Shown: one piece after another, positions 1-64,000 of the stretch
How the letters are laid out: each line of letters begins with the position of its first letter
How positions within the stretch are numbered: the stretch's first letter is position 1
Origin: a virus
Length of the DNA: 64,000 bases
Virus record (IMG/VR): IMGVR_UViG_3300045988_117002
Direction: 5' to 3' (one strand)
The notes under the pieces: generated by a model
The model's input: the letters and a program-made list of their open reading frames with translations, nothing else
The model's database searches: none
Told to the model about the DNA's origin: nothing
Program-made: the position numbers and the translations under genes

Positions 1-353
1 AGATCACCTAATCTAATAGGAACACATCTATCCCATTCATCCCATTTGTCTTGTGATAAAACTTTATGTCCTTCTTTAATCCAATATTTTGTTAGTTCTG
101 GAATTTTCTTTTTATGTTCTTCTTCTCTTCTGATTAAATCTTGTCTCATTTTTTCTTGCTCATCTTTAAATTCTTTAAATGTTTTACCAATACATTCAAC
201 ATACGCTTCATCTACTGTCATATCAGATGTTAATTTGTGACCATTAAATTCTCCAAAATATTTTTTACCAGTAGCTTCTGCCTTACTATGTAATAATTTA
301 ACTGAATCTTTAAGGGATAATCCACAATCAAAATCAATTTCAATATACTTCAT
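1..353 (-). CDS. hypothetical protein (C-terminal part runs off window start)
   Basis: ATG at 353-351 behind AGAGAGGAA SD; open reading frame to position 1 (MKYIEIDFDCGLSLKD...). Confidence 0.5.
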   Translation of the reverse strand, partial: MKYIEIDFDCGLSLKDSVKLLHSKAEATGKKYFGEFNGHKLTSDMTVDEAYVECIGKTFKEFKDEQEKMRQDLIRREEEHKKKIPELTKYWIKEGHKVLSQDKWDEWDRCVPIRLGD

Positions 354-378
354 ATATCTATTCCTCTCTTTCCACAGA

Positions 379-394
379 TGAAAGTTTACTTTCA
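379..394. promoter_or_regulatory. TGAAA-N6-TTTCA intercistronic palindrome, copy 1 of 13
   Basis: tgaaagtttactttca between stop of 396..674 and SD of 1..353. Confidence 0.6.
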
Positions 395-395
395 T

Positions 396-674
396 CTAAT
401 AATCTTCTTTTGGTTGACCTGTAATTTCTCTCAAGCAAGCGTTCCAACCATCAGCATATCCATCTTCCCATTCATCAGGATAATGATTTTCATGATCTTC
501 TTCTGGTAATGATTTCAATGGACACCACTCTGGACGACTATTATTTTCTCCTACATTACTACATATTTCTTTTTTATAGTAATAACAAGATAATGAACCA
601 TCCATGTCTAAAACATATAAATTACAGTCAAGACATTTCTCTGGTGTTTTCATTATCAATACCGATTTTCGCAT
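396..674 (-). CDS. hypothetical Cys-rich protein
   Basis: Co-directional minus-strand ORF, several Cys pairs, acidic C-terminus. Confidence 0.55.
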   Translation of the reverse strand: MRKSVLIMKTPEKCLDCNLYVLDMDGSLSCYYYKKEICSNVGENNSRPEWCPLKSLPEEDHENHYPDEWEDGYADGWNACLREITGQPKEDY

Positions 675-868
675 TTAAGCACCTCTTCTTTCAGTTCCTG
701 TGCTACAATATTTATATCAATCATATTACATGTGTTATTGATTTCAAGCCTTTCTCTAATTCGTTCCACAAATTTATCAATAATCCCATTTTTGACTTTT
801 TCATCATGATTCCGCATCCATCCACTACCTTGTAAGAAAGAAATGCAGATTTCATTATTCAGTTTCAT
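656..868 (-). CDS. hypothetical protein
   Basis: Trimmed to ATG 868 preceded by AAAGGTGA SD; longer 964 start would overlap the upstream gene. Confidence 0.45.
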   Translation of the reverse strand: MKLNNEICISFLQGSGWMRNHDEKVKNGIIDKFVERIRERLEINNTCNMIDINIVAQELKEEVLKCENRY

Positions 869-881
869 TCGCTTCACCTTT

Positions 882-1157
882 CTACACATACCACGCCCAA
901 ATCGGATTAACCTCCATTTTTGGTGCGTTACATTTTTTCCTAATTCTTTTATGCTTTTTAGCATTTTTCTCGATATAGCCGCCTCGTGTTTTAATTCCTC
1001 TTTTTATATCCCTGTAGGCTTCCATTATTGGACTGTATACCTGTTCAACAAGATATCCACATCTTTCACACGATCCGTGGCGTTCAACTATTCCAAAATA
1101 GTACTCTGAGAAACTAATATATTCATAATCATTTGATCCGCAAATAGGACAGTTCAT
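882..1157 (-). CDS. zinc-ribbon protein
   Basis: CPICG...CERCG pairs; 4-nt overlap with the upstream gene. Confidence 0.55.
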   Translation of the reverse strand: MNCPICGSNDYEYISFSEYYFGIVERHGSCERCGYLVEQVYSPIMEAYRDIKRGIKTRGGYIEKNAKKHKRIRKKCNAPKMEVNPIWAWYV

Positions 1158-1465
1158 TCAGCTCCACCACCTTTTACAATATCAATGGCTCTATCAATTG
1201 TATTTGCAATATTTTTGTAAGCACAGTCTTTATCGGCATCACCCGTATTTGCGATTGTTAAAAAGTATCTCATTTTTAATTTTTTTAACTGCTCTACAAC
1301 CTTGTCTACATCAAAAGCTGTCGGCTGTTCTTGAACAGTTGTAATTGCAAGATGTGTAAATAAATCCATCGGAGAAACATCATTTTCCGCAGCTTTCTGC
1401 TTTTCTTTATCCCAATACCATTTTCTCATTTCTTGAATTAATTTATTAGAATCAATCAGTCTCAT
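1154..1465 (-). CDS. hypothetical protein
   Basis: Co-directional ORF in tightly packed array. Confidence 0.55.
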   Translation of the reverse strand: MRLIDSNKLIQEMRKWYWDKEKQKAAENDVSPMDLFTHLAITTVQEQPTAFDVDKVVEQLKKLKMRYFLTIANTGDADKDCAYKNIANTIDRAIDIVKGGGAE

Positions 1466-1545
1466 TCTTTATTTCTCCCAATTAATACGCAACCACTAAG
1501 TAACATCACAAACAACAATTCTACAATCACTGTAAATCCATCCAT

Positions 1546-1725
1546 TTATTCTTCTCCATACATACAAATTTCACACATATATTTACATTTTCCACAATGA
1601 GAATCATACCATTTGTTAAATTCCTCTGTTTTTATTTCATGTGTAATATTTGTTTTTAGCCAATATTCATCATACTTAAATCCGCATATATCATGCATGT
1701 CCATATTATATAAATTCTTATTCAT
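1546..1725 (-). CDS. hypothetical small Cys-rich protein (59 aa)
   Basis: Hand-translated ORF below track threshold (MNKNLYNMDMHDICGF...CGKCKYMCEIC). Confidence 0.35.
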   Translation of the reverse strand: MNKNLYNMDMHDICGFKYDEYWLKTNITHEIKTEEFNKWYDSHCGKCKYMCEICMYGEE

Positions 1726-1742
1726 ATTTTTACCTTATCTAA

Positions 1743-1961
1743 TTACCTTGTTTTTTCTAAACCTAATTCTCTTTGCTTCTCTGCAATTCTTAATGGAATA
1801 TATAATTTATGATAACCTCTTTTACATACATCACAATTGCCATAACCATGTCCCCAACAATAATCACAAAATTGTTCAAATTGTTTCTTTAATGCATCAG
1901 AAGAATCTGTATTTGCAAATCCTTCCCAAATAATTTCTGTTACAAAACTTATGTTACTCAC
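1743..1961 (-). CDS. hypothetical Cys/His-rich protein
   Basis: GTG start behind GAGGAAAGG SD; CDYCWGHGYGNCDVC. Confidence 0.5.
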   Translation of the reverse strand: MSNISFVTEIIWEGFANTDSSDALKKQFEQFCDYCWGHGYGNCDVCKRGYHKLYIPLRIAEKQRELGLEKTR

Positions 1962-1997
1962 CCTTTCCTCACAGATGAAAAAAGACGCAATTCATTA

Positions 1998-2243
1998 CTA
2001 AATCATAAAGAATAATTTCCATATTAATGGATGTTTCTTAATTTTCTTAATTAATCCATATGCACATACATAATTTACATTTTCCCAATTCCCTGTATCA
2101 ATGACATAATCTCCATCTGGAATTAATAAATCTTGCATAATAATTGAGAAATCATATCCGTCAATATACCCAAATAAATTATCTTTCCCAAGTTTCTTTT
2201 CAATTTCTTTCAATCTCTGTTCTGCTATATATAACTCTTTCAT
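1998..2243 (-). CDS. hypothetical protein
   Basis: Co-directional ORF with GGAGAA SD. Confidence 0.55.
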   Translation of the reverse strand: MKELYIAEQRLKEIEKKLGKDNLFGYIDGYDFSIIMQDLLIPDGDYVIDTGNWENVNYVCAYGLIKKIKKHPLIWKLFFMI

Positions 2244-2257
2244 ACATTAATTCTCCT

Positions 2258-2273
2258 TGAAAACAACATTTCA
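2258..2273. promoter_or_regulatory. TGAAA-N6-TTTCA palindrome, copy 2
   Basis: tgaaaacaacatttca immediately 5' of the SD of 1998..2243, overlapping the stop of 2271..3233. Confidence 0.6.
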
Positions 2274-3233
2274 ATTCTTAATCACTTTCATATTTTTATC
2301 CCAGCTACCTGAAATTGTACCGTCTGGATGAATAATAAATTCTCTACAAACATGATTATCTTCTATTTTCTCAACTTCACTTAACATTTTCATATTTGAA
2401 TAACTAAAAGTAATTAATGTATCTTTGTATTTCCATATTTCATATACATAGTAATCTTGAATTGTTTGTTCTACTAACTCAAAATGATTATATGCATATT
2501 CAAGAATCTCATTGTATAACTTCTCTTTATCGTCATATTTAATACCACTATGATCACTCAACTTCATAAGTTTTCTAAAAGATAAATCATCTGCAAACGA
2601 ATATGCATCTATCATTTCTAATACATCTTCAATTGTATTTGCATCACATAATACACATTGCAATCTCATTTTTGTTTCAACTAATTTGCCTTTAATACAT
2701 TTTAAATCAAATAAGGAAGGCATATATGTATTAAAAATTTCATTATTTCTCTTATCAGAAATTGCATGACGACTAATATCTACAAAATCAAACAACCCAT
2801 CAATTTTATCAAGATTATCTTCTAAATATTTACCATTTGTATTCATTGTAAGAAATTTAATATCATGATTTCTTAATACATCACATAATTTATCAAATTC
2901 TTTAAATAACAATGGCTCACCACCTGTAACGGAAACTGAATATAAAATGCCAGCATTTTCCATTTCAGTTAACATTTCATCAACTTGTTTTACGAAATAC
3001 TCTGCATTTTCACAACGTTCAGCATTCTGCTCTACGCAGAAAAAACATTTTGCATTACATACATCAGTTAATTTTAAATGTAAATGCCATAACCACTCGT
3101 TTCTTTCTACTAAAACTTTATTACCGAATAAATTTACTTCCATTTTATCATCATAAGTTATGGGTAACTTTTCAACATTACACTTATGAATATAATCTTT
3201 TATATCTTTAATTTGTACAAACATAAATATCAC
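2271..3233 (-). CDS. radical SAM enzyme (subfamily unknown)
   Basis: CNAKCFFC (CX3CX2C) cluster motif, VSVTGGEPLL SAM-binding motif, NTNG strand; no SPASM-type extra Cys clusters. Confidence 0.8.
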   Translation of the reverse strand: MIFMFVQIKDIKDYIHKCNVEKLPITYDDKMEVNLFGNKVLVERNEWLWHLHLKLTDVCNAKCFFCVEQNAERCENAEYFVKQVDEMLTEMENAGILYSVSVTGGEPLLFKEFDKLCDVLRNHDIKFLTMNTNGKYLEDNLDKIDGLFDFVDISRHAISDKRNNEIFNTYMPSLFDLKCIKGKLVETKMRLQCVLCDANTIEDVLEMIDAYSFADDLSFRKLMKLSDHSGIKYDDKEKLYNEILEYAYNHFELVEQTIQDYYVYEIWKYKDTLITFSYSNMKMLSEVEKIEDNHVCREFIIHPDGTISGSWDKNMKVIKN

Positions 3234-3259
3234 TCCAATTCTTTCAATAAAAACACATT

Positions 3260-3763
3260 TTATCTATTAATAAGTAATTCTTTTGGACAATAAATAATTC
3301 TCTTTCCTGCTTTTTGTGCTTTACGAATAGTAGACCAAACACCGCCAGATTTATTACCGTCCCAAATTGCTAGTAATACATCACACTTATCAACTATGTA
3401 TTGATCTCTTACGTTATCACAGCCTTTATAAAATTTATCTGATAATTCAACCCATTCAGTTGCTTTTAGCTGTAGAAATTTATAATATTTATGTGATGAG
3501 TTATAATCTTTACAAGGAAGAATACAGTGTAATTTAATGTTATTTATGTAATGCATTGACACTCCTGCAATCGCAAATGCAATATCACTCCCCGAAGCCA
3601 TTCCTGTATATAAATCAAGTGGTTCATTATTATCTGCACAAATCTTTGTAAATTTACTCAATTCATCTATAATCCAAAACTGAATTGGAGTCCATTTTTC
3701 ATCTGTTTCATCTTTTGGTAAACCTAATCTTTGATTTCTGTGTCCTGTTATTCCAACTTTCAT
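3260..3763 (-). CDS. SLOG-fold protein (YpsA/DUF1273- or DUF2493-like)
   Basis: MKVGITGHR..., GMASGSD, LLAIWDGNKSGG motifs typical of SLOG/LOG-like Rossmann proteins; ATG 3763 behind GAGAGG SD. Confidence 0.5.
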   Translation of the reverse strand: MKVGITGHRNQRLGLPKDETDEKWTPIQFWIIDELSKFTKICADNNEPLDLYTGMASGSDIAFAIAGVSMHYINNIKLHCILPCKDYNSSHKYYKFLQLKATEWVELSDKFYKGCDNVRDQYIVDKCDVLLAIWDGNKSGGVWSTIRKAQKAGKRIIYCPKELLINR

Positions 3764-3788
3764 TTTACACACCTCTCATTTTTGTCCT

Positions 3789-3804
3789 TGAAACTGCCGT
3801 TTCA
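3789..3804. promoter_or_regulatory. TGAAA-N6-TTTCA palindrome, copy 3
   Basis: tgaaactgccgtttca between stop of 3809..4315 and start of 3260..3763. Confidence 0.6.
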
Positions 3805-3808
3805 AACA

Positions 3809-4315
3809 CTATTTAATCTCAAATTTAATAGGTAACATTGCTGTAAATCTACAATCCAACCAAGGTTTATCCTCTGTTTTAAATTTTTCCTTATCCGTTT
3901 CGGAAGTTAAAACAAAATTACCTATAGTATAAATTAAAGTATGCCCTGATAAATCTTTTGGAAGCGTTACATTCTTAAAATAAGTTTTAAGATTAATGAT
4001 GTTTTCTACACATATTTCCATTAGTTCATAAAGATGTGCATAAGTTCCATCAGATAAGCAACGCTGCATTGTAAAATAATCATATTCGGCATTTGGATTA
4101 TAAATAATTTTTACTTTAAATGTACCTTTATTTAGAATGTTATATTCAAATGTCTGACTACATAAAATAGAACCTGTGATTGCTAATTTTAATGATTCTT
4201 TGAGAATTTCAAACGGTGTTTGTTCTTCTGTCAACTTATTATATTTATTATTCTCCATACCGTTTGTTCCACCTGATTGAATTCTCTCTTTAATAAATTC
4301 CAATGATTTTCCCAT
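3809..4315 (-). CDS. hypothetical protein
   Basis: Co-directional ORF, 168 aa. Confidence 0.6.
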   Translation of the reverse strand: MGKSLEFIKERIQSGGTNGMENNKYNKLTEEQTPFEILKESLKLAITGSILCSQTFEYNILNKGTFKVKIIYNPNAEYDYFTMQRCLSDGTYAHLYELMEICVENIINLKTYFKNVTLPKDLSGHTLIYTIGNFVLTSETDKEKFKTEDKPWLDCRFTAMLPIKFEIK

Positions 4316-4333
4316 TTTTTATTTGTACCTTTC

Positions 4334-4597
4334 CTAATGTCCAATCATTTCTTTAGTAATTTCTTTATATTTTGCTTTATAACCATACTCCCATTTTGAA
4401 TTTAAAATTGTAAGAACAGAATTTTCTACATTATTAGAAAATCCAATTAAACAGTTTGCGTATCCATACTCCCTATCTTTATCGAAATCATAAGGATTTG
4501 AAATTTTTACCGTTCTAATTTCTTTTAGCTTTTTAATACATGCATTATGATAATACGGTAATCTCACTAAATAATATTTTCTATTTCTTCGATCCAT
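4334..4597 (-). CDS. hypothetical protein
   Basis: Trimmed to internal ATG 4597; the longer form would overlap 4581..4979 by more than 120 nt. Confidence 0.45.
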   Translation of the reverse strand: MDRRNRKYYLVRLPYYHNACIKKLKEIRTVKISNPYDFDKDREYGYANCLIGFSNNVENSVLTILNSKWEYGYKAKYKEITKEMIGH

Positions 4598-4979
4598 CGT
4601 TTTTAATTTCCTCCAACTTCTTTTCAGCTTCTTCTTTTGTAGCAAATACAAACGTTCCCCAAGGTTTACACATGTCAACAGTAAAACGATCCGCAAGAAT
4701 AGTTGCATTCTTACCTGTCATACTTGTATAGATACAATATACAATCGTACCGATAGGTACTGGTAATCTCAACAGTAATTCATGTTCTTCTGCTTCTTTA
4801 TAAAATTTTAATTCTTCCAACCACTTCACAAGCTGCTCATGTTCTTCGGCACATTTTACGCAATTAGCTTTTATATCATCATCTACAGGATCAAGTGACT
4901 CAAAATCTGCACCTCTATAATTCTTTTCTGCTACTTCTTTTGCATGAGTAATAGCATCTTCAAGTGTTAATTTTCCCAT
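4581..4979 (-). CDS. hypothetical protein (paralog of 32586..32942)
   Basis: Shares the LLLRLPxxxG...F.T.EEA.KKL pattern with 32586..32942. Confidence 0.6.
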   Translation of the reverse strand: MGKLTLEDAITHAKEVAEKNYRGADFESLDPVDDDIKANCVKCAEEHEQLVKWLEELKFYKEAEEHELLLRLPVPIGTIVYCIYTSMTGKNATILADRFTVDMCKPWGTFVFATKEEAEKKLEEIKNDGSKK

Positions 4980-4984
4980 CTACT

Positions 4985-5305
4985 TCACCTCTTAAACTCA
5001 ATCTTCTTACCAATGTATTTCTCTATAATCGCATCCAATTCATCAGAATATGTTTTCACAACATAATTACGATCAATCTTTATATTAACAATTACATTAT
5101 GTTCATCTACCCAAATTCCACCAATTGTACCACCAGGAATACGAATTGAAATGCAATCAAAGTTTTTGTCCCTATAATCTACTAGATAATGTTTATAATG
5201 TCGATATTTTTTCGTATCAAAGCCTGCGCATTGATCCAATTCTTCTGTCAAATCACAATAAAATTCTTTATAATTTAAGAAATTTTGTTTATCTTTTAGA
5301 ATCAT
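4985..5305 (-). CDS. hypothetical protein
   Basis: Co-directional ORF. Confidence 0.55.
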   Translation of the reverse strand: MILKDKQNFLNYKEFYCDLTEELDQCAGFDTKKYRHYKHYLVDYRDKNFDCISIRIPGGTIGGIWVDEHNVIVNIKIDRNYVVKTYSDELDAIIEKYIGKKIEFKR

Positions 5306-5608
5306 TCATTCTTCCTCTTTGAATGCTTTTAATTTGTCCTCTAAATATTCAACTTCATTCTCCCAATGTTCAATCAACATTTCTTCGATCTCATCTTTTA
5401 TATCATCAATGTTATCTCCAAATAACCAGTCATCTTCTACATTCATTTCTTTTGATGTATAATTGTAGTATTTTGTATTTTCGTTATCTTGCGCAACGAT
5501 AGCAATGACAGCATCATCACTTTCGTCTTCTCCAAATGGTGTAAAATATAATGCATAACATGGTTTTCCATATTTATTATTACCAATATTCTTCCAATAT
5601 TTACTCAT
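5306..5608 (-). CDS. hypothetical acidic protein
   Basis: Co-directional ORF abutting the next gene. Confidence 0.55.
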   Translation of the reverse strand: MSKYWKNIGNNKYGKPCYALYFTPFGEDESDDAVIAIVAQDNENTKYYNYTSKEMNVEDDWLFGDNIDDIKDEIEEMLIEHWENEVEYLEDKLKAFKEEE

Positions 5609-5649
5609 ATTGCAACTCCTTTAATGTTATAATGAAAACCGTATTTAAA

Positions 5650-6228
5650 CTAACTATATTTTTCTTCTATACCATCGGCTTCTTTAATAGTAAGATTTCT
5701 TACTGCATTAAACTGATCTTTATATGATAAATCATCAAATTCATATACTGTCATATCTTTTAATTCTTCTAAAGAATACAATTTACTTTCAATCATATTT
5801 TCATCACTGATAATACAAGCAAGACTAATCCCATCTTCATCTTTATAAAACTGATTATCTTCAAAACCATCTGCTTTATCATTCACACTATCCCAAACTC
5901 TTTGTCTAAATTCTGAAATTTGACATACATATTCAGATAATAGTACATAAGCTTTACTGCGTGAAATCACAGATTCTCCATATGTATTTGGAAATAACAT
6001 TTCTTCTTGTAATACTTCTTCTAAAAATTTTGTTTTCAAAAGTTTCTCTAACTGTTCATTTGTAATTTCCTTACGTCCTTTTAACCAAAATACAAATGGT
6101 ATTGGTTTAACAATTAACTCATTATAATCAATGTAATCTTCGCCAGCTTCTTCCATAAATCTATGGAATACACAATAACATAAGAATGGATCTTTCAAGT
6201 CGTCTGGTGATTTAATAATATAACTCAT
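5650..6228 (-). CDS. hypothetical protein
   Basis: Co-directional ORF with AGGAGG SD. Confidence 0.6.
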   Translation of the reverse strand: MSYIIKSPDDLKDPFLCYCVFHRFMEEAGEDYIDYNELIVKPIPFVFWLKGRKEITNEQLEKLLKTKFLEEVLQEEMLFPNTYGESVISRSKAYVLLSEYVCQISEFRQRVWDSVNDKADGFEDNQFYKDEDGISLACIISDENMIESKLYSLEELKDMTVYEFDDLSYKDQFNAVRNLTIKEADGIEEKYS

Positions 6229-6243
6229 AAATTATTCCTCCTA

Positions 6244-6259
6244 TGAAACTCGTGTTTCA
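6244..6259. promoter_or_regulatory. TGAAA-N6-TTTCA palindrome, copy 4
   Basis: tgaaactcgtgtttca directly 5' of the AGGAGG SD of 5650..6228. Confidence 0.6.
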
Positions 6260-6273
6260 TCTAAGACTTCTAT

Positions 6274-6347
6274 ACAATATGCACAAAAACTCATCTAAAA
6301 TGCAACGAGAAATCAATATATTTTAATTCTTGTTTTGTGCATATTGT
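6274..6347. repeat. 15-bp perfect inverted repeat
   Basis: acaatatgcacaaaa (6274-6288) and ttttgtgcatattgt (6333-6347), 44-nt spacer, in a 210-bp intergenic gap. Confidence 0.7.
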
Positions 6348-6437
6348 ACACTTTATATCTAATATTGTTTTATCAATCTTTTAATAACTGTGTTTCCCAC
6401 TTTTCAGCTAATTCTTCCAATAATTCATATGAAGTTT

Positions 6438-7175
6438 TCACACAAGTTCCTTGTATATAAATAGTTTCTCTGTTGCTTTCTCTGCTGCAACTCTATCTGA
6501 TTTCTGTTGAACCTTTCGTTCTCTTTGCCAAATACATTTGAAATCATTTGGCATATTATATTCACTTACTAATACAATATTGTTTTTGGAAAGTTGTCGA
6601 AGAAAATCGTAGAACTCATCATAATTGATATTTTGTATAGAATACTGTTTTGTATCTTTATATGGTGGATCAAAATAGAATAAACAATCTTTATAACCTA
6701 TAAAAGATTTATAATCGCAACATCTAAATTTTATATCTTTTAAATGCGGAGCTTGTTCTTTGAGATTTCTTACTCTTTCGTTATAAATACTTCTTCCACC
6801 CTTTGAATCTCTACCATAGCCACCATCAAAATATCTACCACCATAACTAGCACAATATCCAATTAATGCCGTATATTTCATAGAATATTTATTTGTATGT
6901 AGTCTTCTATTTTCTCTTACGTCAGCATAATGTTCAAACGTACACATTTCTGGGGCAATAGATATTTCATTATCTGTTTGTATGTATTGTAATAAAGCAA
7001 TTAATTCTGAATTAATGTCTCCACCTACTTTATTCTCACAAACAATTTTGTCAATAATATTTGCTCCACCAACCATAGGTTCTATATAGGTTTTGATATT
7101 ATTATCATCAATATATTTCTGAATGATTGGTACTAAAAATTTAGAAATCCTATTTTTGCTTCCTTGATATACCAT
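6438..7175 (-). CDS. DNA N6-adenine methyltransferase, D12/Dam class
   Basis: N-terminal YQGSKNRI, EPMVGGANI (SAM-binding motif), FYFDPPY catalytic DPPY. Confidence 0.85.
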   Translation of the reverse strand: MVYQGSKNRISKFLVPIIQKYIDDNNIKTYIEPMVGGANIIDKIVCENKVGGDINSELIALLQYIQTDNEISIAPEMCTFEHYADVRENRRLHTNKYSMKYTALIGYCASYGGRYFDGGYGRDSKGGRSIYNERVRNLKEQAPHLKDIKFRCCDYKSFIGYKDCLFYFDPPYKDTKQYSIQNINYDEFYDFLRQLSKNNIVLVSEYNMPNDFKCIWQRERKVQQKSDRVAAEKATEKLFIYKELV

Positions 7176-8663
7176 TTAATTCTCTACCTTTAATCCCATT
7201 TCCATATATAATTCATCTACAGCATTACCTTTTCGCTGCAAACAGTTATATATTTTCTCATCAATAGTTCCTTTACCTTGTAAAATAATATATGTACATT
7301 TATTCTCTTGACCAATTCTATGAATACGATCTTGACTTTGCTTAAATTCTTCATAACTAAAACTTATAGAGTAATAGATGTTATATGTACAATTTACAAA
7401 TGTAAGTCCAAGTCCTAATAGCTTCGGATGTGTAAATAACCTTTTAATTCTATTATTCTTAAAATCTCTGATAACATCATCACGATTCTTTGTTTTAGAA
7501 GTTAGTCCCACACCATTATATTTCTCTGCTAACTGTTCAATCTCATGTTGAAATTGACACCAGATGATTACAGGTTTATCTCCAACTTCTTCAAAACAAT
7601 CTTCTAATACTTTGTTTTTACTTGTATCAAAATCAGTAATAGTCCCATCTTTATTGATTACAAATCCACTTACTATTTCTCTAAGTTTCATCAACTTTGC
7701 CGTAAATTCAAACTTCGACCATTCATTAATATTATCTTTGATGTTCTGCAACACATCTTGATAATATTTATTCTGTTCTTTTCCTAATGAAAATCGTTTA
7801 ACTTCAAATACTTTTGGTGGTAAATCAACGCAATCTTCTTTCTTTAAGAATACTGATTTATCTCTCAAACGGTTATAATACGCCTGTTTGTTTTCATCCG
7901 TTTGATACCAATAATGCGGATCAGATAAATCTTGAGAGAAATACCTTGCCTGGAATCCAAAATAATTATTACCAAATACTTCTGCGTCAACAAATTTCAT
8001 TTGTGGAAATATTTCAAGATTTGAGTTTGGTGTGGGAGTACCACTAAGAACAAAACGATGTGGAATTACAGTAATTAACTGTAATAGATAGTTTGTGATT
8101 TGAGAAGTCATATTCTTCATTACTTGACTTTCATCAACAATCACGCATTGGAAATCCATAGACAATACTTCTTTTTTCAAAATCTTAAAGCTATCATAAT
8201 TCATAACATAAATATCTGAATCCGTTTTTAATGCTTCAAGTCTTTCTTTTCTTGTATTTCCATGACAATTAATTATTTTTAAATCTGGATAGAACTGTTT
8301 ACAATCATCCATCCATGCAGTTTCTATAACAGATAATGGACATAACACTAATGTTTTACCATAATGTTTTGCAATTTCTAGTGAAATAGCAGTCTTTCCT
8401 GTACCTGTATCTGCAAAAATACCATAACAACCAGCGTTTAATGCGGTATTTACAATCTCTTTCTGATACTGTCTTAGGTATGGAGATAGCTCATATTGAA
8501 CTATCTCCTTTTCTTCAACCTTAATATCAGAAGAAACTAACCCATATTGTTGTAGTTTTGGCAATGCGGAATCTGGAAACTCCCATTTACCTACTTTAAA
8601 CTTTCGTCCCTCAATAGTTCTAACATAAGGGATTTTCTCTACTGGAATTTCTAGTGAAATCAT
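7176..8663 (-). CDS. SNF2-family DEAD/H helicase
   Basis: GIFADTGTGKT (motif I), VIVDESQ (II), LSGTPTPN (III), QSQDRIHRIGQ (VI); ATG 8663 overlaps the upstream stop (ATGA). Confidence 0.85.
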   Translation of the reverse strand: MISLEIPVEKIPYVRTIEGRKFKVGKWEFPDSALPKLQQYGLVSSDIKVEEKEIVQYELSPYLRQYQKEIVNTALNAGCYGIFADTGTGKTAISLEIAKHYGKTLVLCPLSVIETAWMDDCKQFYPDLKIINCHGNTRKERLEALKTDSDIYVMNYDSFKILKKEVLSMDFQCVIVDESQVMKNMTSQITNYLLQLITVIPHRFVLSGTPTPNSNLEIFPQMKFVDAEVFGNNYFGFQARYFSQDLSDPHYWYQTDENKQAYYNRLRDKSVFLKKEDCVDLPPKVFEVKRFSLGKEQNKYYQDVLQNIKDNINEWSKFEFTAKLMKLREIVSGFVINKDGTITDFDTSKNKVLEDCFEEVGDKPVIIWCQFQHEIEQLAEKYNGVGLTSKTKNRDDVIRDFKNNRIKRLFTHPKLLGLGLTFVNCTYNIYYSISFSYEEFKQSQDRIHRIGQENKCTYIILQGKGTIDEKIYNCLQRKGNAVDELYMEMGLKVEN

Positions 8664-9268
8664 ATTACATCTCCAATTTTCATTTCTTCTGTTGCATAAT
8701 ACCATTTAAAACCTTTAACAGATAACACAGGACGCTTATATTTATCTGGATGGTCTTGAAAACCACAACAAGCTGAAATATTAGCATATCTTTTTAATCC
8801 AATGGTTTTAGATGCTTCTTCTACAGAATTAAAAATATTTAAAACAATGTTTGTGTTCATATCTATTTGTGCAACTTTCTTTTTTATCCCATAACAACCA
8901 TGTACCGTATGTAATCCTTTAACATAAGCATGTTTATTATTGTAAGATCTATCACACCATTCTAAGTTATCAGAGTTATTATTGGTCTTATTACCATCAA
9001 TGTAATTAACTTCTTTATATTTTAACGGATTATGATTTTTACAAAATTCAGTTGCTACTAATCTGTGAATATATCTATCATAATGTTTATTATTAACTGA
9101 AATCATAACTCTTAAATATCCACTAGAATGTAATCTAGGCTTTAATATAACTTCTGATTTCCAACTGCTATTTTGATTTGAATAATCTCCAATTCGTTTC
9201 ACGTTACCTAAGTTACTTACTTGATAAAACCCTTTAAATTCAGATACATCTTTCCAAATTTCTTCCAA
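8660..9268 (-). CDS. NUMOD4/HNH homing endonuclease
   Basis: EIWKDV..FKGFYQVSNLGNVKR (NUMOD4), HRLVA...IDGNKTNNNSDNLEW (HNH_3), wedged between MTase and helicase genes. Confidence 0.8.
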   Translation of the reverse strand: MEEIWKDVSEFKGFYQVSNLGNVKRIGDYSNQNSSWKSEVILKPRLHSSGYLRVMISVNNKHYDRYIHRLVATEFCKNHNPLKYKEVNYIDGNKTNNNSDNLEWCDRSYNNKHAYVKGLHTVHGCYGIKKKVAQIDMNTNIVLNIFNSVEEASKTIGLKRYANISACCGFQDHPDKYKRPVLSVKGFKWYYATEEMKIGDVI

Positions 9269-10303
9269 TTATTCAGATACCTCATCTTTTACAGATTCTT
9301 TTAACTTCTTAATCTCTGACTTCTTCATACCTAAAGCATTTAACTGTTCTTCAAGTAATTTAATTTCTGCACGAAGTTCTTTCTTTCTATTTCTCATTTG
9401 CTTCTGTTCTTCCTTTTCAGCTTTACCTTTCTCTTTATTGAGTTCTCCAATAGCAAGCTGTTCTTTAAAACGATCAATCATCTTATCATGGTTATCATTA
9501 CATTCAAAAACAGAATCATCCCATTTATCAAAAATCTCTTGTGCAGCATTATAAAATTTTTCGCTTAATTCAATTCCAATAGCATTTCTACCATTTTCAA
9601 TCGCAGCTCTATTTGTTGTTCCGCTACCTGCAAATGGATCAAGTACAATATCACCAGGAACAGAATATAATTTAATAAGACGTTTACATAATTCATATGG
9701 ATAAGGTGTCATGTGATTTGCACCGCCAACGGATGTATTAGGAATTTTCCATACACCAGAAGCGTATGTAGCCCACTCTTCAAGAGTAATATCTGAACCG
9801 CTTTCTTTTTCCATTTCACCAGTTGTACTCTTTTTATACACATATACATATCCAAAGTTTGCGGCAATAATTGCATCTCTTACTTTAAGATTTCTATACC
9901 ATAATGAACCATCTGAAATCATAGCTCTTTGTGGTGTATATTTCTCCCAACAAATTTCGCTCCAAAGAACAAATCCGTTATCAATGAACATCTTATTAAT
10001 TTCACCTACAAGAGATTCTTTACCTCTTCTATTATCTCTACCAATGGTATAATTATAATCTTCAAACTGCATTACGAATTTACCACCTGGTTTCAAAACT
10101 CTTTCACATTCTGCAATTACAAGTCCTAAGAGATAATAATATTCTTCATAGCTTTCACAGTTACTTAAATCACTAGGATCATTACTATATACTCGAAGAT
10201 TATGGTAAGGTGGTGATGTAATCACTAAGTCCACACTTTCAGCTTCCATCTTTTTCAGTTCCTTTAGGCAGTCTCCGTTAATCCAATTGTTGAATAATCT
10301 CAT
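9269..10303 (-). CDS. N4-C/N6-A DNA methyltransferase (beta class) with coiled-coil tail
   Basis: DLVITSPPY catalytic motif near the N-terminus, LDPFAGSGTT SAM motif later; K/E-rich C-terminal ~60 aa. Confidence 0.85.
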   Translation of the reverse strand: MRLFNNWINGDCLKELKKMEAESVDLVITSPPYHNLRVYSNDPSDLSNCESYEEYYYLLGLVIAECERVLKPGGKFVMQFEDYNYTIGRDNRRGKESLVGEINKMFIDNGFVLWSEICWEKYTPQRAMISDGSLWYRNLKVRDAIIAANFGYVYVYKKSTTGEMEKESGSDITLEEWATYASGVWKIPNTSVGGANHMTPYPYELCKRLIKLYSVPGDIVLDPFAGSGTTNRAAIENGRNAIGIELSEKFYNAAQEIFDKWDDSVFECNDNHDKMIDRFKEQLAIGELNKEKGKAEKEEQKQMRNRKKELRAEIKLLEEQLNALGMKKSEIKKLKESVKDEVSE

Positions 10304-10331
10304 ATGTATTCAATCTCCTTTTCATTATTTA

Positions 10332-10703
10332 TTATCGTTTATATTTCTTTATAAAATCTAATTCTCCATTAGACTTTAATCTTTCATATTCTTTTATCCA
10401 CTGACGAACAGAATATCTATTATTATTTATATGTTTCCATAAGTTTTTATCAAATGGTTTATCACATTCACAAATAAGTACGTGTTGACAAAACAGGAAT
10501 ATTTGACGGGAATATTCGGCAGAATAGCCATAAAATTTAGAGTTTGAAATATATGCTAAGTCATATAGATAACTGTCGGCTAATATAGAATCATACATTT
10601 CAGTTTTTGCATTCCAATAGCAGCAAATTTTATAATATATGTCGTTAATTTTATCTGGTGGATGTAAGTATATCTGACTTTTCCATTCATAAGATTCTAA
10701 CAT
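10332..10703 (-). CDS. hypothetical protein
   Basis: Co-directional ORF. Confidence 0.55.
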   Translation of the reverse strand: MLESYEWKSQIYLHPPDKINDIYYKICCYWNAKTEMYDSILADSYLYDLAYISNSKFYGYSAEYSRQIFLFCQHVLICECDKPFDKNLWKHINNNRYSVRQWIKEYERLKSNGELDFIKKYKR

Positions 10704-10722
10704 ATATCAATTCTCCTTGTAT

Positions 10723-10947
10723 TTAATCATCTGGATCAAATTTCAATCCTTCATATAGTTCATCATTCGCAGCCAATCTTAAAGCAAGATCACTAAACTT
10801 ATCTCTACATGAAGAACACAATAAAACTTCTTTTGAAAGATATTTTGAAAAATATGTGCAACCAGACGTTCCATATATTTTTATTGGTATACAATAAGAT
10901 TTATTATTTGTTTCTTTTCCACATATATCACAATAGTATTTAACCAT
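10723..10947 (-). CDS. zinc-ribbon protein
   Basis: CDICGK...CSSCR. Confidence 0.55.
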   Translation of the reverse strand: MVKYYCDICGKETNNKSYCIPIKIYGTSGCTYFSKYLSKEVLLCSSCRDKFSDLALRLAANDELYEGLKFDPDD

Positions 10948-10970
10948 GTATTATTTCTCCTTAAAATATT

Positions 10971-11405
10971 TTAAATATAATCTTGTATTGTTCTTCTCAA
11001 TTCAGAAATTTTATATTCAAATATTCTAATTTGCTTCTGAATCTTATCTATTCTATCGTTTTCATATTGTACTTTATCTTCCATAATACCTTCCGCAAAT
11101 CCTCGTTTAGTCAATTTATAAGCGAAAAAATCTTTATCAATTTGATTATAAACAATAGTTTTGTTGCTCTTACTTTTAATGTAATCTCTTGATACATATT
11201 CAGTTCCATAGCAAACATTTTTATACTCTAAATCATATTTTCCATTTTGATTTAGATTTCTCTCGTACAATTCTTGTCGATCAGGTTCTCCACTTTCGCC
11301 AGTTCCATGCAATAAATAATGTTTTCCATCATAGTCAAAAAGAATAGACCAATCTCTCACTTTCGTTATCTTTAATAATGAAACATCTTGAATATTAATC
11401 ATCAA
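10971..11405 (-). CDS. hypothetical protein
   Basis: Co-directional ORF. Confidence 0.55.
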   Translation of the reverse strand: MMINIQDVSLLKITKVRDWSILFDYDGKHYLLHGTGESGEPDRQELYERNLNQNGKYDLEYKNVCYGTEYVSRDYIKSKSNKTIVYNQIDKDFFAYKLTKRGFAEGIMEDKVQYENDRIDKIQKQIRIFEYKISELRRTIQDYI

Positions 11406-11435
11406 ATCACCTTCTAAAATGAAATAAATTTTTCA

Positions 11436-11588
11436 TCATGTAAAAAACATTACAAAAATAGTTACTATTAAAGAAATACTCATTATACTAATAACATCTA
11501 TATTTCTTTTACATATCATTCCAGTTATAGAAATTGCTGTACATACAATCCACATAACAATTAACAAAATTGTTGTACCTGTAATCAT
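11436..11588 (-). CDS. small membrane protein (50 aa)
   Basis: Hand-translated; two hydrophobic segments; ATGA overlap with the stop of 11585..11938. Confidence 0.35.
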   Translation of the reverse strand: MITGTTILLIVMWIVCTAISITGMICKRNIDVISIMSISLIVTIFVMFFT

Positions 11589-11938
11589 TCCTTCTCCTTC
11601 ACAATCTTTACAGAATAACCAAGAGCTTTTTCAATATCTTCTAATGTCATTTCTTTTGGCTTTTGTTCATGCTCTATAATATTATTTAATAGCCATAAAT
11701 CATTTTTGAATAATCCCGAAATCGTACATTCACCAGTTAAGCCATCTTGTTCAATATTTACTTTATCTATTGCATCATCCATATCACCAATTACAATGTT
11801 TGTAGCATAAATATATGAATCTCCAACATCTAATTTGATATCTAATAGAAACAGTTTATCTGATTTTTTAAGTTTCATATCTACGATTTTAACTAATCTC
11901 ATTCCAAATTCCTCTTTTAAAATTTTTGTGTTTGTCAT
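11585..11938 (-). CDS. hypothetical protein
   Basis: Co-directional ORF. Confidence 0.55.
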   Translation of the reverse strand: MTNTKILKEEFGMRLVKIVDMKLKKSDKLFLLDIKLDVGDSYIYATNIVIGDMDDAIDKVNIEQDGLTGECTISGLFKNDLWLLNNIIEHEQKPKEMTLEDIEKALGYSVKIVKEKE

Positions 11939-12110
11939 AATGTCTCCTTATATAAAAGCATCTGTAATAACATCTGGAAGATTTTTTAAAAGTTTATCAA
12001 CTCTATTTTCATTCTTCTTTCTTACACGTTTTCTCTTATGATACATTGATAAACTACTACATTTAACAAATTGCTTACTCAATTTCGGTTCTTTACTCAT
12101 ATATTTCCTT

Positions 12111-12563
12111 TCAACCAAACGTAATTACTCCACCTGGATATTCTCTGAAAAATTGTGATACTCGTTCTAATTGTTTATCCGTCAATTTAAAATATCTTTT
12201 TCGTAAAAATCTTCTCAAATCTCTACGACTTCTAATAATTCTTCGTGGATAATTAGAAATCCTAAATGTGTCATGGTATTCAAGAACATCAGTATATAAT
12301 TTTGAGCATTTTCCAATTTCCTTATATGTCTTATCTATGCCTGAACCATATCCTAATTGCCACCAATAAAATCCATATACACAAGGAATATTTTCATTAT
12401 ATGATTTCATAAGAAGATCATATAAATTCTTATCATATAATCCAATTTCAATATTCTTTTTAGAATCACCTGTTAAATAATATATTTCCTTTGGTGCGTT
12501 TTCTTTCATTTTCTCAAATTCTTTGTCTGTAATTGGTCTACTAAACCAAGTATGACATCCCAT
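12111..12563 (-). CDS. hypothetical protein
   Basis: Co-directional ORF. Confidence 0.55.
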   Translation of the reverse strand: MGCHTWFSRPITDKEFEKMKENAPKEIYYLTGDSKKNIEIGLYDKNLYDLLMKSYNENIPCVYGFYWWQLGYGSGIDKTYKEIGKCSKLYTDVLEYHDTFRISNYPRRIIRSRRDLRRFLRKRYFKLTDKQLERVSQFFREYPGGVITFG

Positions 12564-12597
12564 ATTTAATTCCCCTCTTAATCATGATTTTCTTTAC

Positions 12598-13161
12598 TCA
12601 ACTCTTGTTTATATCTTCTGGTTCTCCTTTTATTGGAATATTCATCCAATATAATCTTTTACGTCTCTGAGCTGAAACTAATTGACTGTCTAAAAGCACA
12701 GGTTCAACACAGAGTTCTTTTGTGATAGCAGCTTGAATTTCTTCACCGATCCCATAATTGTTTTCATATAGAAAATATTTTGGCTTTGATTCATGTAATG
12801 CTCTCACATATTGCATGAACAAATTCCATCCTTCACCATCAGGTTTAACTTCTCTTTTCTTCTTAGCAGTTTTAGAACACTTTGAAGAAGCCCAGAACTG
12901 GCATGGCGATCCACCAATTAACAAATCAATACCATCATATTTACTAAAATCTTCATCAAAAACATCACCACATTGATAAATGGATGGATAATTATATCTG
13001 CTTATCTTGATTGCATTCTGTTCAATCTCATAAGCATAGTAATCTTTAACCTTAAATCCAGATCTATCCAATGCAATTCTGCCACATGATATACCATCAA
13101 ATAGACTTAATACTCTTAATCCATTCTCCGATGAATTATTATTTTCAACTAAATGACTCAA
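12598..13161 (-). CDS. C5-cytosine DNA methyltransferase, N-terminal fragment only (motifs I-VIII)
   Basis: LSLFDGISCG (motif I), GGSPCQ (IV), FLYENN (VI), SAQRRKR (VIII); ends at 187 aa with no TRD or motifs IX/X. Confidence 0.7.
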   Translation of the reverse strand: MSHLVENNNSSENGLRVLSLFDGISCGRIALDRSGFKVKDYYAYEIEQNAIKISRYNYPSIYQCGDVFDEDFSKYDGIDLLIGGSPCQFWASSKCSKTAKKKREVKPDGEGWNLFMQYVRALHESKPKYFLYENNYGIGEEIQAAITKELCVEPVLLDSQLVSAQRRKRLYWMNIPIKGEPEDINKS

Positions 13162-13306
13162 ATTCCCTTATTTTATAGGGAGTTGTACAACTACTTTATC
13201 CTAGGAGTTACCTAAATTCCTTTCTATAAACTTTGTAATGCTGCATAAATCGGACATTCATGACTATCCGATAAAAATAATATTTCTTTGTTCTTGGAAA
13301 TAATTT

Positions 13307-13318
13307 GGGTGATCACCC
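13307..13318. promoter_or_regulatory. 12-bp perfect palindrome GGGTGATCACCC
   Basis: GC-rich palindrome in the AT-rich gap upstream of the C5-MTase fragment; GTTGTACAAC and CCTAGG lie nearby. Confidence 0.35.
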
Positions 13319-13340
13319 ATAGAAATTTACTCGATATGTA

Positions 13341-13496
13341 TTAATCATCCCAATAATCATAATCAGGATTCATAGGGCATTCAGGACATCTACAAACTAA
13401 TTCTCCATATTCGTCCATATAATAATCATCACCATAACCACTACATTCATAACAGTAATCATATGGATCTTCTTCGTAATCGTCTAAATCATTCAT
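13341..13496 (-). CDS. small acidic zinc-ribbon protein (51 aa)
   Basis: Hand-translated MNDLDDYEEDPYDYCYECS...CRCPEC; below track threshold. Confidence 0.4.
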   Translation of the reverse strand: MNDLDDYEEDPYDYCYECSGYGDDYYMDEYGELVCRCPECPMNPDYDYWDD

Positions 13497-13965
13497 CTTT
13501 CACCTCTAGTTTCTTTAAATCCTCAATACTCCAAGGTTCTTCATCTTCCCATTTGATAAAGTCAAACATATTACCAAATAGATTATTAGAAATATAATAA
13601 TAGTCACACATTGACATATTTTCGATACGCCAACCATCATATTCTTTAATTGGTAGTGAATCAATAGCATATAATACACCATTATTATCTCTTACAATGT
13701 ACTTCCATTTAGCCAAAATCAAATCAAAGAACATTTTCTCTTTTGATGTAATTGTATACTTAGGTTTCTTTACATATTCTGATTCTGACCATTCATATCG
13801 TTTAATTCTACAAGTTTTTTCAGAATCTTTAGGACTTTTAAATATACACTTCTTACAACTAATCTGACTACAATAGGTAATTTTGCTTGACTTTGTAACT
13901 GCAAATTCTAAACCTTTACACGCAACATCTAAAATTTCTTTAGCAAATTTTTCTCTATTCTTCAT
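13489..13965 (-). CDS. hypothetical protein
   Basis: Co-directional ORF. Confidence 0.55.
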   Translation of the reverse strand: MKNREKFAKEILDVACKGLEFAVTKSSKITYCSQISCKKCIFKSPKDSEKTCRIKRYEWSESEYVKKPKYTITSKEKMFFDLILAKWKYIVRDNNGVLYAIDSLPIKEYDGWRIENMSMCDYYYISNNLFGNMFDFIKWEDEEPWSIEDLKKLEVKDE

Positions 13966-13986
13966 TTAAACCTCCAATATACTTTA

Positions 13987-14241
13987 TTACATACGTATTT
14001 TGCTCACATTTTCATCTTTTGGCATTCTAAACGTAATATATTCAGAATCCCTTTTACAATAAGTTTTTTCAATTACATCTAAAACTTTTAACGCATTTTC
14101 TTCATTATATGCTCCCAATACTACTTAACTATTAGCATATGTAATTTCAATATTGTTTATATGCGAATTGATTCTTTTAATTGAAATTGTTTTTCCTGCA
14201 ATATCTACTAATTTTGTTCTATCTTGACTTCTGATTAACAT
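13987..14241 (-). pseudogene. small phage gene interrupted by an in-frame TAA
   Basis: ATG 14241 behind AAAGGAGAAAA SD; 38 codons, TAA at 14127-14125, then 45 more in-frame codons to TAA 13989-13987. Confidence 0.5.
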
Positions 14242-14272
14242 ATTTTCTCCTTTGAAATGCCAATTTCTTCTG

Positions 14273-14473
14273 CTAGCTCAATTTCTTACCACACATAGGG
14301 CAATAATTAATTTTAACAACCAATCCATTTGAATCATATCCATGAATATCATATCCGTATGCAATAAGTTTTCTAGGATATTGAATTGCTATACCATAAT
14401 CATTAGTTTTACCTATTATAAGTGGAACACCTTTATCACAATATTTACATTTATTCATTTTTTTATTTTCCAT
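14273..14473 (-). CDS. zinc-ribbon protein
   Basis: CKYCDK...CPMCGK. Confidence 0.55.
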   Translation of the reverse strand: MENKKMNKCKYCDKGVPLIIGKTNDYGIAIQYPRKLIAYGYDIHGYDSNGLVVKINYCPMCGKKLS

Positions 14474-14772
14474 TATTCAATACTTACTTTCTTTCCAGAA
14501 TACATTTTCATCCGCTTCATCTTTTTAAGAAATAGTTTCATTTCGTATCCTGTAAGTCCTACACAAGTATTTCCAATTCCTTTATCATCTCCTAAATCTG
14601 GATCATAAGACTGCAAAATATGTCTACCAGATTTTTTGTGTAAAATGTCGACTTTTTGTGTAAAATTATATTTCTTATCTTTTCTTTCATAGCTACATCC
14701 ATATTTATCTTCTTCAACTTTTGTAAATCCAATCTCTGCTATTTTCTCATCTACTGTTTTAAATAATTTCAT
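14473..14772 (-). CDS. hypothetical protein (paralog of 33361..33621)
   Basis: Shared EIGF.K ... VGLT..EMKLFLKKM pattern. Confidence 0.6.
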   Translation of the reverse strand: MKLFKTVDEKIAEIGFTKVEEDKYGCSYERKDKKYNFTQKVDILHKKSGRHILQSYDPDLGDDKGIGNTCVGLTGYEMKLFLKKMKRMKMYSGKKVSIE

Positions 14773-14807
14773 TTTGTGTCCTCCATATTTTAATTTTTAT
14801 CATGATG

Positions 14808-15194
14808 TTACTTTTTAAATCCAGAACTATACTCAAAATCATCATCATTGAATACAATAACTTCTTTATCACTCATACCACAAAATTCCATTTCATATTC
14901 TCTGATATAATTATCCATAGATTTCTGATGCATCTCTCCGAAAAATGGATATGGAAATGTACTCACTTCATGGTTTTTGACTTTATTGTAATCAATTCCT
15001 TTTGACACACTGATATGTTTATCAAATGCTTCTTCGTTAATTCTTACCCAGTCTATAATTGAGTTCATATTGAATGTATAAGCTGTTTCAGATCCTCTAG
15101 TATACGAAACAAAATCAATTACAAAATCTGTCCAGGGGTATTTCTTGCTTCTGAATATCATTCCTGTTTTATATTTCTCTTTATACTTTTTCAT
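14808..15194 (-). CDS. hypothetical protein
   Basis: Co-directional ORF. Confidence 0.55.
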   Translation of the reverse strand: MKKYKEKYKTGMIFRSKKYPWTDFVIDFVSYTRGSETAYTFNMNSIIDWVRINEEAFDKHISVSKGIDYNKVKNHEVSTFPYPFFGEMHQKSMDNYIREYEMEFCGMSDKEVIVFNDDDFEYSSGFKK

Positions 15195-15838
15195 TTACTC
15201 CTCTCATATTTCATTCTTCTCTCTACTTCTTTATCATTTTCCTCATCATTAAAATACTTGTAAGCTAACATCATAGGATAATCAGAATCTTTAGCTCTTG
15301 GATATAACATATATTCACACCAATTAACTTCTCCATCATCCCTAACCCAACTTGTCCCTTCGAATAAATTCAAGAAAACATTCTGATATGAATATTTTTC
15401 ATTCTGCACAAAATAATCTTTGATGATTGTAGACTTATTATATCCACTGATTTTTACAAGAATATTATCAATCATGACTCTTTTGCCTAATCGTACAAGC
15501 CATTTAATAAACTCTCTGTATGTTTCATCAAATTCTCTATCTCTCAAAGCAGCATCTACAACTAAGATGTATTCATCTTGTGTACGCAACATTCCTCTAC
15601 TTCTTGTTCTCTCACCATACCAATCAGTTAAATTATTAGTTCTTTCACCAAATTCATCACAAGAACAGGAACTATTATGTCCATTCTTTTGAATTACATA
15701 TACATCCATATCTTTCTCTGAACCAGAAACTATCGGTAAATGTGCCAGGACGGTATCAAGAATATACCTTTTCTGAGCTTGTGTGCATCCTATGGGAGAT
15801 ACTGTTATTGTTCCTGTTATGTAAGTCCAATATGACAT
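15191..15838 (-). CDS. hypothetical protein
   Basis: Co-directional ORF; ATG 15838 preferred over GTG 15847. Confidence 0.55.
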   Translation of the reverse strand: MSYWTYITGTITVSPIGCTQAQKRYILDTVLAHLPIVSGSEKDMDVYVIQKNGHNSSCSCDEFGERTNNLTDWYGERTRSRGMLRTQDEYILVVDAALRDREFDETYREFIKWLVRLGKRVMIDNILVKISGYNKSTIIKDYFVQNEKYSYQNVFLNLFEGTSWVRDDGEVNWCEYMLYPRAKDSDYPMMLAYKYFNDEENDKEVERRMKYERSK

Positions 15839-15843
15839 TATAA

Positions 15844-16029
15844 TCACTCACTTTCGTTATTATCTTCTGGTTGATTGAAGTAAATTCTGTCGATAATCTC
15901 ATAAACTTCATCAACATCAAATGTTTCTACTTCTGGAAAATATTTTCCGTTACAAATTCCACCGTGATAACGACTTGCATTATTATTCAACCTGTCTATT
16001 AATTCATTTCTAAATTCAACTGTTGTCAC
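15844..16029 (-). CDS. hypothetical protein
   Basis: GTG start behind GGAGGTG SD. Confidence 0.5.
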   Translation of the reverse strand: MTTVEFRNELIDRLNNNASRYHGGICNGKYFPEVETFDVDEVYEIIDRIYFNQPEDNNESE

Positions 16030-16043
16030 TTTATCGCACCTCC

Positions 16044-16059
16044 TGAAAGCAATATTTCA
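16044..16059. promoter_or_regulatory. TGAAA-N6-TTTCA palindrome, copy 5
   Basis: tgaaagcaatatttca abutting the GGAGGTG SD of 15844..16029. Confidence 0.6.
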
Positions 16060-16368
16060 TATGTCGCTATATTCTCTGTTTTAATAATTTTGCCGTACTC
16101 TCAATTCTTTCAAGTAATGCCTTGTTATATTCATCAGGGATATGTCCTTTTAATAATCCTAATACACAAAATTTAATATCTCCTAATTCTTCCATAATTG
16201 TCATCTGGTTTTCTAAAATTTCTCTAAATGCTGAGTTCATAAAATAATCCTTTCTATAAATTTAATATTAATTTTTAATTATCCATTTTGGAAATATCGA
16301 CTTGAACAAGTCATAGAAACATGATATGATTTTCTACATAGATCACTGGTCTTGATCTATTCCAATAA

Positions 16369-16406
16369 CTCTACTGATTGTCCACAACGTCAGTAGAGTT
16401 TTCTTT
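16369..16406 (+). terminator. intrinsic-terminator-like hairpin (T-tract on + strand; possibly bidirectional)
   Basis: ctctactga / tcagtagag 9-bp stem, 12-nt loop, then ttttcttt; lies just 3' of minus-strand gene 16447..16665. Confidence 0.5.
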
Positions 16407-16446
16407 ATGTACAGCAAAGCTATTTATATATTCTCTAAATACTTCA

Positions 16447-16665
16447 TCAATAATCTCCCAAATATCCTGTGATAACTTCTATCGTCCATAATAATACATA
16501 CCATACAACAGGTGCTAAAAAGCATTTTAATAGTGAAATTCCCAATAATTTACCCGAAAATACCCCTGTTGCAATGGAAAATAACAGATGAAAGACGGGT
16601 TTCATGAATAAAAATCCCAATGAAATTATCACATTTGCTACTATTCCACCTAGAAAACAATCCAA
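16447..16665 (-). CDS. small multi-pass membrane protein (holin-like?)
   Basis: 72 aa, about three hydrophobic segments. Confidence 0.5.
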   Translation of the reverse strand: MDCFLGGIVANVIISLGFLFMKPVFHLLFSIATGVFSGKLLGISLLKCFLAPVVWYVLLWTIEVITGYLGDY

Positions 16666-16702
16666 CCTAACTTTCTACGAAATTTATGTATCTTTTCTTT
16701 AC

Positions 16703-17293
16703 TCATTCCTCTCCAATCAGCTCCTTATATACTTTTAATTTCTCCGCTAACTCAGGATTATCATTTGCATACATCTCATATCGCTTTGTCTGATCCATTT
16801 CAGTAATCATTTTATCCATCTGTTTCTTAATTTTATCAGCTTCTTTCTTACGTTCAGCTTTCTCTTTACGTTCTTCCACACGTTTATCATATGCTGATGT
16901 ATCAACTTTGCAGATAACTTCTGCGGTGATATTTGTATTACATTCATCTGGTGTAAGAATTTCTTCAATTGTAAGAATATCCTTATTTGCACCACTTACT
17001 ACAATTTTGTCACCTGCTTTATATGTTTCTCCATCATCATAAATTGCATAGAAATATTTCTTTCCATAGCATCCTTCTTTTGTCCCTGCTACTGCATAAT
17101 ATCCTTCTAATTTTGCCATGTTATTATCCTCACTTTCAATTATTACAACATCTTTTTTATATAGGTAAAGAATTATCCCATTGTCAAATTCAACCTGTAC
17201 AATATCTGCATTTTCTTTAACAATTATCCCCTCTTTATAAAACATACCATAAACATTACCAATGTATTTAACCCTACTCCCTACGCAACTCAA
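16703..17293 (-). CDS. hypothetical protein with K/E-rich C-terminal coil
   Basis: TTG start behind AAGGTG SD; overlaps the upstream stop. Confidence 0.55.
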   Translation of the reverse strand: MSCVGSRVKYIGNVYGMFYKEGIIVKENADIVQVEFDNGIILYLYKKDVVIIESEDNNMAKLEGYYAVAGTKEGCYGKKYFYAIYDDGETYKAGDKIVVSGANKDILTIEEILTPDECNTNITAEVICKVDTSAYDKRVEERKEKAERKKEADKIKKQMDKMITEMDQTKRYEMYANDNPELAEKLKVYKELIGEE

Positions 17294-18084
17294 TTATTTA
17301 CACCTTCTTTCAATTGTAATAATAATTTTACGTGGGTATTGTCGTGAATATCGACATCGAAATCTTGTTTGATTTTGTTAGATGTGAAAGGTAAGATATA
17401 ATCTTCAAAATATATAATCTCATATTTATATGTAGGGATTTTACTAAGTAATTGTTCAAGAGTAATTGGAAAATAGTTTTCTCTCACTTCTCTATCCCAA
17501 TTCTCTTTATATCTATATTTCATGAGATAATGAATCAAATTCCTGTTATCTCGTAAACTTCCCCATATTGATTCATAATCCATTATCTGTAATTCGTCTG
17601 CTCGCCTGATTACTTTTGTATAATCATTAATATCACTCTGTCTATTGACTGATCTACTTACACAAAAATCTCTGATAGCTATGTATCCATAATCATATCC
17701 AAAAACATTATTCCAAAACTTATCAATTCCATTAATATTTGAATAAGAATATACTTCATGAATCACGCTTGATAAATTTAATAATGTTTTATTTGGGTTA
17801 TTTTCTTTCAAAGATTCTTTTAAATCACTTACATATTGAATGTTTTCTAATTCATGAGGTGTCCTTATTCCCGCAAGAGAAATCATATCCTTGCTATTAT
17901 CATATCCTATATATTGTAAATCTGGCATTTCACTATTCATTTCTCTAATTAATGTACCATCAGCACATCCAAAATCAACAACAGTGTTAATCTTCTCAAT
18001 TTTACTCATCCAAAATAGTTTATCTGCGCTTGATTTCCCCATTCCTGATGTATAAGAATCATAATTCCTAATAATTTCTTCCAC
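17290..18084 (-). CDS. class I SAM-dependent methyltransferase (substrate unknown)
   Basis: VVDFGCADGT motif I; GTG start behind GAGGTG SD. Confidence 0.65.
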   Translation of the reverse strand: MEEIIRNYDSYTSGMGKSSADKLFWMSKIEKINTVVDFGCADGTLIREMNSEMPDLQYIGYDNSKDMISLAGIRTPHELENIQYVSDLKESLKENNPNKTLLNLSSVIHEVYSYSNINGIDKFWNNVFGYDYGYIAIRDFCVSRSVNRQSDINDYTKVIRRADELQIMDYESIWGSLRDNRNLIHYLMKYRYKENWDREVRENYFPITLEQLLSKIPTYKYEIIYFEDYILPFTSNKIKQDFDVDIHDNTHVKLLLQLKEGVNN

Positions 18085-18432
18085 TATTTACACCTCTTCT
18101 CTTCTGCTATTTTAAGCCATCTAAGAAGTTTCTCTTCTTCACGTAGCATTTTAGAATACATTTTGATAATCTGATCCTGTTCTTTGTAAAACTGTCTTAC
18201 ATACCTTGGAAAATCATATCCAAATAGCCACAAAATTATCTTTCCCTTAATCCATTTCATGATTTATATTCCTCATTAAAAGCATAATCACTACAAGTCC
18301 ACTTCTCACCTCTATATACAAATCCATACATGCCTTTAAATTTTGGATGTGTATATACGTCTACGACTGCGCCTTGAACTTGTTTTGCCACACCTATGTT
18401 TTCTCCTTGCTTAATATGTTTAATCATATTCG

Positions 18433-18750
18433 TCACCCATTATAATTCTCTCCGTAGACTGCTATTTCTGGTTTACCATTTTCATCCAATGCGTAATACG
18501 GCATTGTAGAAGTTGAATATGAACGCTCAGTATATACATACACAATTTTCGTGTCTTTATCATACACAAATATTTGATTCGTAGCATTTCCTCTACTATC
18601 TGTATAATGATTTCTTTTAATTTCTATAAATTGTCCATAAGAGCTAACTTTTTCACCTTTCTCATTTATAACTTCATCACCGCCACATCCACTAAATGAA
18701 AGTGTCAATCCAGATATAAGCAATCCAATTAATAGTTTCTTAACTTTCAT
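18433..18750 (-). CDS. lipoprotein
   Basis: MKVKKLLIGLLISGLTLSFSGC signal peptide with lipobox Cys. Confidence 0.65.
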   Translation of the reverse strand: MKVKKLLIGLLISGLTLSFSGCGGDEVINEKGEKVSSYGQFIEIKRNHYTDSRGNATNQIFVYDKDTKIVYVYTERSYSTSTMPYYALDENGKPEIAVYGENYNG

Positions 18751-18986
18751 TCAATCACCATCCTTTTCTTTAGTTCATTCAATAAATCTTCATTAGAAAG
18801 CTGCTCTACAATTTCTTCTTTGAAACACGTTTCAACCGTATAACATAACTCTCCATCTTGGTCTGTATATACATTACTTATCCATGATGTTCTTTTAGAT
18901 GGCACTTGAAAAATTGTCAATTCACAATCTTTCACCTGCAATGATGTGATTACTTCATTTCTGTCACTCTTTATTTTAATTTTCAT
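18747..18986 (-). CDS. hypothetical protein
   Basis: Co-directional ORF with 4-nt overlap. Confidence 0.55.
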   Translation of the reverse strand: MKIKIKSDRNEVITSLQVKDCELTIFQVPSKRTSWISNVYTDQDGELCYTVETCFKEEIVEQLSNEDLLNELKKRMVIE

Positions 18987-19037
18987 GCGATTACCTCCTT
19001 AAAAATTCCACCACCATATCATTTTTAATTATTCTAT

Positions 19038-19265
19038 TCATGTACTCTCTTCTATTTTTAATAGATCATATTTTTCATGAATATCATTTAAAAATTCATT
19101 AAATATTAAATCAACTGCACATCCAAAACCTTCACAAAAATCATTGTTAATTTCTTCTGTAAAATATTCGTCATATTCATTTTTCAGCATATATTCTTTA
19201 ATGAGTCGTTTTGATTGTTTTGGCTTACCATAGACATATCTTGGTATGTGATTCATAATATTCAA
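19038..19265 (-). CDS. hypothetical protein
   Basis: Co-directional ORF. Confidence 0.5.
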   Translation of the reverse strand: MNIMNHIPRYVYGKPKQSKRLIKEYMLKNEYDEYFTEEINNDFCEGFGCAVDLIFNEFLNDIHEKYDLLKIEEST

Positions 19266-19719
19266 AATATAATTATGAATATAATCTAATTTATAAAATT
19301 CATTTTCAAATTCCTTACTTATTGTATATCACTTCTTTTCTTTGAAACTCAAGTTTTAATAAAACAAGTCTTTCATCTACATTTTTAAATTTATCACACT
19401 GACTCTCTTTCATTTCTTCTCCATGAAAACCCAATTGTAAATAACATTTATTAAGTATATTGCAGGTATCATAATCAACATAATATTATAAATCAATTCT
19501 ATCATTCTTAATTACTCCTAAAACTCACATTTTATCTATGTTTTTGATATATTTTTAAAACTTTCAAATTTCATATGACAATACGTTTCAAGTTTTGTAG
19601 CTATGTCAAATTAAATAGTTATCGTGTATATTACATAGCTTTTAGTGAGTGCTTAACCTCACCTTTCAGGTGCAAAATCACCTGTACATTTCTGCAATGA
19701 CGTGAATGAAACCACGCTT

Positions 19720-19887
19720 TTATCCTGTCTCCTCGAATATATTCCCAATCTGATGTCCAATCATCTTTCTATCCTTTATCTTCTTACATTTCGTGCATCG
19801 ACATTTACCAATTACAACTTCTAATCCACTATAATCATACTTTAAATGTCGTGACTTTTCGATTAATACCCAATTGTGATTACACAT
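19720..19887 (-). CDS. small zinc-ribbon protein
   Basis: CNHN...CRCTKC; trimmed to ATG 19887. Confidence 0.45.
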   Translation of the reverse strand: MCNHNWVLIEKSRHLKYDYSGLEVVIGKCRCTKCKKIKDRKMIGHQIGNIFEETG

Positions 19888-20467
19888 TATTTGTTCCATC
19901 CTTAGTATCATATTTTAGTAATTCTCCATCTCTATAAATCTTCTGTGAGCATACTTTTTTAATACATAAATTGGTATCAAAATTAGATTTTAATTCCACT
20001 TTAGTTACAACAACAGGTGCAACTCCAAATCTTGTGCCGCAATAAATTACATCACCTTTCTGTAACATAAGACTCATATAACCCCATGTTTGTGGTAATC
20101 TCCAAACAAATTCCTTATCATCTTTACTGTTAGGATGTTTCCCGTATACATAAGCAGTTAGTTTTTCCTTGTATGTAACAACGTGTTTAGATGGAATCAA
20201 TCGTCCATACTTTTTACGTTGCTTATCAGTATAAGTATGTTTTCTCAGCGTCAAACGTTTTGCATTAACATATTCCACATCATGACTTTTCAACACAAGA
20301 TACATTATGTAACCATCTACTAAAACATTCTTCTCATCTACTATTATGTACCTATCCTGGTTTCCTGTTTTGTTATAGTAATTCTCACACTTTTCATATT
20401 TCGACGCATTTGGTGTGCTGCTTTCAAAATCTGTAGGAATTTTAATTTCTGAAAGTTTCATTTTCAT
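19880..20467 (-). CDS. ParB/Srx-like N-terminal domain protein
   Basis: IKIPTDF...RYIIVDEKNVLVDGYIMYLVLK resembles the ParB-N (sulfiredoxin-fold) core. Confidence 0.5.
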   Translation of the reverse strand: MKMKLSEIKIPTDFESSTPNASKYEKCENYYNKTGNQDRYIIVDEKNVLVDGYIMYLVLKSHDVEYVNAKRLTLRKHTYTDKQRKKYGRLIPSKHVVTYKEKLTAYVYGKHPNSKDDKEFVWRLPQTWGYMSLMLQKGDVIYCGTRFGVAPVVVTKVELKSNFDTNLCIKKVCSQKIYRDGELLKYDTKDGTNNV

Positions 20468-20482
20468 ATGTATTCTCCCTTC

Positions 20483-22780
20483 TTATGCAACTGCTCCTTT
20501 ATTAAATGCAATCAAGTCATTTCTCATATTGAGATAGTTCTTTTTCTGATCAACATCATATGTATTATTTCTATTGAAATAGTCCTTAAACCAATCGTCA
20601 CAATCTACATCGTTTTGATAGGCATATGCAATAACTCCAATGATGGAATCATGGTTAGCGGCCTCGAGAAGTTTTGATGAATTATCAACGTCTAAAGTAA
20701 TCGTATCTAAATATTCTTCATAGTCCTGCACATCAAGTTCTGAAACTGCCTCATCAACACAATCCTGTACAAACTTTAATGCAGATTTCATATCAGTATG
20801 AATTGTGTTATCAATTACTTCTCCGCTCACATGTTCAATTTCAGTGTTTCCAATCGCTGAATACTCTGTTACTTCTGCGATAGCAGGTTTCTCAGGTGAT
20901 TCTTCGACCGTTTCTGTATCAAATAAATCATCTTCAACGGTTTCTGGTTCATGTTCTTCTGTGATTTCCTCAACAGAATCTTCGATATGTAAATATTCTT
21001 TCATCAGAGTAAACAAATGATTGAATCTTTTTGTTACGGAAGAACGATCCTTTGTCCCTTTCTGACCATTTAAACAATCGTATGTAATGCCATCAATTTC
21101 TTTATTATGTAATGTCTCTTTAAATTCCTGAATAAATCCATTAAATTTATCATCTTCAATGTCGTATTCTAAGAATTTATCAAATAAAGCAAACCATAAA
21201 AATGAATTTTTATTATTAAAAATATCTGATGTATCACCTCTTAACACATTAAATAACTTCTCCAATGTCAAATAAAAATCAATAAATACTGATTCATTTG
21301 CATTTTCAGTTAAGTAAGCACACATTTTACCAAAATCTTTATCAAAATGGCTAAGATATTTAGATGTCATTATTGCTTCAATAATAATTCTTCTAAGTGA
21401 TCCATTCTTAATATTCGTATTTGAATAACTTGACTTATCACAATCAACTTTAAAGAAGTCCATCTTTAAAATCTTATCTACATATTCAGCATAGGATTCT
21501 TCTAATCCTAGCCATCCTGACTGAGAAACGTTCATTGGTCTACATCTGTTGAATCGTGCAATATCATAAGCAATATCTTTCTTTGTACAATTCAAATTGA
21601 GCATTACAGGAACTTGATAATCTCTAAATTTGTCTTGTAATTCTTCTGGCAACTGAGAAAATTTCTTTCCACGAATATCAAACGTTTTACTTTCAGGTAT
21701 TGGAAATCCATCTTCATTCAAAATTACATTTCCATCTTCATCTGTTTTGTCGCTCTGATATTCAATCATATATCTCTGTACATTTTTGGAAATTGCAAAT
21801 CCATCTTCCAGATAATCTTTTAAATTTGTAGAACGCTGTTTTCCATCAATTAACCAATGCATTATAATTCCAGCTTTAATTTCTTCTGAAATTACAATCT
21901 GTAAAAGTGAATTACCTTGTAAAATATCAGAAATTAATTCACTTTTTGTAAGTAAACTCCATTGTCCATAAGTTCTTTGCAACGGATGGTTGTCTCTTAA
22001 TCTGTGCTGCCTTAACTGTTTACTAAGAGATTCTATTGAATAACTGGTAGACTTTGTTCTTTCTGATGTTGTTGTTTTTGTTTCCATTGGTAATTCCTCC
22101 TCAATATTTGCATTCTCACATTCTTCCATTTTTAGAAGTTGTCTTTTTTCATATTCTTTCATATCAGAAAGATATGTATTATATTCCTTATCGGAGATAT
22201 GTAAAATCTCTTTAATTTCCGTAGAATTACATCCTTGCATTATTAAATCCACAATTTGACGTTGCACAGATCCAAGTGAACTAATATATCTAATTACATT
22301 TTCTCCAAGATTTAACAATTCTCCAACATCAATACTACTTTCAATATCAAAATCTGAAGGAATTACATCAATATATTTTGTTTCTCCATCATCTGTCATT
22401 AAATTATCTAATGACGTTGGATAAATATATTCCTTTACTTCCTTTCCATCTTCTTCTGTAACTACTATTTGACAACGTTTTCCTCTGTTCTTACGTGTCA
22501 TATAGGTTTTTATTTTATTTGAAATTGCAAAATACATAAATCCATTGAACTTATTTTCGTCAAAATCTTCAATTCCTTGTTCCAATTGAGAATTTACATA
22601 CTTTGTAATCTCTAAATTTGCTATCGAATAGCATTCTTCTCTATCAAAATCGGTGATACCACCAAATTGTGAAAGAATTTTATCTACGATGTTATGTAAT
22701 TTTCTTGCTGATTCTTCTGGTTTATCCTCATTTACTTTATAATAAGATTCCAGAATGTCTTTGTAGTGCATTCGTATCAC
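20483..22780 (-). CDS. sigma-70/ECF-like N-terminal module fused to a DUF262 (ParB-superfamily) domain
   Basis: Region-2-like FMYFAISNKIKTYMTRKNR; region-4 HTH SVQRQIVDLIMQGCNSTEIKEILHIS; then PLQR...W and IDGKQRST (DUF262 DGQQR motif); acidic linker; no DUF1524/HNH motif seen. Confidence 0.6.
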   Translation of the reverse strand: MIRMHYKDILESYYKVNEDKPEESARKLHNIVDKILSQFGGITDFDREECYSIANLEITKYVNSQLEQGIEDFDENKFNGFMYFAISNKIKTYMTRKNRGKRCQIVVTEEDGKEVKEYIYPTSLDNLMTDDGETKYIDVIPSDFDIESSIDVGELLNLGENVIRYISSLGSVQRQIVDLIMQGCNSTEIKEILHISDKEYNTYLSDMKEYEKRQLLKMEECENANIEEELPMETKTTTSERTKSTSYSIESLSKQLRQHRLRDNHPLQRTYGQWSLLTKSELISDILQGNSLLQIVISEEIKAGIIMHWLIDGKQRSTNLKDYLEDGFAISKNVQRYMIEYQSDKTDEDGNVILNEDGFPIPESKTFDIRGKKFSQLPEELQDKFRDYQVPVMLNLNCTKKDIAYDIARFNRCRPMNVSQSGWLGLEESYAEYVDKILKMDFFKVDCDKSSYSNTNIKNGSLRRIIIEAIMTSKYLSHFDKDFGKMCAYLTENANESVFIDFYLTLEKLFNVLRGDTSDIFNNKNSFLWFALFDKFLEYDIEDDKFNGFIQEFKETLHNKEIDGITYDCLNGQKGTKDRSSVTKRFNHLFTLMKEYLHIEDSVEEITEEHEPETVEDDLFDTETVEESPEKPAIAEVTEYSAIGNTEIEHVSGEVIDNTIHTDMKSALKFVQDCVDEAVSELDVQDYEEYLDTITLDVDNSSKLLEAANHDSIIGVIAYAYQNDVDCDDWFKDYFNRNNTYDVDQKKNYLNMRNDLIAFNKGAVA

Positions 22781-22817
22781 CGATCCTCTCTGTTGATATG
22801 CTGTAATTATGTAATAA

Positions 22818-23549
22818 TTATTTTTTCTCTTTCGTTACGCCTTTCGCATAATCTTCGAGATATTCTTTAGACAAACGTCTGTATTTATATTTAGAATTTG
22901 CAATCTTATCAATCACTTTCATGTATTTCCTGTTTTTAAATCTCTCCACATGGTATTGGAAAAGTTTTGCACAATTCCTATTTCTTTTACATATAGCACG
23001 TTGACGTTCATAATATTGCAATAAGTAACTAATTCTACTCATTGGCACTGTTCCCAATTTTGTTTCTTCATCTCGGATAAAATGTCTTACGTCAAGAATT
23101 TTCAGATCATATTCTTTAATAAGATATTCCATATTCTCAATGTATTTCTCTCTATCAGAAATACAATCAATTACCATCTTAAAGAAATTGCCGATTCCTA
23201 TATCATTCATAGAAAGTTCTTTCTCTAAAGCAGTTTCTCCATGATATGTATAAGGATTATCATACTTTGGATTTCGCTGATAATCTTCATAGTAATCGTC
23301 AAGTTCCGCTAAGATACCGTTAATATCTTCTGGTAGTTTTTCTTCTTCAATTGGTTTAGGTTGAGCAGCGATTTCAGAGACTAGCTGAACATTAAAGTGA
23401 AATTTTCTCAATGGTTTAGGAAGATTCTTGATAATGTTTTTTGCTTTATCTTCTGAAAATCTTTCTGCAAGTACCTGACCGCATGTTTGAGGACTACCAT
23501 TTGAATCTAAACGGATATATTGCTTGCCGTTTGTAATTAAGCAATCCAA
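22818..23549 (-). CDS. hypothetical protein
   Basis: Co-directional ORF, 243 aa. Confidence 0.6.
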   Translation of the reverse strand: MDCLITNGKQYIRLDSNGSPQTCGQVLAERFSEDKAKNIIKNLPKPLRKFHFNVQLVSEIAAQPKPIEEEKLPEDINGILAELDDYYEDYQRNPKYDNPYTYHGETALEKELSMNDIGIGNFFKMVIDCISDREKYIENMEYLIKEYDLKILDVRHFIRDEETKLGTVPMSRISYLLQYYERQRAICKRNRNCAKLFQYHVERFKNRKYMKVIDKIANSKYKYRRLSKEYLEDYAKGVTKEKK

Positions 23550-23597
23550 TTTACATCGCCCCTTTCATTTTTATAAACGTTATTTCTCCGTTTTGAA

Positions 23598-23671
23598 TGG
23601 AAATTGTGGGACTTGAACCCACGACCTATAGTTTATGAGACTATTTCTCTAACCAACTGAGATAAATTTCC
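23598..23671 (-). tRNA. tRNA-Met(CAU) (elongator type; could be tRNA-Ile2 if lysidinylated)
   Basis: Hand-folded 74-nt cloverleaf: GGAAATT/AATTTCC acceptor, TCTC/GAGA D stem, ATAGT/ACTAT anticodon stem, loop CTCATAA, GTGGG-TTCAAGT-CCCAC T arm; CCA not encoded. Confidence 0.9.
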
Positions 23672-23705
23672 ATAAAATACTTAAAAATGAGTACAAAAAC
23701 TACGA

Positions 23706-23721
23706 TGAAAGCCGACTTTCA
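23706..23721. promoter_or_regulatory. TGAAA-N6-TTTCA palindrome, copy 6 (upstream of the tRNA)
   Basis: tgaaagccgactttca about 35 nt 5' of the mature tRNA end, so this copy is not linked to an SD. Confidence 0.6.
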
Positions 23722-23797
23722 TTTGTAATATTTCTCTATATTTAGTTGTAATTAATTGGAATAATCGCAGAAACGCTATGATTAATAAAGATTTTGC

Positions 23798-23826
23798 TTG
23801 ACATTTTTTGCCAAGAGTTCTAAACT
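23798..23826 (+). promoter_or_regulatory. sigma-A-type promoter
   Basis: TTGACA (23798-23803), 17-nt spacer, TAAACT (23821-23826). Confidence 0.45.
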
Positions 23827-23832
23827 AATTAT

Positions 23833-23930
23833 AACATATTAGATTATTCCAGTAATCTTCTATGTTGTGTGTTGTAAGGATCTTATCTCATATGGTGTTC
23901 CAGCACCGAGATAAGATCCTTACTTTTTTT
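23833..23930 (+). ncRNA. candidate ~100-nt small RNA
   Basis: A promoter and strong intrinsic terminator bracket about 100 nt with no ORF; the strand is opposite to all neighbouring genes. Confidence 0.35.
23875..23930 (+). terminator. rho-independent terminator
   Basis: taaggatcttatctc / gagataagatcctta 15-bp stem, 18-nt loop, then cttttttt. Confidence 0.75.
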
Positions 23931-24014
23931 ATTCTTGTGAAGATGTTTATATGATATACCAAACATTTGTTTGTGTCAATACTTTCCAGAACATTTGTTT
24001 GTATTTTTTCGATT

Positions 24015-24293
24015 TTATATTTTCATATGTCCCTTCTCAGCAAATAATATTGTTTTCTCTTTATTTTTATCTTGTGTTTTTAACGTAGACATTATGAAGT
24101 TTCTATTATATGTGATTGGAAGTCCAGTTGTAATAGCTTTAATTCCACAAGTTACACTTATTGGAATAGCTTCACAATCAGGCGATCTCGTATCTAAATC
24201 AAATGAGGAAAATAACACATTCTCTCCACCGTTTTTCTTATACTCAGTTAATAATCTTATAGCTTCATCTACGGACACAATTCTTCCACTCAT
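24015..24293 (-). CDS. hypothetical protein co-transcribed downstream of mazF
   Basis: ATGA overlap with the mazF stop; 92 aa; no motif recognised. Confidence 0.55.
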   Translation of the reverse strand: MSGRIVSVDEAIRLLTEYKKNGGENVLFSSFDLDTRSPDCEAIPISVTCGIKAITTGLPITYNRNFIMSTLKTQDKNKEKTILFAEKGHMKI

Positions 24294-24679
24294 GCTAATT
24301 CCTCCACTCTGATTTTCTTTTTACCATATAAGTTTGCAAGGAAACATTTTTCTACTAAAAGTCTATCCTCTTCATTGTCAATATTTCCCCATTTTTCAAC
24401 TACATCACGCTTATCAATGGTAAAAATCTGTTCCCCTAAAACCATTGAGTCACATTTTAAACCATTAGATTTACTAGCTTTAATTACTTCGTGAGTGGGC
24501 TGCTCAACCTTTTTGATTTTACTGGTCAAGCACATGACAATCAAAGTAGGAGCAAACTTATTTCCAGAATCATTCTGGATTACAACAACAGGTCTTTCGA
24601 TCTGCTGAACGTGTGATTTAGCTGATGTATTAACATTTGTTTTGACATAAAGAATATCAAATATATTAAACTCCATCAT
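24290..24679 (-). CDS. mazF: MazF/PemK/EndoA-family endoribonuclease toxin
   Basis: RPVVVIQNDSGNKFAPTLIVMCLTSKIKKVEQPTHEVI and DSMVLGEQIFTIDKRDV closely parallel B. subtilis EndoA as recalled (RPVLVIQND.GNRFSPT.IVA.IT...LPTHVEI / DSVILLEQIRTIDKQRL). Confidence 0.9.
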   Translation of the reverse strand: MMEFNIFDILYVKTNVNTSAKSHVQQIERPVVVIQNDSGNKFAPTLIVMCLTSKIKKVEQPTHEVIKASKSNGLKCDSMVLGEQIFTIDKRDVVEKWGNIDNEEDRLLVEKCFLANLYGKKKIRVEELA

Positions 24680-24717
24680 ATCGTGTGTGCAGCTCCTTTC
24701 TTTATCTTATGTACCCC

Positions 24718-24746
24718 ATTATAGCGTATAGACTATATATTGTCAA
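24718..24746 (-). promoter_or_regulatory. consensus sigma-A promoter for the mazF operon
   Basis: On the minus strand TTGACA (24746-24741), 17 nt, TATAAT (24723-24718). Confidence 0.7.
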
Positions 24747-24758
24747 GACTATATATTG
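24730..24758. promoter_or_regulatory. tandem operator repeats AGACTATATATTG x2
   Basis: Identical 13-mers at 24730-24742 and 24746-24758 (16-bp period); they overlap the mazF promoter spacer and the -35 of the xre promoter. Confidence 0.65.
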
Positions 24759-24784
24759 CAAAAAATAAATATTTTTGTTATAAT
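24756..24784 (+). promoter_or_regulatory. sigma-A promoter for the XRE gene
   Basis: TTGCAA (24756-24761), 17 nt, TATAAT (24779-24784). Confidence 0.7.
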
Positions 24785-24812
24785 CAATTCATCAAATTTT
24801 GGAGGTATCACA

Positions 24813-25022
24813 ATGAAAGTAATCCTCAAAGAAACCCTTGAAAAACAGGGTAAATCACAATATTGGCTTGCAAAAGAGACAGGTATAGCTCAATCTACAT
24901 TGAGTAATCTTTGTGCCAATAAAACAAGTAAAATTGATTTTCTTGTGTTGCAAAAAATCTGTAATGCTCTTGATTGTGATATTACAGACATAATTTCTGT
25001 CAAAGAAAGCGATGACAAATAG
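24813..25022 (+). CDS. XRE/Cro-CI family HTH regulator
   Basis: GGAGG SD 7 nt upstream of ATG 24813; KSQYWLAKETGIAQSTLSNL HTH. Confidence 0.8.
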   Translation: MKVILKETLEKQGKSQYWLAKETGIAQSTLSNLCANKTSKIDFLVLQKICNALDCDITDIISVKESDDK

Positions 25023-25066
25023 TCATCGCCTACATAGTCATTGCTTAAAAGCAACCTTTCATCCAG

Positions 25067-25611
25067 TTATTCCAAATCATTGATAAGTTTCTTAACCCTA
25101 TCAATTTCTTCTGTTGTATGTGGTGTTCCACCTGCGTTCATGTCAATGTACCACTGTAATACTTCTTTCTCTGTTTTCAGATTATTTACATGAATAATTA
25201 ATGTATTTGTATTCAAATGCCTTGGATCTTCATATTCTCTATAATAAGAATTAACACTTTAATCTCATTATTTATAAATCTCTGAATGGAAGTTAATCTC
25301 TGTAAACCATCTACACAAACAAAATCTTTATATGTATCTGGCTTTATGTTATTCATGTTCCAGTCCATCCAAAATGGATCATTGAAATAGACATCATTAC
25401 CAGATTTACCACCTTTGAGAAAAAACTCTAACCACGCAATCTGTTGTTCCTCCGTCCATACATGTCCTCTCTGGAAATCTGGATTAAGTTGCAAATTATA
25501 TTCTTTAATGTTTTCTTCAATCCATATAGATACTCTACGAATATCCATATTCACATGATAGCTTGCATCTCTTGTAAATTGTGGTATATCCTTAAATTTT
25601 GTATACTTCAT
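25067..25611 (-). pseudogene. DUF262 (ParB-like) domain gene with a -1 frameshift
   Basis: NPDFQRGHVW and VDGLQRLTS motifs in the 25213..25611 frame; the homology-like continuation SVNSYYREYED...WYIDMNAGGTPHTTEEIDRVKKL runs in another frame to TAA 25069-25067; the shift sits at the AAA run near 25255. Confidence 0.6.
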
Positions 25612-25754
25612 GATATAATCCTTTCTGATCTTAATGTTGTTTCAATCGCAATAGCGGTACACCCAATAACATTTGCTATCTCTTCAAATGATTTGCCATC
25701 TTTATACATTTTCTTAATATTTTCAATATCATTATAAGTAAACCAATTTTCCAA
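25608..25754 (-). CDS. small HTH protein (48 aa, TTG start)
   Basis: GAGGTGA SD then TTG; KSFEEIANVIGCTAIAIETTL HTH; stop overlaps the DUF262 start (ATGA). Confidence 0.3.
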   Translation of the reverse strand: MENWFTYNDIENIKKMYKDGKSFEEIANVIGCTAIAIETTLRSERIIS

Positions 25755-25782
25755 TTGTATCACCTCACTTGAAAGCTGGATT

Positions 25783-26088
25783 TCAGCGTTGTTTCTCTAT
25801 CGGAAGCTCAAATCTATCTGGAAATAATCTATCATCAAGTAGTGAAGATATTCTTATTTCAGTTTCCTTATATTTTCCATCTTTTGTAAATATTCTATTG
25901 CTATCGGAATCGTTTGCAATACGGAAAATATATTCTGTCTCCCTATCACCATCACAAATTATAGCAATGCCTTTAACTGCTCCAATTCCATTTTGCTTTT
26001 CATATTTTTGCAATTTTTCAATTATCTCTCTTGTACTTGCTACTTTTGAACCAAACATAATACCTCCATGAAAGTCGAATTTCATCAT
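25783..26088 (-). CDS. hypothetical protein
   Basis: Co-directional ORF. Confidence 0.5.
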   Translation of the reverse strand: MMKFDFHGGIMFGSKVASTREIIEKLQKYEKQNGIGAVKGIAIICDGDRETEYIFRIANDSDSNRIFTKDGKYKETEIRISSLLDDRLFPDRFELPIEKQR

Positions 26089-26261
26089 TCTCCAATAATA
26101 ATTGGTCTATAAATAACATCCACATTCTTTAAAAGTTCCAATGCTTCATCACACGCTTTCCAAGCATCACTTAATTTTTTATATCGTCCTAAATAAATAC
26201 TACCTTTAGGAGCATAATTAATGTAACTTGTATACATATATTCTCCATTATTTAATATACT

Positions 26262-26483
26262 TTATTTATTCTCTTTATACCATAAATCAGCAATTGCATG
26301 AGTTAATTCAATTTGTAACATCCATGTTGTATTTGATCCAAAGTCTTCATTATAAGCCTTTCTAATCTTGTCTAAATCTGTATCTGAATCAAAGAATCCC
26401 ATTTCCTCTACTTTAAGAAATTCTCCATACAATTTTACCAGTTCTTCTTTTGATTTAGTTTCAAAAATATTAACATGTCCCAT
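26262..26483 (-). CDS. hypothetical protein (intact copy of the pseudogene at 33111..33322)
   Basis: Co-directional ORF; nucleotide-level paralogy to 33111..33322. Confidence 0.55.
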   Translation of the reverse strand: MGHVNIFETKSKEELVKLYGEFLKVEEMGFFDSDTDLDKIRKAYNEDFGSNTTWMLQIELTHAIADLWYKENK

Positions 26484-26506
26484 ATATTATACCTCCAAAT
26501 CTGTCA

Positions 26507-26884
26507 TCATAAAATTTTATTCCACAATGATACTTTAATAATTTCATCTATTTCTTTATCTGTAATTGGTAACAATTTTTTAACTTCTTTTCTACCTATA
26601 TCTGAAAAACATAACGCCTCCATATACGCATCCATAGATATCAATAAATGTCTTTCTTTTAGTATAGGTACTCTCTTTAACATTCCAAGATGATCGTCCT
26701 CTTCTATAACGCACATTCGCATATTATTTTTTACTACAATATAAATAACTTCGTAAATGTCTAATTTCTCACCAGGTTCTCTGTTATCATAATAATTGAT
26801 AAGCTCATTAATATCTTCTTTGTGTCCCACAAAAAACAACTTTCCATCTGGAAATCCAATAGAAAAAGTACCTATATTAAGCAT
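26507..26884 (-). CDS. hypothetical protein
   Basis: ATG 26884 seven nt after a GGAGG SD (the track GTG 26890 lies inside the SD). Confidence 0.5.
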   Translation of the reverse strand: MLNIGTFSIGFPDGKLFFVGHKEDINELINYYDNREPGEKLDIYEVIYIVVKNNMRMCVIEEDDHLGMLKRVPILKERHLLISMDAYMEALCFSDIGRKEVKKLLPITDKEIDEIIKVSLWNKIL

Positions 26885-26968
26885 ATTCACACCTCCATAA
26901 AATCAGTCATTCATCGTATTATTCTACGTTTATAATTATAAATTTATAATTGCAGGGTGTGAATATGC
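26881..26968. repeat. 13-bp perfect inverted repeat spanning the tnpB stop
   Basis: gcatattcacacc (26881-26893) and ggtgtgaatatgc (26956-26968); one arm lies in the tnpB 3' coding end, the other covers the SD and start of the next ORF. Confidence 0.75.
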
Positions 26969-28099
26969 ACCCACTATCTCATTTGTAGTTACATTTGAGA
27001 ATACTTTTCTCATAATTTGAAATGCACCATTAACATCCGCATTGATATATTCTCCGTTATTACTCTTAAATAATCCACGTTTAATACGTCTTGATTTATT
27101 ATAATTTTCTTTTATTGGTAACTCATTATCAAGAAAACTCGTTCCTGATGTATAGCTTTCTTCTGTCTTAATCAAGTTAATTCCAACGCTTTCACATTTA
27201 TATTCAAGCTTATTGATAAATGTTTCGTATGGAATATACACAAAATTTTGATTAGTAACTTTATTCATTTCAGAATTTTGTTTCCATTTATCGTTCTTTC
27301 CTATAACAATCGTACCAATATCGTATTTTATACAATAATTGACAATATATTTACTTGCACAGTGCATAAGGTATTCCATCTTGAAATATCTTTTATCTGT
27401 TAATTTTTGCATTTGTTTTGTCCAGTTAAGATCGTTTACTGTTTTGGCAATACTTCTTAATCTCGACATTTTCTTATTCCAATATTGATTATAAGATTTT
27501 ATTCCTTTGCCATTTATAACAATAGAAGATTCTCCTATGTTATTTACAATTGTTACAAAGTTATTTAATCCCAAGTCAATTGCAGCAATTCTATTACTGT
27601 TTAATTGGTAAATGTTTCCATCATCCTCATAAACAATTTCAATAATATAACAACCACCTTTAGGAATAATTCTTGTTGATAAATGATGTCCTTTTACATT
27701 TGATTTAATCAAATTGTTATAAGGTTTCATTCTCTTAAAAGCAAAATATAAATATCCATCTTTAATATGTGTTTGCATGTTAGTTAATGTACAAGTAAAT
27801 CTTCCATCTTTCTTCTTATAAGCAGGAATTTTCGGTTTTCCTAAATATTTTTCTGGATGTAATGTATAATCTTTTACAGCTACAAGAAATGATTTCCACG
27901 ATTTACATAATATTTTTGTAACCATTTGAGCAGAATTTGATCCTAACTCTTTAAATGCATCTGTACTTTTCAATTCTTTATTCAAGTCCCCATATTTTTT
28001 AATTTTTTGAGTTTTAAAAAATTCTTGACGGATAGTATAGTTGCAAAGATTATACATATTCTTTGATAAATAACATAACTCATCACATATTTGAAACAT
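26936..28099 (-). CDS. tnpB: TnpB (IS200/IS605 OrfB-type RNA-guided nuclease), zinc-finger-less subtype
   Basis: RuvC motifs AIDLGLNNF (D), TEESYTSGTSF (E), INADVNGAFQIMRK (D); no CxxC pairs between RuvC-II and RuvC-III; the frame stays open upstream to an ATA at 28141 behind a GAGGTG SD. Confidence 0.85.
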   Translation of the reverse strand: MFQICDELCYLSKNMYNLCNYTIRQEFFKTQKIKKYGDLNKELKSTDAFKELGSNSAQMVTKILCKSWKSFLVAVKDYTLHPEKYLGKPKIPAYKKKDGRFTCTLTNMQTHIKDGYLYFAFKRMKPYNNLIKSNVKGHHLSTRIIPKGGCYIIEIVYEDDGNIYQLNSNRIAAIDLGLNNFVTIVNNIGESSIVINGKGIKSYNQYWNKKMSRLRSIAKTVNDLNWTKQMQKLTDKRYFKMEYLMHCASKYIVNYCIKYDIGTIVIGKNDKWKQNSEMNKVTNQNFVYIPYETFINKLEYKCESVGINLIKTEESYTSGTSFLDNELPIKENYNKSRRIKRGLFKSNNGEYINADVNGAFQIMRKVFSNVTTNEIVGAYSHPAIINL

Positions 28100-28154
28100 T
28101 TGATGATTTCTATTTATTACATGTCGTTCTACATTTTGTATATTATCACCTCTA

Positions 28155-28304
28155 TTATTTCTTCTTTACAATCTTAGTCACTTCTCCAACACTTATACAG
28201 AATCTTTTGGCAACATTTTTCTTGTCACCACTTCTATTATAAGCATTCACAATATCATAGTATGTAAATTCTTTCTCAACTGGTTTATTCATAAAGCTAT
28301 CCAT
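28155..28304 (-). CDS. small HTH protein (49 aa)
   Basis: GGAGG SD; NVAKRFCISVGEVTKIVK HTH; lies between the recombinase and tnpB. Confidence 0.4.
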   Translation of the reverse strand: MDSFMNKPVEKEFTYYDIVNAYNRSGDKKNVAKRFCISVGEVTKIVKKK

Positions 28305-28365
28305 AATCTATATACCTCCAAAATCTTTCTATAATATACTTCTCTGTTTGTTTCATTAATTACTC

Positions 28366-29190
28366 CTATTCTATCATATCTGAATCATCTTGTGGACATA
28401 AATAATCTTCTGGTGTTTCTTCTTCATTCGAGAAAATGCACATTCTTTCCTGGTTTTTAAATATTTCTTCATCAGTGATACAAATATATCTTAAAGTAAT
28501 ACGCATATCAGAATGTCCGAAGATTGTCATAAGCTGTATCAGAGCCTGTTGTTTGTCTGGTGCTGCTAAATAATAACTATGTCCAAAAGTCTTACGAAGT
28601 CCATGAGTACCAATAGACTGTTTAATACCTGCTTTTATTCTATTCCTCTCAACAGTTCTATACCATGTCATTTCTCCAATATGTTCACCTTTATTAGAAG
28701 AAAAAATATAATCAGTTAACTCAGGAGTTTCATTATGATCTTCTAACCACTTATGCCAATTCTGAATAGCCATTTTAAAGTCACTGTCATATCTTAATTT
28801 GACATATTTTCTTTTAATTACATTTCCACATCTATCTCTACGCTCTGTTTTTTCTGGAACAAACTTCTGTGACTTTTTAATTCTCCATCCATCTTCATAT
28901 ACATCTTTCCATGTGAGTTTGCAAAAATCCCCACCACGCAATCCAATATTGATTGCACATATGAACATTGTAAGATTTCTCATAGCGTTCTTTTCTTTAT
29001 TAACAGTAGTTGCATTATCAACATCTGTTTTAAACACATTATATACAGATAAAATTTCATCCTTAGTATACAAGCATTCCATCTCTGTTGACTTCCCACG
29101 CCGTAATGTTTTCTGTTTTGGGAAGTTGTATATCGTTGCTTTCTGTTTTTGATTGATATAACACGACTGTTGGATTGCTAAAGCTGGCAT
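28366..29190 (-). CDS. tyrosine recombinase, catalytic-core-only type
   Basis: GLRGGD (Arg I), HGLRKTFG (H-x-x-R), GHSDMRITLRY (His and Tyr nucleophile); only about 40 aa precede the catalytic domain, so there is no SAM-like core-binding domain. Confidence 0.8.
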   Translation of the reverse strand: MPALAIQQSCYINQKQKATIYNFPKQKTLRRGKSTEMECLYTKDEILSVYNVFKTDVDNATTVNKEKNAMRNLTMFICAINIGLRGGDFCKLTWKDVYEDGWRIKKSQKFVPEKTERRDRCGNVIKRKYVKLRYDSDFKMAIQNWHKWLEDHNETPELTDYIFSSNKGEHIGEMTWYRTVERNRIKAGIKQSIGTHGLRKTFGHSYYLAAPDKQQALIQLMTIFGHSDMRITLRYICITDEEIFKNQERMCIFSNEEETPEDYLCPQDDSDMIE

Positions 29191-29210
29191 AATTCCACCT
29201 CCTAACTATT

Positions 29211-29603
29211 TTATTTCTTCCAATATCCGTATAAGCAACAATCACCAGAGTCCCATTTATCATAGAAATTTCCATCAACTGATGCAACTGCGTGATTTGC
29301 CACGCTTAAAAAGTATGTACCTTCTTTATGTTCTTTTGTAAAGCTTTCTACCGTAGGACGTTTAGATCCTTTCTTATTACTAATCCCTACATACTCAAAA
29401 CCATGTTCCTCTAAGTATCTCTTGCAACATGGCTTGCTATTTGGATTACACTGTATATCTCTTGCAATCGGAATCAATTCATCAAATACTTCTAACCATG
29501 TTTTGTTCATTACCTTGCATAATGCACGAATAACACAATCACTTTGTTCATCTTTTTTGTCTTTATCATTCGGATTAAAGTGCATATAATGTTTACTTGT
29601 CAT
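29211..29603 (-). CDS. putative papain-fold cysteine peptidase
   Basis: SDCVIRAL (candidate Cys), ANHAVA (His), DKWDS (Asp) in C-H-D order; ATG 29603 behind AAGGAGA SD. Confidence 0.35.
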   Translation of the reverse strand: MTSKHYMHFNPNDKDKKDEQSDCVIRALCKVMNKTWLEVFDELIPIARDIQCNPNSKPCCKRYLEEHGFEYVGISNKKGSKRPTVESFTKEHKEGTYFLSVANHAVASVDGNFYDKWDSGDCCLYGYWKK

Positions 29604-29622
29604 TTGATTTTTCTCCTTATCA

Positions 29623-29649
29623 CCGGGGATTATTCCCCGGTATTTTTTT
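29623..29649 (+). terminator. GC-rich hairpin with + strand T-tract
   Basis: ccgggga-ttat-tccccgg then tattttttt; sits between two minus-strand genes. Confidence 0.45.
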
Positions 29650-29989
29650 ACTTTAACGCCTCTACAAATTTGCACATCCATTTTTCAGATACGTTTCCAG
29701 CAATGATATAGTTAAGATTTTCCATAATTTCATCAATATCATAATTTCCAAACAGATCTGCCTTCTTGATATTATCCATCTTTAATTCAATTAATTCAGA
29801 AAAATTAACTTCAACGGAATCTTTAATAATTTTTGTAATAGTAAGAAGCTTTGATAAATCTTCTATTGCCTTATTCCAGTCATCGTCTGGTTTATCGGCA
29901 TAGAAATAAACCTCCATATCATACTCTTTGTCGCATACCGTAATCTCTGCTCCGTTTTCTCTTAATTTAATATAATCATATAACTTCAT
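29648..29989 (-). CDS. hypothetical protein
   Basis: First gene after the operator-controlled promoter at about 30.03 kb; AAGGAGA SD. Confidence 0.55.
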   Translation of the reverse strand: MKLYDYIKLRENGAEITVCDKEYDMEVYFYADKPDDDWNKAIEDLSKLLTITKIIKDSVEVNFSELIELKMDNIKKADLFGNYDIDEIMENLNYIIAGNVSEKWMCKFVEALK

Positions 29990-30021
29990 TTCTGGTATCT
30001 CCTTTCTCTTAACTTGATTAT

Positions 30022-30050
30022 ATTATAGCATTAGTACCATTGTATTTCAA
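30022..30050 (-). promoter_or_regulatory. sigma-A promoter of the 29989-and-downstream operon
   Basis: Minus strand TTGAAA (30050-30045), 17 nt, TATAAT (30027-30022). Confidence 0.65.
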
Positions 30051-30111
30051 TAGGCATTAGTACCAATATTCATAGTTATTATTTGTTATATTTATACAAT
30101 AGTACCATTGC
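30028..30111. promoter_or_regulatory. three operator repeats (A/T)TGGTACTA(A/T)TG
   Basis: gcattagtaccattg 30028-30042 (fills the promoter spacer), gcattagtaccaata 30054-30068, caatagtaccattgc 30097-30111. Confidence 0.65.
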
Positions 30112-30120
30112 ATTTCTTGT

Positions 30121-30149
30121 ATAAAAATAAGACACCTATTAAGATGTCT
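30121..30149 (-). terminator. terminator after the RHH gene
   Basis: Minus strand AGACA..TGTCT hairpin followed by TATTTTTAT. Confidence 0.45.
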
Positions 30150-30154
30150 CATTT

Positions 30155-30340
30155 CTAACTATCTCTTTCCATTTTTTCTTTAATAGCTTGCCTTATGAAA
30201 CCTGCTTTTGTATATCCCTTTTCTTCACAATAAGTCGCAAGAGTAGCAGCTTCTTCTTTTGGCATAGACAGTTTAACTTGTGCATATGCCTTTTTAAAAT
30301 AACGCTCATTGGCTTCTTTTTTTGCTTTTGATACTGTTAT
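30155..30340 (-). CDS. ribbon-helix-helix (CopG/Arc-like) regulator with apparent ATA start
   Basis: KKAYAQVKLSMPKEEAATLATYCEEKGYTKAGFIRQAIKEKMERD has the RHH strand-helix-helix pattern and parallels 53309..53497; own promoter, GGGAGG SD 8 nt before ATA 30340, in-frame TGA at 30358; the only ATG (30265) would delete the beta strand. Confidence 0.5.
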   Translation of the reverse strand: MTVSKAKKEANERYFKKAYAQVKLSMPKEEAATLATYCEEKGYTKAGFIRQAIKEKMERDS

Positions 30341-30369
30341 CTTAACCGCCTCCCATCATATCTCTTCTT

Positions 30370-30398
30370 ATTATAAAGGAAATCTGCTCACGTAGCAA
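30370..30398 (-). promoter_or_regulatory. sigma-A promoter of the RHH gene
   Basis: Minus strand TTGCTA (30398-30393), 17 nt, TATAAT (30375-30370). Confidence 0.6.
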
Positions 30399-30425
30399 GT
30401 AATTATTTATCCGTTTTAACCGCAT

Positions 30426-30447
30426 ATCACCGCATTTATACGGTGAT
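30426..30447. repeat. 7-bp inverted repeat ATCACCG / CGGTGAT with adjacent ACCGCAT direct repeat
   Basis: atcaccgcatttatacggtgat just upstream of the RHH promoter. Confidence 0.5.
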
Positions 30448-30510
30448 TTACGTCCGTTACCACTGAAAAGTCCTATAAGTACTTATAACTTTTTCCATGA
30501 AATGTCTGTT

Positions 30511-30825
30511 TTAACTTTTCATCAAATCATCTACTGAATCAAAAAGTTTCAAATCATCATCTAAATTTTCATGAACCCCATGATGATAAGCAAATCCTCC
30601 AATCCATTCAATAACTTCTTTTCTGTTTTGTAAATAATCTTCTTTTCGCATCTTTCTAACGTCATGTAATCGTTCACTTGTTACCGATCCATTCCTCGTA
30701 AAAATCGTACAGTAACAATATCCGTCTTCTACAAAATCATGTAGTAAATGACAAGGATACCAGGATTTACCAATCCTAAACTCATACATATGATTATAAT
30801 TTCCGTTAGCTTGTTCAACAGTCAT
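30511..30825 (-). CDS. hypothetical protein
   Basis: Trimmed to ATG 30825 behind GGATGGTGA SD. Confidence 0.5.
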   Translation of the reverse strand: MTVEQANGNYNHMYEFRIGKSWYPCHLLHDFVEDGYCYCTIFTRNGSVTSERLHDVRKMRKEDYLQNRKEVIEWIGGFAYHHGVHENLDDDLKLFDSVDDLMKS

Positions 30826-30830
30826 TCTTA

Positions 30831-31058
30831 TCACCATCCAATCACACAATATCCATTTACGATTCCAACACAATTATTTGATATAGATGTAATTTTAAAA
30901 CATGCTTCTTTATTAGGTTGTATACTATAAAAGCAGATCATATCTCCAATCATATAATCATTATTTTGAGTAATTACGTAACTTTTTATACCACTGATAA
31001 TACAATCATATTCTTCTGACTGTATCTTTAATTTATGCATTTTCGGTTTTCTTATCAT
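30831..31058 (-). CDS. DUF3850/ASCH-like (PUA-fold) protein
   Basis: MHKLKIQSEEYDCIISGIKSYVITQNNDYMIGDMI resembles the DUF3850 N-terminal signature as recalled. Confidence 0.45.
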   Translation of the reverse strand: MIRKPKMHKLKIQSEEYDCIISGIKSYVITQNNDYMIGDMICFYSIQPNKEACFKITSISNNCVGIVNGYCVIGW

Positions 31059-31239
31059 GTATATTTTCCTTTATTCCAAGATAATAATGATGAGTATCTT
31101 CTTTTATTTGTTCATCTTTTCTATAAATTCCATAACCATTTTGTTTATCAATAAACTTATATCCGTCTGGAATTTTATCAACCAATTCTACCTTCAAATT
31201 ATTTTCATTAATTTGAAATTCTTCAAAACCTATTACCAT
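31033..31239 (-). CDS. hypothetical protein
   Basis: Co-directional ORF. Confidence 0.5.
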   Translation of the reverse strand: MVIGFEEFQINENNLKVELVDKIPDGYKFIDKQNGYGIYRKDEQIKEDTHHYYLGIKENIHDKKTENA

Positions 31240-31273
31240 AATTCCTCCGATCTAATTTTATGAAATGCATGTT

Positions 31274-31516
31274 TTATTGTAATTTGACCAAATCATAACT
31301 ATTTACTGACATATCAATGATTTGTTGACCATCCCATTGTACATAAACAAATCCATCTGAGTAATAATGGAGTCCTTTTATAACAGTTCCATCTATATAT
31401 TCTGTTGTATGATCATGTCTGTTTTTATATTTTCTTACTCGATCTCCCTTTCTTAAACACTTCCAATCTTTATTTTCTACCAACCACATACCCCTTTCAT
31501 GAAAACAATCTTTCAA
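31274..31516 (-). CDS. hypothetical protein
   Basis: Co-directional ORF. Confidence 0.5.
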   Translation of the reverse strand: MKDCFHERGMWLVENKDWKCLRKGDRVRKYKNRHDHTTEYIDGTVIKGLHYYSDGFVYVQWDGQQIIDMSVNSYDLVKLQ

Positions 31517-31713
31517 CTTCTCACCAAATCCATCACAATCTTAACACCAAATCTCTCAAATGCTTCATAAGTTCTTTCCAACTCGTCATAAGTTGCCTTA
31601 CTTAATCTGTCTCGCATCAACATTAAGTCATTTTCTGATGGATTAATTTCTTTTTTAATTTGATTTAATATAGCATCTCTATATTTACATTTTATCGAAA
31701 AATCCCCAACCAT
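31513..31713 (-). CDS. hypothetical protein
   Basis: Co-directional ORF with 4-nt overlap. Confidence 0.5.
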   Translation of the reverse strand: MVGDFSIKCKYRDAILNQIKKEINPSENDLMLMRDRLSKATYDELERTYEAFERFGVKIVMDLVRS

Positions 31714-31732
31714 ATTTTAACCTTCCTTAGAA

Positions 31733-31969
31733 CTATAACATTACCCATAGATTTCTACCATAATATTCTCTTCTTATATGAGAAACATCATTATCAATTT
31801 TAGACAATTCAACTTTTTCAAAAGTTACATTTTTGCAGCCATCCATAGTTCTGTTTCCAAATCTATTTTTAGTACATTCAATTCCATTTGATAATTCCTC
31901 AACCATAACAGAAGTCACTTCTCGTAAATGTTTGATTTTTTGTGTTTCTTCATACGTCATATTATTCAC
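31733..31969 (-). CDS. hypothetical protein
   Basis: Co-directional ORF. Confidence 0.5.
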   Translation of the reverse strand: MNNMTYEETQKIKHLREVTSVMVEELSNGIECTKNRFGNRTMDGCKNVTFEKVELSKIDNDVSHIRREYYGRNLWVML

Positions 31970-31980
31970 ATCCTTTACAA

Positions 31981-31996
31981 TGAAAGCAATTTTTCA
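31981..31996. promoter_or_regulatory. TGAAA-N6-TTTCA palindrome, copy 7
   Basis: tgaaagcaatttttca 5' of the AAAGGA SD of 31733..31969; nearly identical to copy 5. Confidence 0.6.
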
Positions 31997-32167
31997 ACTT
32001 ATTCTACAATCTGTATAATATGAACATTTTCTTTTGGATAATTCATCTTCAAACAATCATCTTTGAATTTTCTTGCAGCGTTCAATGTCATTTCATCACT
32101 CATCTGATAACCGCCACTATGTCCTTTATATATAACTCTATACATATCTATCACTCCTTTAAAACCG

Positions 32168-32359
32168 TCATTTTATGTTATTCTTAATCTTTTTTAATCT
32201 CTCTTGTGTTCCACCAAATTCGTAACACTTGCATGGTTGATTATTAACAGATACATCTTTTCCGTACTTCTTTCCGAAGCATCTACCAAGCCATTCTTTT
32301 TTTCTACATAGCTGGCAGTTATGCTTATTTTGTCCTGGTGTAATATGCATCATTATCAT
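32168..32359 (-). CDS. small Cys-rich basic protein
   Basis: CQLCRKKEWLGRC...CKC. Confidence 0.5.
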   Translation of the reverse strand: MIMMHITPGQNKHNCQLCRKKEWLGRCFGKKYGKDVSVNNQPCKCYEFGGTQERLKKIKNNIK

Positions 32360-32585
32360 CCTATTAATTAGCTCTCATTATTTCAAATATCTTTTCCTTC
32401 AATACAAGCTGACAAGCAATTCCGCAATCTTTCATATCGGTGATTGAAACATGGTTGTCCTCACAGAACTTCCTATAATCTGTAACTGCCTGATTGATCT
32501 TCTGCGGATCCAGACTTCCTACATGATCCATGATTAGATTTCGGCAATAATAGACATCGTAGTATATCAGCTTACTAGATATATA

Positions 32586-32942
32586 TTATTCATTTTCTAA
32601 CTCCTTCAGCTTTTTCGTTGCTTCTGCTCTTGTTAAAAATACTGTTTCTCCAAAAGATTCTTTGTAAAATATGATGCTAGATGTTGAAAATTCAATTGTT
32701 GTGCTTAAAATTTTTATTGATTTTATTTTTCTCCCGCAAATATTTTCTCCGCTGATGATAAAAACTGAATCTCCGACTTTACACGGTAGTTTTAATAATA
32801 ATCCCTGTTCTTCTAAATCTTCATATTCAGCAAGCTTAGTAAGAATTTTGTCTGCAAACGATTTTAATAATCCATCTGTGATTTCTTCCTTTGCAATGCC
32901 CGTACCATCAATATTTCTTTCTCTTTCTGTTAATCTTTCCAT
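32586..32942 (-). CDS. hypothetical protein (paralog of 4581..4979)
   Basis: LLLKLPCKVGDSVF...FLTRAEATKKLKE. Confidence 0.6.
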   Translation of the reverse strand: MERLTERERNIDGTGIAKEEITDGLLKSFADKILTKLAEYEDLEEQGLLLKLPCKVGDSVFIISGENICGRKIKSIKILSTTIEFSTSSIIFYKESFGETVFLTRAEATKKLKELENE

Positions 32943-33077
32943 TATTCCACCTCTCTTACTTCCTGATATATAATTTCCATATCGAAATTACTTTCAACAT
33001 CTGCGTTCGTCTTCATTACGTTTACTGATAAATTCATCAAAACTCAATATTTCTGACATGTTTATCTTCCTTTTGTT

Positions 33078-33093
33078 TGAAAGTTAAATTTCA
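33078..33093. promoter_or_regulatory. TGAAA-N6-TTTCA palindrome, copy 8
   Basis: tgaaagttaaatttca 5' of an AAGGAAG SD and a 21-codon micro-ORF. Confidence 0.55.
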
Positions 33094-33110
33094 AACTACT
33101 TAATACTATT

Positions 33111-33322
33111 TTAACATTCTTCATACCATATATCACAAATTGCACAAGTTAATTCAATCTGCATCATCCATGTTGCATTACATCCAAATCATTATTCATA
33201 TAATTCTTTTATTTTACCGATCTCTGAATCAATATCAAACATTCCAGTTTCTTCAACTTTTAAAAATTCAGAATACAGTTTATGTAATTCTTCTTTAGTT
33301 TTAGTTCAAAAAATATTTTCAT
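33111..33322 (-). pseudogene. decayed paralog of 26262..26483
   Basis: Aligns at nucleotide level with 26262..26483 but carries indels; the homologous frame reads ENIF*TKTKEELHKLYSEFLKVEE...YE**FGCNATWMMQIEL. Confidence 0.6.
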
Positions 33323-33360
33323 TATTCGTAGTAAATATACCTCTATCATTTTATTTTTCT

Positions 33361-33621
33361 TTATTTAATGTTTTCAATTTCTTCCATTTTTTCTAAAAAT
33401 AATTTCATTTCATTGACGGTAAGCCCAACAACAATATTTCTATCAGAAACCGTCTGATAAGAATATAAAACATATTCATTAGAGATTAATTTCTTCGCAA
33501 TATCAACTTTATGAATATATTTAGATTCTTCATTTTCTCTAACATATTCATATAAATTTTCGTTTTTTATTTTCTTTTTAAAACCGATTTCTAATAACTT
33601 TTTATCTATATTTTTACTCAT
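33361..33621 (-). CDS. hypothetical protein (paralog of 14473..14772)
   Basis: LEIGFKK...VGLTVNEMKLFLEKM. Confidence 0.6.
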   Translation of the reverse strand: MSKNIDKKLLEIGFKKKIKNENLYEYVRENEESKYIHKVDIAKKLISNEYVLYSYQTVSDRNIVVGLTVNEMKLFLEKMEEIENIK

Positions 33622-33660
33622 TATTCTATCCTCCTAGCAAAATTCAATCTTGGAACTATT

Positions 33661-33867
33661 CTACTCATAATCTACTATTCCAATTTGACTTCCCTGAGTT
33701 AATACTACTTTCTTTTCTTCTCCGTACTCCCAATCATTCACTGTAAATTCATCAATGTCATCTAACTCTGTAGCAAAATTACTTCCAAATGACTGTATCA
33801 TTCCGATGCAAACAGGCATATCTTCATCATAATTTTCAAGTGCAGCTTTTAAATCTCCTACTGTCAT
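33661..33867 (-). CDS. hypothetical protein
   Basis: Co-directional ORF. Confidence 0.5.
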   Translation of the reverse strand: MTVGDLKAALENYDEDMPVCIGMIQSFGSNFATELDDIDEFTVNDWEYGEEKKVVLTQGSQIGIVDYE

Positions 33868-33875
33868 AATTTCAC

Positions 33876-34076
33876 TTATCCTCTATTATACTTCTGTATA
33901 TGCATATTAATAATCTCCGACTGACTAAGCATTCTTAAATATCCATTTCTTAATTCTTCATCAATCCAATCATCAAATGATTTATCATATCCATGTGCAG
34001 TTTTAAAGACAAATAATGTCTTTAACTGATCTTCTGTATATACTCTTTTATCCGCAGCGCATTCAAAATATCTCAT
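33876..34076 (-). CDS. hypothetical protein
   Basis: Co-directional ORF. Confidence 0.5.
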   Translation of the reverse strand: MRYFECAADKRVYTEDQLKTLFVFKTAHGYDKSFDDWIDEELRNGYLRMLSQSEIINMHIQKYNRG

Positions 34077-34110
34077 ATTCTTTACCTCTTAACATTGTCT
34101 TCTATATCTT

Positions 34111-34326
34111 TCATGTATTTTCCCTGTGAAAAATCTCATTCATCTGTAACATTAATTCAAGCTGCTCAATTTCCGTTTTCAACTTTTTCATTACCAGCAA
34201 ATCATTAATTGTATTATCCTCATATGTGGGAGAATCTATGTTTTGTATATTTATTTTGAAGTATTCCTGTTTCTTAGATAAATCTTCTTGTAAAGAATTT
34301 ATTCTTGCAATAATCCATTCATTCAT
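34111..34326 (-). CDS. hypothetical coiled-coil protein
   Basis: Co-directional ORF. Confidence 0.5.
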   Translation of the reverse strand: MNEWIIARINSLQEDLSKKQEYFKINIQNIDSPTYEDNTINDLLVMKKLKTEIEQLELMLQMNEIFHRENT

Positions 34327-34355
34327 ATTTTCGCTCCATAAAACTATTCTTTCAT

Positions 34356-34877
34356 CTATTGAATCTTACAATAATCTCTACTCATTTTTACAATTTGATT
34401 TGTAGAATAAGATGAATAAATTTTATTAAGTGCTTCTCTGTATTCAATAACATTAAAATCTTTTAATTTTTGTTCTGAAACTACTTTAAATAACTGTTTT
34501 GTAAATCTTTCTGATAATCCAACTAACCTCATATGTTTAATTTCTCCTGTTACAGCATCCACTAACATAATTGTCAGTCCTAATCCTTGATTTTTTCCAA
34601 CTGAACTTAATTCTGACAAATTCTTGCTCAAATGTGACGAATATGGAGCGTCCATCCAATTAAGATTTCCGATTTTCGCCGTAATTATTATCAATCCATA
34701 TAATTCTAAGAATCTTATTTCAAATTTATTTCCACTTTTAAATTGATTAATTTCATCTTGTGTTGGATTTCCAAAAAATATTATTAATGTTGCACCATCA
34801 TCAGCAATATCAAAAAGAACACCTTCATGATGATTTTTAAAATTTTCTATAACCTGACCTACTCTATATGATGTCAT
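34356..34877 (-). CDS. hypothetical protein
   Basis: Co-directional ORF. Confidence 0.55.
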   Translation of the reverse strand: MTSYRVGQVIENFKNHHEGVLFDIADDGATLIIFFGNPTQDEINQFKSGNKFEIRFLELYGLIIITAKIGNLNWMDAPYSSHLSKNLSELSSVGKNQGLGLTIMLVDAVTGEIKHMRLVGLSERFTKQLFKVVSEQKLKDFNVIEYREALNKIYSSYSTNQIVKMSRDYCKIQ

Positions 34878-35839
34878 TTTACTTCAACCTCCTTAATATT
34901 ATTTAATTGCTCAATATAACCATCTATTTTTATTTTTGCTGCATTAGTAAATCTAAAACCATTTTTCTCTGCAAAAACTTCCACTTCTTTATAATGAGAT
35001 ACATCTACAATTACGCTTGAAGTGTCCCAATCCCATTTTGAAGTTTTTATTTTTCTCGCATCTTTATATATTTTATCACTTTTGCCTTCCCATTTAATTG
35101 ATAATAAGGTTGTATCTTTTCTTGAATATATCCATTTTGTATATTCATGTTTATATTTTCCGTCAACAGCTTTTTTAAGAATATCTTTATCGTGAATACA
35201 AATACAAAATCCATTTTTTAATAATTTATTTCCAATTTCCGCAGCTCTATCAGAGAAATCTCCAATAGTCTCTGTTAGGTTTCTATACCATGTTCCATCC
35301 CATTGATACTTGTTTGCTTTTACCAGATCAATAAAATCACTATTTTTTTCATATTGTAATACAATTCTATTATTATTTTTTACAATTTCTACAATTCCGT
35401 TATGTTTTATTTCGTCAGGCTTTATACTATCTAAACTTACTAAAAGCTCATTCACTCTTTTCTTTTCATATTGACTATGATATTCTTTAACAAACTTACC
35501 ATTTAAACAATTTCTATTATCAATCCAAAATTTCGATTCTGCTTCATTATTTATTATATCATTAATATCAATATTTCTTTTTTCGCATTCTTCATAAAAA
35601 TTAAGTCTAATGGTGTTAGCCCATGCTATCTGCTTTTCTGTGCCTTTCAAATCTGGAAACTCGTATTCTTTGGAAGTTTCCATTGATTTTTTATTCGATT
35701 CTTCTATTTGTTTAGCTTTGCAATTTTCACAAATTCCTTCAAAATGTCTATCTATCTTCCATTGTCTTTCAGACATCTTTCCAACTACATTCACTCTGCC
35801 CTCATGTCCACACGAATATGTTCCATAATACCATGCCAT
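34874..35839 (-). CDS. hypothetical protein with N-terminal zinc ribbon
   Basis: SCGHEG...CENCK; 321 aa. Confidence 0.6.
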   Translation of the reverse strand: MAWYYGTYSCGHEGRVNVVGKMSERQWKIDRHFEGICENCKAKQIEESNKKSMETSKEYEFPDLKGTEKQIAWANTIRLNFYEECEKRNIDINDIINNEAESKFWIDNRNCLNGKFVKEYHSQYEKKRVNELLVSLDSIKPDEIKHNGIVEIVKNNNRIVLQYEKNSDFIDLVKANKYQWDGTWYRNLTETIGDFSDRAAEIGNKLLKNGFCICIHDKDILKKAVDGKYKHEYTKWIYSRKDTTLLSIKWEGKSDKIYKDARKIKTSKWDWDTSSVIVDVSHYKEVEVFAEKNGFRFTNAAKIKIDGYIEQLNNIKEVEVK

Positions 35840-35859
35840 AATATTTCTCCTTCCGTAAT

Positions 35860-36480
35860 TTACTTTTCTCCGAAAATCTCCATAAATTTATTATACTTAA
35901 TAATCTTCGGAATATTTCCTTCTCTTTGCATTACAAATATATATTCTTTATCAATCATTCCAAGTGGCATGATAAATAATTTTGATCCTTTATATTCATT
36001 TCCACAATCATCCATGTAAAATGTATTTGCGTATACTCCTTCAGGAAAGAATTTAACATCATAAAATTCATATCTTTCACCATTGTAATTTACATATTTT
36101 CCAACGAGATTCCGCAGTAATGGAAATGATCCTTTCCCGAAACCTTTAAATGGTTTATATTCTGGAATATATTCTATGTATTCAAGATCATTTAATGTGT
36201 TATCAAGTTTATATATGTCATTATCAGAGAATTTATGCTCAGACACAAATGTTTTACTATAAAAACCATCAACTTCTGAATGACAACATTCATAAGCATA
36301 TAATGTTTTCCCAGTTTTATGATTAACATATTCTATTTCTGTCCAAGATACAAATGACTTGTTAATATTAATATCTCTTTCTTTATATTGTATATTATTT
36401 TTATTTAATGCATCAATATAATACTCATCCACTTTGTCAATTACTACAAATTCTACCCCTTCAAAATATGTTTTCTGCAT
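35860..36480 (-). CDS. hypothetical protein
   Basis: ATG 36480 behind GGAGGATAAT. Confidence 0.55.
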   Translation of the reverse strand: MQKTYFEGVEFVVIDKVDEYYIDALNKNNIQYKERDININKSFVSWTEIEYVNHKTGKTLYAYECCHSEVDGFYSKTFVSEHKFSDNDIYKLDNTLNDLEYIEYIPEYKPFKGFGKGSFPLLRNLVGKYVNYNGERYEFYDVKFFPEGVYANTFYMDDCGNEYKGSKLFIMPLGMIDKEYIFVMQREGNIPKIIKYNKFMEIFGEK

Positions 36481-36559
36481 ATTATCCTCCAAATTATACT
36501 AAAACCATCTTATTATTTTACCACATTATATACAAATTGTCCATGAGATAAGAATACTT

Positions 36560-36769
36560 TCATATATTAACTACGTTTCCGTTAAAGTTTTTCAAACGAT
36601 TAAATTCGCTCGTAGCTCTCAATAATTCGCCAGTTTCCAGAAAGAAGAATATAGTTCTTTTCGAATCCTTATGGCTCTTCTGATATTCTTCTGGTATAAA
36701 TCCTTTCAGCAAATATCCTGCCATTTTCATAGAATAAATATTTATATATCTGTTATTATTAACCCCCAT
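36560..36769 (-). CDS. hypothetical protein
   Basis: ATG 36769 behind a GGAGGTAAATATA SD. Confidence 0.5.
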   Translation of the reverse strand: MGVNNNRYINIYSMKMAGYLLKGFIPEEYQKSHKDSKRTIFFFLETGELLRATSEFNRLKNFNGNVVNI

Positions 36770-36823
36770 TATATTTACCTCCATACATATGTAATATTCG
36801 TGTTGTTTGTAAGATTCTTATAT

Positions 36824-37225
36824 CTAATTTTTAAATTTAATATTTCTTTCCTCTAAATAATCAATTAATGGTCTAAAATAAACATCTGGTTCTTTGATGC
36901 TAGAAATGTTATTTTTCGCCCATTGAAGTAATTTTTCTGATAATTCTCCACCATTCACTAAATAATTCAATTCAAGAAGATGTAATTTATCTGCTACATC
37001 TAGTGGATATTTTTCATATAAGTATTTAGATGGAAGCATACATATCCATTCTTTTGCCAAATAAGTTTTCATCTTTAATTTAGTAATTTTCGATTTTGTC
37101 AATTCGCTTATCAAATCAATTCCATCTTCTTCCATATCATTTAATCGAAAGAAATTCTGTATAACTTCTATATCAGTTCTGCCAGAAATCTGTTGTTCCG
37201 TTACTAAATCTTTTAATGTAATCAT
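36824..37225 (-). CDS. hypothetical protein
   Basis: Co-directional ORF. Confidence 0.55.
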   Translation of the reverse strand: MITLKDLVTEQQISGRTDIEVIQNFFRLNDMEEDGIDLISELTKSKITKLKMKTYLAKEWICMLPSKYLYEKYPLDVADKLHLLELNYLVNGGELSEKLLQWAKNNISSIKEPDVYFRPLIDYLEERNIKFKN

Positions 37226-37239
37226 TATCTCACTCCCTT

Positions 37240-37255
37240 TGAAAACTGGTTTTCA
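37240..37255. promoter_or_regulatory. TGAAA-N6-TTTCA palindrome, copy 9
   Basis: tgaaaactggttttca between stop of 37253..37528 and the AGGGAG SD of 36824..37225. Confidence 0.6.
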
Positions 37256-37528
37256 TCTACTCTTTTCAATCATATCAAAAATTTCATCCCAATCAGAATA
37301 ATTCTGTAATTTTTCTTGCGGAACTAATAATTCATATTCTTCTTCAATTTCTTCTCGTGATCCATATCCATTAAAACTAGGAAGACTACCAAATAATTCA
37401 TTATGTTTTTCCATTTGTCTAAAAACAACAATGCTTTTCTCTGGGAAATTTCCCATATGTGTAGCGTAACTATCAATTTGAATAATTGACTTATCTTTTT
37501 TGTTTACATAAATATCTCCAAGTTTCAT
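37253..37528 (-). CDS. hypothetical protein
   Basis: ATG 37528 behind GGAGGAAAATAAA. Confidence 0.5.
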   Translation of the reverse strand: MKLGDIYVNKKDKSIIQIDSYATHMGNFPEKSIVVFRQMEKHNELFGSLPSFNGYGSREEIEEEYELLVPQEKLQNYSDWDEIFDMIEKSR

Positions 37529-37542
37529 TTTATTTTCCTCCA

Positions 37543-37558
37543 TGAAATTCTCGTTTCA
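37543..37558. promoter_or_regulatory. TGAAA-N6-TTTCA palindrome, copy 10
   Basis: tgaaattctcgtttca abutting the GGAGG SD of 37253..37528. Confidence 0.6.
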
Positions 37559-37593
37559 AATTGACTTACACTCTCTGTATTCTGATTCTGTAA

Positions 37594-37893
37594 TTAATCC
37601 TTCATTATACATATCTTCAAGCGTTCTAAATATTGCATTCGCTCTCCAACTTGCATAACAATGACCATCAAATTCTCCAACAACTGCATCTTCATTCTCT
37701 TCTCGTTGTTTTTGTAATTTCTCTCCCAAATCCCAATTATGAAAGAAAACGCTTTATATTGAGCTGCAATAATTCTCAATAATTCTATTTCGTATTCTTG
37801 TGAAATTAATTTCTCTTGTGCATTTAATAATTCCAATCCTGCACTTCCTAATGGACTGTTCTCAATTCTATTCTTAAAATATTTGTCATTCAT
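37594..37893 (-). CDS. hypothetical protein
   Basis: Co-directional ORF; the C-terminal third looks atypical (possible frameshift). Confidence 0.4.
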   Translation of the reverse strand: MNDKYFKNRIENSPLGSAGLELLNAQEKLISQEYEIELLRIIAAQYKAFSFIIGIWERNYKNNEKRMKMQLLENLMVIVMQVGERMQYLERLKICIMKD

Positions 37894-37998
37894 AATTTTT
37901 ATTCTCCAATTATATTAACTCAACAGCGCAATAATGAATACTGCAATTCCTACATATGCGATTATACATCCTAAAGTATACATCTCATTTCCCCAATC

Positions 37999-38553
37999 TT
38001 ATTTATAAATGTTACTTGTAATATGAACAGTCGCATAATATGTTCTTCCAATCTCTTTTGCGATTTCCACATTACCCTTATTCTGTTTCATAAGAACTTT
38101 AATTCTTCTTCGTTCTTCTGGTGTGATCTTGTTTCTATGCCTTTCTGGTATGTACGAATTTTTTATACTACACATCCAATCTGGCTCTGGTAATATAGAA
38201 CCAGCTTCATATTTACGCCAGTTGATTTCTGTTTTATGATTTTTCGCCCATTCCCAAAAGTTATCAGGATCAATCAGATATCGTGTCGAATTGGAAACTT
38301 TAAACTTCTTACATGGAAGTTTTAACTTTTCAATCCATCTGATCACAACAGATATGTCACAATTGAATGCTTTTGCTATTGTTTTAGCAGCAAGGCATTC
38401 TCCGCAGTAATGATTAAGACCTAATTTCCTCGCCTTATGTTTAACAGATGATACACTTCTGTTCAAAAATTTTGCCGTAGTTTCAACTGATTGATTCAAA
38501 TACCTTCTATACATATAAGTTTCTTCATCTTTTGTCCATTCTCTTCTTCCCAT
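37999..38553 (-). CDS. HTH DNA-binding protein (Myb/SANT-like repeat)
   Basis: WTKDEETYMYRRY...TAKFLNRSVSSVKHKARKLGL plus C-terminal GNVEIAKEIGRTY HTH. Confidence 0.45.
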   Translation of the reverse strand: MGRREWTKDEETYMYRRYLNQSVETTAKFLNRSVSSVKHKARKLGLNHYCGECLAAKTIAKAFNCDISVVIRWIEKLKLPCKKFKVSNSTRYLIDPDNFWEWAKNHKTEINWRKYEAGSILPEPDWMCSIKNSYIPERHRNKITPEERRRIKVLMKQNKGNVEIAKEIGRTYYATVHITSNIYK

Positions 38554-38596
38554 ACACTACCTCTTAGCTCTAGCTTTCAATAAAATACGATTTTCA

Positions 38597-38815
38597 TTAT
38601 TCTCTAAAACAGTTTTGATAAATAACTCCATTTTCGTTTATGTGTATTTCTGTTACATTTTTTACATCTGCAAAAGTTTCGCCGTGTAAATGATTATTGA
38701 TATATTTATAAGCTTTTTCTTTTGCATCTTCTTTATTTTGAGCATATAAAATACAAATTTTACAAAATATTTCATAGCCAGTGTCTATAATTAATTTCAC
38801 TTTATAAACTTCCAT
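38597..38815 (-). CDS. hypothetical protein
   Basis: Co-directional ORF. Confidence 0.5.
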   Translation of the reverse strand: MEVYKVKLIIDTGYEIFCKICILYAQNKEDAKEKAYKYINNHLHGETFADVKNVTEIHINENGVIYQNCFRE

Positions 38816-38977
38816 AAATTTTCTCCTATTTATGCAACATTTCTCTCAACCACACATCAAAGTTAAAATTTTCCATATTTTCTTCTCTTTCTGTATAATT
38901 TCCATTATAATTACGAAAACAGTTTCCAGAATCACGCTTGTCTTTATCCCAATGTTCTACATATTTATTTGTTCCTT

Positions 38978-39196
38978 TCATTCTTTCTTCACCTCTTCCA
39001 TAAGATATGATAATCCCTTACTATAGTGACGATTGAACCAATCATATACAGCATTCTTATTAGTTCCTTTTGGAAATGCATACCATGCAGCTTTAAGATT
39101 TCCATTACGATCTACAGGAATACTCTGAAATTCTTTCCATAATGCTTCTACATTCTTATCAATTATATTCTGTAACGTTAATTCTTTTGCTTCCAT
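38978..39196 (-). CDS. hypothetical protein
   Basis: Co-directional ORF. Confidence 0.5.
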   Translation of the reverse strand: MEAKELTLQNIIDKNVEALWKEFQSIPVDRNGNLKAAWYAFPKGTNKNAVYDWFNRHYSKGLSYLMEEVKKE

Positions 39197-39408
39197 ATAG
39201 TTCTCCCATCATTTATGAATTTGTTGTATGATTTGCAAAAAGGATTAAAACATCTATCCACTAACACAAATTTCCCATTAACAAAATCAAAATACTGTTT
39301 TCTACTTTTCTGTCCGCACACATAACAATTAATCATGTTCTCATTCCATTCTTGATACTGAATCACAAATTTTCTGATTAAGTCTCTGATATATTTCCGC
39401 TGACTCAT
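39178..39408 (-). CDS. hypothetical Cys-containing protein
   Basis: CYVCGQ...CFNPFC. Confidence 0.5.
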   Translation of the reverse strand: MSQRKYIRDLIRKFVIQYQEWNENMINCYVCGQKSRKQYFDFVNGKFVLVDRCFNPFCKSYNKFINDGRTIWKQKN

Positions 39409-39771
39409 CTACTCATCTAATGCTTTAATTACAGATGTTTCATATGTTAATTTTTCTGCTCTGTAAACATTGTCAATTAAACAAATCAAACCATTTGATA
39501 AAATACTTATTTCCTTTGGTGTAAGTTCCAATTTGATTTTCCCGTTATTGTCCATAATATTTTCCTCCTGATCCTCATATTAAGTGAATTGCATTCTAAT
39601 TTTCCTTAAATCATTAACCGCATAATCACATATTGTTTGTAAACTTACGCTATCACAATCATCGTTTACCACTTTTGTTAAATCTTCGATAATTCTATCA
39701 AGATCATTTCTTAACTTTTCTGTTTCGTTGAATGTAAGAATCGTGCATTCTTTCAACATAAATATTTCCTC

Positions 39772-40230
39772 CTACAAATTAGTTGCGTTTCCATCTGCAT
39801 CGTATTTAATTGGCTCAAAATGTCCTACATACCCAATATCTGTTTCCTTATCATAAATTCTTATTGAATGACCTGTACCACCTTCAAATGAATAACGTTT
39901 ATCATCAGATTCTAATAAATTAATTATATGTTCAACAATATTACATAACTGTATGGCTTCTTCTTTCTGTTTTTCGACTTTTGTTATTTTTACATAAAAC
40001 TTATGATTAAAACACCATTTAAGTGAATGTAATACATTTAATGTTTTATCGTACGTTCCACCAATAACACATCCATATTCATAACAAAATCCTTTACTAT
40101 CATCAAAATAAATATATTCATCTTCTTCTAATCCATCAGAAAATAATTTATCTGTATTTCCTAATTGGACAGAATTAAGACCGGCTTGTAAAGTAACTTC
40201 TCTATATTCATTTGTTGGATAAAATTGCAT
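39772..40230 (-). CDS. hypothetical protein
   Basis: Co-directional ORF. Confidence 0.55.
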   Translation of the reverse strand: MQFYPTNEYREVTLQAGLNSVQLGNTDKLFSDGLEEDEYIYFDDSKGFCYEYGCVIGGTYDKTLNVLHSLKWCFNHKFYVKITKVEKQKEEAIQLCNIVEHIINLLESDDKRYSFEGGTGHSIRIYDKETDIGYVGHFEPIKYDADGNATNL

Positions 40231-40468
40231 ATGTATTCCCTGTTCCTTTCTGCAAATTAATTAGTTTTATAAATATTACTTTATGATTCGTAATTTCCTT
40301 TTTGAACTTCATTTTTAATGTAAAGTGGAATAATCCCAAATAACCAAAATGAAGTTTGCTTTATATATTGTTCACCAACTTTTGTATAATAACCAGATTG
40401 CTTAACTTTTTTAATGTAAAATCTTTCTCTTTTAACTAACATATAACAATCTCCTTTCGATCAAAAAT

Positions 40469-40846
40469 CTATTCTAATTCTTCTATTGAAAATCCATATT
40501 TTTCTTCGAATTCATTTTCCCCGTAAGTCTCTAACATATCCATAATATTAGGATGTTGCCAATCAACAAATTCAAATAATTCTTCTGCTACATCTTTGTG
40601 TCCATTACATTCTTCTACAAAATCATTTCCCGTATAACAACTATGAAGAACATTTTTAATTTCTTCCTTATTTAATTTTGTATCTATATTAATTTCATTC
40701 AAATCAATATCTGGAATATAAATAATATCATCAGTTATTTCAAAATCACTTTTATATATAATACAGTCCTGTCCATCCGAAAAATGAAATAAATCTTTAA
40801 GTCTATATCCTTCGATTAATTTTTTCTTTAATTCTTTTGCTGTCAT
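40469..40846 (-). CDS. hypothetical acidic protein
   Basis: Co-directional ORF. Confidence 0.55.
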   Translation of the reverse strand: MTAKELKKKLIEGYRLKDLFHFSDGQDCIIYKSDFEITDDIIYIPDIDLNEINIDTKLNKEEIKNVLHSCYTGNDFVEECNGHKDVAEELFEFVDWQHPNIMDMLETYGENEFEEKYGFSIEELE

Positions 40847-40879
40847 ATTTATTATTCCTTTCTTAAAATCATCATTTCA

Positions 40880-41083
40880 TTAAAATCCTAAAATCATCAA
40901 TATAATTGCTACTACTAACATTACAAATGACATCAAAGCTAAAAATACTCTCTCACCATCTCTTTCGTCATTATAATTTGTAAGTATATACCAACAAGCC
41001 AAACTGATTATCGCACTCGAAATACTTCTCATAATTTCCTCCAATTCTTCTTTTATATTATAATTTGTTAATTTCTTCTGCAA
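40880..41083 (-). CDS. small membrane protein
   Basis: Two hydrophobic segments. Confidence 0.5.
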   Translation of the reverse strand: MQKKLTNYNIKEELEEIMRSISSAIISLACWYILTNYNDERDGERVFLALMSFVMLVVAIILMILGF

Positions 41084-41276
41084 TTTTCTTCAATACATTA
41101 CCGCCTTCTATTTTCTCAATGCTATCTCCATTTTCCCATATTGTTAAAATTGGGTAATCATTATATTGTGGATCAAAATAAGTTTTGTCACACATTTTCT
41201 TTCTTATCATGTTAATATCTTCTGATATACAAGCAGTGCGCCCTGTGTTGTATTCTTCTAATATATATATTTTCAT
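41058..41276 (-). CDS. hypothetical protein
   Basis: AGGAGG SD. Confidence 0.5.
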   Translation of the reverse strand: MKIYILEEYNTGRTACISEDINMIRKKMCDKTYFDPQYNDYPILTIWENGDSIEKIEGGNVLKKIAEEINKL

Positions 41277-41289
41277 TTAATTTTCCTCC

Positions 41290-41305
41290 TGAAACTCTTG
41301 TTTCA
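41290..41305. promoter_or_regulatory. TGAAA-N6-TTTCA palindrome, copy 11
   Basis: tgaaactcttgtttca fused to the AGGAGG SD of 41058..41276, 5 nt after the upstream stop. Confidence 0.6.
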
Positions 41306-41310
41306 ATCTA

Positions 41311-41538
41311 TTACACTAAATCATCAATCTCAATCACATCTGGATTATCACTAAACCATGTATCGTTCTCAGAAATTTCCTTTAATTCAATAAAATCACA
41401 TTCTGGATTATATTCATTGGAATGTTTTAAATATGCTGTTTTAACTTTCTCTCTTGCATCATCGTATGATTTAGCTTTAACAATCCCGATTGCTAAATGT
41501 TCAATTCTATATCCGTATAATCCTTCTATATTTAACAT
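41311..41538 (-). CDS. hypothetical protein
   Basis: Co-directional ORF. Confidence 0.5.
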   Translation of the reverse strand: MLNIEGLYGYRIEHLAIGIVKAKSYDDAREKVKTAYLKHSNEYNPECDFIELKEISENDTWFSDNPDVIEIDDLV

Positions 41539-41562
41539 AACATTTCCCTCAGTTCTTCAATT

Positions 41563-41578
41563 TGAAATATCTCTTTCA
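41563..41578. promoter_or_regulatory. TGAAA-N6-TTTCA palindrome, copy 12
   Basis: tgaaatatctctttca in the 54-nt gap between a terminator and the start of 41311..41538; I see no sigma-A promoter in that gap. Confidence 0.6.
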
Positions 41579-41592
41579 TCTGTTAATTCTCT

Positions 41593-41634
41593 GTTAATTA
41601 AAACAGGTGGCACTCTATATCAAGTACCACCTGT
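41593..41634 (-). terminator. rho-independent terminator after the antirepressor gene
   Basis: Minus strand ACAGGTGG..CCACCTGT 8-bp stem followed by TTTTAATTA. Confidence 0.6.
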
Positions 41635-41646
41635 AAGTATGTAATA

Positions 41647-42384
41647 TTATCGTTCTGTATATTCCCATTCTGCGATAAAGTCAAACGCTTCATTGTAATA
41701 CATAGGGTTTAAATCCTTATAAGAACTACATCCAAACCTTTCCTTTAATTCATTCCACATATTGATAAAATAGCTTTTGGAATAGCATTTGTATTTAGTC
41801 CCATGCGCTCCATCCAGAAGTTTATCGATTCTGTCTTTCGCTGCTTTATATAACTTCTGTTGCTGTCTAGTGGATAACGTCATATTTTCCACCATCTTGT
41901 TGAGCATTTCTGTCTGTTCTCCGAGAAGATCTTCCATTGCGTTAATTTGAACTTGCATTCCTTCAATACGTCCTGTAAGTCCTAAATCATTAAAAAATTC
42001 TTGTTTCTGTTCTTCTGTTCCGAAAAATGCCTCGTGAAGTGTTTTAGCAGCTTTTAACTGATATAAAACAAGTTTTTGTACACCTTCTGGATTATTCCTT
42101 CTCATAGTAGGAGTAAGAGAAATTTTAGCAAGCCATAGTGTAACATAATCTTCAACGACACATAATGTTTCCTGTTCTCCACCTTTGGAAGGGTAACGCA
42201 AAATTGCGATTCCTTTTGAAAGCACGATATCTTTTCTTGCATTTTCAACCTGTCTCCTAGTCTGACCATCCGAAAACCCTAAGTCATAACAAACATTTCT
42301 GATTGCCAACCATAATTTTCCAGAATCATCTTTGATTCCTAACAGTTCACTACCTTCAAATGGAATTTTCTTTGTTTCTACCAT
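41647..42384 (-). CDS. phage antirepressor-type protein (Bro-N-like N-terminus, ORF6C-like C-terminus)
   Basis: IPFEGSELLGIKDDSGKLWLAIRNVCYDLGF (Bro-N-like); C-terminal QQKLYKAAKDRI...YKDLNPMYYNEAFDFI (ORF6C-like); ATG 42384 behind AGGAGGA. Confidence 0.55.
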   Translation of the reverse strand: MVETKKIPFEGSELLGIKDDSGKLWLAIRNVCYDLGFSDGQTRRQVENARKDIVLSKGIAILRYPSKGGEQETLCVVEDYVTLWLAKISLTPTMRRNNPEGVQKLVLYQLKAAKTLHEAFFGTEEQKQEFFNDLGLTGRIEGMQVQINAMEDLLGEQTEMLNKMVENMTLSTRQQQKLYKAAKDRIDKLLDGAHGTKYKCYSKSYFINMWNELKERFGCSSYKDLNPMYYNEAFDFIAEWEYTER

Positions 42385-42452
42385 AATTGATTCCTCCTGT
42401 ACTTGCATATTATTTAGTTCTCAATGTGCATTTGTAAAATATTGGAAATTTT

Positions 42453-42501
42453 CTGATTGACTAATCGTGTTGAAATGATATATAATAGATAAGTCAATCA
42501 G
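42453..42501. promoter_or_regulatory. 10-bp inverted repeat CTGATTGACT / AGTCAATCAG
   Basis: Arms at 42453-42462 and 42492-42501 bracket a TATAAT-containing spacer upstream of the antirepressor gene. Confidence 0.5.
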
Positions 42502-42569
42502 TTAATGGTTTTCCATGCTGATGGCGGTTAATGGTGGTTTCTAGTTTCTCAGGCTGTGAACCACCATTT

Positions 42570-42725
42570 CTATTTCTGCTTATCTTTCTCCCGTTCTACA
42601 AGAATCATTCTTATGAGATTAGAAAAATTTGTCCCCTTTTCTTGTGCTTCTCTTTCCAATGATTCCTCCAATTCTTTTGAAATATAAACAGACTTTCTTA
42701 TTCCATTCTGCTTAGGTTTCGCCAT
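42570..42725 (-). CDS. ribbon-helix-helix (CopG/Arc-like) regulator, 51 aa
   Basis: Hand-translated MAKPKQNGIRKSVYISKELEESLEREAQEKGTNFSNLIRMILVEREKDKQK; AGGAGG SD; below track threshold. Confidence 0.6.
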   Translation of the reverse strand: MAKPKQNGIRKSVYISKELEESLEREAQEKGTNFSNLIRMILVEREKDKQK

Positions 42726-42748
42726 TGGATTTCCTCCTTACGTCTATT

Positions 42749-42777
42749 ATATTATCATTTTAACAGGTACTTGTCAA
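42749..42777 (-). promoter_or_regulatory. sigma-A promoter of the 42.6-kb RHH gene
   Basis: Minus strand TTGACA (42777-42772), 17 nt, TAATAT (42754-42749); the spacer contains ACAGGTACTTGT. Confidence 0.6.
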
Positions 42778-42861
42778 CATCTATTTTCATTATTTTTATG
42801 TTCATAAGCACTATCATAGTTACTAAAATTTCCATTCTAGCAACTACTAACTACAAACGAA

Positions 42862-43122
42862 TCATGCTATATGTAATCCTGATGCTTTCAATAATGCTTC
42901 AAATGCGTTTATCAATTCTATCCTCATTTTCTTTTTAGCAACTGAACCTTTTCCGCCTTCTCTTATACTATCATCCAGGCGTGTTTTGTATTTTCTTACT
43001 TTATCATTCGCAAACAGATCAATCTCTTCTATTTTTCCGTTATCCATCTGCATTCTCATAAAAACGTGTGTATTCTGTTTATTTCCATCTGTATACTCTA
43101 TGAAGCTTGCTAAATTCTGCAT
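42862..43122 (-). CDS. hypothetical protein
   Basis: ATG 43122 behind TGGAGGATATAC; a 22-codon hydrophobic micro-ORF lies upstream. Confidence 0.5.
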   Translation of the reverse strand: MQNLASFIEYTDGNKQNTHVFMRMQMDNGKIEEIDLFANDKVRKYKTRLDDSIREGGKGSVAKKKMRIELINAFEALLKASGLHIA

Positions 43123-43294
43123 ATGTATATCCTCCATCAACTCAGTATTGCTACTATAATAAGTATTGTAAGTCCAATTCCCAAACAATAACCTAACTCG
43201 TACATTTTAATCTTCTCCTTTAATCCTGTTCTAAGTATAAAATTAGCCTTATAGATTTATTCTCTACAAGGCTATAAAAGATACATTTCATCTG

Positions 43295-43492
43295 TTAGTC
43301 TTCATCTGGTTCATCCCATCCGTATGTATCTCTAACTTGTTCTAAAATATCATCACTGGAAATCATAGCACTACAACAAAGACATATAGGGATGGTTTTC
43401 TGTACACGTTTTCCATTTTTCTTTCCATGATATGTATATTTCCCAATAGGCACTCTATTATTAGTTGTATTACAATACCAACAATTTGACAT
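43295..43492 (-). CDS. zinc-ribbon protein
   Basis: CWYCN...CLCC; ATG 43492 behind GGAGGAAATAG. Confidence 0.55.
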   Translation of the reverse strand: MSNCWYCNTTNNRVPIGKYTYHGKKNGKRVQKTIPICLCCSAMISSDDILEQVRDTYGWDEPDED

Positions 43493-43532
43493 AACTATTT
43501 CCTCCATAACGTTCTTTATATATTATTTCCTA

Positions 43533-44615
43533 TCATTCCTTATATAAAGGATTTACACCAGCAGATTTTTCAATAGTCTTTCTTGCATTCTCAATCATCT
43601 GTTCTGCATTTCCCATATTGTCAATGTTTACTTTTAAATTTTCCATAGCTTCTGAACGTGTTTTCCCTTTTGCTATCAGCAAACCAACTCTTTTAACAGA
43701 TATTTTCCATTCGTCATTATCACGTAATATAAAGAAATCTATTCCATATTTAGTAAAACATTCTGCAATAACTTTTCTCCATGCAGAATGATCTTTATTA
43801 TGAAATACAATGTAAACTTCCTGGATGTCTTTTTCTTTGTGTTCTGCTTTCTTACGTGGATTATACTCAACAGGTTCTTTAAAATCTGAACTCGTAATAT
43901 TTTCCAGATATGCCATTCTTTCCTTATAACCTTTAGGAAGTTTCAAGCCTGTTACACACTCAAAGATTTTAATGCTTGCTTTATTTCCATTATGTAAACG
44001 TTCTTTAATCTGGTTCTTACAATATGGAATATCATAATAATGGATTAATGGCAATAAATTATAATTCCATTTCTTTTCCATGCCATATACATCAAGAAAA
44101 ATATCATCAATAATTTTAGTTTCCATTTCTGGTAAACGTTCCATATCTTCTGCAAGTAAAGTCTTAACACGTTCTATTTCTTTCCGTTCCTGTTCTACTT
44201 TTCCCAACGCAGCACGTTCATTTTCTTCCTGTAAACGTTTCTGTTCTTCCATATATACTTTATGGTCTGCAATAGCTTTTTTCATAGCTTGTTCTGTATC
44301 AAGTCCGTTATTGATAAGGTATTCAACAAAACCATATTCTGTCTTTTTCAATTCTATATAAGTCTTTTCATTCTTGTTGACAAACTTATATAATGTTTTC
44401 GGTTTGGTCAATTCGCCATTACGCTTATAGTATGTATAGTTCTCTACTTTTTCCAGATAGTAACCTTCTAAAAGCTTTAAGCAAAGATAATCTACCATAT
44501 TATATATTTTTCCATCATATCTAATTAATTTGTCAAATAAGTTTTCCACTTTTGTTTTACGTGGTTCTTTGATATTGTCTGTAAATCCGAAATAAAAGCT
44601 ATCTGTTTCAATCAT
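43533..44615 (-). CDS. hypothetical protein
   Basis: 360-aa ORF with a central coiled coil. Confidence 0.6.
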   Translation of the reverse strand: MIETDSFYFGFTDNIKEPRKTKVENLFDKLIRYDGKIYNMVDYLCLKLLEGYYLEKVENYTYYKRNGELTKPKTLYKFVNKNEKTYIELKKTEYGFVEYLINNGLDTEQAMKKAIADHKVYMEEQKRLQEENERAALGKVEQERKEIERVKTLLAEDMERLPEMETKIIDDIFLDVYGMEKKWNYNLLPLIHYYDIPYCKNQIKERLHNGNKASIKIFECVTGLKLPKGYKERMAYLENITSSDFKEPVEYNPRKKAEHKEKDIQEVYIVFHNKDHSAWRKVIAECFTKYGIDFFILRDNDEWKISVKRVGLLIAKGKTRSEAMENLKVNIDNMGNAEQMIENARKTIEKSAGVNPLYKE

Positions 44616-44629
44616 ATTCTTATCCTCCA

Positions 44630-45139
44630 TCACTTACATTTAAAACTGTCTAATACGTTCTTTAAATTTTCCAACTGATTCTCTGCTTCTGTTCTTGCGT
44701 ATTCGTCAACAAGAAATTGTTTTCTTTCCTGTCTACATTCTTCAAGAACATTCTGTAGTTTTGTATCTATACTATTAATGATAACAGTTTCCGCTGTTTC
44801 CCAGTCCTCTACTTCTTGCGATTCTCTTTCTTTAAGGTAACGATTGTATAAATCACGTTCCTGTAATTTCTGTTCTATGTCATCATCTGGAATAGGATCG
44901 TCAATCCAATTCTGCATACAGAAATGTAACAATTCTATTGATTTTCCATTGTATGTAGACATATGGAAACTATTTCCACCAGCTACGTCATACCACATTG
45001 TTATAATTCCATCTTCTGAAATTTCTACAATGTAGCGTAAATTTTTATTCTCTAAAGCTGATTTATACGCTTCAATTCCTTTATGGATGATTCTTTCTTT
45101 ATTCTGTTCAATCAGTTCTAGCCATTCTCTGTTAGTCAT
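44630..45139 (-). CDS. hypothetical protein
   Basis: ATG 45139 behind GGAGGTATAAGA. Confidence 0.55.
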   Translation of the reverse strand: MTNREWLELIEQNKERIIHKGIEAYKSALENKNLRYIVEISEDGIITMWYDVAGGNSFHMSTYNGKSIELLHFCMQNWIDDPIPDDDIEQKLQERDLYNRYLKERESQEVEDWETAETVIINSIDTKLQNVLEECRQERKQFLVDEYARTEAENQLENLKNVLDSFKCK

Positions 45140-45215
45140 TCTTATACCTCCAAAATTTTCCACTAAAAAAGGAAACTAATTCAATTTAGTCTCCTTTTTA
45201 GTATTCTCTATTATT

Positions 45216-45467
45216 CTATTCTTCATCATATCTTTCATTAATGACATCTATAATATCATCCAGATACATTTCTTCATTGTATGTTGATTGATTAGAAATT
45301 TCTAATATTTTATTATCTATATCAAAATTAAAATAAATACCGTAATCAATTCCTCCTGCATTAATTGTCACTGTCCATTCATCAATGTTATTTACTCCGT
45401 TATTTACTTTATTCAAACAATACGCAAGTGAGTTTACACTCCTTTCAATGTCCACTGAATATCTCAT
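45216..45467 (-). CDS. hypothetical protein
   Basis: Co-directional ORF. Confidence 0.5.
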   Translation of the reverse strand: MRYSVDIERSVNSLAYCLNKVNNGVNNIDEWTVTINAGGIDYGIYFNFDIDNKILEISNQSTYNEEMYLDDIIDVINERYDEE

Positions 45468-45528
45468 TCTTATTTCCTCCTATTCTCACATTCCATAGAA
45501 AACACTTTCTTTTCTATTTTTAATCATT

Positions 45529-45717
45529 CTAGCATGCTGATTTTACAATTCTATAATCCTGTTCTTCCCATCCATCTGCAATAAGATCGTCATACAATTT
45601 ATTAAATTCTTCTGCATTGTAAATAGTTCCTAAACCCTCTGTAATATCTCGATACTCACCATCTCCAAAATCCCAAAAGACTTTCTCTTCCGTTCCTTTT
45701 TTTATTACTATATCCAT
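45529..45717 (-). CDS. hypothetical protein
   Basis: Co-directional ORF. Confidence 0.5.
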   Translation of the reverse strand: MDIVIKKGTEEKVFWDFGDGEYRDITEGLGTIYNAEEFNKLYDDLIADGWEEQDYRIVKSAC

Positions 45718-45730
45718 GTGCTATCCCCCT

Positions 45731-45973
45731 TTACAATATCTCAACTTCTTTCACATTCCATGTGATTTTTGTTAAATCATCAGAAATTTTCCCATCATAA
45801 CTCTGATGTGTAGAATCCCATATGAGTTCTACTGTATCATCTGGACGTACACAAGCCCATAAATGATCATGATTTACTTTTGTGATACAGATAATTCCTG
45901 TATCGTCAAATGTTCTATGCTTTTCTGCTCTTTCCTGTTTTAATAATTCCATTGCTTTTTCATAATTTGTCAT
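45731..45973 (-). CDS. hypothetical protein
   Basis: Co-directional ORF. Confidence 0.5.
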   Translation of the reverse strand: MTNYEKAMELLKQERAEKHRTFDDTGIICITKVNHDHLWACVRPDDTVELIWDSTHQSYDGKISDDLTKITWNVKEVEIL

Positions 45974-46021
45974 AGTATCAACCCTCCATCACGTTTTGAC
46001 CTGTTTATATTATTGATTATA

Positions 46022-46258
46022 TTACAATGCTTTTAATTTCACAACACCATTATATATAGTAAATTTTCCATATACATAATTGTCTTGTGTAAAATCATAA
46101 TCGTAAACGTGCCATAATTCCAATTCAGTGTTACATTTCCATCTGTTCTTATTTAAGATGTCGCAAATTTTCTTTGCGCTTCTATCCGAAGCAAAGAAAG
46201 CATATGTTTTTGAATGTAGATACTCCGTTCCCTTATTTGTCATTGCAATTAATTTCAT
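46022..46258 (-). CDS. hypothetical protein
   Basis: ATG 46258 behind AAGGAAGG. Confidence 0.5.
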   Translation of the reverse strand: MKLIAMTNKGTEYLHSKTYAFFASDRSAKKICDILNKNRWKCNTELELWHVYDYDFTQDNYVYGKFTIYNGVVKLKAL

Positions 46259-46343
46259 GTTATCAATTCCTTCCTTATTATATAGTGTTCTGTTTGACCG
46301 TTCAATCGGCATACAGAACTATTTTCCGTATGCCTATCAACGG

Positions 46344-46553
46344 TCAAACATTGTTGTATAAGCGGTCAATTGTTCTCATGATCTTCATCATCAAACCATA
46401 TTCTGTTAAACCTTCCCACATAACAATAGAAGTCTTTCCGTTTACGGTAACAAACACGCTTTCCGATTCTTCTGAATATGTCACTGTTACTCTGTTTCCG
46501 TTTGTATACGGATTTTCTTCTAACATTTCATTAAATTTGTTGATCCATTCCAT
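46344..46553 (-). CDS. hypothetical protein
   Basis: Co-directional ORF. Confidence 0.5.
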   Translation of the reverse strand: MEWINKFNEMLEENPYTNGNRVTVTYSEESESVFVTVNGKTSIVMWEGLTEYGLMMKIMRTIDRLYNNV

Positions 46554-46569
46554 TTTTCTTTTCTCCTGT

Positions 46570-46752
46570 TCATTCTATTAATTCTTCTATTGTTTCGCAC
46601 AATCTTAAAAGAGCAGCTTTCACCACACTATTTCCGTTAAGTTGTGATAACTCATTGTATAGTTCTGTTTCCGCTTCTTCTCTGTTTTCTTCATCGTCAT
46701 AGCCATCGGAAAGACAGTCGATAATCTTTCTTGCTAATTCTGAACTATTCAT
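46570..46752 (-). CDS. hypothetical acidic protein
   Basis: Co-directional ORF. Confidence 0.5.
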   Translation of the reverse strand: MNSSELARKIIDCLSDGYDDEENREEAETELYNELSQLNGNSVVKAALLRLCETIEELIE

Positions 46753-46773
46753 GTTTATTTCCTCCCTTGTGGT

Positions 46774-47130
46774 TTAATGAACTTTCCAACATTGCCAATA
46801 ATAATCTTCTTTTGTTGCTATTTCTTCTGGAGTCATATCAGGATTAAACATTTGTGTTCTTCTAATAAAATCTTTGTACTGTTCATTAAAATCATCACAA
46901 TATGTAATTTCTTCTGATAAAATTCTCCCATCATCACTCGCATATTCATAAATAATACTTGATTCATCACTATTGTATGTTTCCAAAAATTTATTAATTG
47001 TTCTGCCGTCTTCTGTTTCTATTAAATAATCTTGTAAACATTCTTTTGTAATTTTAAATCTTACTTCTCTTTCTACATCCAAAGTATCATCAATATAGTT
47101 ACAAATTTTTAATTCTACAAACTTATCCAT
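46774..47130 (-). CDS. hypothetical protein
   Basis: GGAGG SD. Confidence 0.55.
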   Translation of the reverse strand: MDKFVELKICNYIDDTLDVEREVRFKITKECLQDYLIETEDGRTINKFLETYNSDESSIIYEYASDDGRILSEEITYCDDFNEQYKDFIRRTQMFNPDMTPEEIATKEDYYWQCWKVH

Positions 47131-47148
47131 ACCAGTTTACCTCCTGTC

Positions 47149-47164
47149 TGAAATGTGAATTTCA
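47149..47164. promoter_or_regulatory. TGAAA-N6-TTTCA palindrome, copy 13
   Basis: tgaaatgtgaatttca overlapping the stop of 47162..47392 and 4 nt 5' of the GGAGG SD of 46774..47130. Confidence 0.6.
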
Positions 47165-47392
47165 ACCTGTTATATATATTTTCCTATTACTTGTTTTTTT
47201 AATAAGTGTTAACTCTTTAATTGTTGGAATTTTAATATTATAATATTCTTCTAAGATACATTTTAAAGAACTGTAACTCATTCCATCCCATCCCCATATA
47301 TTTCCTGTGTGTTCTCTTTTAGTGGTTTCTTCATTTTTGATTTCTGCAAACCATTTACCATTTTCTTGTGTAATATGATCGAGTATATACAT
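47162..47392 (-). CDS. hypothetical protein
   Basis: Co-directional ORF. Confidence 0.5.
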   Translation of the reverse strand: MYILDHITQENGKWFAEIKNEETTKREHTGNIWGWDGMSYSSLKCILEEYYNIKIPTIKELTLIKKTSNRKIYITG

Positions 47393-47395
47393 CTT

Positions 47396-47572
47396 TCATT
47401 CCTCCATATCCTGATATGCAAAATTTAAGCGTTCTTTTAAATCTTCAATGTTATCATGTAAACTGATCAATGTTTCATCATCTGCATTATTTTCCAATGC
47501 AAGTTTATATTCACGTTTTAAATTTGTAAGTGCTTCTTTTAATGTGTTTGGTTTCTCATACTGTTTATACAT
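47396..47572 (-). CDS. hypothetical helical protein (58 aa)
   Basis: Hand-translated MYKQYEKPNTLKEALTNLKREYKLALENN...; GGAGGTGAAG SD. Confidence 0.4.
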   Translation of the reverse strand: MYKQYEKPNTLKEALTNLKREYKLALENNADDETLISLHDNIEDLKERLNFAYQDMEE

Positions 47573-47582
47573 GCTTCACCTC

Positions 47583-47885
47583 CTAAAATTCCGCTTTCAG
47601 CTTTCCATTGTACTTTTCCGTGTATTCAAATTCAGGTTCACCAAAATAAAAGCCTGTTACTTCTGTGCTAATACAAAGATTTGTTTTCTTTTCGATTATA
47701 TCCGACATAATAAAAGTTGCATCTGCTTCTGCTGAATAACATCCATACACAACTTTTTTATACGCATCTGCTTCTGCTGAATAACATCCATACACAACTT
47801 TTTTATACGCATCTGCTTTGCCTCCGTCGTATGTAATAGTTTTCTTTTTCTTATCTTTAATGATAAACATATTATTTTCCTCCAT
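47583..47885 (-). CDS. hypothetical protein carrying an in-frame 15-aa tandem duplication
   Basis: ADAYKKVVYGCYSAE repeated twice, encoded by the perfect 45-bp repeat. Confidence 0.5.
   Translation of the reverse strand: MEENNMFIIKDKKKKTITYDGGKADAYKKVVYGCYSAEADAYKKVVYGCYSAEADATFIMSDIIEKKTNLCISTEVTGFYFGEPEFEYTEKYNGKLKAEF
47719..47808. repeat. perfect 2 x 45-bp tandem duplication
   Basis: gcatctgcttctgctgaataacatccatacacaacttttttatac at 47719-47763 and 47764-47808, with a partial third unit. Confidence 0.9.
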
Positions 47886-47897
47886 GAAATTGTACTT

Positions 47898-48494
47898 TTA
47901 TCTTGAAATTTTATCCGCATATTCCATCATAAATTGAGCTGTTTTCTTAATTGTTTTTGATTTGTCGACTACTTCATCATTAAAACAAATTGTAAATACA
48001 TCGCCAACATTGTCATCAACAATCCAGTACGGTATATTCTTACGGGGTTTCCAATATGTTGTCCAATAATTATAGTTGTAATTGTCACCAATTATATTTT
48101 TTCTATAAAAGTTAGCATCTTCGATTCTTACTGGATGACAAATACCATAACCAACAAAAAGCTCTTTTGTAATTATTCTACTATTTTGATATTTTTTAAT
48201 TGCTTCTTCTTTACCAAAACAAGCAATCCAATTGTATGTTAAATCTTTTTCCGTATCATTAAAATATTTATAATTCATCATCTCTTTTTCGTTCCGTGGT
48301 GTACTATATGACATTTCCCAATTAAAAGGATTGTCTAACGCCGGATTTTTCATTCTAATAGGATATGCTTGATCTCCATTTTTTCTAAGTTCAATCCATG
48401 CATTTTTTCCACTATCAAGACATGATAATAACATTATCATAGCCTTATTTACGTTTGTTGTTGCTTCTGTCCATGTTGTATGTACTTTGCTCAT
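47898..48494 (-). CDS. hypothetical protein
   Basis: Co-directional ORF, 198 aa. Confidence 0.6.
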   Translation of the reverse strand: MSKVHTTWTEATTNVNKAMIMLLSCLDSGKNAWIELRKNGDQAYPIRMKNPALDNPFNWEMSYSTPRNEKEMMNYKYFNDTEKDLTYNWIACFGKEEAIKKYQNSRIITKELFVGYGICHPVRIEDANFYRKNIIGDNYNYNYWTTYWKPRKNIPYWIVDDNVGDVFTICFNDEVVDKSKTIKKTAQFMMEYADKISR

Positions 48495-48633
48495 ATGTTT
48501 AAATTCCTTTCTTTATCTATTCTTTAATGCCTCTATAACGCTGTTAAACTCACTTTAACAGTGGTCAAATTGTAACTATTTCCGCTGTTCTCTACATTGA
48601 TAACTTTTCCACCTGCATAGATATTAATTTCCA

Positions 48634-48828
48634 TTAACGTTCCACCACCTCTCTGATATAATAGTCTTTCAGATAATAACGACTTGAGCGTGGGTTATTA
48701 CGCTTTATAACGTAACCTCTTCCGTATCTGCCCTTATACGGTTCTTTGATTTCTTTCCCGACAGGAATATATCCCCTGTCGCTTGCGGTATGGTGATATG
48801 TATACTTAACTTCTTTCATGCTTTCCAC
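48634..48828 (-). CDS. hypothetical basic protein
   Basis: Co-directional ORF. Confidence 0.5.
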   Translation of the reverse strand: MESMKEVKYTYHHTASDRGYIPVGKEIKEPYKGRYGRGYVIKRNNPRSSRYYLKDYYIREVVER

Positions 48829-48831
48829 CTT

Positions 48832-49239
48832 CTACTGTATAAAGTCCCAACGTTCTATAACGTCATCATCATAATTGCTATATGGGTTATATACGCAATA
48901 AGTAATGATTGTATCTCCAATTTCTGCATCATCTACGCTTGCATAGCTGATATAATAGCCTCCATCAACAGGCGGATTGAGTACAGTTCCGTTCTTTTCA
49001 TTATCGGTTACTTTTCCGATAATGCGCTCAATGTACATAATGTTATGATCTGCTCTTGTTGTAAGCATTTCCTCTGTTAAGTCATTACAATCAATGACTT
49101 TTGTGATAGGTGCATTTTTTGCGACATCTGGAAATGTTCTTGCCTGTACAGGTGCGCTTGTTACGTTTCCGATAATGCTAATACTTGCAAGTGTTATAAT
49201 TAATGCTTTCTTAATTCTGTTCATCATAGTTCTTTCCAC
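48832..49239 (-). CDS. secreted protein
   Basis: N-terminal signal peptide KKALIITLASISIIGNVTSAPVQA. Confidence 0.55.
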   Translation of the reverse strand: MERTMMNRIKKALIITLASISIIGNVTSAPVQARTFPDVAKNAPITKVIDCNDLTEEMLTTRADHNIMYIERIIGKVTDNEKNGTVLNPPVDGGYYISYASVDDAEIGDTIITYCVYNPYSNYDDDVIERWDFIQ

Positions 49240-49456
49240 CTTTCTTATATATAATTAATATCCTTTTGCAATGTAGTCTAAAAACATCCAAACAGGCATT
49301 GTAAACAGGAAGAAAGCGCAAATATATGTAAGTGCTGTTTTAACTTTCCGCTTGCGTTCCTGTTTAAATACTGCTTTCCAATAACTTCTAGTTCCATAAA
49401 TCTTTTCCATAGTAGTTCCCCTTTCTTTTATGTTGTGTTATTTGCCATTATAAGCA

Positions 49457-49494
49457 CTATAAAAGGCACGAATGATATAATTTCCATTCATGCC
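49457..49494 (-). terminator. rho-independent terminator
   Basis: Minus strand GGCATGAATG..CATTCGTGCC stem followed by TTTTATAG, just 3' of 49518..49838. Confidence 0.6.
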
Positions 49495-49517
49495 CTATTT
49501 AGTGATTATAAAGCGGT

Positions 49518-49838
49518 TTAGGCTTCATGTTTCCGTTCTAATTCTTTGCAAATTTCAGAATCGTAGCTAAACGGATATTCTTTCACAAGTCCATTCTTAC
49601 TGTAAATACTTGTGATAAACTTCACATCATAGAATGATGTATAATTCAGTGAATATGTAATTGTGTTATTAATATAAATGTTTACGGATTGCCCGTTATC
49701 GTAATACTGAAAAGGTACGTCCGATATTTCCAGATCATCAAGAACTTTCTTTCCTTCATAATAATTTCTTTCAAACTGTTCTTTATTTCCCCATGTTTCA
49801 CCTTTTGTAAGTTCCTGTAACATTGATACGATTGACAT
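49518..49838 (-). CDS. hypothetical protein
   Basis: ATG 49838 behind GAGGTGGAATAAT. Confidence 0.5.
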   Translation of the reverse strand: MSIVSMLQELTKGETWGNKEQFERNYYEGKKVLDDLEISDVPFQYYDNGQSVNIYINNTITYSLNYTSFYDVKFITSIYSKNGLVKEYPFSYDSEICKELERKHEA

Positions 49839-49857
49839 ATTATTCCACCTCTTCATT

Positions 49858-50790
49858 TCATCTTTCAAAATCAATCTGTAATGGTTTTACTTTTCCGCTT
49901 CTCAATTCTTCCAGTGCGATTTTATTAACTTCATTTGTAAAATAATCCACCTTGTAAGAATCAATAATTTTGTTTTGATTGTTCATTCTGGTATAAAATT
50001 CTTGTGAATTATCTTCCCAGTACCATACAAAATAAGTATGAAGAATACAATTTTCATCATCATATACACGCTTACAACGTCTTTTATTTCCATTCATTAA
50101 GAAAATATCTTCTGTTACGTTTAATGCGTCATACTCTGTATTTGAACAATGATGTACTACTTCTTTATATGTCCAGATGACCGATCCGCCCCAGGTTTTT
50201 CCTGTCACAATAGCTCTATGAGTTCTTAACCACGCTTGCATTTCTTCTTCTGTTCTCCATGCGTGATTCTCTATAAAATACTGATAATCACTATCTGATT
50301 TTCTATGAGACAGATAATATTTATCATGTGTTTTTGTGGAAAACATTTCTTTATTATCGTTACATTCCCACAAATTAACAGTTGCGGTAAAATAAACTCC
50401 ACCATTTGCACATGCCCCGTTATGTCCAAATGTCCAGAAAATATTAGTTGTCTTTCCAATATATGTAAATCCGTTCATTTCATGATGGCTAAATGAACCA
50501 CCAGAAGTACTATGACAAAATTCGCCTTCGTGAATATTTGTGTACATGTTTCCATTTTCGCAAATTTCCGTATTGTCATAGATGTTGGTTATCATTGCAT
50601 GTGGGAAATATTCCCCGTATTCATTTGTATATTGCACTACGTCCCCAACCTGGATACGTTCTGTTGATCGTGAATTTTCGATCGCATCAATAATTTTATT
50701 AACTTTCATCACATCTGATTCTGTGATACCATGTTCATAGTCAAAATGATAATTTTCTTTCTTTAATGTTTCCACTGTATATTTCTTCAT
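49858..50790 (-). CDS. hypothetical protein
   Basis: 310-aa ORF. Confidence 0.6.
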   Translation of the reverse strand: MKKYTVETLKKENYHFDYEHGITESDVMKVNKIIDAIENSRSTERIQVGDVVQYTNEYGEYFPHAMITNIYDNTEICENGNMYTNIHEGEFCHSTSGGSFSHHEMNGFTYIGKTTNIFWTFGHNGACANGGVYFTATVNLWECNDNKEMFSTKTHDKYYLSHRKSDSDYQYFIENHAWRTEEEMQAWLRTHRAIVTGKTWGGSVIWTYKEVVHHCSNTEYDALNVTEDIFLMNGNKRRCKRVYDDENCILHTYFVWYWEDNSQEFYTRMNNQNKIIDSYKVDYFTNEVNKIALEELRSGKVKPLQIDFER

Positions 50791-50812
50791 AATTTCCGCC
50801 TTTTAACCTTTC

Positions 50813-51175
50813 TTATTTAATCTCTGTAATTTCTTTCTTGATACTTTCCACTTCTTTATAAAGTGGCTCAAAAATTTCATAACCATATCCATACTGTTTC
50901 AAATACTTTTTGAGCTGTTCTGAATTACATTTATATGAATATCCTTCATTTTCCAGATAATCATTTGTCATAGAAATAAATGCAGTCCAGATGATTGTTG
51001 TTACTTTTCTTGTGTTCTTTATGTACTCACGCATCTGTTTATCACATCTGAATGTAACATCAATCTCTGTATAAATAGAGTCTAAAAAATAATCCTTATT
51101 CAATTTCATGTTTCCCGTATTGAGAAAATAGCTATCAAGTGTATCAAATGTAGCTTTAATGTTTGTCTTTGCCAT
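50813..51175 (-). CDS. hypothetical protein
   Basis: Co-directional ORF. Confidence 0.55.
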   Translation of the reverse strand: MAKTNIKATFDTLDSYFLNTGNMKLNKDYFLDSIYTEIDVTFRCDKQMREYIKNTRKVTTIIWTAFISMTNDYLENEGYSYKCNSEQLKKYLKQYGYGYEIFEPLYKEVESIKKEITEIK

Positions 51176-51525
51176 TATTTTAAACCTCCTTAAATTCTTG
51201 TGAACATTTCAATAGGTGCTGTTATCGTTCCACCTTCACAAGTTGCGGAAATAACAATATTTCCGTCCTTTGTGATTCTATATTCTCCTGTATAAGTGCA
51301 TTTGATTGAATGCGCTTTGTCGTTGTTACCATAAATAAGTTTCTGTCCTTTTGTCATTCTGTTTACCTCCCTATCAGAGCATTGATTGTTTCAACGTTCT
51401 TTAAAACCTGCTTACGTGTTTCTTCATACTGTTTTGACATTGCTTTAATTTCTGCAATGTTTTTTTTGATAGCTGTCGTGTATGAATTACGACGGAATAA
51501 CTTTTTGATCATTCTGTACACCTCC

Positions 51526-51735
51526 TCACATGCACCGACAAACCAAACCGCCTCTTGTGCGGTTACGTTTCAGAGTTGCTAACTCTTTTTCAAGAGTGTT
51601 TGATCTTTCGATCAGGTCAACGGGTACAGATTCCTGATTCCAGAAGTCATAGCAAGCGGAAATTTGACTTTCCACTTCTGAAAGCTCTTTCTCAAGAGTG
51701 TTAATAGTTGCATATTCTCCAAAATATTTAATCAT
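51526..51735 (-). CDS. hypothetical protein
   Basis: AAAGGAGAA SD. Confidence 0.5.
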   Translation of the reverse strand: MIKYFGEYATINTLEKELSEVESQISACYDFWNQESVPVDLIERSNTLEKELATLKRNRTRGGLVCRCM

Positions 51736-51772
51736 GACACATTCTCCTTTTTCTTATTCTCTGTTTATAGGT

Positions 51773-51808
51773 ACTAAAAAGCACACAAGCGTTATTTACT
51801 TGTGTGCT
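51773..51808 (-). terminator. rho-independent terminator
   Basis: Minus strand AGCACACAAG..CTTGTGTGCT 10-bp stem followed by TTTTTAG. Confidence 0.65.
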
Positions 51809-52025
51809 ATGTTACTGCCTATAAATTTGTTGATACCCAACGTTTTGCACTTGTAAGTGATTTACAATTCTTTAAAACTGTATCATTTGCAACTACGTCA
51901 TAAGTGTTATTATATGTAAGTTCAATCCATACATATTGACCATTGCGTTGGTGTGCCGTTCTCTGTATCACATTCATGAATAATATGCCATTCTTTCATT
52001 GTAAAACCTCCTTAAAACATGGATT

Positions 52026-52229
52026 TCATTTTGTGTAATACTTTAAAACGTTGATGGTATCTTCAAGGTCGCACATCTTACAACCTTTAACATTTTCAAT
52101 CTGCTCTTGAATATCAACAGGAAAAGCAAGGCTCTCAAACGTTTCTTTGCATTCCTGGAATATCTGATTTTGAATTGTTTCGGGCAACTCACATACATAG
52201 GTATGAGCTGTTATCTTTGTTTTTGTCAT
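52026..52229 (-). CDS. hypothetical protein (first gene of the leftward block)
   Basis: AGGAGG SD. Confidence 0.5.
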   Translation of the reverse strand: MTKTKITAHTYVCELPETIQNQIFQECKETFESLAFPVDIQEQIENVKGCKMCDLEDTINVLKYYTK

Positions 52230-53086
52230 TGTTATACCTCCTGTTATATATTGTTTATTCTCTTTTTGTTCTCATTTTTGCAAGCCATTATAATTCAACA
52301 TTAGAAATTATTTATACTTGACTACTACTCACCGCCACGGGTCTTACGCTTTTGCCCGTCTTTCAAATAACTTTGCTTGTTGATAATGCCTTGCAACCTA
52401 AGTAAAACAAAAAAGTAAATGCTTTATGATATAGAATCAACCACATTTACAAGAATTAACTATTTCGGCAGTCATCCGCTTTTAACGATTGTATGTTATC
52501 GGAAAGTTTTATGTATCATTGATAGATGTTACCTTTCAAACTATTTCAGTCTAAACAAAATCTTAGGTCTTTGTTTTGCATCTTTCCCCGTTTTTTGATC
52601 AGATACGGACAACTGAACTTTTTGTTATTGTTACCCTGTTCACATGGGCTTTTGGTTAGACTTTTTATTTACTTGCTATCTTGTCAGTATCGCAACCCTT
52701 GCAAGAAACTTTATAGCAGTTTATACTTTGTTGCTCTGTATTTTACAAGACTTCTCTTGTCTGGATTTAGTTTATGTATTACCAGAATCAAAAATCTGTT
52801 TTTTTTTTGAAAAGAAATAGATAAAACTTTTTGTTGCAATTGCTTTTTAAGATTTTAAAAATCTTTTGAGATATCCGATTAAAGCTAACCAGATGTCGTT
52901 AGACTTGAGGTATCTACTTTTTCAAACTCGACGCGCCCTCACGGGATACTACACGGCTCATAGCTATTAACTAGAGATCTCACGAATTATTTCGCTTTAC
53001 CTCACAAGCGGTAACGACTCCGCTTGTCACAATATGAAGTTTTATGTATCAACTTGTTTCCCTCTGTTGATGGTATTACTATAACA

Positions 53087-53174
53087 TAGGGTACCCTATT
53101 AGTCAATAGGTTACCCTATGATTTTTTATGTTTGTGAATTGTGTATAATTTACATATTTGTATAGGGTACCCTA
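53087..53174. promoter_or_regulatory. three palindromic operators TAGGGTACCCTA
   Basis: Perfect 12-bp palindromes at 53087-53098 and 53163-53174 and the variant TAGGTTACCCTA at 53107-53118, interleaved with TATAAT boxes (53144-53149, 53179-53184). Confidence 0.7.
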
Positions 53175-53207
53175 TTAGTATAATATATACAAATGACCAT
53201 AGAAAAG

Positions 53208-53236
53208 TTGACAAGATAAAGCTATAATGTTAATAT
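53208..53236 (+). promoter_or_regulatory. sigma-A promoter of the rightward RHH operon
   Basis: TTGACA (53208-53213), 17 nt, TAATAT (53231-53236). Confidence 0.6.
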
Positions 53237-53308
53237 GTAATACTACTCTTACACCAAAAATGAAAAGAGAATTATTACATATAATAAATAAAGGAAGGTG
53301 TAAGAATT

Positions 53309-53497
53309 ATGGCATATAGCCCAAAATCACAAAAAGATTATAATGATAGATGTACAGTTGTAAAACTTAAATATACACCAGAAGAAACGGAAGAATGTGC
53401 AAGAATGAAACGGTATGCAAAAGATAATAACATACCAATGAGCGTATATATCAAGAAGCTAATACAGGATGATCTTGACAGAAAAGGTTATAAATAA
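53309..53497 (+). CDS. ribbon-helix-helix (CopG/Arc-like) regulator
   Basis: RCTVVKLKYTPEETEECARMKRYAKDNNIPMSVYIKKLIQDDL has the strand-helix-helix pattern; AAAGGAAGG SD. Confidence 0.6.
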   Translation: MAYSPKSQKDYNDRCTVVKLKYTPEETEECARMKRYAKDNNIPMSVYIKKLIQDDLDRKGYK

Positions 53498-53501
53498 ATA
53501 T

Positions 53502-53948
53502 ATGATAGACGATAAAATAACAAAAGAGCACATAGAACATTTAAGAGACATAAACTATTATGATGCTTTAAAGTTGTTTGATAATGGAAATATACGTTAT
53601 TTATATGATGATTTATTTATAGAGTATATACGCCACATAATAAAGAAATGCTTGTTTATAACTGATACTGATAACATGACAGATATAATATATAAATGTT
53701 TTGTTGTATCTGGTAACGTGTCAAGATGTCTTAATATGCTTAGATATAATAATATACAGTATAATCAAAAGTTATCAAATGGAAGATATAGAGTTAATAA
53801 GGAAGACGTATATAACGCTTTGAATAATGGTAGATGTGCAGATATTGAAATAGATTTTATAGCACATTTATTATGGTATGGAAGAAACTACAATGAATTA
53901 GATAGTTATATAGATACTATGTTGTCAAAGATAAAACAGTTGTATTAA
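53502..53948 (+). CDS. hypothetical helical protein
   Basis: ATG 53502 follows the RHH stop by 4 nt. Confidence 0.5.
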   Translation: MIDDKITKEHIEHLRDINYYDALKLFDNGNIRYLYDDLFIEYIRHIIKKCLFITDTDNMTDIIYKCFVVSGNVSRCLNMLRYNNIQYNQKLSNGRYRVNKEDVYNALNNGRCADIEIDFIAHLLWYGRNYNELDSYIDTMLSKIKQLY

Positions 53949-53949
53949 C

Positions 53950-56530
53950 CGCATATAATAGGAAGTAACCCTTTATCAATCATTGTGATCTGCATAACCT
54001 GTTATCATGCGTAAAATGTACAGATAGCCTTGTAAGCTTGTATTTTGCGTTTTAAGGGCTTTTATATCGTATATGATAATTATTATAGGCTTATATGCTT
54101 AAAGTCATTTATACGGCGTTTTACAAGGTTGTTTTTAAGATAGGATGTACAAAAAGGTTACATCTGGACTGTTTGAAACGTGCAACATGATGATATTTAT
54201 GTATCATTTTAATACATTGTTGAGCGTATTTTTACGTCAAAATGTGCGCTATTTTATGCAAGAATATTGTGTATTTATACATTGTTTGCGATGTGTTTTT
54301 ATGCAAAAATTTGTATAAGATAGCGTTGTTTTTATGGGTGGAATAGGTAAAATATTGCGGTAAAATTGCGGTAAAGTGTGAGTATTTTATCTGATTTATG
54401 ATGTATTTTTATCTTGTTTAATGTGTGGTTTTATCTGTTTTTATGTGGTGTTTTATGTCCTGTTTTGAGATAATTTTGTTGTGATCTGTTGTTATATTTT
54501 AATCTCTGGACGGTGTTAGAATGCTGTATCTATAATGATTTTAGATGATACAGATTGTATAATGTGGCGTGGTTAGTGTGGTTATATTATGCGTTGTTTG
54601 TGTGGTATTATGTTAGATTATGTGAGTATGTATTGTAGTATATTGTATAGTATATCAGAGGTATTATAATAGTAATATTATGTGGTATATTGTAGATGTA
54701 TAGTTGGATATAGATAGATGTATATTGTGAGTTATATGTGATGTATAATGTATATTATGATGTATATTATTGTATGTTTATGGTGTGAATTAAGCGTGAG
54801 TATTTGATGTGATAGTATGTTATGTTAATATGATTTTGTAGTGAGTTTGGGATGTAATCTTGTCTGCTGTTGTGCGTCCAGATTGTTTTATTTCGTCCAG
54901 ATTTGTGTTATGTAAGTGTGTTACAATTTTTGTGTTACATTTGTGTATTATAGTGTAGTGGTGTGCCATCCCATTTTTACCGCTGTTTTTGATGATAAAG
55001 TGGAGTGTATTAGTCTTATTTGTTACGTTTTTGTGGTGTAAGTGGTGATATGATTTTGTGTTATTATTTTGTGTTATAATCTTGTAATCGAATTTTTTGT
55101 TGGAAATCCAACATAACGAACAGAATTGACCAATAGTCATTTATTTACGTTTTTTCGCTCATTTTCTCTTGTTTTCTCTTATTTTCTCACTTTTCCTTTT
55201 TTCGAGTATACTATAATAATATTTATAATTGTATATACAATTAAAATCTCCCGTCCGTGATCTGCGTCCAGAATACCCAATAAAATTTTAGTTTTATCAT
55301 ACTAACTTTTATATCCTGTACCACCCCCATGTTTTTGACCGGAGTAAAAATGTCAAATAATAACAAAACTTGACTTTTTACACTTCCTACAAAAGTGCAA
55401 AAGTTAGTTTTATTCAACAATAGCAAGGCTTTTCGGGAATTGCATATTACACTATTTTAATCCGATTTTATGATCCTGTTTTATAATGTATACCAGTAGG
55501 ACGGGGATAGTTTACATTTGTAATTTTAATATGATATTGTCATATCCACTGATGAGTTCAACTCACACTACTCGTCCAAAAATCAAAACTGGTAATCCAT
55601 CATCCCACACTCGCCTCCAACAGAAAAAATTCTCACCCTCACATCACCTCACAAATTGCACCAAATCTACACACAACTCACCAAAATAATCAAAATGAGT
55701 TCGAGACGGAGTTCGACCGCACCCTTACATGTCAACGCAAAATAAATTTTCTGACAATTCTAAATCACCAATTTTCACCCAAAATTACCTATCCCAAATC
55801 ACAATATCCCTTGCAAAATCTAACAATTTACGAAGTCCTCTCGAAGCGATACCATCACATAATAAATTTAATCTGCGCACAATTCCAAATAATTTACTCC
55901 ATCTTCATCCTGCAATATCCCAAATTCCCTTGCCACATCTACCTAAAACGCAGCAATCACTTCTTATTATAAGCACACATCACTCTCCCATCTCAATCAA
56001 AATTATCACCCAAAACACTCCCCTCGAAGTCCCAAATCTCAGCTTACCAGAAAATACCCATCTAAATTGTGTTAAACTTTCGCACAATTCTAATCACTAA
56101 AATTTACTTAAAAAATATATCATAAAAACTTGAAGTGCCAAATTGACACCTCAAGATACAATCATCAAAAACTCTAAAATCAATTTTATTCTCACTATTC
56201 TAATGTACAACTTAAAGCAGACATCACAACTACCCTCACCTGAGCAACTTAGCATCTGCATATTACAATTTTCAAATTAAATCTACATCATATTATCTGC
56301 AATAAATATCTCAAACAGAGAATCTTATATACAAAGATATATAGGGGGTACTTTTACATCTACAAAAAATCACTACTCTCATATCCCACCTAACCTCAAA
56401 TTTTCACCAGCAAAAATAAATCCTATTTATTTCAAATAGAGAATCTACAACCAGTAACATGCAAACTAAATATTTCAATACGCAAAGAGAGAAATAATAA
56501 TTATCAAAAATCATTAAAATAAAAAGGAGA
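53950..56530. other. 2.6-kb gene desert: C-free arm, palindromic core, G-poor arm
   Basis: 2 C in 54601-54840; mostly 1-3 G per 60 nt in 55490-56500; dispersed degenerate repeats; the track ORFs here lack SD sites and are low-complexity. Confidence 0.7.
55227..55242. repeat. perfect 16-bp palindrome AATTGTATATACAATT at the composition switch
   Basis: Read directly; flanked by three 10-bp-phased TTTTCTC repeats (55162-55188) and a CGTCCAGA motif (55265-55272). Confidence 0.85.
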
Positions 56531-56538
56531 TTACACAA

Positions 56539-57162
56539 ATGAATAATAAAATTAACAGTAATGAATATTTGACTAAATATTTTAATGGCACAAGATTATA
56601 TCCTATCAATCTTATTAATTATTTTAAACATTATTACAATTATGATTTTTGCTACCAACATAATGATAATAATTTTGATGGATCTTTAGATATTATTTTG
56701 GATTATCAAGATGCATATAGATTAATTACTTCAAATATATTTCAACCACTTACAATATACAAATGGAATTTTTCATCGGCAACATTAAACAAAATCAAAT
56801 CCATAACAAACAAATATCTTGCCGATAAGAGAATATACATACCAAAAATAACACCAAAATCATACTACTATCTCTCAAGGGGATATGGTAAATCAATCAG
56901 AGAATTGCGTTATTTCATAAAACTAATATCAGATTCAGAAAAGAGTCAATTTTCATATAATCCATATTCATCAGAATATACAGTGCAAAATTATAAATCT
57001 GATATGGAGAATTTATATAAGAAGATAATATCTGAAAAGATACTTAACTCATATGAAACACAAAATAACTCTACAAAACAGAAAAGTAATAACAAAGAAG
57101 AAATGAGCTGCTTAAAAATTATTGCCGATAAAAACAATATAAATAAGAAATTTCACAAATAA
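56539..57162 (+). CDS. hypothetical protein
   Basis: AAAGGAGA SD; first gene after the desert. Confidence 0.6.
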   Translation: MNNKINSNEYLTKYFNGTRLYPINLINYFKHYYNYDFCYQHNDNNFDGSLDIILDYQDAYRLITSNIFQPLTIYKWNFSSATLNKIKSITNKYLADKRIYIPKITPKSYYYLSRGYGKSIRELRYFIKLISDSEKSQFSYNPYSSEYTVQNYKSDMENLYKKIISEKILNSYETQNNSTKQKSNNKEEMSCLKIIADKNNINKKFHK

Positions 57163-57177
57163 AGGAGATCAACCATT

Positions 57178-57720
57178 ATGAGAAAATCAAAAGACGACAA
57201 AAATAACACAACTACTACTATCACACCATTGACATCTAATGAGACACCAATTGAGATTGCATTACAGATTGACAAAGATGGAATGACAACGGCAAGTAAA
57301 CTATATGCTTTCTTAGAATTATTACCATCAAATTTTGCTAGATGGTGTAAGAAAAATATCGTAAATAATAAATTTGCAACTGAAAATGAAGATTATTTCC
57401 CGTTCATCATGCAAGAAGAACGAGATAAACCAAAAAATCCAAAACCAAAAACAGACTATAAACTTACATCTGAATTTGCAAAGAAACTTTCAATGACAGG
57501 TAACACTGAAAAACATGAGAAAGCAAGAAATTATTTTATTGCTTGTGAGCAAGGATTAAAAATCGCTACCGCTAAATTACAGGCAAGAAATGATGATATT
57601 CAAGCTTTAGCACAGAGTGTAAATAATCTTGTACAAAAGATTGATAATAAATTTGATTCATTAGAAGCTAGAATATCTACATTAGAAAACACTACCCCAA
57701 AATCATTACCAAAGAAATAA
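57178..57720 (+). CDS. phage antirepressor (AntA-like N-terminus plus ANT/KilAC-like domain)
   Basis: MTTASKLYAFLELLPSNFARWCKKNI...ENEDYFPF and DYKLTSEFAKKLSMTGNTEKHEKARNYFIACEQ. Confidence 0.6.
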   Translation: MRKSKDDKNNTTTTITPLTSNETPIEIALQIDKDGMTTASKLYAFLELLPSNFARWCKKNIVNNKFATENEDYFPFIMQEERDKPKNPKPKTDYKLTSEFAKKLSMTGNTEKHEKARNYFIACEQGLKIATAKLQARNDDIQALAQSVNNLVQKIDNKFDSLEARISTLENTTPKSLPKK

Positions 57721-57744
57721 CGGTTCACATACTGGCAATCCAAG

Positions 57745-58038
57745 ATGTTTCCTAAATATCAAGCATTAGCAGAATATTTTGAAATCCAACTGAAAGATCT
57801 CTATAAGAATCTATATAGAGAATTTCAGAATATGTATCCTGATATTGAGCTAAACCAGATTGTAGATGATTATTGCTACGAGAATAAATTAGAAACTTGT
57901 TACACCTTAGACGCAATAGAACACGATAAAACTGTAAGAGTATTATTTGAGCAGTTAGTAGATACTCTTTTGGAGAAATATGATTTAGTACTTCATAAAG
58001 AGAAACTTATAGTATCAACAATTTTTGACACAAAATAA
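57745..58038 (+). CDS. hypothetical protein
   Basis: Co-directional + strand ORF. Confidence 0.5.
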   Translation: MFPKYQALAEYFEIQLKDLYKNLYREFQNMYPDIELNQIVDDYCYENKLETCYTLDAIEHDKTVRVLFEQLVDTLLEKYDLVLHKEKLIVSTIFDTK

Positions 58039-58101
58039 TTATCCTTTGTGAGAACAAATAAAAAATACACCAAAAATCAATTTGAAGGGAGAAACACATA
58101 A

Positions 58102-58308
58102 ATGTCCACTAAGTCCATTACAATTGAAAATCACAGCCCAAAATATAATAGATTACTGAAAAACTTAGCAAACCAATCAACTGATACTATTCTGGAATGG
58201 AAAACGTATTTCAAAAAATGTAAAGTAAATCCAAAATGCAACACTGACTATTTCATAATGACTATTCAAGTGTGTGAAGATATTCTAAAAGAAAGAAGAG
58301 AGAAATAA
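58102..58308 (+). CDS. hypothetical protein
   Basis: GAAGGGAGA SD. Confidence 0.5.
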   Translation: MSTKSITIENHSPKYNRLLKNLANQSTDTILEWKTYFKKCKVNPKCNTDYFIMTIQVCEDILKERREK

Positions 58309-58313
58309 TACAT

Positions 58314-58520
58314 ATGACCGATTTAGAAAAGAAATTAAATAAGATTTACAATTATGCTGATTTAATCCATTCGGAGAATCTACTAATACTATCAATTATT
58401 GGCTCTCTGTTAAGAGAAGTTGATAAACCAGAGATTGAAAAATGTATCAAAACTTATATTCAGCAAAGAGAGAATATTCAAAAAGGAGTATACGAAGATG
58501 ATGTTGAGATTACACAATAA
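58314..58520 (+). CDS. hypothetical protein
   Basis: Co-directional ORF. Confidence 0.5.
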   Translation: MTDLEKKLNKIYNYADLIHSENLLILSIIGSLLREVDKPEIEKCIKTYIQQRENIQKGVYEDDVEITQ

Positions 58521-58543
58521 TACAAGCAAGATGTGGTTTTTTA

Positions 58544-58588
58544 AAATATATTTTATTTATGAATGTAATGAATAAATAAAATATATTT
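58544..58588. repeat. 17-bp perfect A/T-only inverted repeat
   Basis: aaatatattttatttat and ataaataaaatatattt with an 11-nt loop, just after 58314..58520. Confidence 0.7.
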
Positions 58589-58624
58589 AGTCTGTCTTAT
58601 TAAAAAGTAGTATATCTTCTTTCT

Positions 58625-58704
58625 GTTCAGTTTATGGGAACTGGGTATTGTCAGATGAACACTCATTTGAGGTTTTCATAGGACTCAGCGCACATAAACT
58701 GAAC
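58625..58704 (+). promoter_or_regulatory. 12-bp long-range stem in the leader of the GIY-YIG gene
   Basis: gttcagtttatg (58625-58636) pairs with cataaactgaac (58693-58704); the 5' arm belongs to a TAGTATAT...TGTTCAGTTTAT motif also found at 60590-60624. Confidence 0.5.
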
Positions 58705-58713
58705 GCTCGTAAA

Positions 58714-59901
58714 ATGAATATGGGGGTGAGAATCATTAATAAAAACACAAATAATTATAAAGTGTATATACATACTAACATATTAAATAATAAGAAATAT
58801 ATTGGTATAACAAAAACATCAGAAAGAGAAAGATGGAATAACGGAAATGGTTATCATAAAAATCAAAAATTCTATAAAGATATTCAAAAATATGGTTGGG
58901 TTGATGGATTCACTCATGAGATCATACAAGACAATTTATCATATAGTGAAGCAAGGCGTTTAGAGAAGTATTATATATCAAAATATAATTCTGTTTCAAA
59001 TGGATATAACAATGAAAATTTTAATTTAAGTGGATCTTTACAATTTGATTTTGATAATTTCATTCCAATAGATAATCCTGATGGAGAAATAAATAATAAC
59101 AAGGAATATTTTACAAGAGTACCAAATGAATTTATACAAATTGATATTAGAAAGAAATATAATCTTCACAGAATATTTTATGTTGTATATATTCTTATTG
59201 ATAAACATAGAAGTTACGAGGATAAATCATACATTGTAATTTCAGAAATATTTGATTTATGTGGTTATAAACTTGGTAAAAATAAACCAAAGGTATTTTA
59301 TGAAATTATAAAATGTTTACTATTCTTAAATGAAAGTAACATGATTAGAATTACATCTAATTTTGATATTTACGCCGTTGGATATACTGATTGTATTCAA
59401 ATGGATATTATATCTTCTAATTTTGACGCAACAGATAAATTCTCAAAAATTACATCTTCGCAACTTGACTTCATAATGATGAGTGAATTAAGTATTAACA
59501 AAGAGAATATATTAATGGCATTCCTTTATATCAATTCTTATATTTTCATTCGTCCAAAGAATAAAAATAATGAAGAAATAATAAGTGATCCGAAATCTAA
59601 ACCAGAAGCATTTTTTCGCAGCATGGAAAGTATGGCAAAAGAATTGGCAATTTCAAAAGATACATTAAATCAATGTATTCAATGTTTAACTTCTTCTAGC
59701 GAAAACCAAAAACCTCTTTTGATAAAAAGAGAAGTAGGTAGTATACAACCAGATCCTAAAAAGCCACCACAAAATGTTCCAAATATCTATGTACTTAATA
59801 AAGAAGGATATGAACAAGAAATTGAATGGGCTATTTTAAAGATGCTAGAAGTATATAATGTAGATTCATTTGGAGAATTAACAGGTAAGGATGTGAAATA
59901 A
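58714..59901 (+). CDS. GIY-YIG nuclease domain fused to a ~250-aa wHTH-like C-terminal region
   Basis: YKVYIHTNILNNKKYIGIT, RWNNGNGY, ARRLEKYYISKYNS..NGYN (GIY-YIG core). Start uncertain: ATG 58714 or 58720 lack an SD, while ATT 58735 lies 8 nt after GGGGGTGAG. Confidence 0.75.
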   Translation: MNMGVRIINKNTNNYKVYIHTNILNNKKYIGITKTSERERWNNGNGYHKNQKFYKDIQKYGWVDGFTHEIIQDNLSYSEARRLEKYYISKYNSVSNGYNNENFNLSGSLQFDFDNFIPIDNPDGEINNNKEYFTRVPNEFIQIDIRKKYNLHRIFYVVYILIDKHRSYEDKSYIVISEIFDLCGYKLGKNKPKVFYEIIKCLLFLNESNMIRITSNFDIYAVGYTDCIQMDIISSNFDATDKFSKITSSQLDFIMMSELSINKENILMAFLYINSYIFIRPKNKNNEEIISDPKSKPEAFFRSMESMAKELAISKDTLNQCIQCLTSSSENQKPLLIKREVGSIQPDPKKPPQNVPNIYVLNKEGYEQEIEWAILKMLEVYNVDSFGELTGKDVK

Positions 59902-60039
59902 ATTTGACGGATAGAAAGGACGTTGATGATACACATGATTGAATAAATAAAAAAGAGAATATACATATATAACTATTAACCAGTATCACAAAAAGGAGTG
60001 ATGCAATTATGAATTTTAAATCAAAGGAGAACATTAAAT

Positions 60040-60282
60040 ATGACAGAAACAGAAAACAGAAAAAACCATGAATACAGCTATAACAAATATTATACTATGC
60101 CAAGCAGAGAAGAATTACATAGAGGATATAGTGGTTGGTTAAACAATGCGGATTTCATTATGTCAAGAGGAAATAATCAAAAACAATCCAGAATTGCGGA
60201 AAAAATTGCATCCGATTGGCGATTAGATGAACAATTTCATAAAAATATTATTAGTAAAGAAAGAGAGAAAAACAATGACTGA
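60040..60282 (+). CDS. hypothetical protein
   Basis: AAAGGAGAA SD. Confidence 0.5.
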   Translation: MTETENRKNHEYSYNKYYTMPSREELHRGYSGWLNNADFIMSRGNNQKQSRIAEKIASDWRLDEQFHKNIISKEREKNND

Positions 60283-60592
60283 AAGAAATTTTGATAACAA
60301 TAATGAAAATTGTATTGAATTCCTATCTGGTGAACGATATGCCGTTGCAACTTTTACAAACAGGAAACATATCACTCGTTTGAAGAAAATTTATGCTGAA
60401 AGAAAAGATGAGATTAAATACTTTAGAGAAAATAAAGATGGTAGTATTTGTGTGAAATTTCCTCTTAAATGGGTAAAGATAAATCCTGGCTCTATACCTG
60501 ATCCAAATAAACCCAAAAAAGTATTAACAGAAGAACAAAAGGAAAAATTGATACAGAATTTGCAAAAATATCGTGAGTCTAAAAAGAAATAG
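60275..60592 (+). CDS. hypothetical protein
   Basis: ATG 60275 overlaps the upstream stop. Confidence 0.5.
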   Translation: MTERNFDNNNENCIEFLSGERYAVATFTNRKHITRLKKIYAERKDEIKYFRENKDGSICVKFPLKWVKINPGSIPDPNKPKKVLTEEQKEKLIQNLQKYRESKKK

Positions 60593-60759
60593 TATATACC
60601 ACTACTCTCTTATGTTCAGTTTATCGTAAAATTATAAAGAAATGATAGTCAAATTTCAATTCTACGGTATCTATGGTTAAGTTGTTCCACCTACAACTTA
60701 AAATCGAAATTTACCCAAAATTTATCAATATATATTGAGAATAATTAAATAAGGAAAAT

Positions 60760-61203
60760 ATGATGAGAAAAATGGATTACAAATATTTCTCAAAAGCCAA
60801 GCAGATTGCACAGGTGTCTGATTTCCCAAAGGTACATATTGGATGTATCGCTGTTTATCAGAATCGCATTATCGGAATTGGTTGTAATACAAATAAAACT
60901 CACCCTACCCAGAAGTATTATAACCGATACAGAATAGATGACAACGATTTTGATAATTCTGAATCACTTCTACCAAAACTCCACGCAGAAATAAATTGTA
61001 TAAATCAACTGAAACATTTGAATATTAATTTTTCAAAAGTCAAGTTGTACATATATCGCACTAGAAAAGATATTGTGTGTGGAATGGCTAGACCTTGTGC
61101 AAGCTGTATGCAAGCGATAAAGGATCTTGGAATTAGAGAAATATATTATACAACAAATGATGGTTATTCATATGAAAAGTTAGAGAAAGGATGTGTTGCT
61201 TAA
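60760..61203 (+). CDS. CMP/dCMP-deaminase-fold zinc enzyme (dCMP deaminase-like)
   Basis: LHAEINCI (HAE) and PCASCMQAI (PCxxC) zinc-binding motifs, 147 aa. Confidence 0.8.
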   Translation: MMRKMDYKYFSKAKQIAQVSDFPKVHIGCIAVYQNRIIGIGCNTNKTHPTQKYYNRYRIDDNDFDNSESLLPKLHAEINCINQLKHLNINFSKVKLYIYRTRKDIVCGMARPCASCMQAIKDLGIREIYYTTNDGYSYEKLEKGCVA

Positions 61204-61424
61204 TGGTGTGCGCAGGTTGCCACATGAGTTATTGTCCGTCAACGTATCCTAACTATATTCCTGAGAATGTAACTCACTACTGCTCTATTTGCGGTAATGG
61301 AATTTACAATGGAGAAGAATTTATAAGGAATGATGGTGATTATGCTCATTGGGAATGTATTGACGGAAAGAATGACTTAGCTGAATGGTTAAATTATGAG
61401 ATTGGAATTATGGAGGAAAATTAA
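61203..61424 (+). CDS. small Cys-rich protein
   Basis: CAGCH...CSICGNG...HWEC; TAATG overlap with the deaminase stop. Confidence 0.5.
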   Translation: MVCAGCHMSYCPSTYPNYIPENVTHYCSICGNGIYNGEEFIRNDGDYAHWECIDGKNDLAEWLNYEIGIMEEN

Positions 61425-61425
61425 A

Positions 61426-61863
61426 ATGGGAAGTAAATATTATTGTAACGATTGTGGAGAAATTTACGATAGCTCTTTATTAAGAACTGATTTATATAGT
61501 GCGTATGATATGCCTTGTCCTAAAGCAGGATGCAATGGATCAATGTATGAAGTAGATGAATTAATGTTACCAATAATTAAAATTTTGAATGAAAAAGGGT
61601 ATACAACCAAGTTTTGTTGTTCTGGTCATTATTATCATAGTCCTTCTAGTGGATATTTATGGTTTGAAGAATGGGTTGAATTACCGAATTTACCAGAAGG
61701 ATTTTCAATTGATAAAAATACAGAAGTTGGAATTTGTATTCGCCCCACAAGAGCATTTGATAAAAATCATTATGAATCTACGGACAAAGATTTTAGCATT
61801 ATTTGTGACGAAGCAAAGTCTTTATTTGAATGGGCGGTAAATCTCCCAGAAGTGGATTATTAA
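61426..61863 (+). CDS. zinc-ribbon protein
   Basis: CNDCGE...CPKAGC; ATG 61426 behind GGAGGAAAATTAAA. Confidence 0.55.
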   Translation: MGSKYYCNDCGEIYDSSLLRTDLYSAYDMPCPKAGCNGSMYEVDELMLPIIKILNEKGYTTKFCCSGHYYHSPSSGYLWFEEWVELPNLPEGFSIDKNTEVGICIRPTRAFDKNHYESTDKDFSIICDEAKSLFEWAVNLPEVDY

Positions 61864-61921
61864 TTGGGGGTGAGTTGTCATTAGTGAATATGGAATTAAG
61901 ATAAAAAATATAAGTGCAGGT

Positions 61922-64000
61922 ATGTTATATGATGTAAACTTAGGAATTAGAGATTATTTTACATATACTGATGCAATGTTAAATAATAGTTTATTTAGTT
62001 TTTTTCTTAAAAATAATGGGTTGAAAATTCATAAAAGTAAAAATAAAAAAAATGAAAGCACACGTGATATTATTTGTTTAGATTATGAATTCGGCAGTCG
62101 CTCATATGAAGAAGAAAAACAACGACTTGAAAAATTATTCAAAAATTCTGATGACATTTCTAAAGAACGAATAAAAAATACACTTCAAAAAGTAGAGTCT
62201 CAAAAAGATTTATATTCCCCTAAAAAACGTGATGAAATTCGTGAATATTTTTATGAAAATGGTGTTGATGTAACTTATAGACGAAAATCACATAATGAAA
62301 CTATTGAAGAGGAAACAATTCATTATGAAATGTTATTTCGGACAAGTGCAAAAGCTAAATTGGGACAAGTAATTTTTATTAATAGTAAATTATATGATAT
62401 TGCTTATGATTGGTTAACAATTGGACTTGGTAAGAAAATGCAATATGATAATGCAAAAATTGTGGAAATGTCAGCATATGCACCTCTCACTACATCTACT
62501 ATTGTTGGAACAATTTATATTCCGGTTGAAGATATTTTAATTTTAAAAGATCAAGATTCATTTTTTAAAACAATTGCAAATGTGGTAAAAGCTGAAGAAT
62601 ATGTTGATAAAAATAAAAAGACTCAAAAGAAATGTATTGTGTCAAAAGAAGAACGAGAAGTAAAAAACACTATTTGGGATGGAATGGCATTAATTGAAGC
62701 TGATGCTAAATATTTAAAACTTCCTTCTTTTGTTAATGGAATGGCATTATTGAGACAACATTTGTTTAAAGCATGTAGTTTTAAAGCATATTTACAATTA
62801 TTTTTTCAACAATGGTGTAGAGAAAATGGACATGATTATAATACATACAGAGTTCAAGATATGTTTGGCAAATGGCATTATCTAAAAGATATTAAAATGA
62901 TTACTACTGATAATGCAATTAAATGGAAAAAATTTGCGGATTTAATGGGGAATAACTTAACAGAAGCATATGAATATTGGTGTGATAAAATTCGTGCAGA
63001 TAAAAATGTTTGGGGAATTGTAAAAACAGACCACCCAAGTAAACTTGGAGAATATCAACAACTTAGTTATCAAATGATAAATACCCTTCCTTGTACAAGT
63101 GATGATGTTAAAGATATTGCAAAAATAAGCATTGATTATATAGAAACACTAAAACAAAATAATGATGAGTTTGAAAAGTTTCTTAGAAAAAACGCAAATG
63201 AAGTAAATCATTATGAAATGTTAGCTGATTTATATGCACAAAACCATAATTTTGGAAATAGTAAATTTTTTAGATATGAAAAAAAAGAAATTATTAAGCA
63301 ATATGTTTTTCGTATGAGAAAAGGAAAGATTATGGTAAACGGTGATAATCTTACTGTATGTGGTAATCCATATGCATTACTACTTTATTCGGTTGGTGAA
63401 AATTTTGAAAAAGATCCTTGCTTTAGTCAAGAATTTGGAACTATACAATGTTATACAAAACGTTTTGGTAACAATGAGTATCTAGCAGCATTTCGTAATC
63501 CACATAATTCCCCAAATAATGTTTGTTATTTACATAATGTATATTCTAATGAAATGGAAAAATATTTTCCATTTAGCAAAAACATTATTGCTATAAATTG
63601 TATTCGTACTGATATTCAAGATAGAGCTAACGGGATGGATGAAGATTCGGATTTTATGTTAGTTACAAATCAGCCAACAATTGTGAGATGTGCAAAAGAA
63701 TGTTATGAAAATTTCCCGACTATTGTAAATGCTTTAAAAGAATCTGGAATCACATATACAAATAGTAAAAAAGATTATGCCGCGATGGATAATAAGTTTT
63801 CAAAATCACGTATGGGAATTGGATATTCAAGCAACCTAGCGCAATTGGCAATGACGTATTATTGGACGGAAAAGCATAAAGAAGATCCAGATAAATCACG
63901 TTTAAAAGAATTATATGATAATTTTATTATTCTATCAGTTCTTGCGCAAGTTATTATTGATGGATGTAAACGAGAATATGAAATTGATAGTAATAAAGAA
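61922..64000 (+). CDS. YonO/RdRP-like single-subunit RNA polymerase, N-terminal ~690 aa (continues past the window end)
   Basis: Hand-translated open frame to 64000. FRNPHNSPNNV and NGMDEDSDFMLVT match the RdRP/YonO signatures RNPxxHPGD and sGxDxDGDxYxV (DxDxD metal loop). First ATG is 61922, but ATT 61880 lies 9 nt after GGGGG of a TGGGGGTGAG SD and just after an in-frame TGA. Confidence 0.6.
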   Translation, partial: MLYDVNLGIRDYFTYTDAMLNNSLFSFFLKNNGLKIHKSKNKKNESTRDIICLDYEFGSRSYEEEKQRLEKLFKNSDDISKERIKNTLQKVESQKDLYSPKKRDEIREYFYENGVDVTYRRKSHNETIEEETIHYEMLFRTSAKAKLGQVIFINSKLYDIAYDWLTIGLGKKMQYDNAKIVEMSAYAPLTTSTIVGTIYIPVEDILILKDQDSFFKTIANVVKAEEYVDKNKKTQKKCIVSKEEREVKNTIWDGMALIEADAKYLKLPSFVNGMALLRQHLFKACSFKAYLQLFFQQWCRENGHDYNTYRVQDMFGKWHYLKDIKMITTDNAIKWKKFADLMGNNLTEAYEYWCDKIRADKNVWGIVKTDHPSKLGEYQQLSYQMINTLPCTSDDVKDIAKISIDYIETLKQNNDEFEKFLRKNANEVNHYEMLADLYAQNHNFGNSKFFRYEKKEIIKQYVFRMRKGKIMVNGDNLTVCGNPYALLLYSVGENFEKDPCFSQEFGTIQCYTKRFGNNEYLAAFRNPHNSPNNVCYLHNVYSNEMEKYFPFSKNIIAINCIRTDIQDRANGMDEDSDFMLVTNQPTIVRCAKECYENFPTIVNALKESGITYTNSKKDYAAMDNKFSKSRMGIGYSSNLAQLAMTYYWTEKHKEDPDKSRLKELYDNFIILSVLAQVIIDGCKREYEIDSNKE

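Follow-up and report, generated by a model that had tools for sequence, protein, structure and literature searches.

The window, i.e., the whole 64,000-nt stretch of DNA from a large gut phage that was analysed, carries a short palindrome, TGAAA-N6-TTTCA, again and again between the genes of its leftward block. The question raised by this locus is what reads the dyad: a protein on double-stranded DNA, an RNA polymerase, or a factor acting on the transcript.

Abundance and placement of the dyad

Eighteen perfect copies (16 bp each) were found in the window, against 0.59 ± 0.75 expected from dinucleotide-preserving shuffles (maximum 3), in agreement with the chance expectation of fewer than one claimed by a sequence-only reading of the same DNA. 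All 13 perfect copies listed in that reading are exact matches; five more, marked as new in Table 1, had been missed. The looser form T[G/A]AAA-N6-TTT[C/T]A (TRAAA-N6-TTTYA) gave 36 matches versus 4.4 expected, 35 of which lie within the leftward gene block (positions ≤52028) and the remaining one at 55281; as previously stated, the rightward block holds zero perfect copies. One-mismatch copies number 25 (∼9 expected), the commonest changes being G>A at base 2 or C>T at base 15, and the three reported earlier (5633, 14253 and 19343) are real members of this larger set. The earlier observation is confirmed and is stronger than first reported. No description of the motif was found in the searchable literature, and the dyad looks like an undescribed genome-wide control site.

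The dyad had been said to occur only in intercistronic gaps. This holds for 17 of the 18 perfect copies, which follow a stop codon and precede the next ribosome-binding site, but not for the copy at 16589. With ∼17% of the block non-coding, a fraction that rests on crude gene calls, the probability of finding at least 17 of 18 in gaps is ∼1e-12. About a quarter of the early-gene gaps carry a dyad. The 3′ end of the motif lies 10–25 nt from the start codon; its claimed closeness to the SD was borne out, the SD usually beginning 0–5 nt past the motif and, in about a third of copies, 0–1 nt past it. In long gaps, the motif adjoins the SD (e.g., 6244, 19519 and 37543) or the stop codon, and never lies mid-gap. 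No dyad accompanies the block's strongest sigma-A-like promoters (24746, 30050 and 23979) or the genes directly after strong sigma-A-like promoters. Overall, the early/replication block holds dozens of dyads at gene boundaries, where they follow stop codons, precede ribosome-binding sites and neighbour terminators and promoters.

Three copies have further features. The one placed ∼35 nt upstream of the tRNA by the earlier reading was measured at 33 nt ahead of tRNA-Met 23597..23672(-); its spacer is identical in relatives, including ones with a different tRNA, and this conserved copy lies 24–33 nt upstream of the tRNA gene. The terminator reported in front of copy 41563 is a real terminator-like hairpin, with no sigma-A promoter between the two. 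In relatives, what comes after copy 33078 is a sigma-A-like extended -10 element, not the SD and small ORF of the window.

Table 1. Perfect and variant copies of the dyad in the window and their surroundings
Copy	Position	Surroundings
Perfect	379..394	stop codon of 396..674(-) 1 nt upstream; SD and ATG next
Perfect	2258..2273	its TGA is the stop of 2271..3233(-); then SD and start of 1998..2243(-)
Perfect	3789..3804	between 3809..4315(-) and 3260..3772(-)
Perfect	6244..6259	previous stop codon 178 nt before; SD of 5650..6228(-) 2 nt after
Perfect, new	11420..11435	adjoins stop of 11436..11588(-); precedes SD of 10971..11405(-)
Perfect	16044..16059	SD GGAGG immediately next; gene 15844..16029(-)
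Perfect, new	16589..16604	sole copy within an ORF, 16447..16665(-); gene junction in relative L009
Perfect	23706..23721	33 nt upstream of tRNA-Met; no SD
Perfect, new	25770..25785	TGA is the stop of 25783..26088(-); SD and start next
Perfect, new	26069..26084	adjoins stop of 26085..26237(-); GGAGG and ATG next
Perfect, new	31500..31515	TGA is the stop of 31513..31713(-)
Perfect	31981..31996	precedes 31733..31960(-); homology to relatives ends exactly at both edges
Perfect	33078..33093	SD and small ORF next
Perfect	37240..37255	between 37253..37543(-) and 36824..37225(-)
Perfect	37543..37558	35 nt past previous stop codon; SD 1 nt on
Perfect	41290..41305	GGAGG immediately next; gene 41058..41276(-)
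Perfect	41563..41578	24 nt behind terminator-like hairpin 41634..41603(-); 24 nt before start of 41311..41538(-)
Perfect	47149..47164	TGA is the stop of 47162..47392(-); precedes 46774..47130(-)
TTAAA..TTTCA, one mismatch	5633..5648	precedes SD of 5306..5608(-)
AGAAA..TTTCA, one mismatch	14253..14268	precedes AAGGAG and ATG
Two tandem variants, 1 nt apart	19343..19375	non-coding stretch
TAAAA..TTTTA, double variant	19519..19534	previous stop codon 124 nt before; GGAG immediately next
TAAAA..TTTCA	31261..31276	its TAA is a stop codon; precedes 31033..31239(-)
TAAAA..TTTTA, double variant	32160..32175	precedes AAGGAG and ATG; TAAAA..TTTCA with same spacer in relatives
TGAAT..TTTCA	34127..34142	precedes SD and ATG
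TGAAA..TTTTA	34339..34354	between 34356..34877(-) and 34111..34326(-)
TGAAA..TTTTA	38581..38596	adjoins stop codon; start of 37999..38553(-) 27 nt away
TGAAA..TTTTA	40864..40879	adjoins stop codon; precedes SD of 40469..40846(-)
Variant	43275..43290	just past stop of 43295..43507(-); adjoins terminator-like hairpin 43274..43244(-)
TGAAA..TTTTA	47584..47599	GGAGG immediately next
TAAAA..TTTCA (minus-strand sense)	47885..47900	GGAGG and ATG next
TGAAA..TTTTA (minus-strand sense)	52013..52028	adjoins AGGAGG; copy closest to the switch region

Symmetry and covariation of the half-sites

The arms keep a strict 6-bp spacing: neither the TGAAA arm at any other spacing nor any other 5-mer arm spaced by 3–9 gave more than 6 copies, and N5 or N7 variants showed no enrichment. 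With an N6 spacer, the half-site centres lie 11 bp apart, which is one helical turn. In orthologous copies with a common spacer, the left arm may carry G>A, the right arm may carry C>T, or both changes occur at once; the half-sites change independently. Among 114 unique instances pooled from the window clade, in which those from relatives are not independent, no covariation was found at (-1,+16), with 45 Watson-Crick pairs observed versus 47.7 expected, or at (5,10), with 32 versus 31.8. The base preferences at position -1 (A68/T31/C14/G1) and +16 (T57/A45/G12/C0) are mirror-complement symmetric (r = 0.93) despite very different C and G backgrounds, the spacer preferences are also mirror-symmetric, and no asymmetric conserved position flanks the motif. 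The would-be RNA stem has a mean energy of -1.6 kcal/mol and a median pairing probability of 0.17. Missing covariation, mirror-symmetric preferences and the weak stem support the earlier view that a site for a dimeric protein is more plausible here than a purely structural RNA hairpin.

Conservation in three distant SPbeta-like lineages

The motif is carried by 23 of 24 related IMG/VR loci, three of them with a marker protein only 42–48% identical, and of the 25 copies in MT835469, a 176-kb relative, 24 fall within the homologous block. Bacillus phage SPbeta has a dyad of identical architecture, TAAAA-N6-TTTTA (34 copies versus ∼2 expected). In the C. difficile phage phiCDIF1296T, 19 copies of TAAAA-N6-TTTTA were found in the early block versus 4.1 expected, and 5 in the late block versus 3.3. 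Conservation thus spans three distant SPbeta-like lineages, and what does not vary among them is the A-tract/T-tract dyad AAA-N6-TTT. A staphylococcal SPbeta-like phage (50-kb stretch with late genes and part of the early block) showed little enrichment, and TR-TP1, which has the RNAP/HU/YonJ synteny, has no dyad.

The SPbeta element is symmetric over 28 bp (TYWRRA-TAAAA-N6-TTTTA-WWYARA; r = 0.75 for the flanks and 0.77 for the spacer). Its outer positions are complementary in just 7–16 of 30 copies, matching independent halves, and no covariation was seen at candidate pairs in the 30 instances. The SPbeta dyads lie mostly in the early block, which is YonO-independent, and none is near the yonK region. 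Two copies (76171 and 99498) separate an annotated stem-loop from the promoters of aimR and yorE, and the yosX dyad lies in the 5′ leader, ∼85 nt downstream of that gene's own SPBRE-type promoter.

Candidate roles of the dyad

We tentatively favour, at somewhat less than an even chance, a "stoperator"-like operator present in many copies, at which transcription would be gated between genes. The core W-T[G/A]AAA-N6-TTT[C/T]A-W would act as double-stranded DNA with dyad symmetry, to which a putative regulator, phage-encoded or, less likely, host-encoded, binds as a symmetric dimer. The bound protein could gate the passage of RNA polymerase from gene to gene, and the outcome would be either silencing of the early block in a prophage/carrier state or its shut-off once late development begins. 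The strict 6-bp spacing, symmetry without covariation, the weak stem and the copies behind terminators make a DNA site for a dimer more likely than an RNA hairpin or the promoter of a polymerase; we infer binding of the DNA by a protein dimer, with transcription blocked or insulated as a result. Among the hypotheses of the sequence-only reading, the interpretation of which is partly supported, "operator of a phage regulator" fares best. The proposed role is the same as that of the stoperators of cluster A mycobacteriophages, whose repressors bind numerous such sites genome-wide and halt elongation (PMC9283540). In L5, one site type serves as operator and stoperator, whereas here the strongest sigma-A-like promoters are without a dyad. 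Also against this reading, the switch region of the window gave no match to a known DNA-binding family. No prophage was found in 185,579 genomes scanned with peptide patterns from one protein; a temperate lifestyle of this phage is hypothetical. An HU/IHF/TF1-family protein, encoded beside the YonO-like RNAP and YonJ homologues, is only a candidate for the binder; its gene adjoins the YonJ homologue in MT835469, SPbeta (yonN) and phiCDIF1296T, and TR-TP1, with the synteny and no dyad, weakens the case.

An RNA-level element, in which the transcribed motif (a short hairpin or two sequence blocks) 5′ of the ribosome-binding site would be bound by a translational regulator or used by an endoribonuclease, is unlikely. 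Its outcome would be processing of polycistronic early mRNA or translational control of a subset of early genes, and it would account for the tight SD anchoring even in long gaps, the confinement to the transcribed early block, the absence after strong sigma-A-like promoters (as expected of an intercistronic element) and the copy ahead of the tRNA, which could mark a processing site. G.U-compatible variants (TTTTA) also outnumber A.C variants about twofold (17 versus 9 distinct loci), which leans slightly towards RNA, although strand composition could explain this excess. However, no candidate pair covaries in either the window-clade or the SPbeta instances, A.C-mismatch copies are common at typical positions, the three A-T pairs have no G.U variants, the loop length is invariant, and the weak stem is all A-U in SPbeta and phiCDIF1296T. 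Mirror-symmetric unpaired flanks and spacer are hard to explain by a hairpin, and Rfam gave no match for the motif. Several copies directly follow terminators, in places with little RNA synthesis. The processing or stabiliser stem suggested earlier is weakened. Decidedly improbable, and not supported for the first two machineries, are promoters (middle class) for the YonO-like RNAP, the sigma-like fusion, or host RNAP with a dimeric activator, with transcription starting within the motif or at its 3′ edge. A density of ∼1 per 2–3 kb ahead of genes is what phage-specific promoters typically show, and the copy after the terminator-like hairpin, the conserved copy ahead of the tRNA gene and the absence of the dyad directly after sigma-A-like promoters point the same way. 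Against this, published mapping gives one YonO start site, upstream of yonK, with YonO dependence in 37 late genes only, which does not agree with the early location of the SPbeta dyads; SPbeta has the dyad, yet no homologue of the 765-aa sigma-like fusion was found there, and the yosX dyad follows its promoter. Where the SD lies 0–1 nt past the motif, the start would fall inside an orientation-less dyad lacking any asymmetric flanking position; firing downstream of the motif is unlikely since the SD would then be excluded from the transcript, and with the geometry of a class II activator, initiation would fall within the downstream coding sequence. Hairpin promoters of the N4 type, also suggested, are a poor fit (6-nt variable loop, 5 weak pairs).

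Slightly less probable again is an architectural role, in which the dyads would be preferred binding/bending sites of a phage HU/IHF/TF1-family or other nucleoid protein, and would give the early region an organisation suited to replication, compaction or a global early shut-off instead of acting as discrete roadblocks. The invariance of AAA-N6-TTT across the three lineages and the synteny of an HU-family gene with the RNAP and YonJ homologues in MT835469, SPbeta, phiCDIF1296T and TR-TP1 are consistent with it. A precedent is TF1 of SPO1, an HU homologue with preferred sites at early promoters, to which the phage HU-family protein has sequence similarity. Such sites do not require an exact gene-boundary position, however; HU-family proteins are usually of weak sequence specificity, and TR-TP1 carries the HU-like gene without the dyad. 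The least likely of these explanations is a module-boundary linker, in which microhomology of dyad plus SD would mainly promote gene-cassette recombination and so give rise to the mosaic early region, as T4 PeSL cassettes do. When the window was compared with its relatives, 37 of 185 clustered homology breakpoints were found ≤8 nt from a dyad (2.1% expected at random), many exactly at either dyad edge, and one and the same copy, spacer included, can have different neighbours to its left and right. At gene starts, however, 22 of 95 breakpoints bear a dyad, much as roughly 25% of gene starts do, and boundaries with a dyad are thus not used more often than those without; 10 specified bases and a variable spacer offer little homology, gene-boundary mosaicism is general in phages, and purifying selection on exact half-sites in three distant lineages suggests a sequence-specific reader.

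Returning to the stoperator-like operator, a roadblock has no obvious need to adjoin a ribosome-binding site, yet even in long gaps the motif adjoins either the SD or the stop codon, which speaks against this reading.

Distribution and conservation of the dyad

The window (~30% G+C) carries genes that run leftward from ~52.3 kb to position 1 and rightward beyond ~56 kb. When both strands of the whole window were scanned, 18 exact copies of the 16-bp dyad TGAAA-N6-TTTCA were found, against 0.59 ± 0.75 (maximum 3) in dinucleotide-preserving shuffles. The 13 perfect copies listed by an earlier, sequence-only reading were all exact matches, and five further copies (11420, 16589, 25770, 26069 and 31500) had been overlooked in it. 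Copies with one mismatch numbered 25 (~9 expected), most commonly with G>A at base 2 or C>T at base 15. The degenerate form TRAAA-N6-TTTYA was found 36 times (4.4 expected), with 35 copies at or below position 52028 and one at 55281. Among 5-mer inverted repeats in the window with spacers of 3 to 9 nt, TGAAA at spacer 6 gave 18 copies and the runner-up gave 6. Because TGAAA stands out among 5-mer arms at spacer 6 alone, the spacing is strict, which bears out the conserved 6-bp spacing claimed from the sequence alone.

On the minus strand, 17 of the 18 perfect copies follow a stop codon and precede the next gene. The claim that the dyad occurs only in intercistronic gaps therefore held for these copies and failed for copy 16589, which lies inside an ORF of the window; the same copy stands at a gene junction in L009, the locus of a relative. 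The non-coding share of the leftward (early/replication) block was ~17%, a crude figure because the gene calls were home-made (longest ORF plus a Shine-Dalgarno (SD) rule), and the probability that 17/18 dyads would fall there by chance was ~1e-12. The upstream stop codon is often the dyad's own TGA, or else lies 0-7 nt 5' of it. The next start codon follows 10-25 nt after the 3' end of the dyad (19-35 nt from its centre), and a GGAGG-type SD begins 0-5 nt past the dyad in most copies, often after 0-1 nt. In long gaps the dyad was found at one edge, adjoining the SD or the stop codon, and never mid-gap.

As noted from the sequence alone, one copy (23706) precedes the tRNA, lying 33 nt 5' of tRNA-Met; this copy and its spacer are kept in relatives, even in those with a different tRNA. 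In three relatives' loci (L018 9135-9209, L027 9045-9119 and L028 9048-9122), an unassigned tRNA (ARAGORN 'ta', with an odd anticodon loop) replaces tRNA-Met. For a few copies in relatives, the dyad is followed not by an SD but, 15-18 nt on, by a -10-like element, and a few overlap the -35 region of such an element.

Conservation was followed in 24 IMG/VR loci found via the sigma-like fusion, a window protein (42-94% protein identity). The dyad was present in every one of them except a 5.5-kb fragment, at 1.3-4.5 copies per 10 kb; the three distant loci of the set are among the carriers. The window is related, as a mosaic, to MT835469.1, an unannotated 176-kb phage contig that comes from human faeces. 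Of the 25 perfect dyads in that contig, 24 fall in the block at 8-92 kb that is homologous to the leftward block, and one falls in the remaining ~88 kb. The motif, which the sequence-only reading had proposed to look for in related phages, is thus kept in the IMG/VR loci and in MT835469, and the same architecture recurs in SPbeta and in the C. difficile phage phiCDIF1296T.

In SPbeta (AF020713), zero copies of TGAAA-N6-TTTCA and 34 copies of TAAAA-N6-TTTTA were found, the latter against ~1.8 expected; two parts of the genome taken separately gave 16 against 0.97 and 13 against 0.49. Thirty of the 34 are intergenic; the early plus-strand region has 23 and the late region 5. They typically begin with the TAA stop of the upstream gene, 19-35 nt ahead of the next start, and several adjoin annotated stem-loops on either side. 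At its full length of 28 bp, the SPbeta element is a quasi-palindrome, TYWRRA-TAAAA-N6-TTTTA-WWYARA, with the consensus TCTAGATAAAA-N6-TTTTATCTAGA. Its mirror symmetry was r=0.75 in the flanks and 0.77 in the spacer, against ~0 in the same-base comparison; no covariation was found among the SPbeta copies, the outer positions being complementary in only 7-16 of 30. Phage phiCDIF1296T (CP011970), which was reached via its YonJ homologue, has 19 matches in the minus-strand early block against 4.1 expected, and 5 against 3.3 in the late block. The early matches are nearly all TAAAA..TTTTA and lie in annotated intercistronic gaps. No dyad was found in the Thomasclavelia phage TR-TP1, and a 50-kb part of a staphylococcal SPbeta-like phage showed little enrichment (7 against 2.95).

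Proteins common to MT835469 and SPbeta by tblastn were the DNA polymerase, terminase, portal, YomM, YonJ and the HU-like YonN. As in SPbeta, the late block begins with the polymerase, HU and YonJ genes and diverges from a long early/replication block, and the HU-YonJ synteny is also found in phiCDIF1296T (phi179) and TR-TP1 (gp5). The dyads of SPbeta and phiCDIF1296T have their architecture and placement in common with the window motif and are on these grounds presumed to be its functional homologues.

Symmetry of the site and rival readings

The dyad copies were pooled into 114 unique instances, which are non-independent because orthologues are included. Beyond the ten core bases, only -1 (A68/T31/C14/G1) and +16 (T57/A45/G12/C0) were informative, and the preferences at these two positions are mirror complements (r=0.93) despite very different C/G backgrounds on the strand. 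Spacer preferences were weakly mirror-symmetric (r=0.52, against -0.21 in the same-base comparison). Among the 114 instances, neither a conserved word near the dyad beyond the generic SD nor an asymmetric conserved flank was found. Covariation was absent between -1 and +16 (45 Watson-Crick combinations against 47.7 expected) and between positions 5 and 10 (32 against 31.8), so that a longer stem was rejected at both the flanking and the loop-closing positions. The canonical 5-bp stem is weak, with a mean of -1.6 kcal/mol and a median pairing probability of 0.17 in context, and it is all A-U in SPbeta and phiCDIF1296T. In orthologous copies with identical spacers, the left-arm G>A and right-arm C>T changes flip independently. 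At typical positions all four arm-variant combinations are present; 9 distinct loci have the A.C mismatch and 17 have the G.U state, and no G.U substitution at the three A-T pairs was found among the variants. Together, such features are predicted where a symmetric dimer binds B-DNA at half-sites whose centres are spaced by 11 bp, and they are unlike those of an RNA stem. The mirror-symmetric preferences, the missing covariation and the weak stem support the preference of the sequence-only reading for a dimeric site over an RNA hairpin.

A role of the dyad at the RNA level, or one linked to translation, is unlikely on the same observations (no covariation, A.C variants, no G.U at A-T pairs); it is kept alive because the dyad lies tight against the ribosome-binding site, an abutment that a simple roadblock leaves unexplained. 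The 2:1 excess of G.U-type variants is the sole observation leaning towards an RNA stem, and it may be due to the C-poor coding strand. A switch with pairing between the 3' arm, UUUCAU, and an AUGAAA start was rejected, as ATGAAA starts are no commoner behind the dyad than in other genes. That the dyad is a promoter is quite improbable, since the element is symmetric, is often followed by the SD after 0-1 nt and has no asymmetric flank; in addition, SPbeta yosX holds a dyad inside the leader of its own promoter. A hidden sigma-A promoter was rejected for want of -35/-10 conservation, and the SD would stay untranscribed. Promoters for the YonO-like RNAP or the sigma-like fusion had been suggested from the sequence alone, with the hairpin promoters of phage N4 as a precedent. 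Each promoter of the N4 virion RNAP, a T7-like enzyme that reads extruded single-stranded DNA, consists of a 5-7 bp stem and a 3-nt loop whose central purine is conserved, with the start site ~11 nt downstream; there are only three of them. Like them, the dyad is a small inverted repeat that precedes genes, in a phage with its own RNAP. It differs from an N4-type hairpin promoter in its unconserved 6-nt spacer, its weak stem and its dozens of copies with the SD adjoining (0-5 nt past the dyad). For YonO of SPbeta, one TSS has been mapped, upstream of yonK, with 37 late genes dependent on it; the yonK-yonN interval contains no dyad, the neighbouring copies lying at 57148 and then at 69424. By analogy, a promoter for the YonO-like RNAP of the window would not be expected at the dyad, given that none stands at the yonK start and 23 of the 30 intergenic SPbeta copies are early. 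The suggestion of a promoter for the sigma-like fusion is unsupported as well, for no homologue of the fusion was detected in SPbeta (tblastn), which has the dyad nonetheless.

Known binding sites fit no better. A CRP/FNR-type 5-N6-5 class II activator site, with its centre ~41.5 bp upstream of the TSS and a -10 element downstream, would place the TSS inside the CDS. A sigma-54-like TGGCA-N6-TTGCA element was rejected since its invariant GG and GC are missing and the TSS would fall at the start codon. The boxes of CodY, CcpA and ComK have a half-site order or spacing unlike that of the dyad. A tblastn search for a binder shared with SPbeta detected replication and structural proteins, YonJ and the HU-like YonN, and nothing else. 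The HU-family YonN homologue, the only DNA-binding protein found common to the dyad-bearing lineages, is a weak candidate for the reader of the dyad because it is also present in the dyad-less TR-TP1. That the dyad is an architectural HU-type site is very improbable. Homology between the window and its relatives often ends exactly at a dyad edge, and of 185 clustered breakpoints, 37 lie no more than 8 nt from a dyad (2.1% expected), as might suit a recombination linker. Among breakpoints just upstream of gene starts, however, 22 of 95 are at dyads, no more than the share of gene starts with a dyad, and once conditioned on gene starts the excess was gone. A recombination hot spot was therefore rejected, and a linker role is the least probable of these readings. 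The dyad is a marker of module boundaries, and a hot-spot role is unsupported by the breakpoint test.

Known multi-copy sites and a possible role

The stoperators of cluster A mycobacteriophages (L5, TipsytheTRex) are short specific sites in tens of copies across transcription units, at which the bound repressor stops elongation and silences the prophage (PMC9283540). The dyad is like them in its tens of copies in short intergenic spaces (18 perfect and 36 degenerate; 17/18 in gaps). Brown et al. 1997 reportedly located stoperators in the short spaces between genes, close to stop and start codons. The stoperator, a 13-bp asymmetric and orientation-dependent site, is read by a monomer with two DNA-binding domains, whereas the dyad is symmetric with N6 spacing and, because site and flanks are mirror-symmetric, has no encodable orientation. 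Stoperators occur in both genome arms, while the dyad is confined to the early block (window clade, phiCDIF1296T) or biased there (SPbeta); the stoperator sequence is also the operator at the early promoter, while the dyad is absent from the strongest sigma-A-like promoters. Both kinds of site are additional to ordinary promoters, and a roadblock at the dyad is conjectured by analogy.

In cluster K mycobacteriophages, the SAS/ESAS elements directly precede the start codons of some genes and are confined to the non-structural genome half; ESAS, an inverted repeat whose spacer varies, adjoins the ribosome-binding region on its 5' side. The elements are conserved per gene family, and their function was still unexplained in 2025 (PMC3203893, PMC12699233). 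The dyad is similar in standing 10-25 nt from the start codon in the early block only. It differs from SAS, a 13-bp asymmetric GC-rich word (GGGATAGGAGCCC) that contains the SD, in having no such word and only a generic GGAGG, and from ESAS, whose imperfect arms are 17 bp with a spacer of 4-13 bp, in its arms of 5-6 bp (11 bp in SPbeta) and fixed spacer of 6.

SPBRE is a repeated intergenic element in the early part of the SPbeta-type genome, where it is read by the master repressor MrpR (YopR) (PMC10516654). Re-derived here from ten published MrpR targets, it reads ...ACAAAWAATATGTAT..., in ~10 copies between the -35 and -10 of sigma-A promoters. SPBRE was rejected as the identity of the dyad, which has another sequence and geometry and no -35/-10 conservation; SPBRE, a 15-bp element in the sigma-A promoter spacer, has as its reader a tyrosine-recombinase-fold protein without catalysis. 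Both elements coexist in SPbeta, side by side at aimR and yorE in the order terminator, dyad, SPBRE promoter. In the MrpR ChAP-seq peaks, SPBRE was the only motif reported. The T4-type PeSL (promoter-early stem-loop) of Arbiol et al. 2010 is reportedly a sigma-70 early promoter joined to a stem-loop. Like PeSLs, the dyads are short regulatory repeats beside the small early ORFs of hyperplastic regions, and they coincide with mosaic junctions; unlike them, they have no promoter consensus, and their use at junctions is no higher than that of other gene boundaries. The dyad is mentioned in none of the searchable SPbeta and phiCD211 papers, which were screened for palindromes and repeats, and the motif itself was not found in the wider literature searched; an earlier mention in the original SPbeta genome paper (Lazarevic et al. 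1999) is possible.

The dyad is tentatively interpreted as a multi-copy operator for a symmetric dimer. Such a dimer would bind the dyads at early-block gene boundaries and, by analogy with stoperators (PMC9283540), would gate or insulate transcription there, for prophage or carrier-state silencing or for early shut-off. More speculatively, SPbeta-like Firmicutes phages, namely Bacillus SPbeta, the large plasmid-like C. difficile phages and an uncultured 160-180 kb gut clade, might share a genome-wide T[G/A]AAA-N6-TTT[C/T]A system at no fewer than a quarter (at least) of early-gene boundaries, with a conserved dimeric reader and gene-by-gene gating of transcription or of coupled transcription-translation, as an independently evolved symmetric counterpart of stoperators. 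Few phage groups are known to have control sites in many copies between genes (L5 stoperators, SAS/ESAS, SPBRE), and to these a dyad-symmetric one is added. The question bears on the silencing and timing of early regions of >50 kb with ~120 small genes, where MrpR/SPBRE and arbitrium explain control at only a handful of promoters. SPbeta, a model prophage of B. subtilis 168 that is open to genetics, has 34 copies, so that the question is directly testable there, and any answer would be transferable to the large C. difficile phages and the abundant uncultured gut phage clade.

Gene content and other repeats of the window

The leftward block encodes many small ORFs together with an SNF2 helicase, methyltransferases, a radical-SAM protein, TnpB, a tyrosine recombinase and Ant-type antirepressors. 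The sigma-like fusion had neither a Pfam match nor a PDB sequence match, and no prophage or host was found with it in a search of 185,579 genomes; an IDGKQRST stretch in its phrog_2598 region resembles the DGQQR motif of DUF262/ParB-like domains. No PDB sequence match was found for the 274-aa integrase-family protein, no Pfam or PHROG match for the candidate regulators of the window switch region, and the tRNA was the sole match in an Rfam search.

Coordinates of features in the window phage and its relatives
Feature	Position	Strand	Remarks
Sigma-like fusion, 765 aa	20483-22780	-	N-terminus weakly similar to sigma factors (phrog_1740, E=1.3e-4); joined to phrog_2598
TnpB/IS605-OrfB gene	26936..28099	-	within window 26900-28137
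Integrase-family protein, 274 aa	28366..29190	-	R / HxxR / ...RY motifs still visible by eye; not linked to the dyad
Putative YonO-like RNAP ORF, >709 aa	61874-64000	+	opens the rightward block; runs off the window end
HU/IHF/TF1-family protein	MT835469 158249-158611 (L004, a stretch of MT835469, 8249-8611)	-	45% identical to SPbeta YonN; adjoins the YonJ homologue
SPbeta dyad examples	86074, 95129, 113664, 117535, 126703		unannotated in AF020713
phiCDIF1296T dyad examples	CP011970 59418, 77279/77303 (tandem), 80189, 80906		usually then ATA..GGAGG
Best sigma-A-like promoters	24746-24718, 30050-30022, 23979-23951, 53106-53078	-	
Long perfect hairpin, AAGGATCTTATCTC...GAGATAAGATCCTT	23925-23880	-	without a T-run; directly downstream of promoter 23979
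16-bp inverted repeat, ACAATATGCACAAAAC ... GTTTTTGTGCATATTGT	6350-6275	-	loop ~50 nt; in the 209-nt gap upstream of dyad 6244

The TnpB stretch is 96% identical to MT835469 41302-42539 and lies at a different genomic place, so the element has been recently mobile. Homologues of the ORF that opens the rightward block are annotated as RNA-dependent-RNA-polymerase-like in Enterocloster and Thomasclavelia phages, and it is by synteny and this annotation that the ORF is a putative YonO-like RNAP. It is only ~27% identical between the window and MT835469 (about 164.8-167.7 kb), and the DNA just 5' of it (57994-61425) has 97% identity; it looks as if the polymerase gene had been exchanged between phages that are close elsewhere.

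The four best sigma-A-like promoters have other repeats and no dyad. At each, a 10-13 bp direct repeat, different per promoter, lies around the -35 hexamer (ATATATAGTC; TGGTACTAATGC; CAAACAAATGTT; TAGGGTAMCCTAT), and these repeats look like promoter-specific operators. The long perfect hairpin lies ahead of the tRNA and could be a leader structure or a small RNA.

Follow-up and report, generated by a model that had tools for sequence, protein, structure and literature searches.

Rho-dependent signals are characterized by an uninterrupted C>G skew, low structure and spaced YC dimers (PMC6144790). The rut region of lambda nutR-tR1, downstream of cro, is untranslated, unstructured and C-rich/G-poor on its C>G strand, and it is placed after the early promoter and small regulator genes and before the delayed genes; rut regions span ~80 nt, and the tested 'bubbles' reach a few hundred nt at most. 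Iteron origins (lambda ori, P1 oriR and the lactococcal phage ori) are non-coding and carry clustered direct repeats of 17-22 bp, hairpins and bent DNA, with specificity variants; they lie where divergent gene arms meet and have an adjacent or overlapping initiator gene and, in many cases, DnaA boxes. Lambda ori is, in addition, a transcription-activated origin downstream of an early promoter. G-poor, A/C-rich degenerate repeats are found in the TMV omega leader and in the arrays by the T7 terminal repeat, where G-poor untranslated sequence precedes the first expressed genes; these elements are single and 70-200 nt long. Finally, a one-strand G+T excess is the classical signature of deamination on an exposed single strand: the vertebrate mitochondrial H strand is G+T-rich through such deamination, and in the deamination clusters that flank a double-strand break the strand switches at a point, as it does at the locus described here. 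We know of no described phage element with the architecture of this locus.

The window (the whole 64,000-nt stretch of viral DNA that was analyzed) contains a block, 53946-56545, in which, as claimed in the initial annotation, there is no credible ORF; no 3-nt periodicity was observed in it, and coding was rejected in every frame. The only frames of >100 codons in the block, 54820-55140 (- strand) and 55729-56100 (+ strand), are compositional artefacts, because a G-poor strand permits TAA stops only. The block is located ~0.7 kb downstream of a divergent promoter/operator switch, within the rightward early transcription unit; the coordinates first proposed enclosed the module itself and left out this switch, at 53078-53240. 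On the right it is flanked by a 207-aa ORF (56539), at whose Shine-Dalgarno sequence the right arm stops; anti-repressor genes also lie in that direction. The block also lies within 1-8 kb of the genome-wide cumulative GC-skew minimum and strand switch, between two divergent gene arms. No intrinsic terminator was predicted on the + strand from the early promoter to 57200, no Rfam match at E <=1 was obtained for 52000-58000, and a tRNA search of the block was negative. A sequence search of the flanking ORFs against solved structures gave nothing significant (207-aa ORF versus T7 Ocr, E = 0.8). Judging from its strong Shine-Dalgarno sites, the phage may have a Firmicutes-type host; two scans of bacterial genomes for the host were both empty. 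The features of the block are listed in Table 1.

Table 1. Features of the non-coding block and of the early promoter upstream of it (window coordinates)
Feature	Position	Strand	Remarks
Early promoter	53208-53236		Reads rightward into the left arm
Left conserved, weakly skewed segment	53946..54340		80-95% identity of relatives to the window
Left boundary motif TATAATAGGAAGTAAC ... TGTGATCTGC			Directly after the stop codon of the upstream gene, whichever gene
Small hairpin GATGTA / TACATC	54145..54169	+	Followed by inverted GTCCAGA box 54163-54169
TTTTATGCAARAAT..TTGT.TAT, two copies	~54255, ~54298		Left conserved segment, with small hairpins
Left arm	54340..54900	- (outward)	A.46, C.23, T.25, G.06
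ATTGCGGTAAA x2	54346-54375
TGTGGT / TTTATGTGG and GTGAGTAT motifs	left arm	+	One-orientation array
Inverted GTCCAGA box	54505..54511	-
Two direct GTCCAGA boxes, 19 bp apart (54876, 54895)	54876..54901	+	Left edge of variable centre; kept in most relatives
Variable centre, type A	54902..55225		Unalignable between types
TGTGTTA(Y) repeats, x5-6	54904-55085		Variable centre
TGACCAATAGTCA	within 54902..55225		Variable centre
Hairpin GTTGGAAATCCAAC	55099-55112		Then CGAAC at 55117-55121
Pyrimidine tract with 10-bp-phased TTTTCTC repeats	55152-55188		Tandem-repeat call
Palindrome AATTGTATATACAATT (AATTGT-ATAT-ACAATT)	55227-55242
Conserved unskewed core	55250..55560		Third direct GTCCAGA box at 55266-55272 (+)
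Promoter-like site TTTACA-18-TATTGT with TG	55511-55540		G-poor tract starts right behind
Right arm	55560..56500	+ (outward)	A.39, C.26-.31, T.27, G.07-.08
G-containing boxes CGAAGTCC, TKCGCACAATTCYAAW, ATCMCAAWWTCCCTTGCMAMATCTA	right arm		Three per right-arm unit
GAGTTCGA x2	55697-55716		Right arm
Promoter-like site TTGAGA-16-TATGAT	56314..56287	-	Then 12-bp hairpin and T-run 56155..56129
Candidate leftward small transcript	56114..56314	-	Proposed from consensus scans

On the + strand, the left arm (54300-55140) is composed of A.25, C.06, G.23 and T.46, and the right arm (55490-56500) of A.39, C.26, G.08 and T.27. An exact recount agreed with the description of the left arm as nearly C-free, with exactly 2 C in the 240 nt of 54601-54840 (the minimum of the 64-kb window; mean 44, sd 9.6), and of the right arm as G-poor and A/C-rich (8% G). 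In 500-nt windows, the GC skew was +0.62 to +0.68 at 54251-55000, and nowhere else in the window does it exceed 0.55 on the + side; the most negative values of the window, -0.55 to -0.64, were found at 55501-56250. Hence, the mirror-image skew with a switch in a core of ~350 bp is real, and it fades gradually outward in both arms. The initial annotation had termed this a three-letter composition, which holds for the skew but not for the loss of G as the anomaly, because the depleted letter is near its neutral level. At the four-fold degenerate sites of the phage genes (~A 50%, T 33%, G 3-15%, C 0-13%) G and C are both rare, so that the real anomaly is a one-strand enrichment of C (23-31% on the outward strand) and not a loss of G. 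Against this baseline the outward strands resemble the sense-strand background plus extra C, and the A>T bias of the sense-strand four-fold sites is also seen on them. The GC content of the arms (29-39%) is well over the neutral level of ~14%, and that of the centre (28-30%) is not under the genome average.

On each outward strand lies one uninterrupted C>G run that is stronger than any other on that strand in the 64 kb: 55500-56528 for the right arm (+ strand; mean C-G 19%, maximum 38%) and 53972-55147 for the left arm (- strand). At a stringent threshold these two are also the longest of their strands in the window. CAC occurs on the outward arms at 36-43 per kb, versus 5-10 elsewhere. The outward folding energy of the arms is ~0 to -3 kcal per 150 nt (0 to -0.7 on the - strand of the left arm, -1.5 to -2.7 on the + strand of the right arm), compared with -15 to -25 in controls, and G-C hairpins are precluded on either strand (the folding itself was computed for the outward strands). 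Start codons number 0 in 561 nt on the left, where no ATG, GTG or TTG is found, and 12 in 941 nt on the right, versus 36 in the control. The complementarity between the arms was no higher than in shuffles, with no long inverted repeat, and no motif is common to both arms, so that composition alone is shared. The right arm is made of 3-4 degenerate units of 110-205 nt. In the left arm, TGTGGT is present 6 times on the + strand versus 2 expected, and 11 versus 3 in a relative (L062) whose left arm cannot be aligned. The degenerate arm repeats listed initially were found in place, and several are conserved in relatives, but most of the two-copy repeats are individually weak.

More than 45 related contigs of human-gut phages (~150-190 kb) carry this module and its skew flip. 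The loci compared numbered 19 from viral and 18 from metagenome data, to which contigs reached via a neighbouring protein were added, and the flip was present in all of them; alignment to relatives, proposed at the outset as a check, thus found the skew conserved in every locus compared. The boundaries of the module are fixed and the flanking genes differ between relatives: similarity begins at 53945-53952 also next to a different upstream gene, and the left boundary motif is still recognisable in a distant relative (L044). The 22 distinct left-arm alleles have a mean divergence of 21%, and C accounts for 1-4% in all of them; the unalignable left arm of L062 contains 1-6% C. Low C despite divergence or unalignability implies that composition, and not sequence, is kept. 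In conservation, the right arm matches the unskewed core (9-13% versus 13%). The pattern is therefore real and stable across relatives. We regard the block as a conserved and discrete control module without coding capacity, carried by a lineage of large uncultured phages that form a prevalent group in the human gut. A search for close cultured relatives found none, the sole match being the unannotated MT835469.1.

The central part of the module is rich in short elements. Five of the ten GTCCAGA copies of the window, three direct and two inverted, are inside the block, with 2.5 expected for the whole window, so that the clustering of the repeated 8-mer reported initially goes beyond chance; the copy at 54163 adds to those already known. 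The 10-bp-phased TTTTCTC array was confirmed as well. The variable centre exists in at least four types, that of the window, the L001 type (with TTATGAA repeats), L006, and L019/L062, and both the short repeats and the inverted repeat differ from type to type, yet CGAAC follows the hairpin in all. The type-specific equivalents of TGTGTTA include TTATGAA and GTTACAATATT, and these repeats are 7-8 nt long and irregularly spaced. No covariation of centre type with the flanking genes was observed in the DNA around the compared loci. The centre types could define groups of the lineage that differ in replication or immunity specificity. The perfect 16-bp palindrome singled out in the initial annotation is present, but it is neither beyond chance (3 such palindromes in the window versus a shuffle mean of 2.7, and one in 11% of block shuffles) nor perfect across the family: most relatives carry the imperfect AATTGTCTATACAATT, in which the palindrome arms are conserved and the central 4 bp are CTAT. 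This site is a candidate for a dimer-binding or recombinase-type site. In the conserved core, a stretch of ~90 nt (55345-55440) is invariant in 17 distinct sequences, and no covariation is seen there because the stretch is too invariant; a sliding alifold scan for structured RNA gave no discriminating signal.

We then considered the direction of mutation at polymorphic sites. In the right arm, rare alleles comprise 98 C-to-T versus 40 T-to-C changes (p = 9e-7, in a major/minor-allele test that takes the sequences as independent despite relatedness and mosaicism) and 34 A-to-G versus 16 G-to-A; in the unskewed parts they are balanced (17 versus 18; 13 versus 11). Since the C content is constant, the C-to-T excess means that mutation erodes the C-richness and that selection must restore it. 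These allele counts indicate that the composition of the right arm is probably maintained by selection. At the T/C sites of the left arm, C is the rare allele in 41 cases versus 4, a ratio that selection and hypermutation would give alike. The arms are not decayed DNA. If they are selected for composition and not for sequence, they represent a clear natural phage case of a kilobase-scale function coded in strand-specific base composition.

The reading that we put forward, tentatively and as a possibility only, is that proteins bind the centre of the block, which would be a hub and possibly an origin, and that the arms are untranslatable spacers of the Rho-loading type that are transcribed outward; transcriptional direction, a role of Rho and origin function are all inferred. 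The centre, with its GTCCAGA boxes, type-specific repeats, hairpin-CGAAC, phased T-tracts and near-palindrome, would be the hub, and the likeliest identity for it is a replication origin or a comparable site that determines specificity. The arms would act as RNA read away from the centre that is untranslatable, structure-free and C>G-skewed, and this RNA, nearly devoid of start codons and Shine-Dalgarno motifs, would have the properties of Rho-loading (rut-type) untranslated RNA. Transcription from either flank would enter the hub on a C-poor, Rho-resistant transcript; on leaving, it would cross a Rho-loading tract of ~1 kb and would be halted there unless anti-terminated. This would include transcripts that start at the early promoter and run on toward the anti-repressor genes and the 207-aa ORF. 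Of the three roles suggested in the initial annotation, divergent G-poor outward transcripts fit best, with C>G skew, lack of structure, few starts and A>T bias; their transcription is itself a prediction. A rut site calls for an uninterrupted C>G skew over at least ~78 nt in a little-structured, untranslated RNA; both outward strands have such a skew, with little structure in the arm cores and no credible ORF. Like nutR-tR1, the block sits behind an early promoter and small regulator genes and ahead of delayed genes. Chains of (YC N9-13)x6 occur in the right arm at 14 per kb, compared with 0 on sense strands and 3-5 on antisense strands, and the G-poor tract spans the distance from the promoter-like site at the end of the conserved core to the ribosome-binding site of the next gene.

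Other observations do not favor this outward-transcript reading. The left arm contains 2 chains per kb and 8.7 YC per 100 nt, fewer than ordinary antisense strands. The consensus scan found 26 promoter-like sites versus 32 expected in shuffles, and at the left edge of the centre no candidate for a leftward promoter was convincing. The one-orientation TGTGGT array of the left arm looks like a set of DNA-level binding sites. The hairpin at 54145 appears in relatives as GATATAC/GTATATC, with both sides changed, or as GATGTA/TATATC, with a G.T that pairs on the + strand only; with a single covarying pair, this is weak evidence. In L001, the hairpin at 56155..56129 retains pairing on the - strand only, via G.U pairs. 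Variation of this G.U type favors inward transcription, rightward in the left conserved segment and leftward within the right arm. In comparison with rut regions, the arms (0.6-1 kb) are far longer than any described site, they form a mirror-image pair around a centre, and the left one is poor in spaced YC; in comparison with the TMV omega and T7 arrays, they are longer and paired, the contigs show no genome ends, and nothing points to a role as translation enhancer. If the Rho-gated hub is correct, it offers a testable model of how a large Firmicutes-type phage insulates an origin/control hub from the flanking early operons, and a test of the use of Rho-type polarity for timing beyond lambdoid phages. 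Another proposal, which we regard as rather unlikely, is that of a composition-coded bipartite element, in which both flanks of the hub are selected in a three-letter alphabet so that the outward strand is C-rich, G-free, unfoldable and non-initiating. Such an element would act either as paired long 'stealth' ncRNAs or Rho-gated insulators, open to transcription into the hub and closed to transcription out of it, or as structure-free single-strand tracks for helicase or recombinase loading. As sponge sites, MazF-type UACAU and other k-mers were discarded, since they gave weak enrichments only (z <=5).

An iteron-type origin whose arms serve the replication machinery was also weighed, and we consider it improbable. 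Here, helicases would be loaded at the centre and run outward 5'-to-3' on the G-free strands, and the one-strand placement of C and G would keep the duplex stable without single-strand structure and confine melting to the centre. The type-specific short repeats, hairpins and phased T-tracts are consistent with it, as are the location near the cumulative GC-skew minimum between divergent gene arms, the position behind the early promoter (compare lambda ori), the GC content of the arms well over neutral and their lack of G-C hairpin capacity on either strand. However, DnaA boxes are absent from the block with up to 1 mismatch allowed, none of the genes within ~8 kb was recognised as an initiator, a helicase loader or a primase, the neighbouring ORFs gave no replication-family matches, and the repeats are shorter than those of iteron origins and irregularly spaced. 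Furthermore, the leading strand is usually G+T-enriched, and by this reasoning the sign of the skew is opposite to the imprint expected of replication from the centre. The iteron origins offer no counterpart to 1-kb compositionally asymmetric arms, and to our knowledge the idea of such a 'runway' is without precedent. The replication, packaging or partition centre suggested initially is thus compatible with the centre only, and an adjacent initiator and DnaA boxes are missing.

Equally doubtful, in our opinion, is a DNA-level recombination or replication-start site, in which a terminase, an endonuclease or a recombinase makes a programmed nick or break in the centre and 5'-to-3' resection exposes unfoldable G/T-rich, C-free 3' strands preferred by RecA-type recombinases. 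On this view the arms would serve strand invasion in recombination-dependent replication or repair, and the block would be a recombination hotspot. The sign and the mirror symmetry fit exactly, the strands with the 3' end toward the centre being 69% and 65% G+T, and an arm length of ~1 kb is compatible with resection tracts. The left-arm strand in question carries the TGTGGT arrays, and RecA prefers TGG-repeat, Chi-like sequences (PMC3763553). In addition, the block is a mosaic of old alleles, with abrupt changes of identity inside it and a divergence of 7-28%, compared with 0-5% at the four-fold sites of genes that lie 2-5 kb from it. Against this, the mosaicism extends over the whole early region and is therefore not specific to the block; neither a break site nor a nuclease was identified; and TGTGGT is absent from the corresponding strand of the right arm (0 copies), the two arms having only composition in common. 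All 10 of 10 contigs of 58-193 kb traverse the block at arbitrary positions, so that nothing indicates physical ends there, as expected of a T7-type terminal repeat or concatemer junction; among short contigs no common terminal base was found, in assemblies that could miss a short terminal repeat. Arms that served as runways for recombination or replication would represent a novel class of cis-acting DNA element.

It is very unlikely that the arms are a functionless mutational footprint of single-strandedness, caused by heavy convergent transcription, R-loops or resection. Under such a scheme the inward 5'-to-3' strands would be single-stranded, and deamination of C to T and A to G would make them G+T-rich. 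The G+T excess is indeed confined to one strand, no terminator is predicted between the early promoter and the left arm that it reads into, the skew fades toward the outer ends, and the left-arm ratio of 41 to 4 fits rapid C-to-T reversion as well as it fits selection. The likeness to vertebrate mtDNA and to the strand-coordinated deamination clusters associated with breaks resides in G+T-rich versus A+C-rich strands with a few percent of G; the differences are that here the enriched letter is far over the neutral level and that the right-arm enrichment is eroded, not created, by current mutation. The C-to-T deamination footprint listed among the initial candidate roles is not supported: cytosine deamination alone cannot lift G (23-26%, left) or C (26-31%, right) to these levels from a neutral 3-15%, and the excess of rare C-to-T alleles in the right arm opposes the building of C-richness. 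Moreover, the ORF at 53469-53948, in the same transcription unit, has a four-fold G of.03 and no G enrichment, the right arm is no less conserved than the unskewed core, and the RNA:DNA hybrids of inward transcripts have no energy advantage; by nearest-neighbour values, hybrid minus duplex is +0.03 to +0.08 kcal per step and does not improve on controls.

The following candidates were rejected: pure cytosine deamination, in which one strand loses C and gains T while neither G nor C rises above neutral, a pattern that the arms do not show; a hypermutated copy of another genome part, for which a C-to-T/G-to-A converted alignment gave low-complexity matches only; an R-loop-primed origin (ColE1, T4 oriF/oriG, herpesvirus oriLyt), for which the inward transcripts are G>C, yet the hybrid energy is unfavourable; and a long inverted repeat or hairpin-telomere resolution site, given arm complementarity equal to that of shuffles and a palindrome at chance level that is imperfect in most relatives. 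As a separate observation, the protein encoded 3 kb to the left of the module is recorded in >200 index blocks of public assemblies.

We recounted the composition of the block exactly. On the + strand, the left arm (54300-55140) is A.25, C.06, G.23 and T.46, and the right arm (55490-56500) is A.39, C.26, G.08 and T.27. With 200-nt windows, the GC skew peaked at +0.92 at 54600-54799, crossed zero within 55000-55500 and was steady at -0.5 to -0.69 along 55500-56300. The interval 54601-54840 contains 2 C in 240 nt, as the initial annotation had counted, and this is the lowest value anywhere in the window (mean 44, sd 9.6). No credible ORF was found between 53948 and 56539 and no 3-nt periodicity in the block; two frames of >100 codons were discarded as genes, because they arise from a G-poor strand that can make only TAA stops. 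Hence, the mirror-image skew without an ORF described in the initial annotation holds, and all the motifs listed there were found at their positions.

The four-fold degenerate sites of the genes gave the neutral reference. On the coding strand of 15 genes these sites are ~50% A, 33% T, 3-15% G and 0-13% C, i.e., ~85-90% A+T, so that the neutral composition is far AT-richer than the overall 30% GC and unconstrained DNA of this phage is almost two-letter. The scarcity of one letter per arm, on which a 'three-letter' description had been based, is real, but the scarce letter (C 6% left, G 8% right) is near its neutral level; the abnormal part is the other letter, on the + strand G in the left arm (23-26%) and C in the right arm (26-31%). 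The compositional rule is that both arms, when read outward (the - strand for the left arm and the + strand for the right arm), combine the A>T, low-G background of sense strands with C in three- to four-fold excess. Cytosine deamination alone, proposed earlier as a C-to-T footprint, was ruled out as the cause, since it cannot lift the G or C of the arms far above the four-fold-site level. The ORF at 53469-53948, on the same early transcript, has no G enrichment at its four-fold sites.

Among 22 distinct alleles, C was 1-4% in the left core and G was 5.8-7.2% in the right arm, with a mean divergence of 21% in the left arm and 9-13% in the right arm. The left arm of the related contig L062 is unalignable, yet its C is still 1-6%. 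Substitutions were confined to the alphabet of each arm, the left arm varying mainly between A and G and the right arm mainly between C and T. When their direction was assigned from which allele is rare, the right arm showed more C-to-T than T-to-C changes (98 versus 40, p 9e-7) and more A-to-G than G-to-A (34 versus 16, p 0.015), and the left arm more T-to-C than C-to-T (41 versus 4, p 9e-9), p values that overstate independence because the sequences are related and mosaic. In the unskewed parts, T-to-C and C-to-T were balanced (17 versus 18, p 1, in 53990-54340; 13 versus 11, p 0.84, in 55250-55560). Mutation therefore erodes the C-richness of the right arm while its C content stays constant, which points to maintenance by selection. 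The left-arm counts fit either selection against C or a very fast C-to-T reversion. Between genomes that differ by only 0-5% at four-fold sites in the genes 2-5 kb to the right, divergence across the entire block, unskewed parts included, is 7-28%, and identity shifts abruptly inside the block; thus, the block is a mosaic of old alleles, like much of the early region. The module is probably under selection.

In the phage collection, similar DNA was present in one record only, MT835469.1, an unannotated phage of 176 kb from human faeces. A conserved 20-22-mer, used in exact-word scans, detected 19 viral and 18 gut-metagenome loci (one extra match was due to chance), and look-ups via the DUF4121 protein, encoded 3 kb left of the block, added many further contigs, 58-193 kb long. 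All of these loci and contigs retain the gene desert as well as the skew flip. Similarity to the window starts at 53945-53952 and stops at 56404 or 56545 irrespective of the flanking genes; hence, the block is a discrete module, and it is real, conserved and prevalent in the human gut. The more distant relative L044 (DUF4121 71% identical) has the desert at the same place, with the boundary motif TATAATAxGAAGxAAC..TGTGATCT, its own GTTACAATATT repeats, a hairpin with CGAAC, and GGGGATA...ATGAGTTC.ACT. Its skew is only weak, and therefore the extreme composition is an intensification within one sub-lineage. No match to the module was found in the bacterial genomes scanned, and no cultured relative was found; strong Shine-Dalgarno sites (AAAGGAG) suggest a Firmicutes-type host. 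In L060 (ENA contig k141_688039) a DUF4121 homologue (63% identical) lies in a bacterial-looking context, with a penicillin-binding protein, SecA, SSB and the nucleoid protein NA37, so this family is not restricted to these phages.

Features of the non-coding module (window coordinates)
Feature	Position	Description
Conserved, weakly skewed segment	53946-54340	two TTTTATGCAARAAT repeats and small hairpins
Left arm	54340-54900	
GTCCAGA boxes	inverted 54163, 54505; direct 54876, 54895, 55266	bracket the centre
Variable centre	54902-55225	unalignable between relatives
Near-palindrome		between centre and unskewed core
Unskewed core	55250-55560	holds a ~90-nt stretch invariant in 17 distinct sequences
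Promoter-like site	55511-55540	TTTACA-18-TATTGT, within unskewed core
Right arm	55560-56500	3-4 degenerate units (110-205 nt); three conserved G-containing boxes per unit
Promoter-like site, - strand	56314..56287	in the part 56114-56314 of the right arm
12-bp hairpin and T-run, - strand	56155..56129	in the part 56114-56314 of the right arm

The GTCCAGA repeats noted earlier are truly clustered, with 5 of the 10 copies in 64 kb falling within the block and 2.5 expected for the entire window. At least four centre types were found among relatives, each with its own 7-8-nt repeats (TGTGTTA in the type of the window, which also has 10-bp-phased T-tracts, and TTATGAA in that of the related contig L001). 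The inverted repeat differs by centre type but keeps its position, and CGAAC always follows it. The perfect 16-bp palindrome of the initial annotation is present, but by itself it has no significance: there are 3 in the window versus a shuffle mean of 2.7, 11% of the block shuffles contain one, and most relatives carry the imperfect form AATTGTCTATACAATT. At the hairpin 54145-54165, relatives vary on both sides, or via a G.T intermediate for which pairing is confined to the + strand. The hairpin of the right arm remains paired in L001 on the - strand only, via G.U pairs; together with its promoter-like site, it may delimit a leftward RNA of ~160 nt, antisense within the right arm. The right arm terminates at the ribosome-binding site of a 207-aa ORF (56539-57162).

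The outward strands barely fold: per 150 nt, the energy was 0 to -0.7 kcal for the left core and -1.5 to -2.7 kcal for the right arm, compared with -15 to -25 kcal for controls. They contain almost no Shine-Dalgarno-like words, and ATG/GTG/TTG occurs 0 times in 561 nt on the left and 12 times in 941 nt on the right (control, 36). The inward strands are G/U-rich, with more structure than controls and many start and stop codons. Published descriptors of Rho-dependent signals are a C>G skew without interruption, little structure, YC dimers at intervals and certain trinucleotides, among them CAC (PMC6144790). Each outward strand forms the strongest unbroken C>G run on its strand of the window (55500-56528, with a mean C-G of 19%, and 53972-55147), both have 36-43 CAC per kb versus 5-10 elsewhere, and regularly spaced YC chains number 14 per kb in the right arm and 2 per kb in the left arm. 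No intrinsic terminator was predicted on the + strand up to 57200. Anatomy, conservation and the compositional rule are thus shown directly, whereas the direction of transcription, a role of Rho and an origin function are inferences. The reading that we tentatively prefer, a possible rather than a probable one, is that the centre is a protein-binding hub, perhaps an origin, and that the arms are selected to give an outward, untranslatable, structure-free, C>G-skewed RNA of the Rho-loading type. Transcription arriving from either flank could pass into the hub on a C-poor transcript, and transcription leaving it would be halted on the outward arm, which would insulate the hub. Anti-termination or a promoter of their own would then be needed for expression of the 207-aa ORF and of the anti-repressor genes. 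In function, the nearest known counterparts are rut-type polarity regions that follow an early promoter, such as lambda nutR-tR1, but here the region is ten times longer and is a mirror-image pair around a variable centre. Full-text literature searching found no description of such an element, and we know of none with this architecture; that it represents a new class of composition-coded element seems to us doubtful.

The left arm also carries on its + strand a TGTGGT array in a single orientation, enriched here and in the unalignable left arm of L062, which resembles a binding motif that acts at the DNA level. A site of programmed breakage or recombination, the 3′ tails of which would be the G/T-rich, unfoldable strands, fits the sign and symmetry of the skew, and RecA prefers TGG-rich DNA (PMC3763553); it is nevertheless unlikely, since the motif is absent from the right arm and there is no known break or nuclease. 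Similarly improbable is an iteron origin with structure-free helicase tracks: the centre resembles such origins, yet it misses two of their usual features, there is no initiator gene next to the block and no DnaA box in it, and the skew has the wrong sign for an imprint of replication. A single-strand footprint of mutation alone is very unlikely, as the four-fold-site baseline and the rare-allele counts contradict it in the right arm. R-loop priming was unsupported by nearest-neighbour energies, and a hairpin telomere or giant inverted repeat was excluded.

The window is part of a large phage genome whose genes form two arms of opposite transcription (1-52229 on the - strand, 53227 onward on the + strand), and in MT835469.1 these arms diverge at the minimum of the cumulative GC skew, a few kb at most from the block. 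In the window, the true divergence point is at 53078-53240, outside the block, and therefore the block is ~0.7 kb downstream of it, after two small + strand ORFs. This region has the layout of a classic genetic switch, with the palindromic box TAGGGTACCCTA three times (53089; a variant at 53108; 53163), flanked by the promoter-like leftward TTGACT-17-TATAGT and rightward TTGACA-17-TAATAT (with TG). A second ORF-free stretch of ~850 nt without strong skew (52230-53080), partly conserved in L044 and in the related contig L047, is presumed to be the leader of the leftward arm. This arm (1-51200, - strand genes) is an accessory/anti-defence island adjoining the block, with DNA methylases of three families (N6/N4, C5 and D12), a MazF/PemK-like toxin, GmrSD_N, TnpB (26936-28099), a tyrosine recombinase and anti-repressors; AcrIC5, Lar and ArdA homologues occupy the same place in relatives (L044, L062 and a further contig, L063). 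To the right, the 207-aa ORF has a variable N-terminal and a conserved C-terminal part among relatives, and its phmmer match to the T7 anti-restriction protein Ocr was weak and non-significant (E = 0.8). A 147-aa ORF (60760-61203) has a cytidine/dCMP deaminase zinc-binding fold (HAE...PCxxC; Pfam E = 5e-14) and a weaker match to a MafB19-like deaminase; it is of note because deamination was among the proposed causes of the skew, and it is probably an ordinary nucleotide-metabolism enzyme. Just past the right end of the window, MT835469.1 and the related locus L024 (12200-14500) have a second region with few ORFs (2.1 kb), which contains tRNA-Ser, tRNA-Arg and tRNA-Met; after it come a beta-CASP/RMMBL (RNase J-like) nuclease, ClpP and a Xer-like recombinase.
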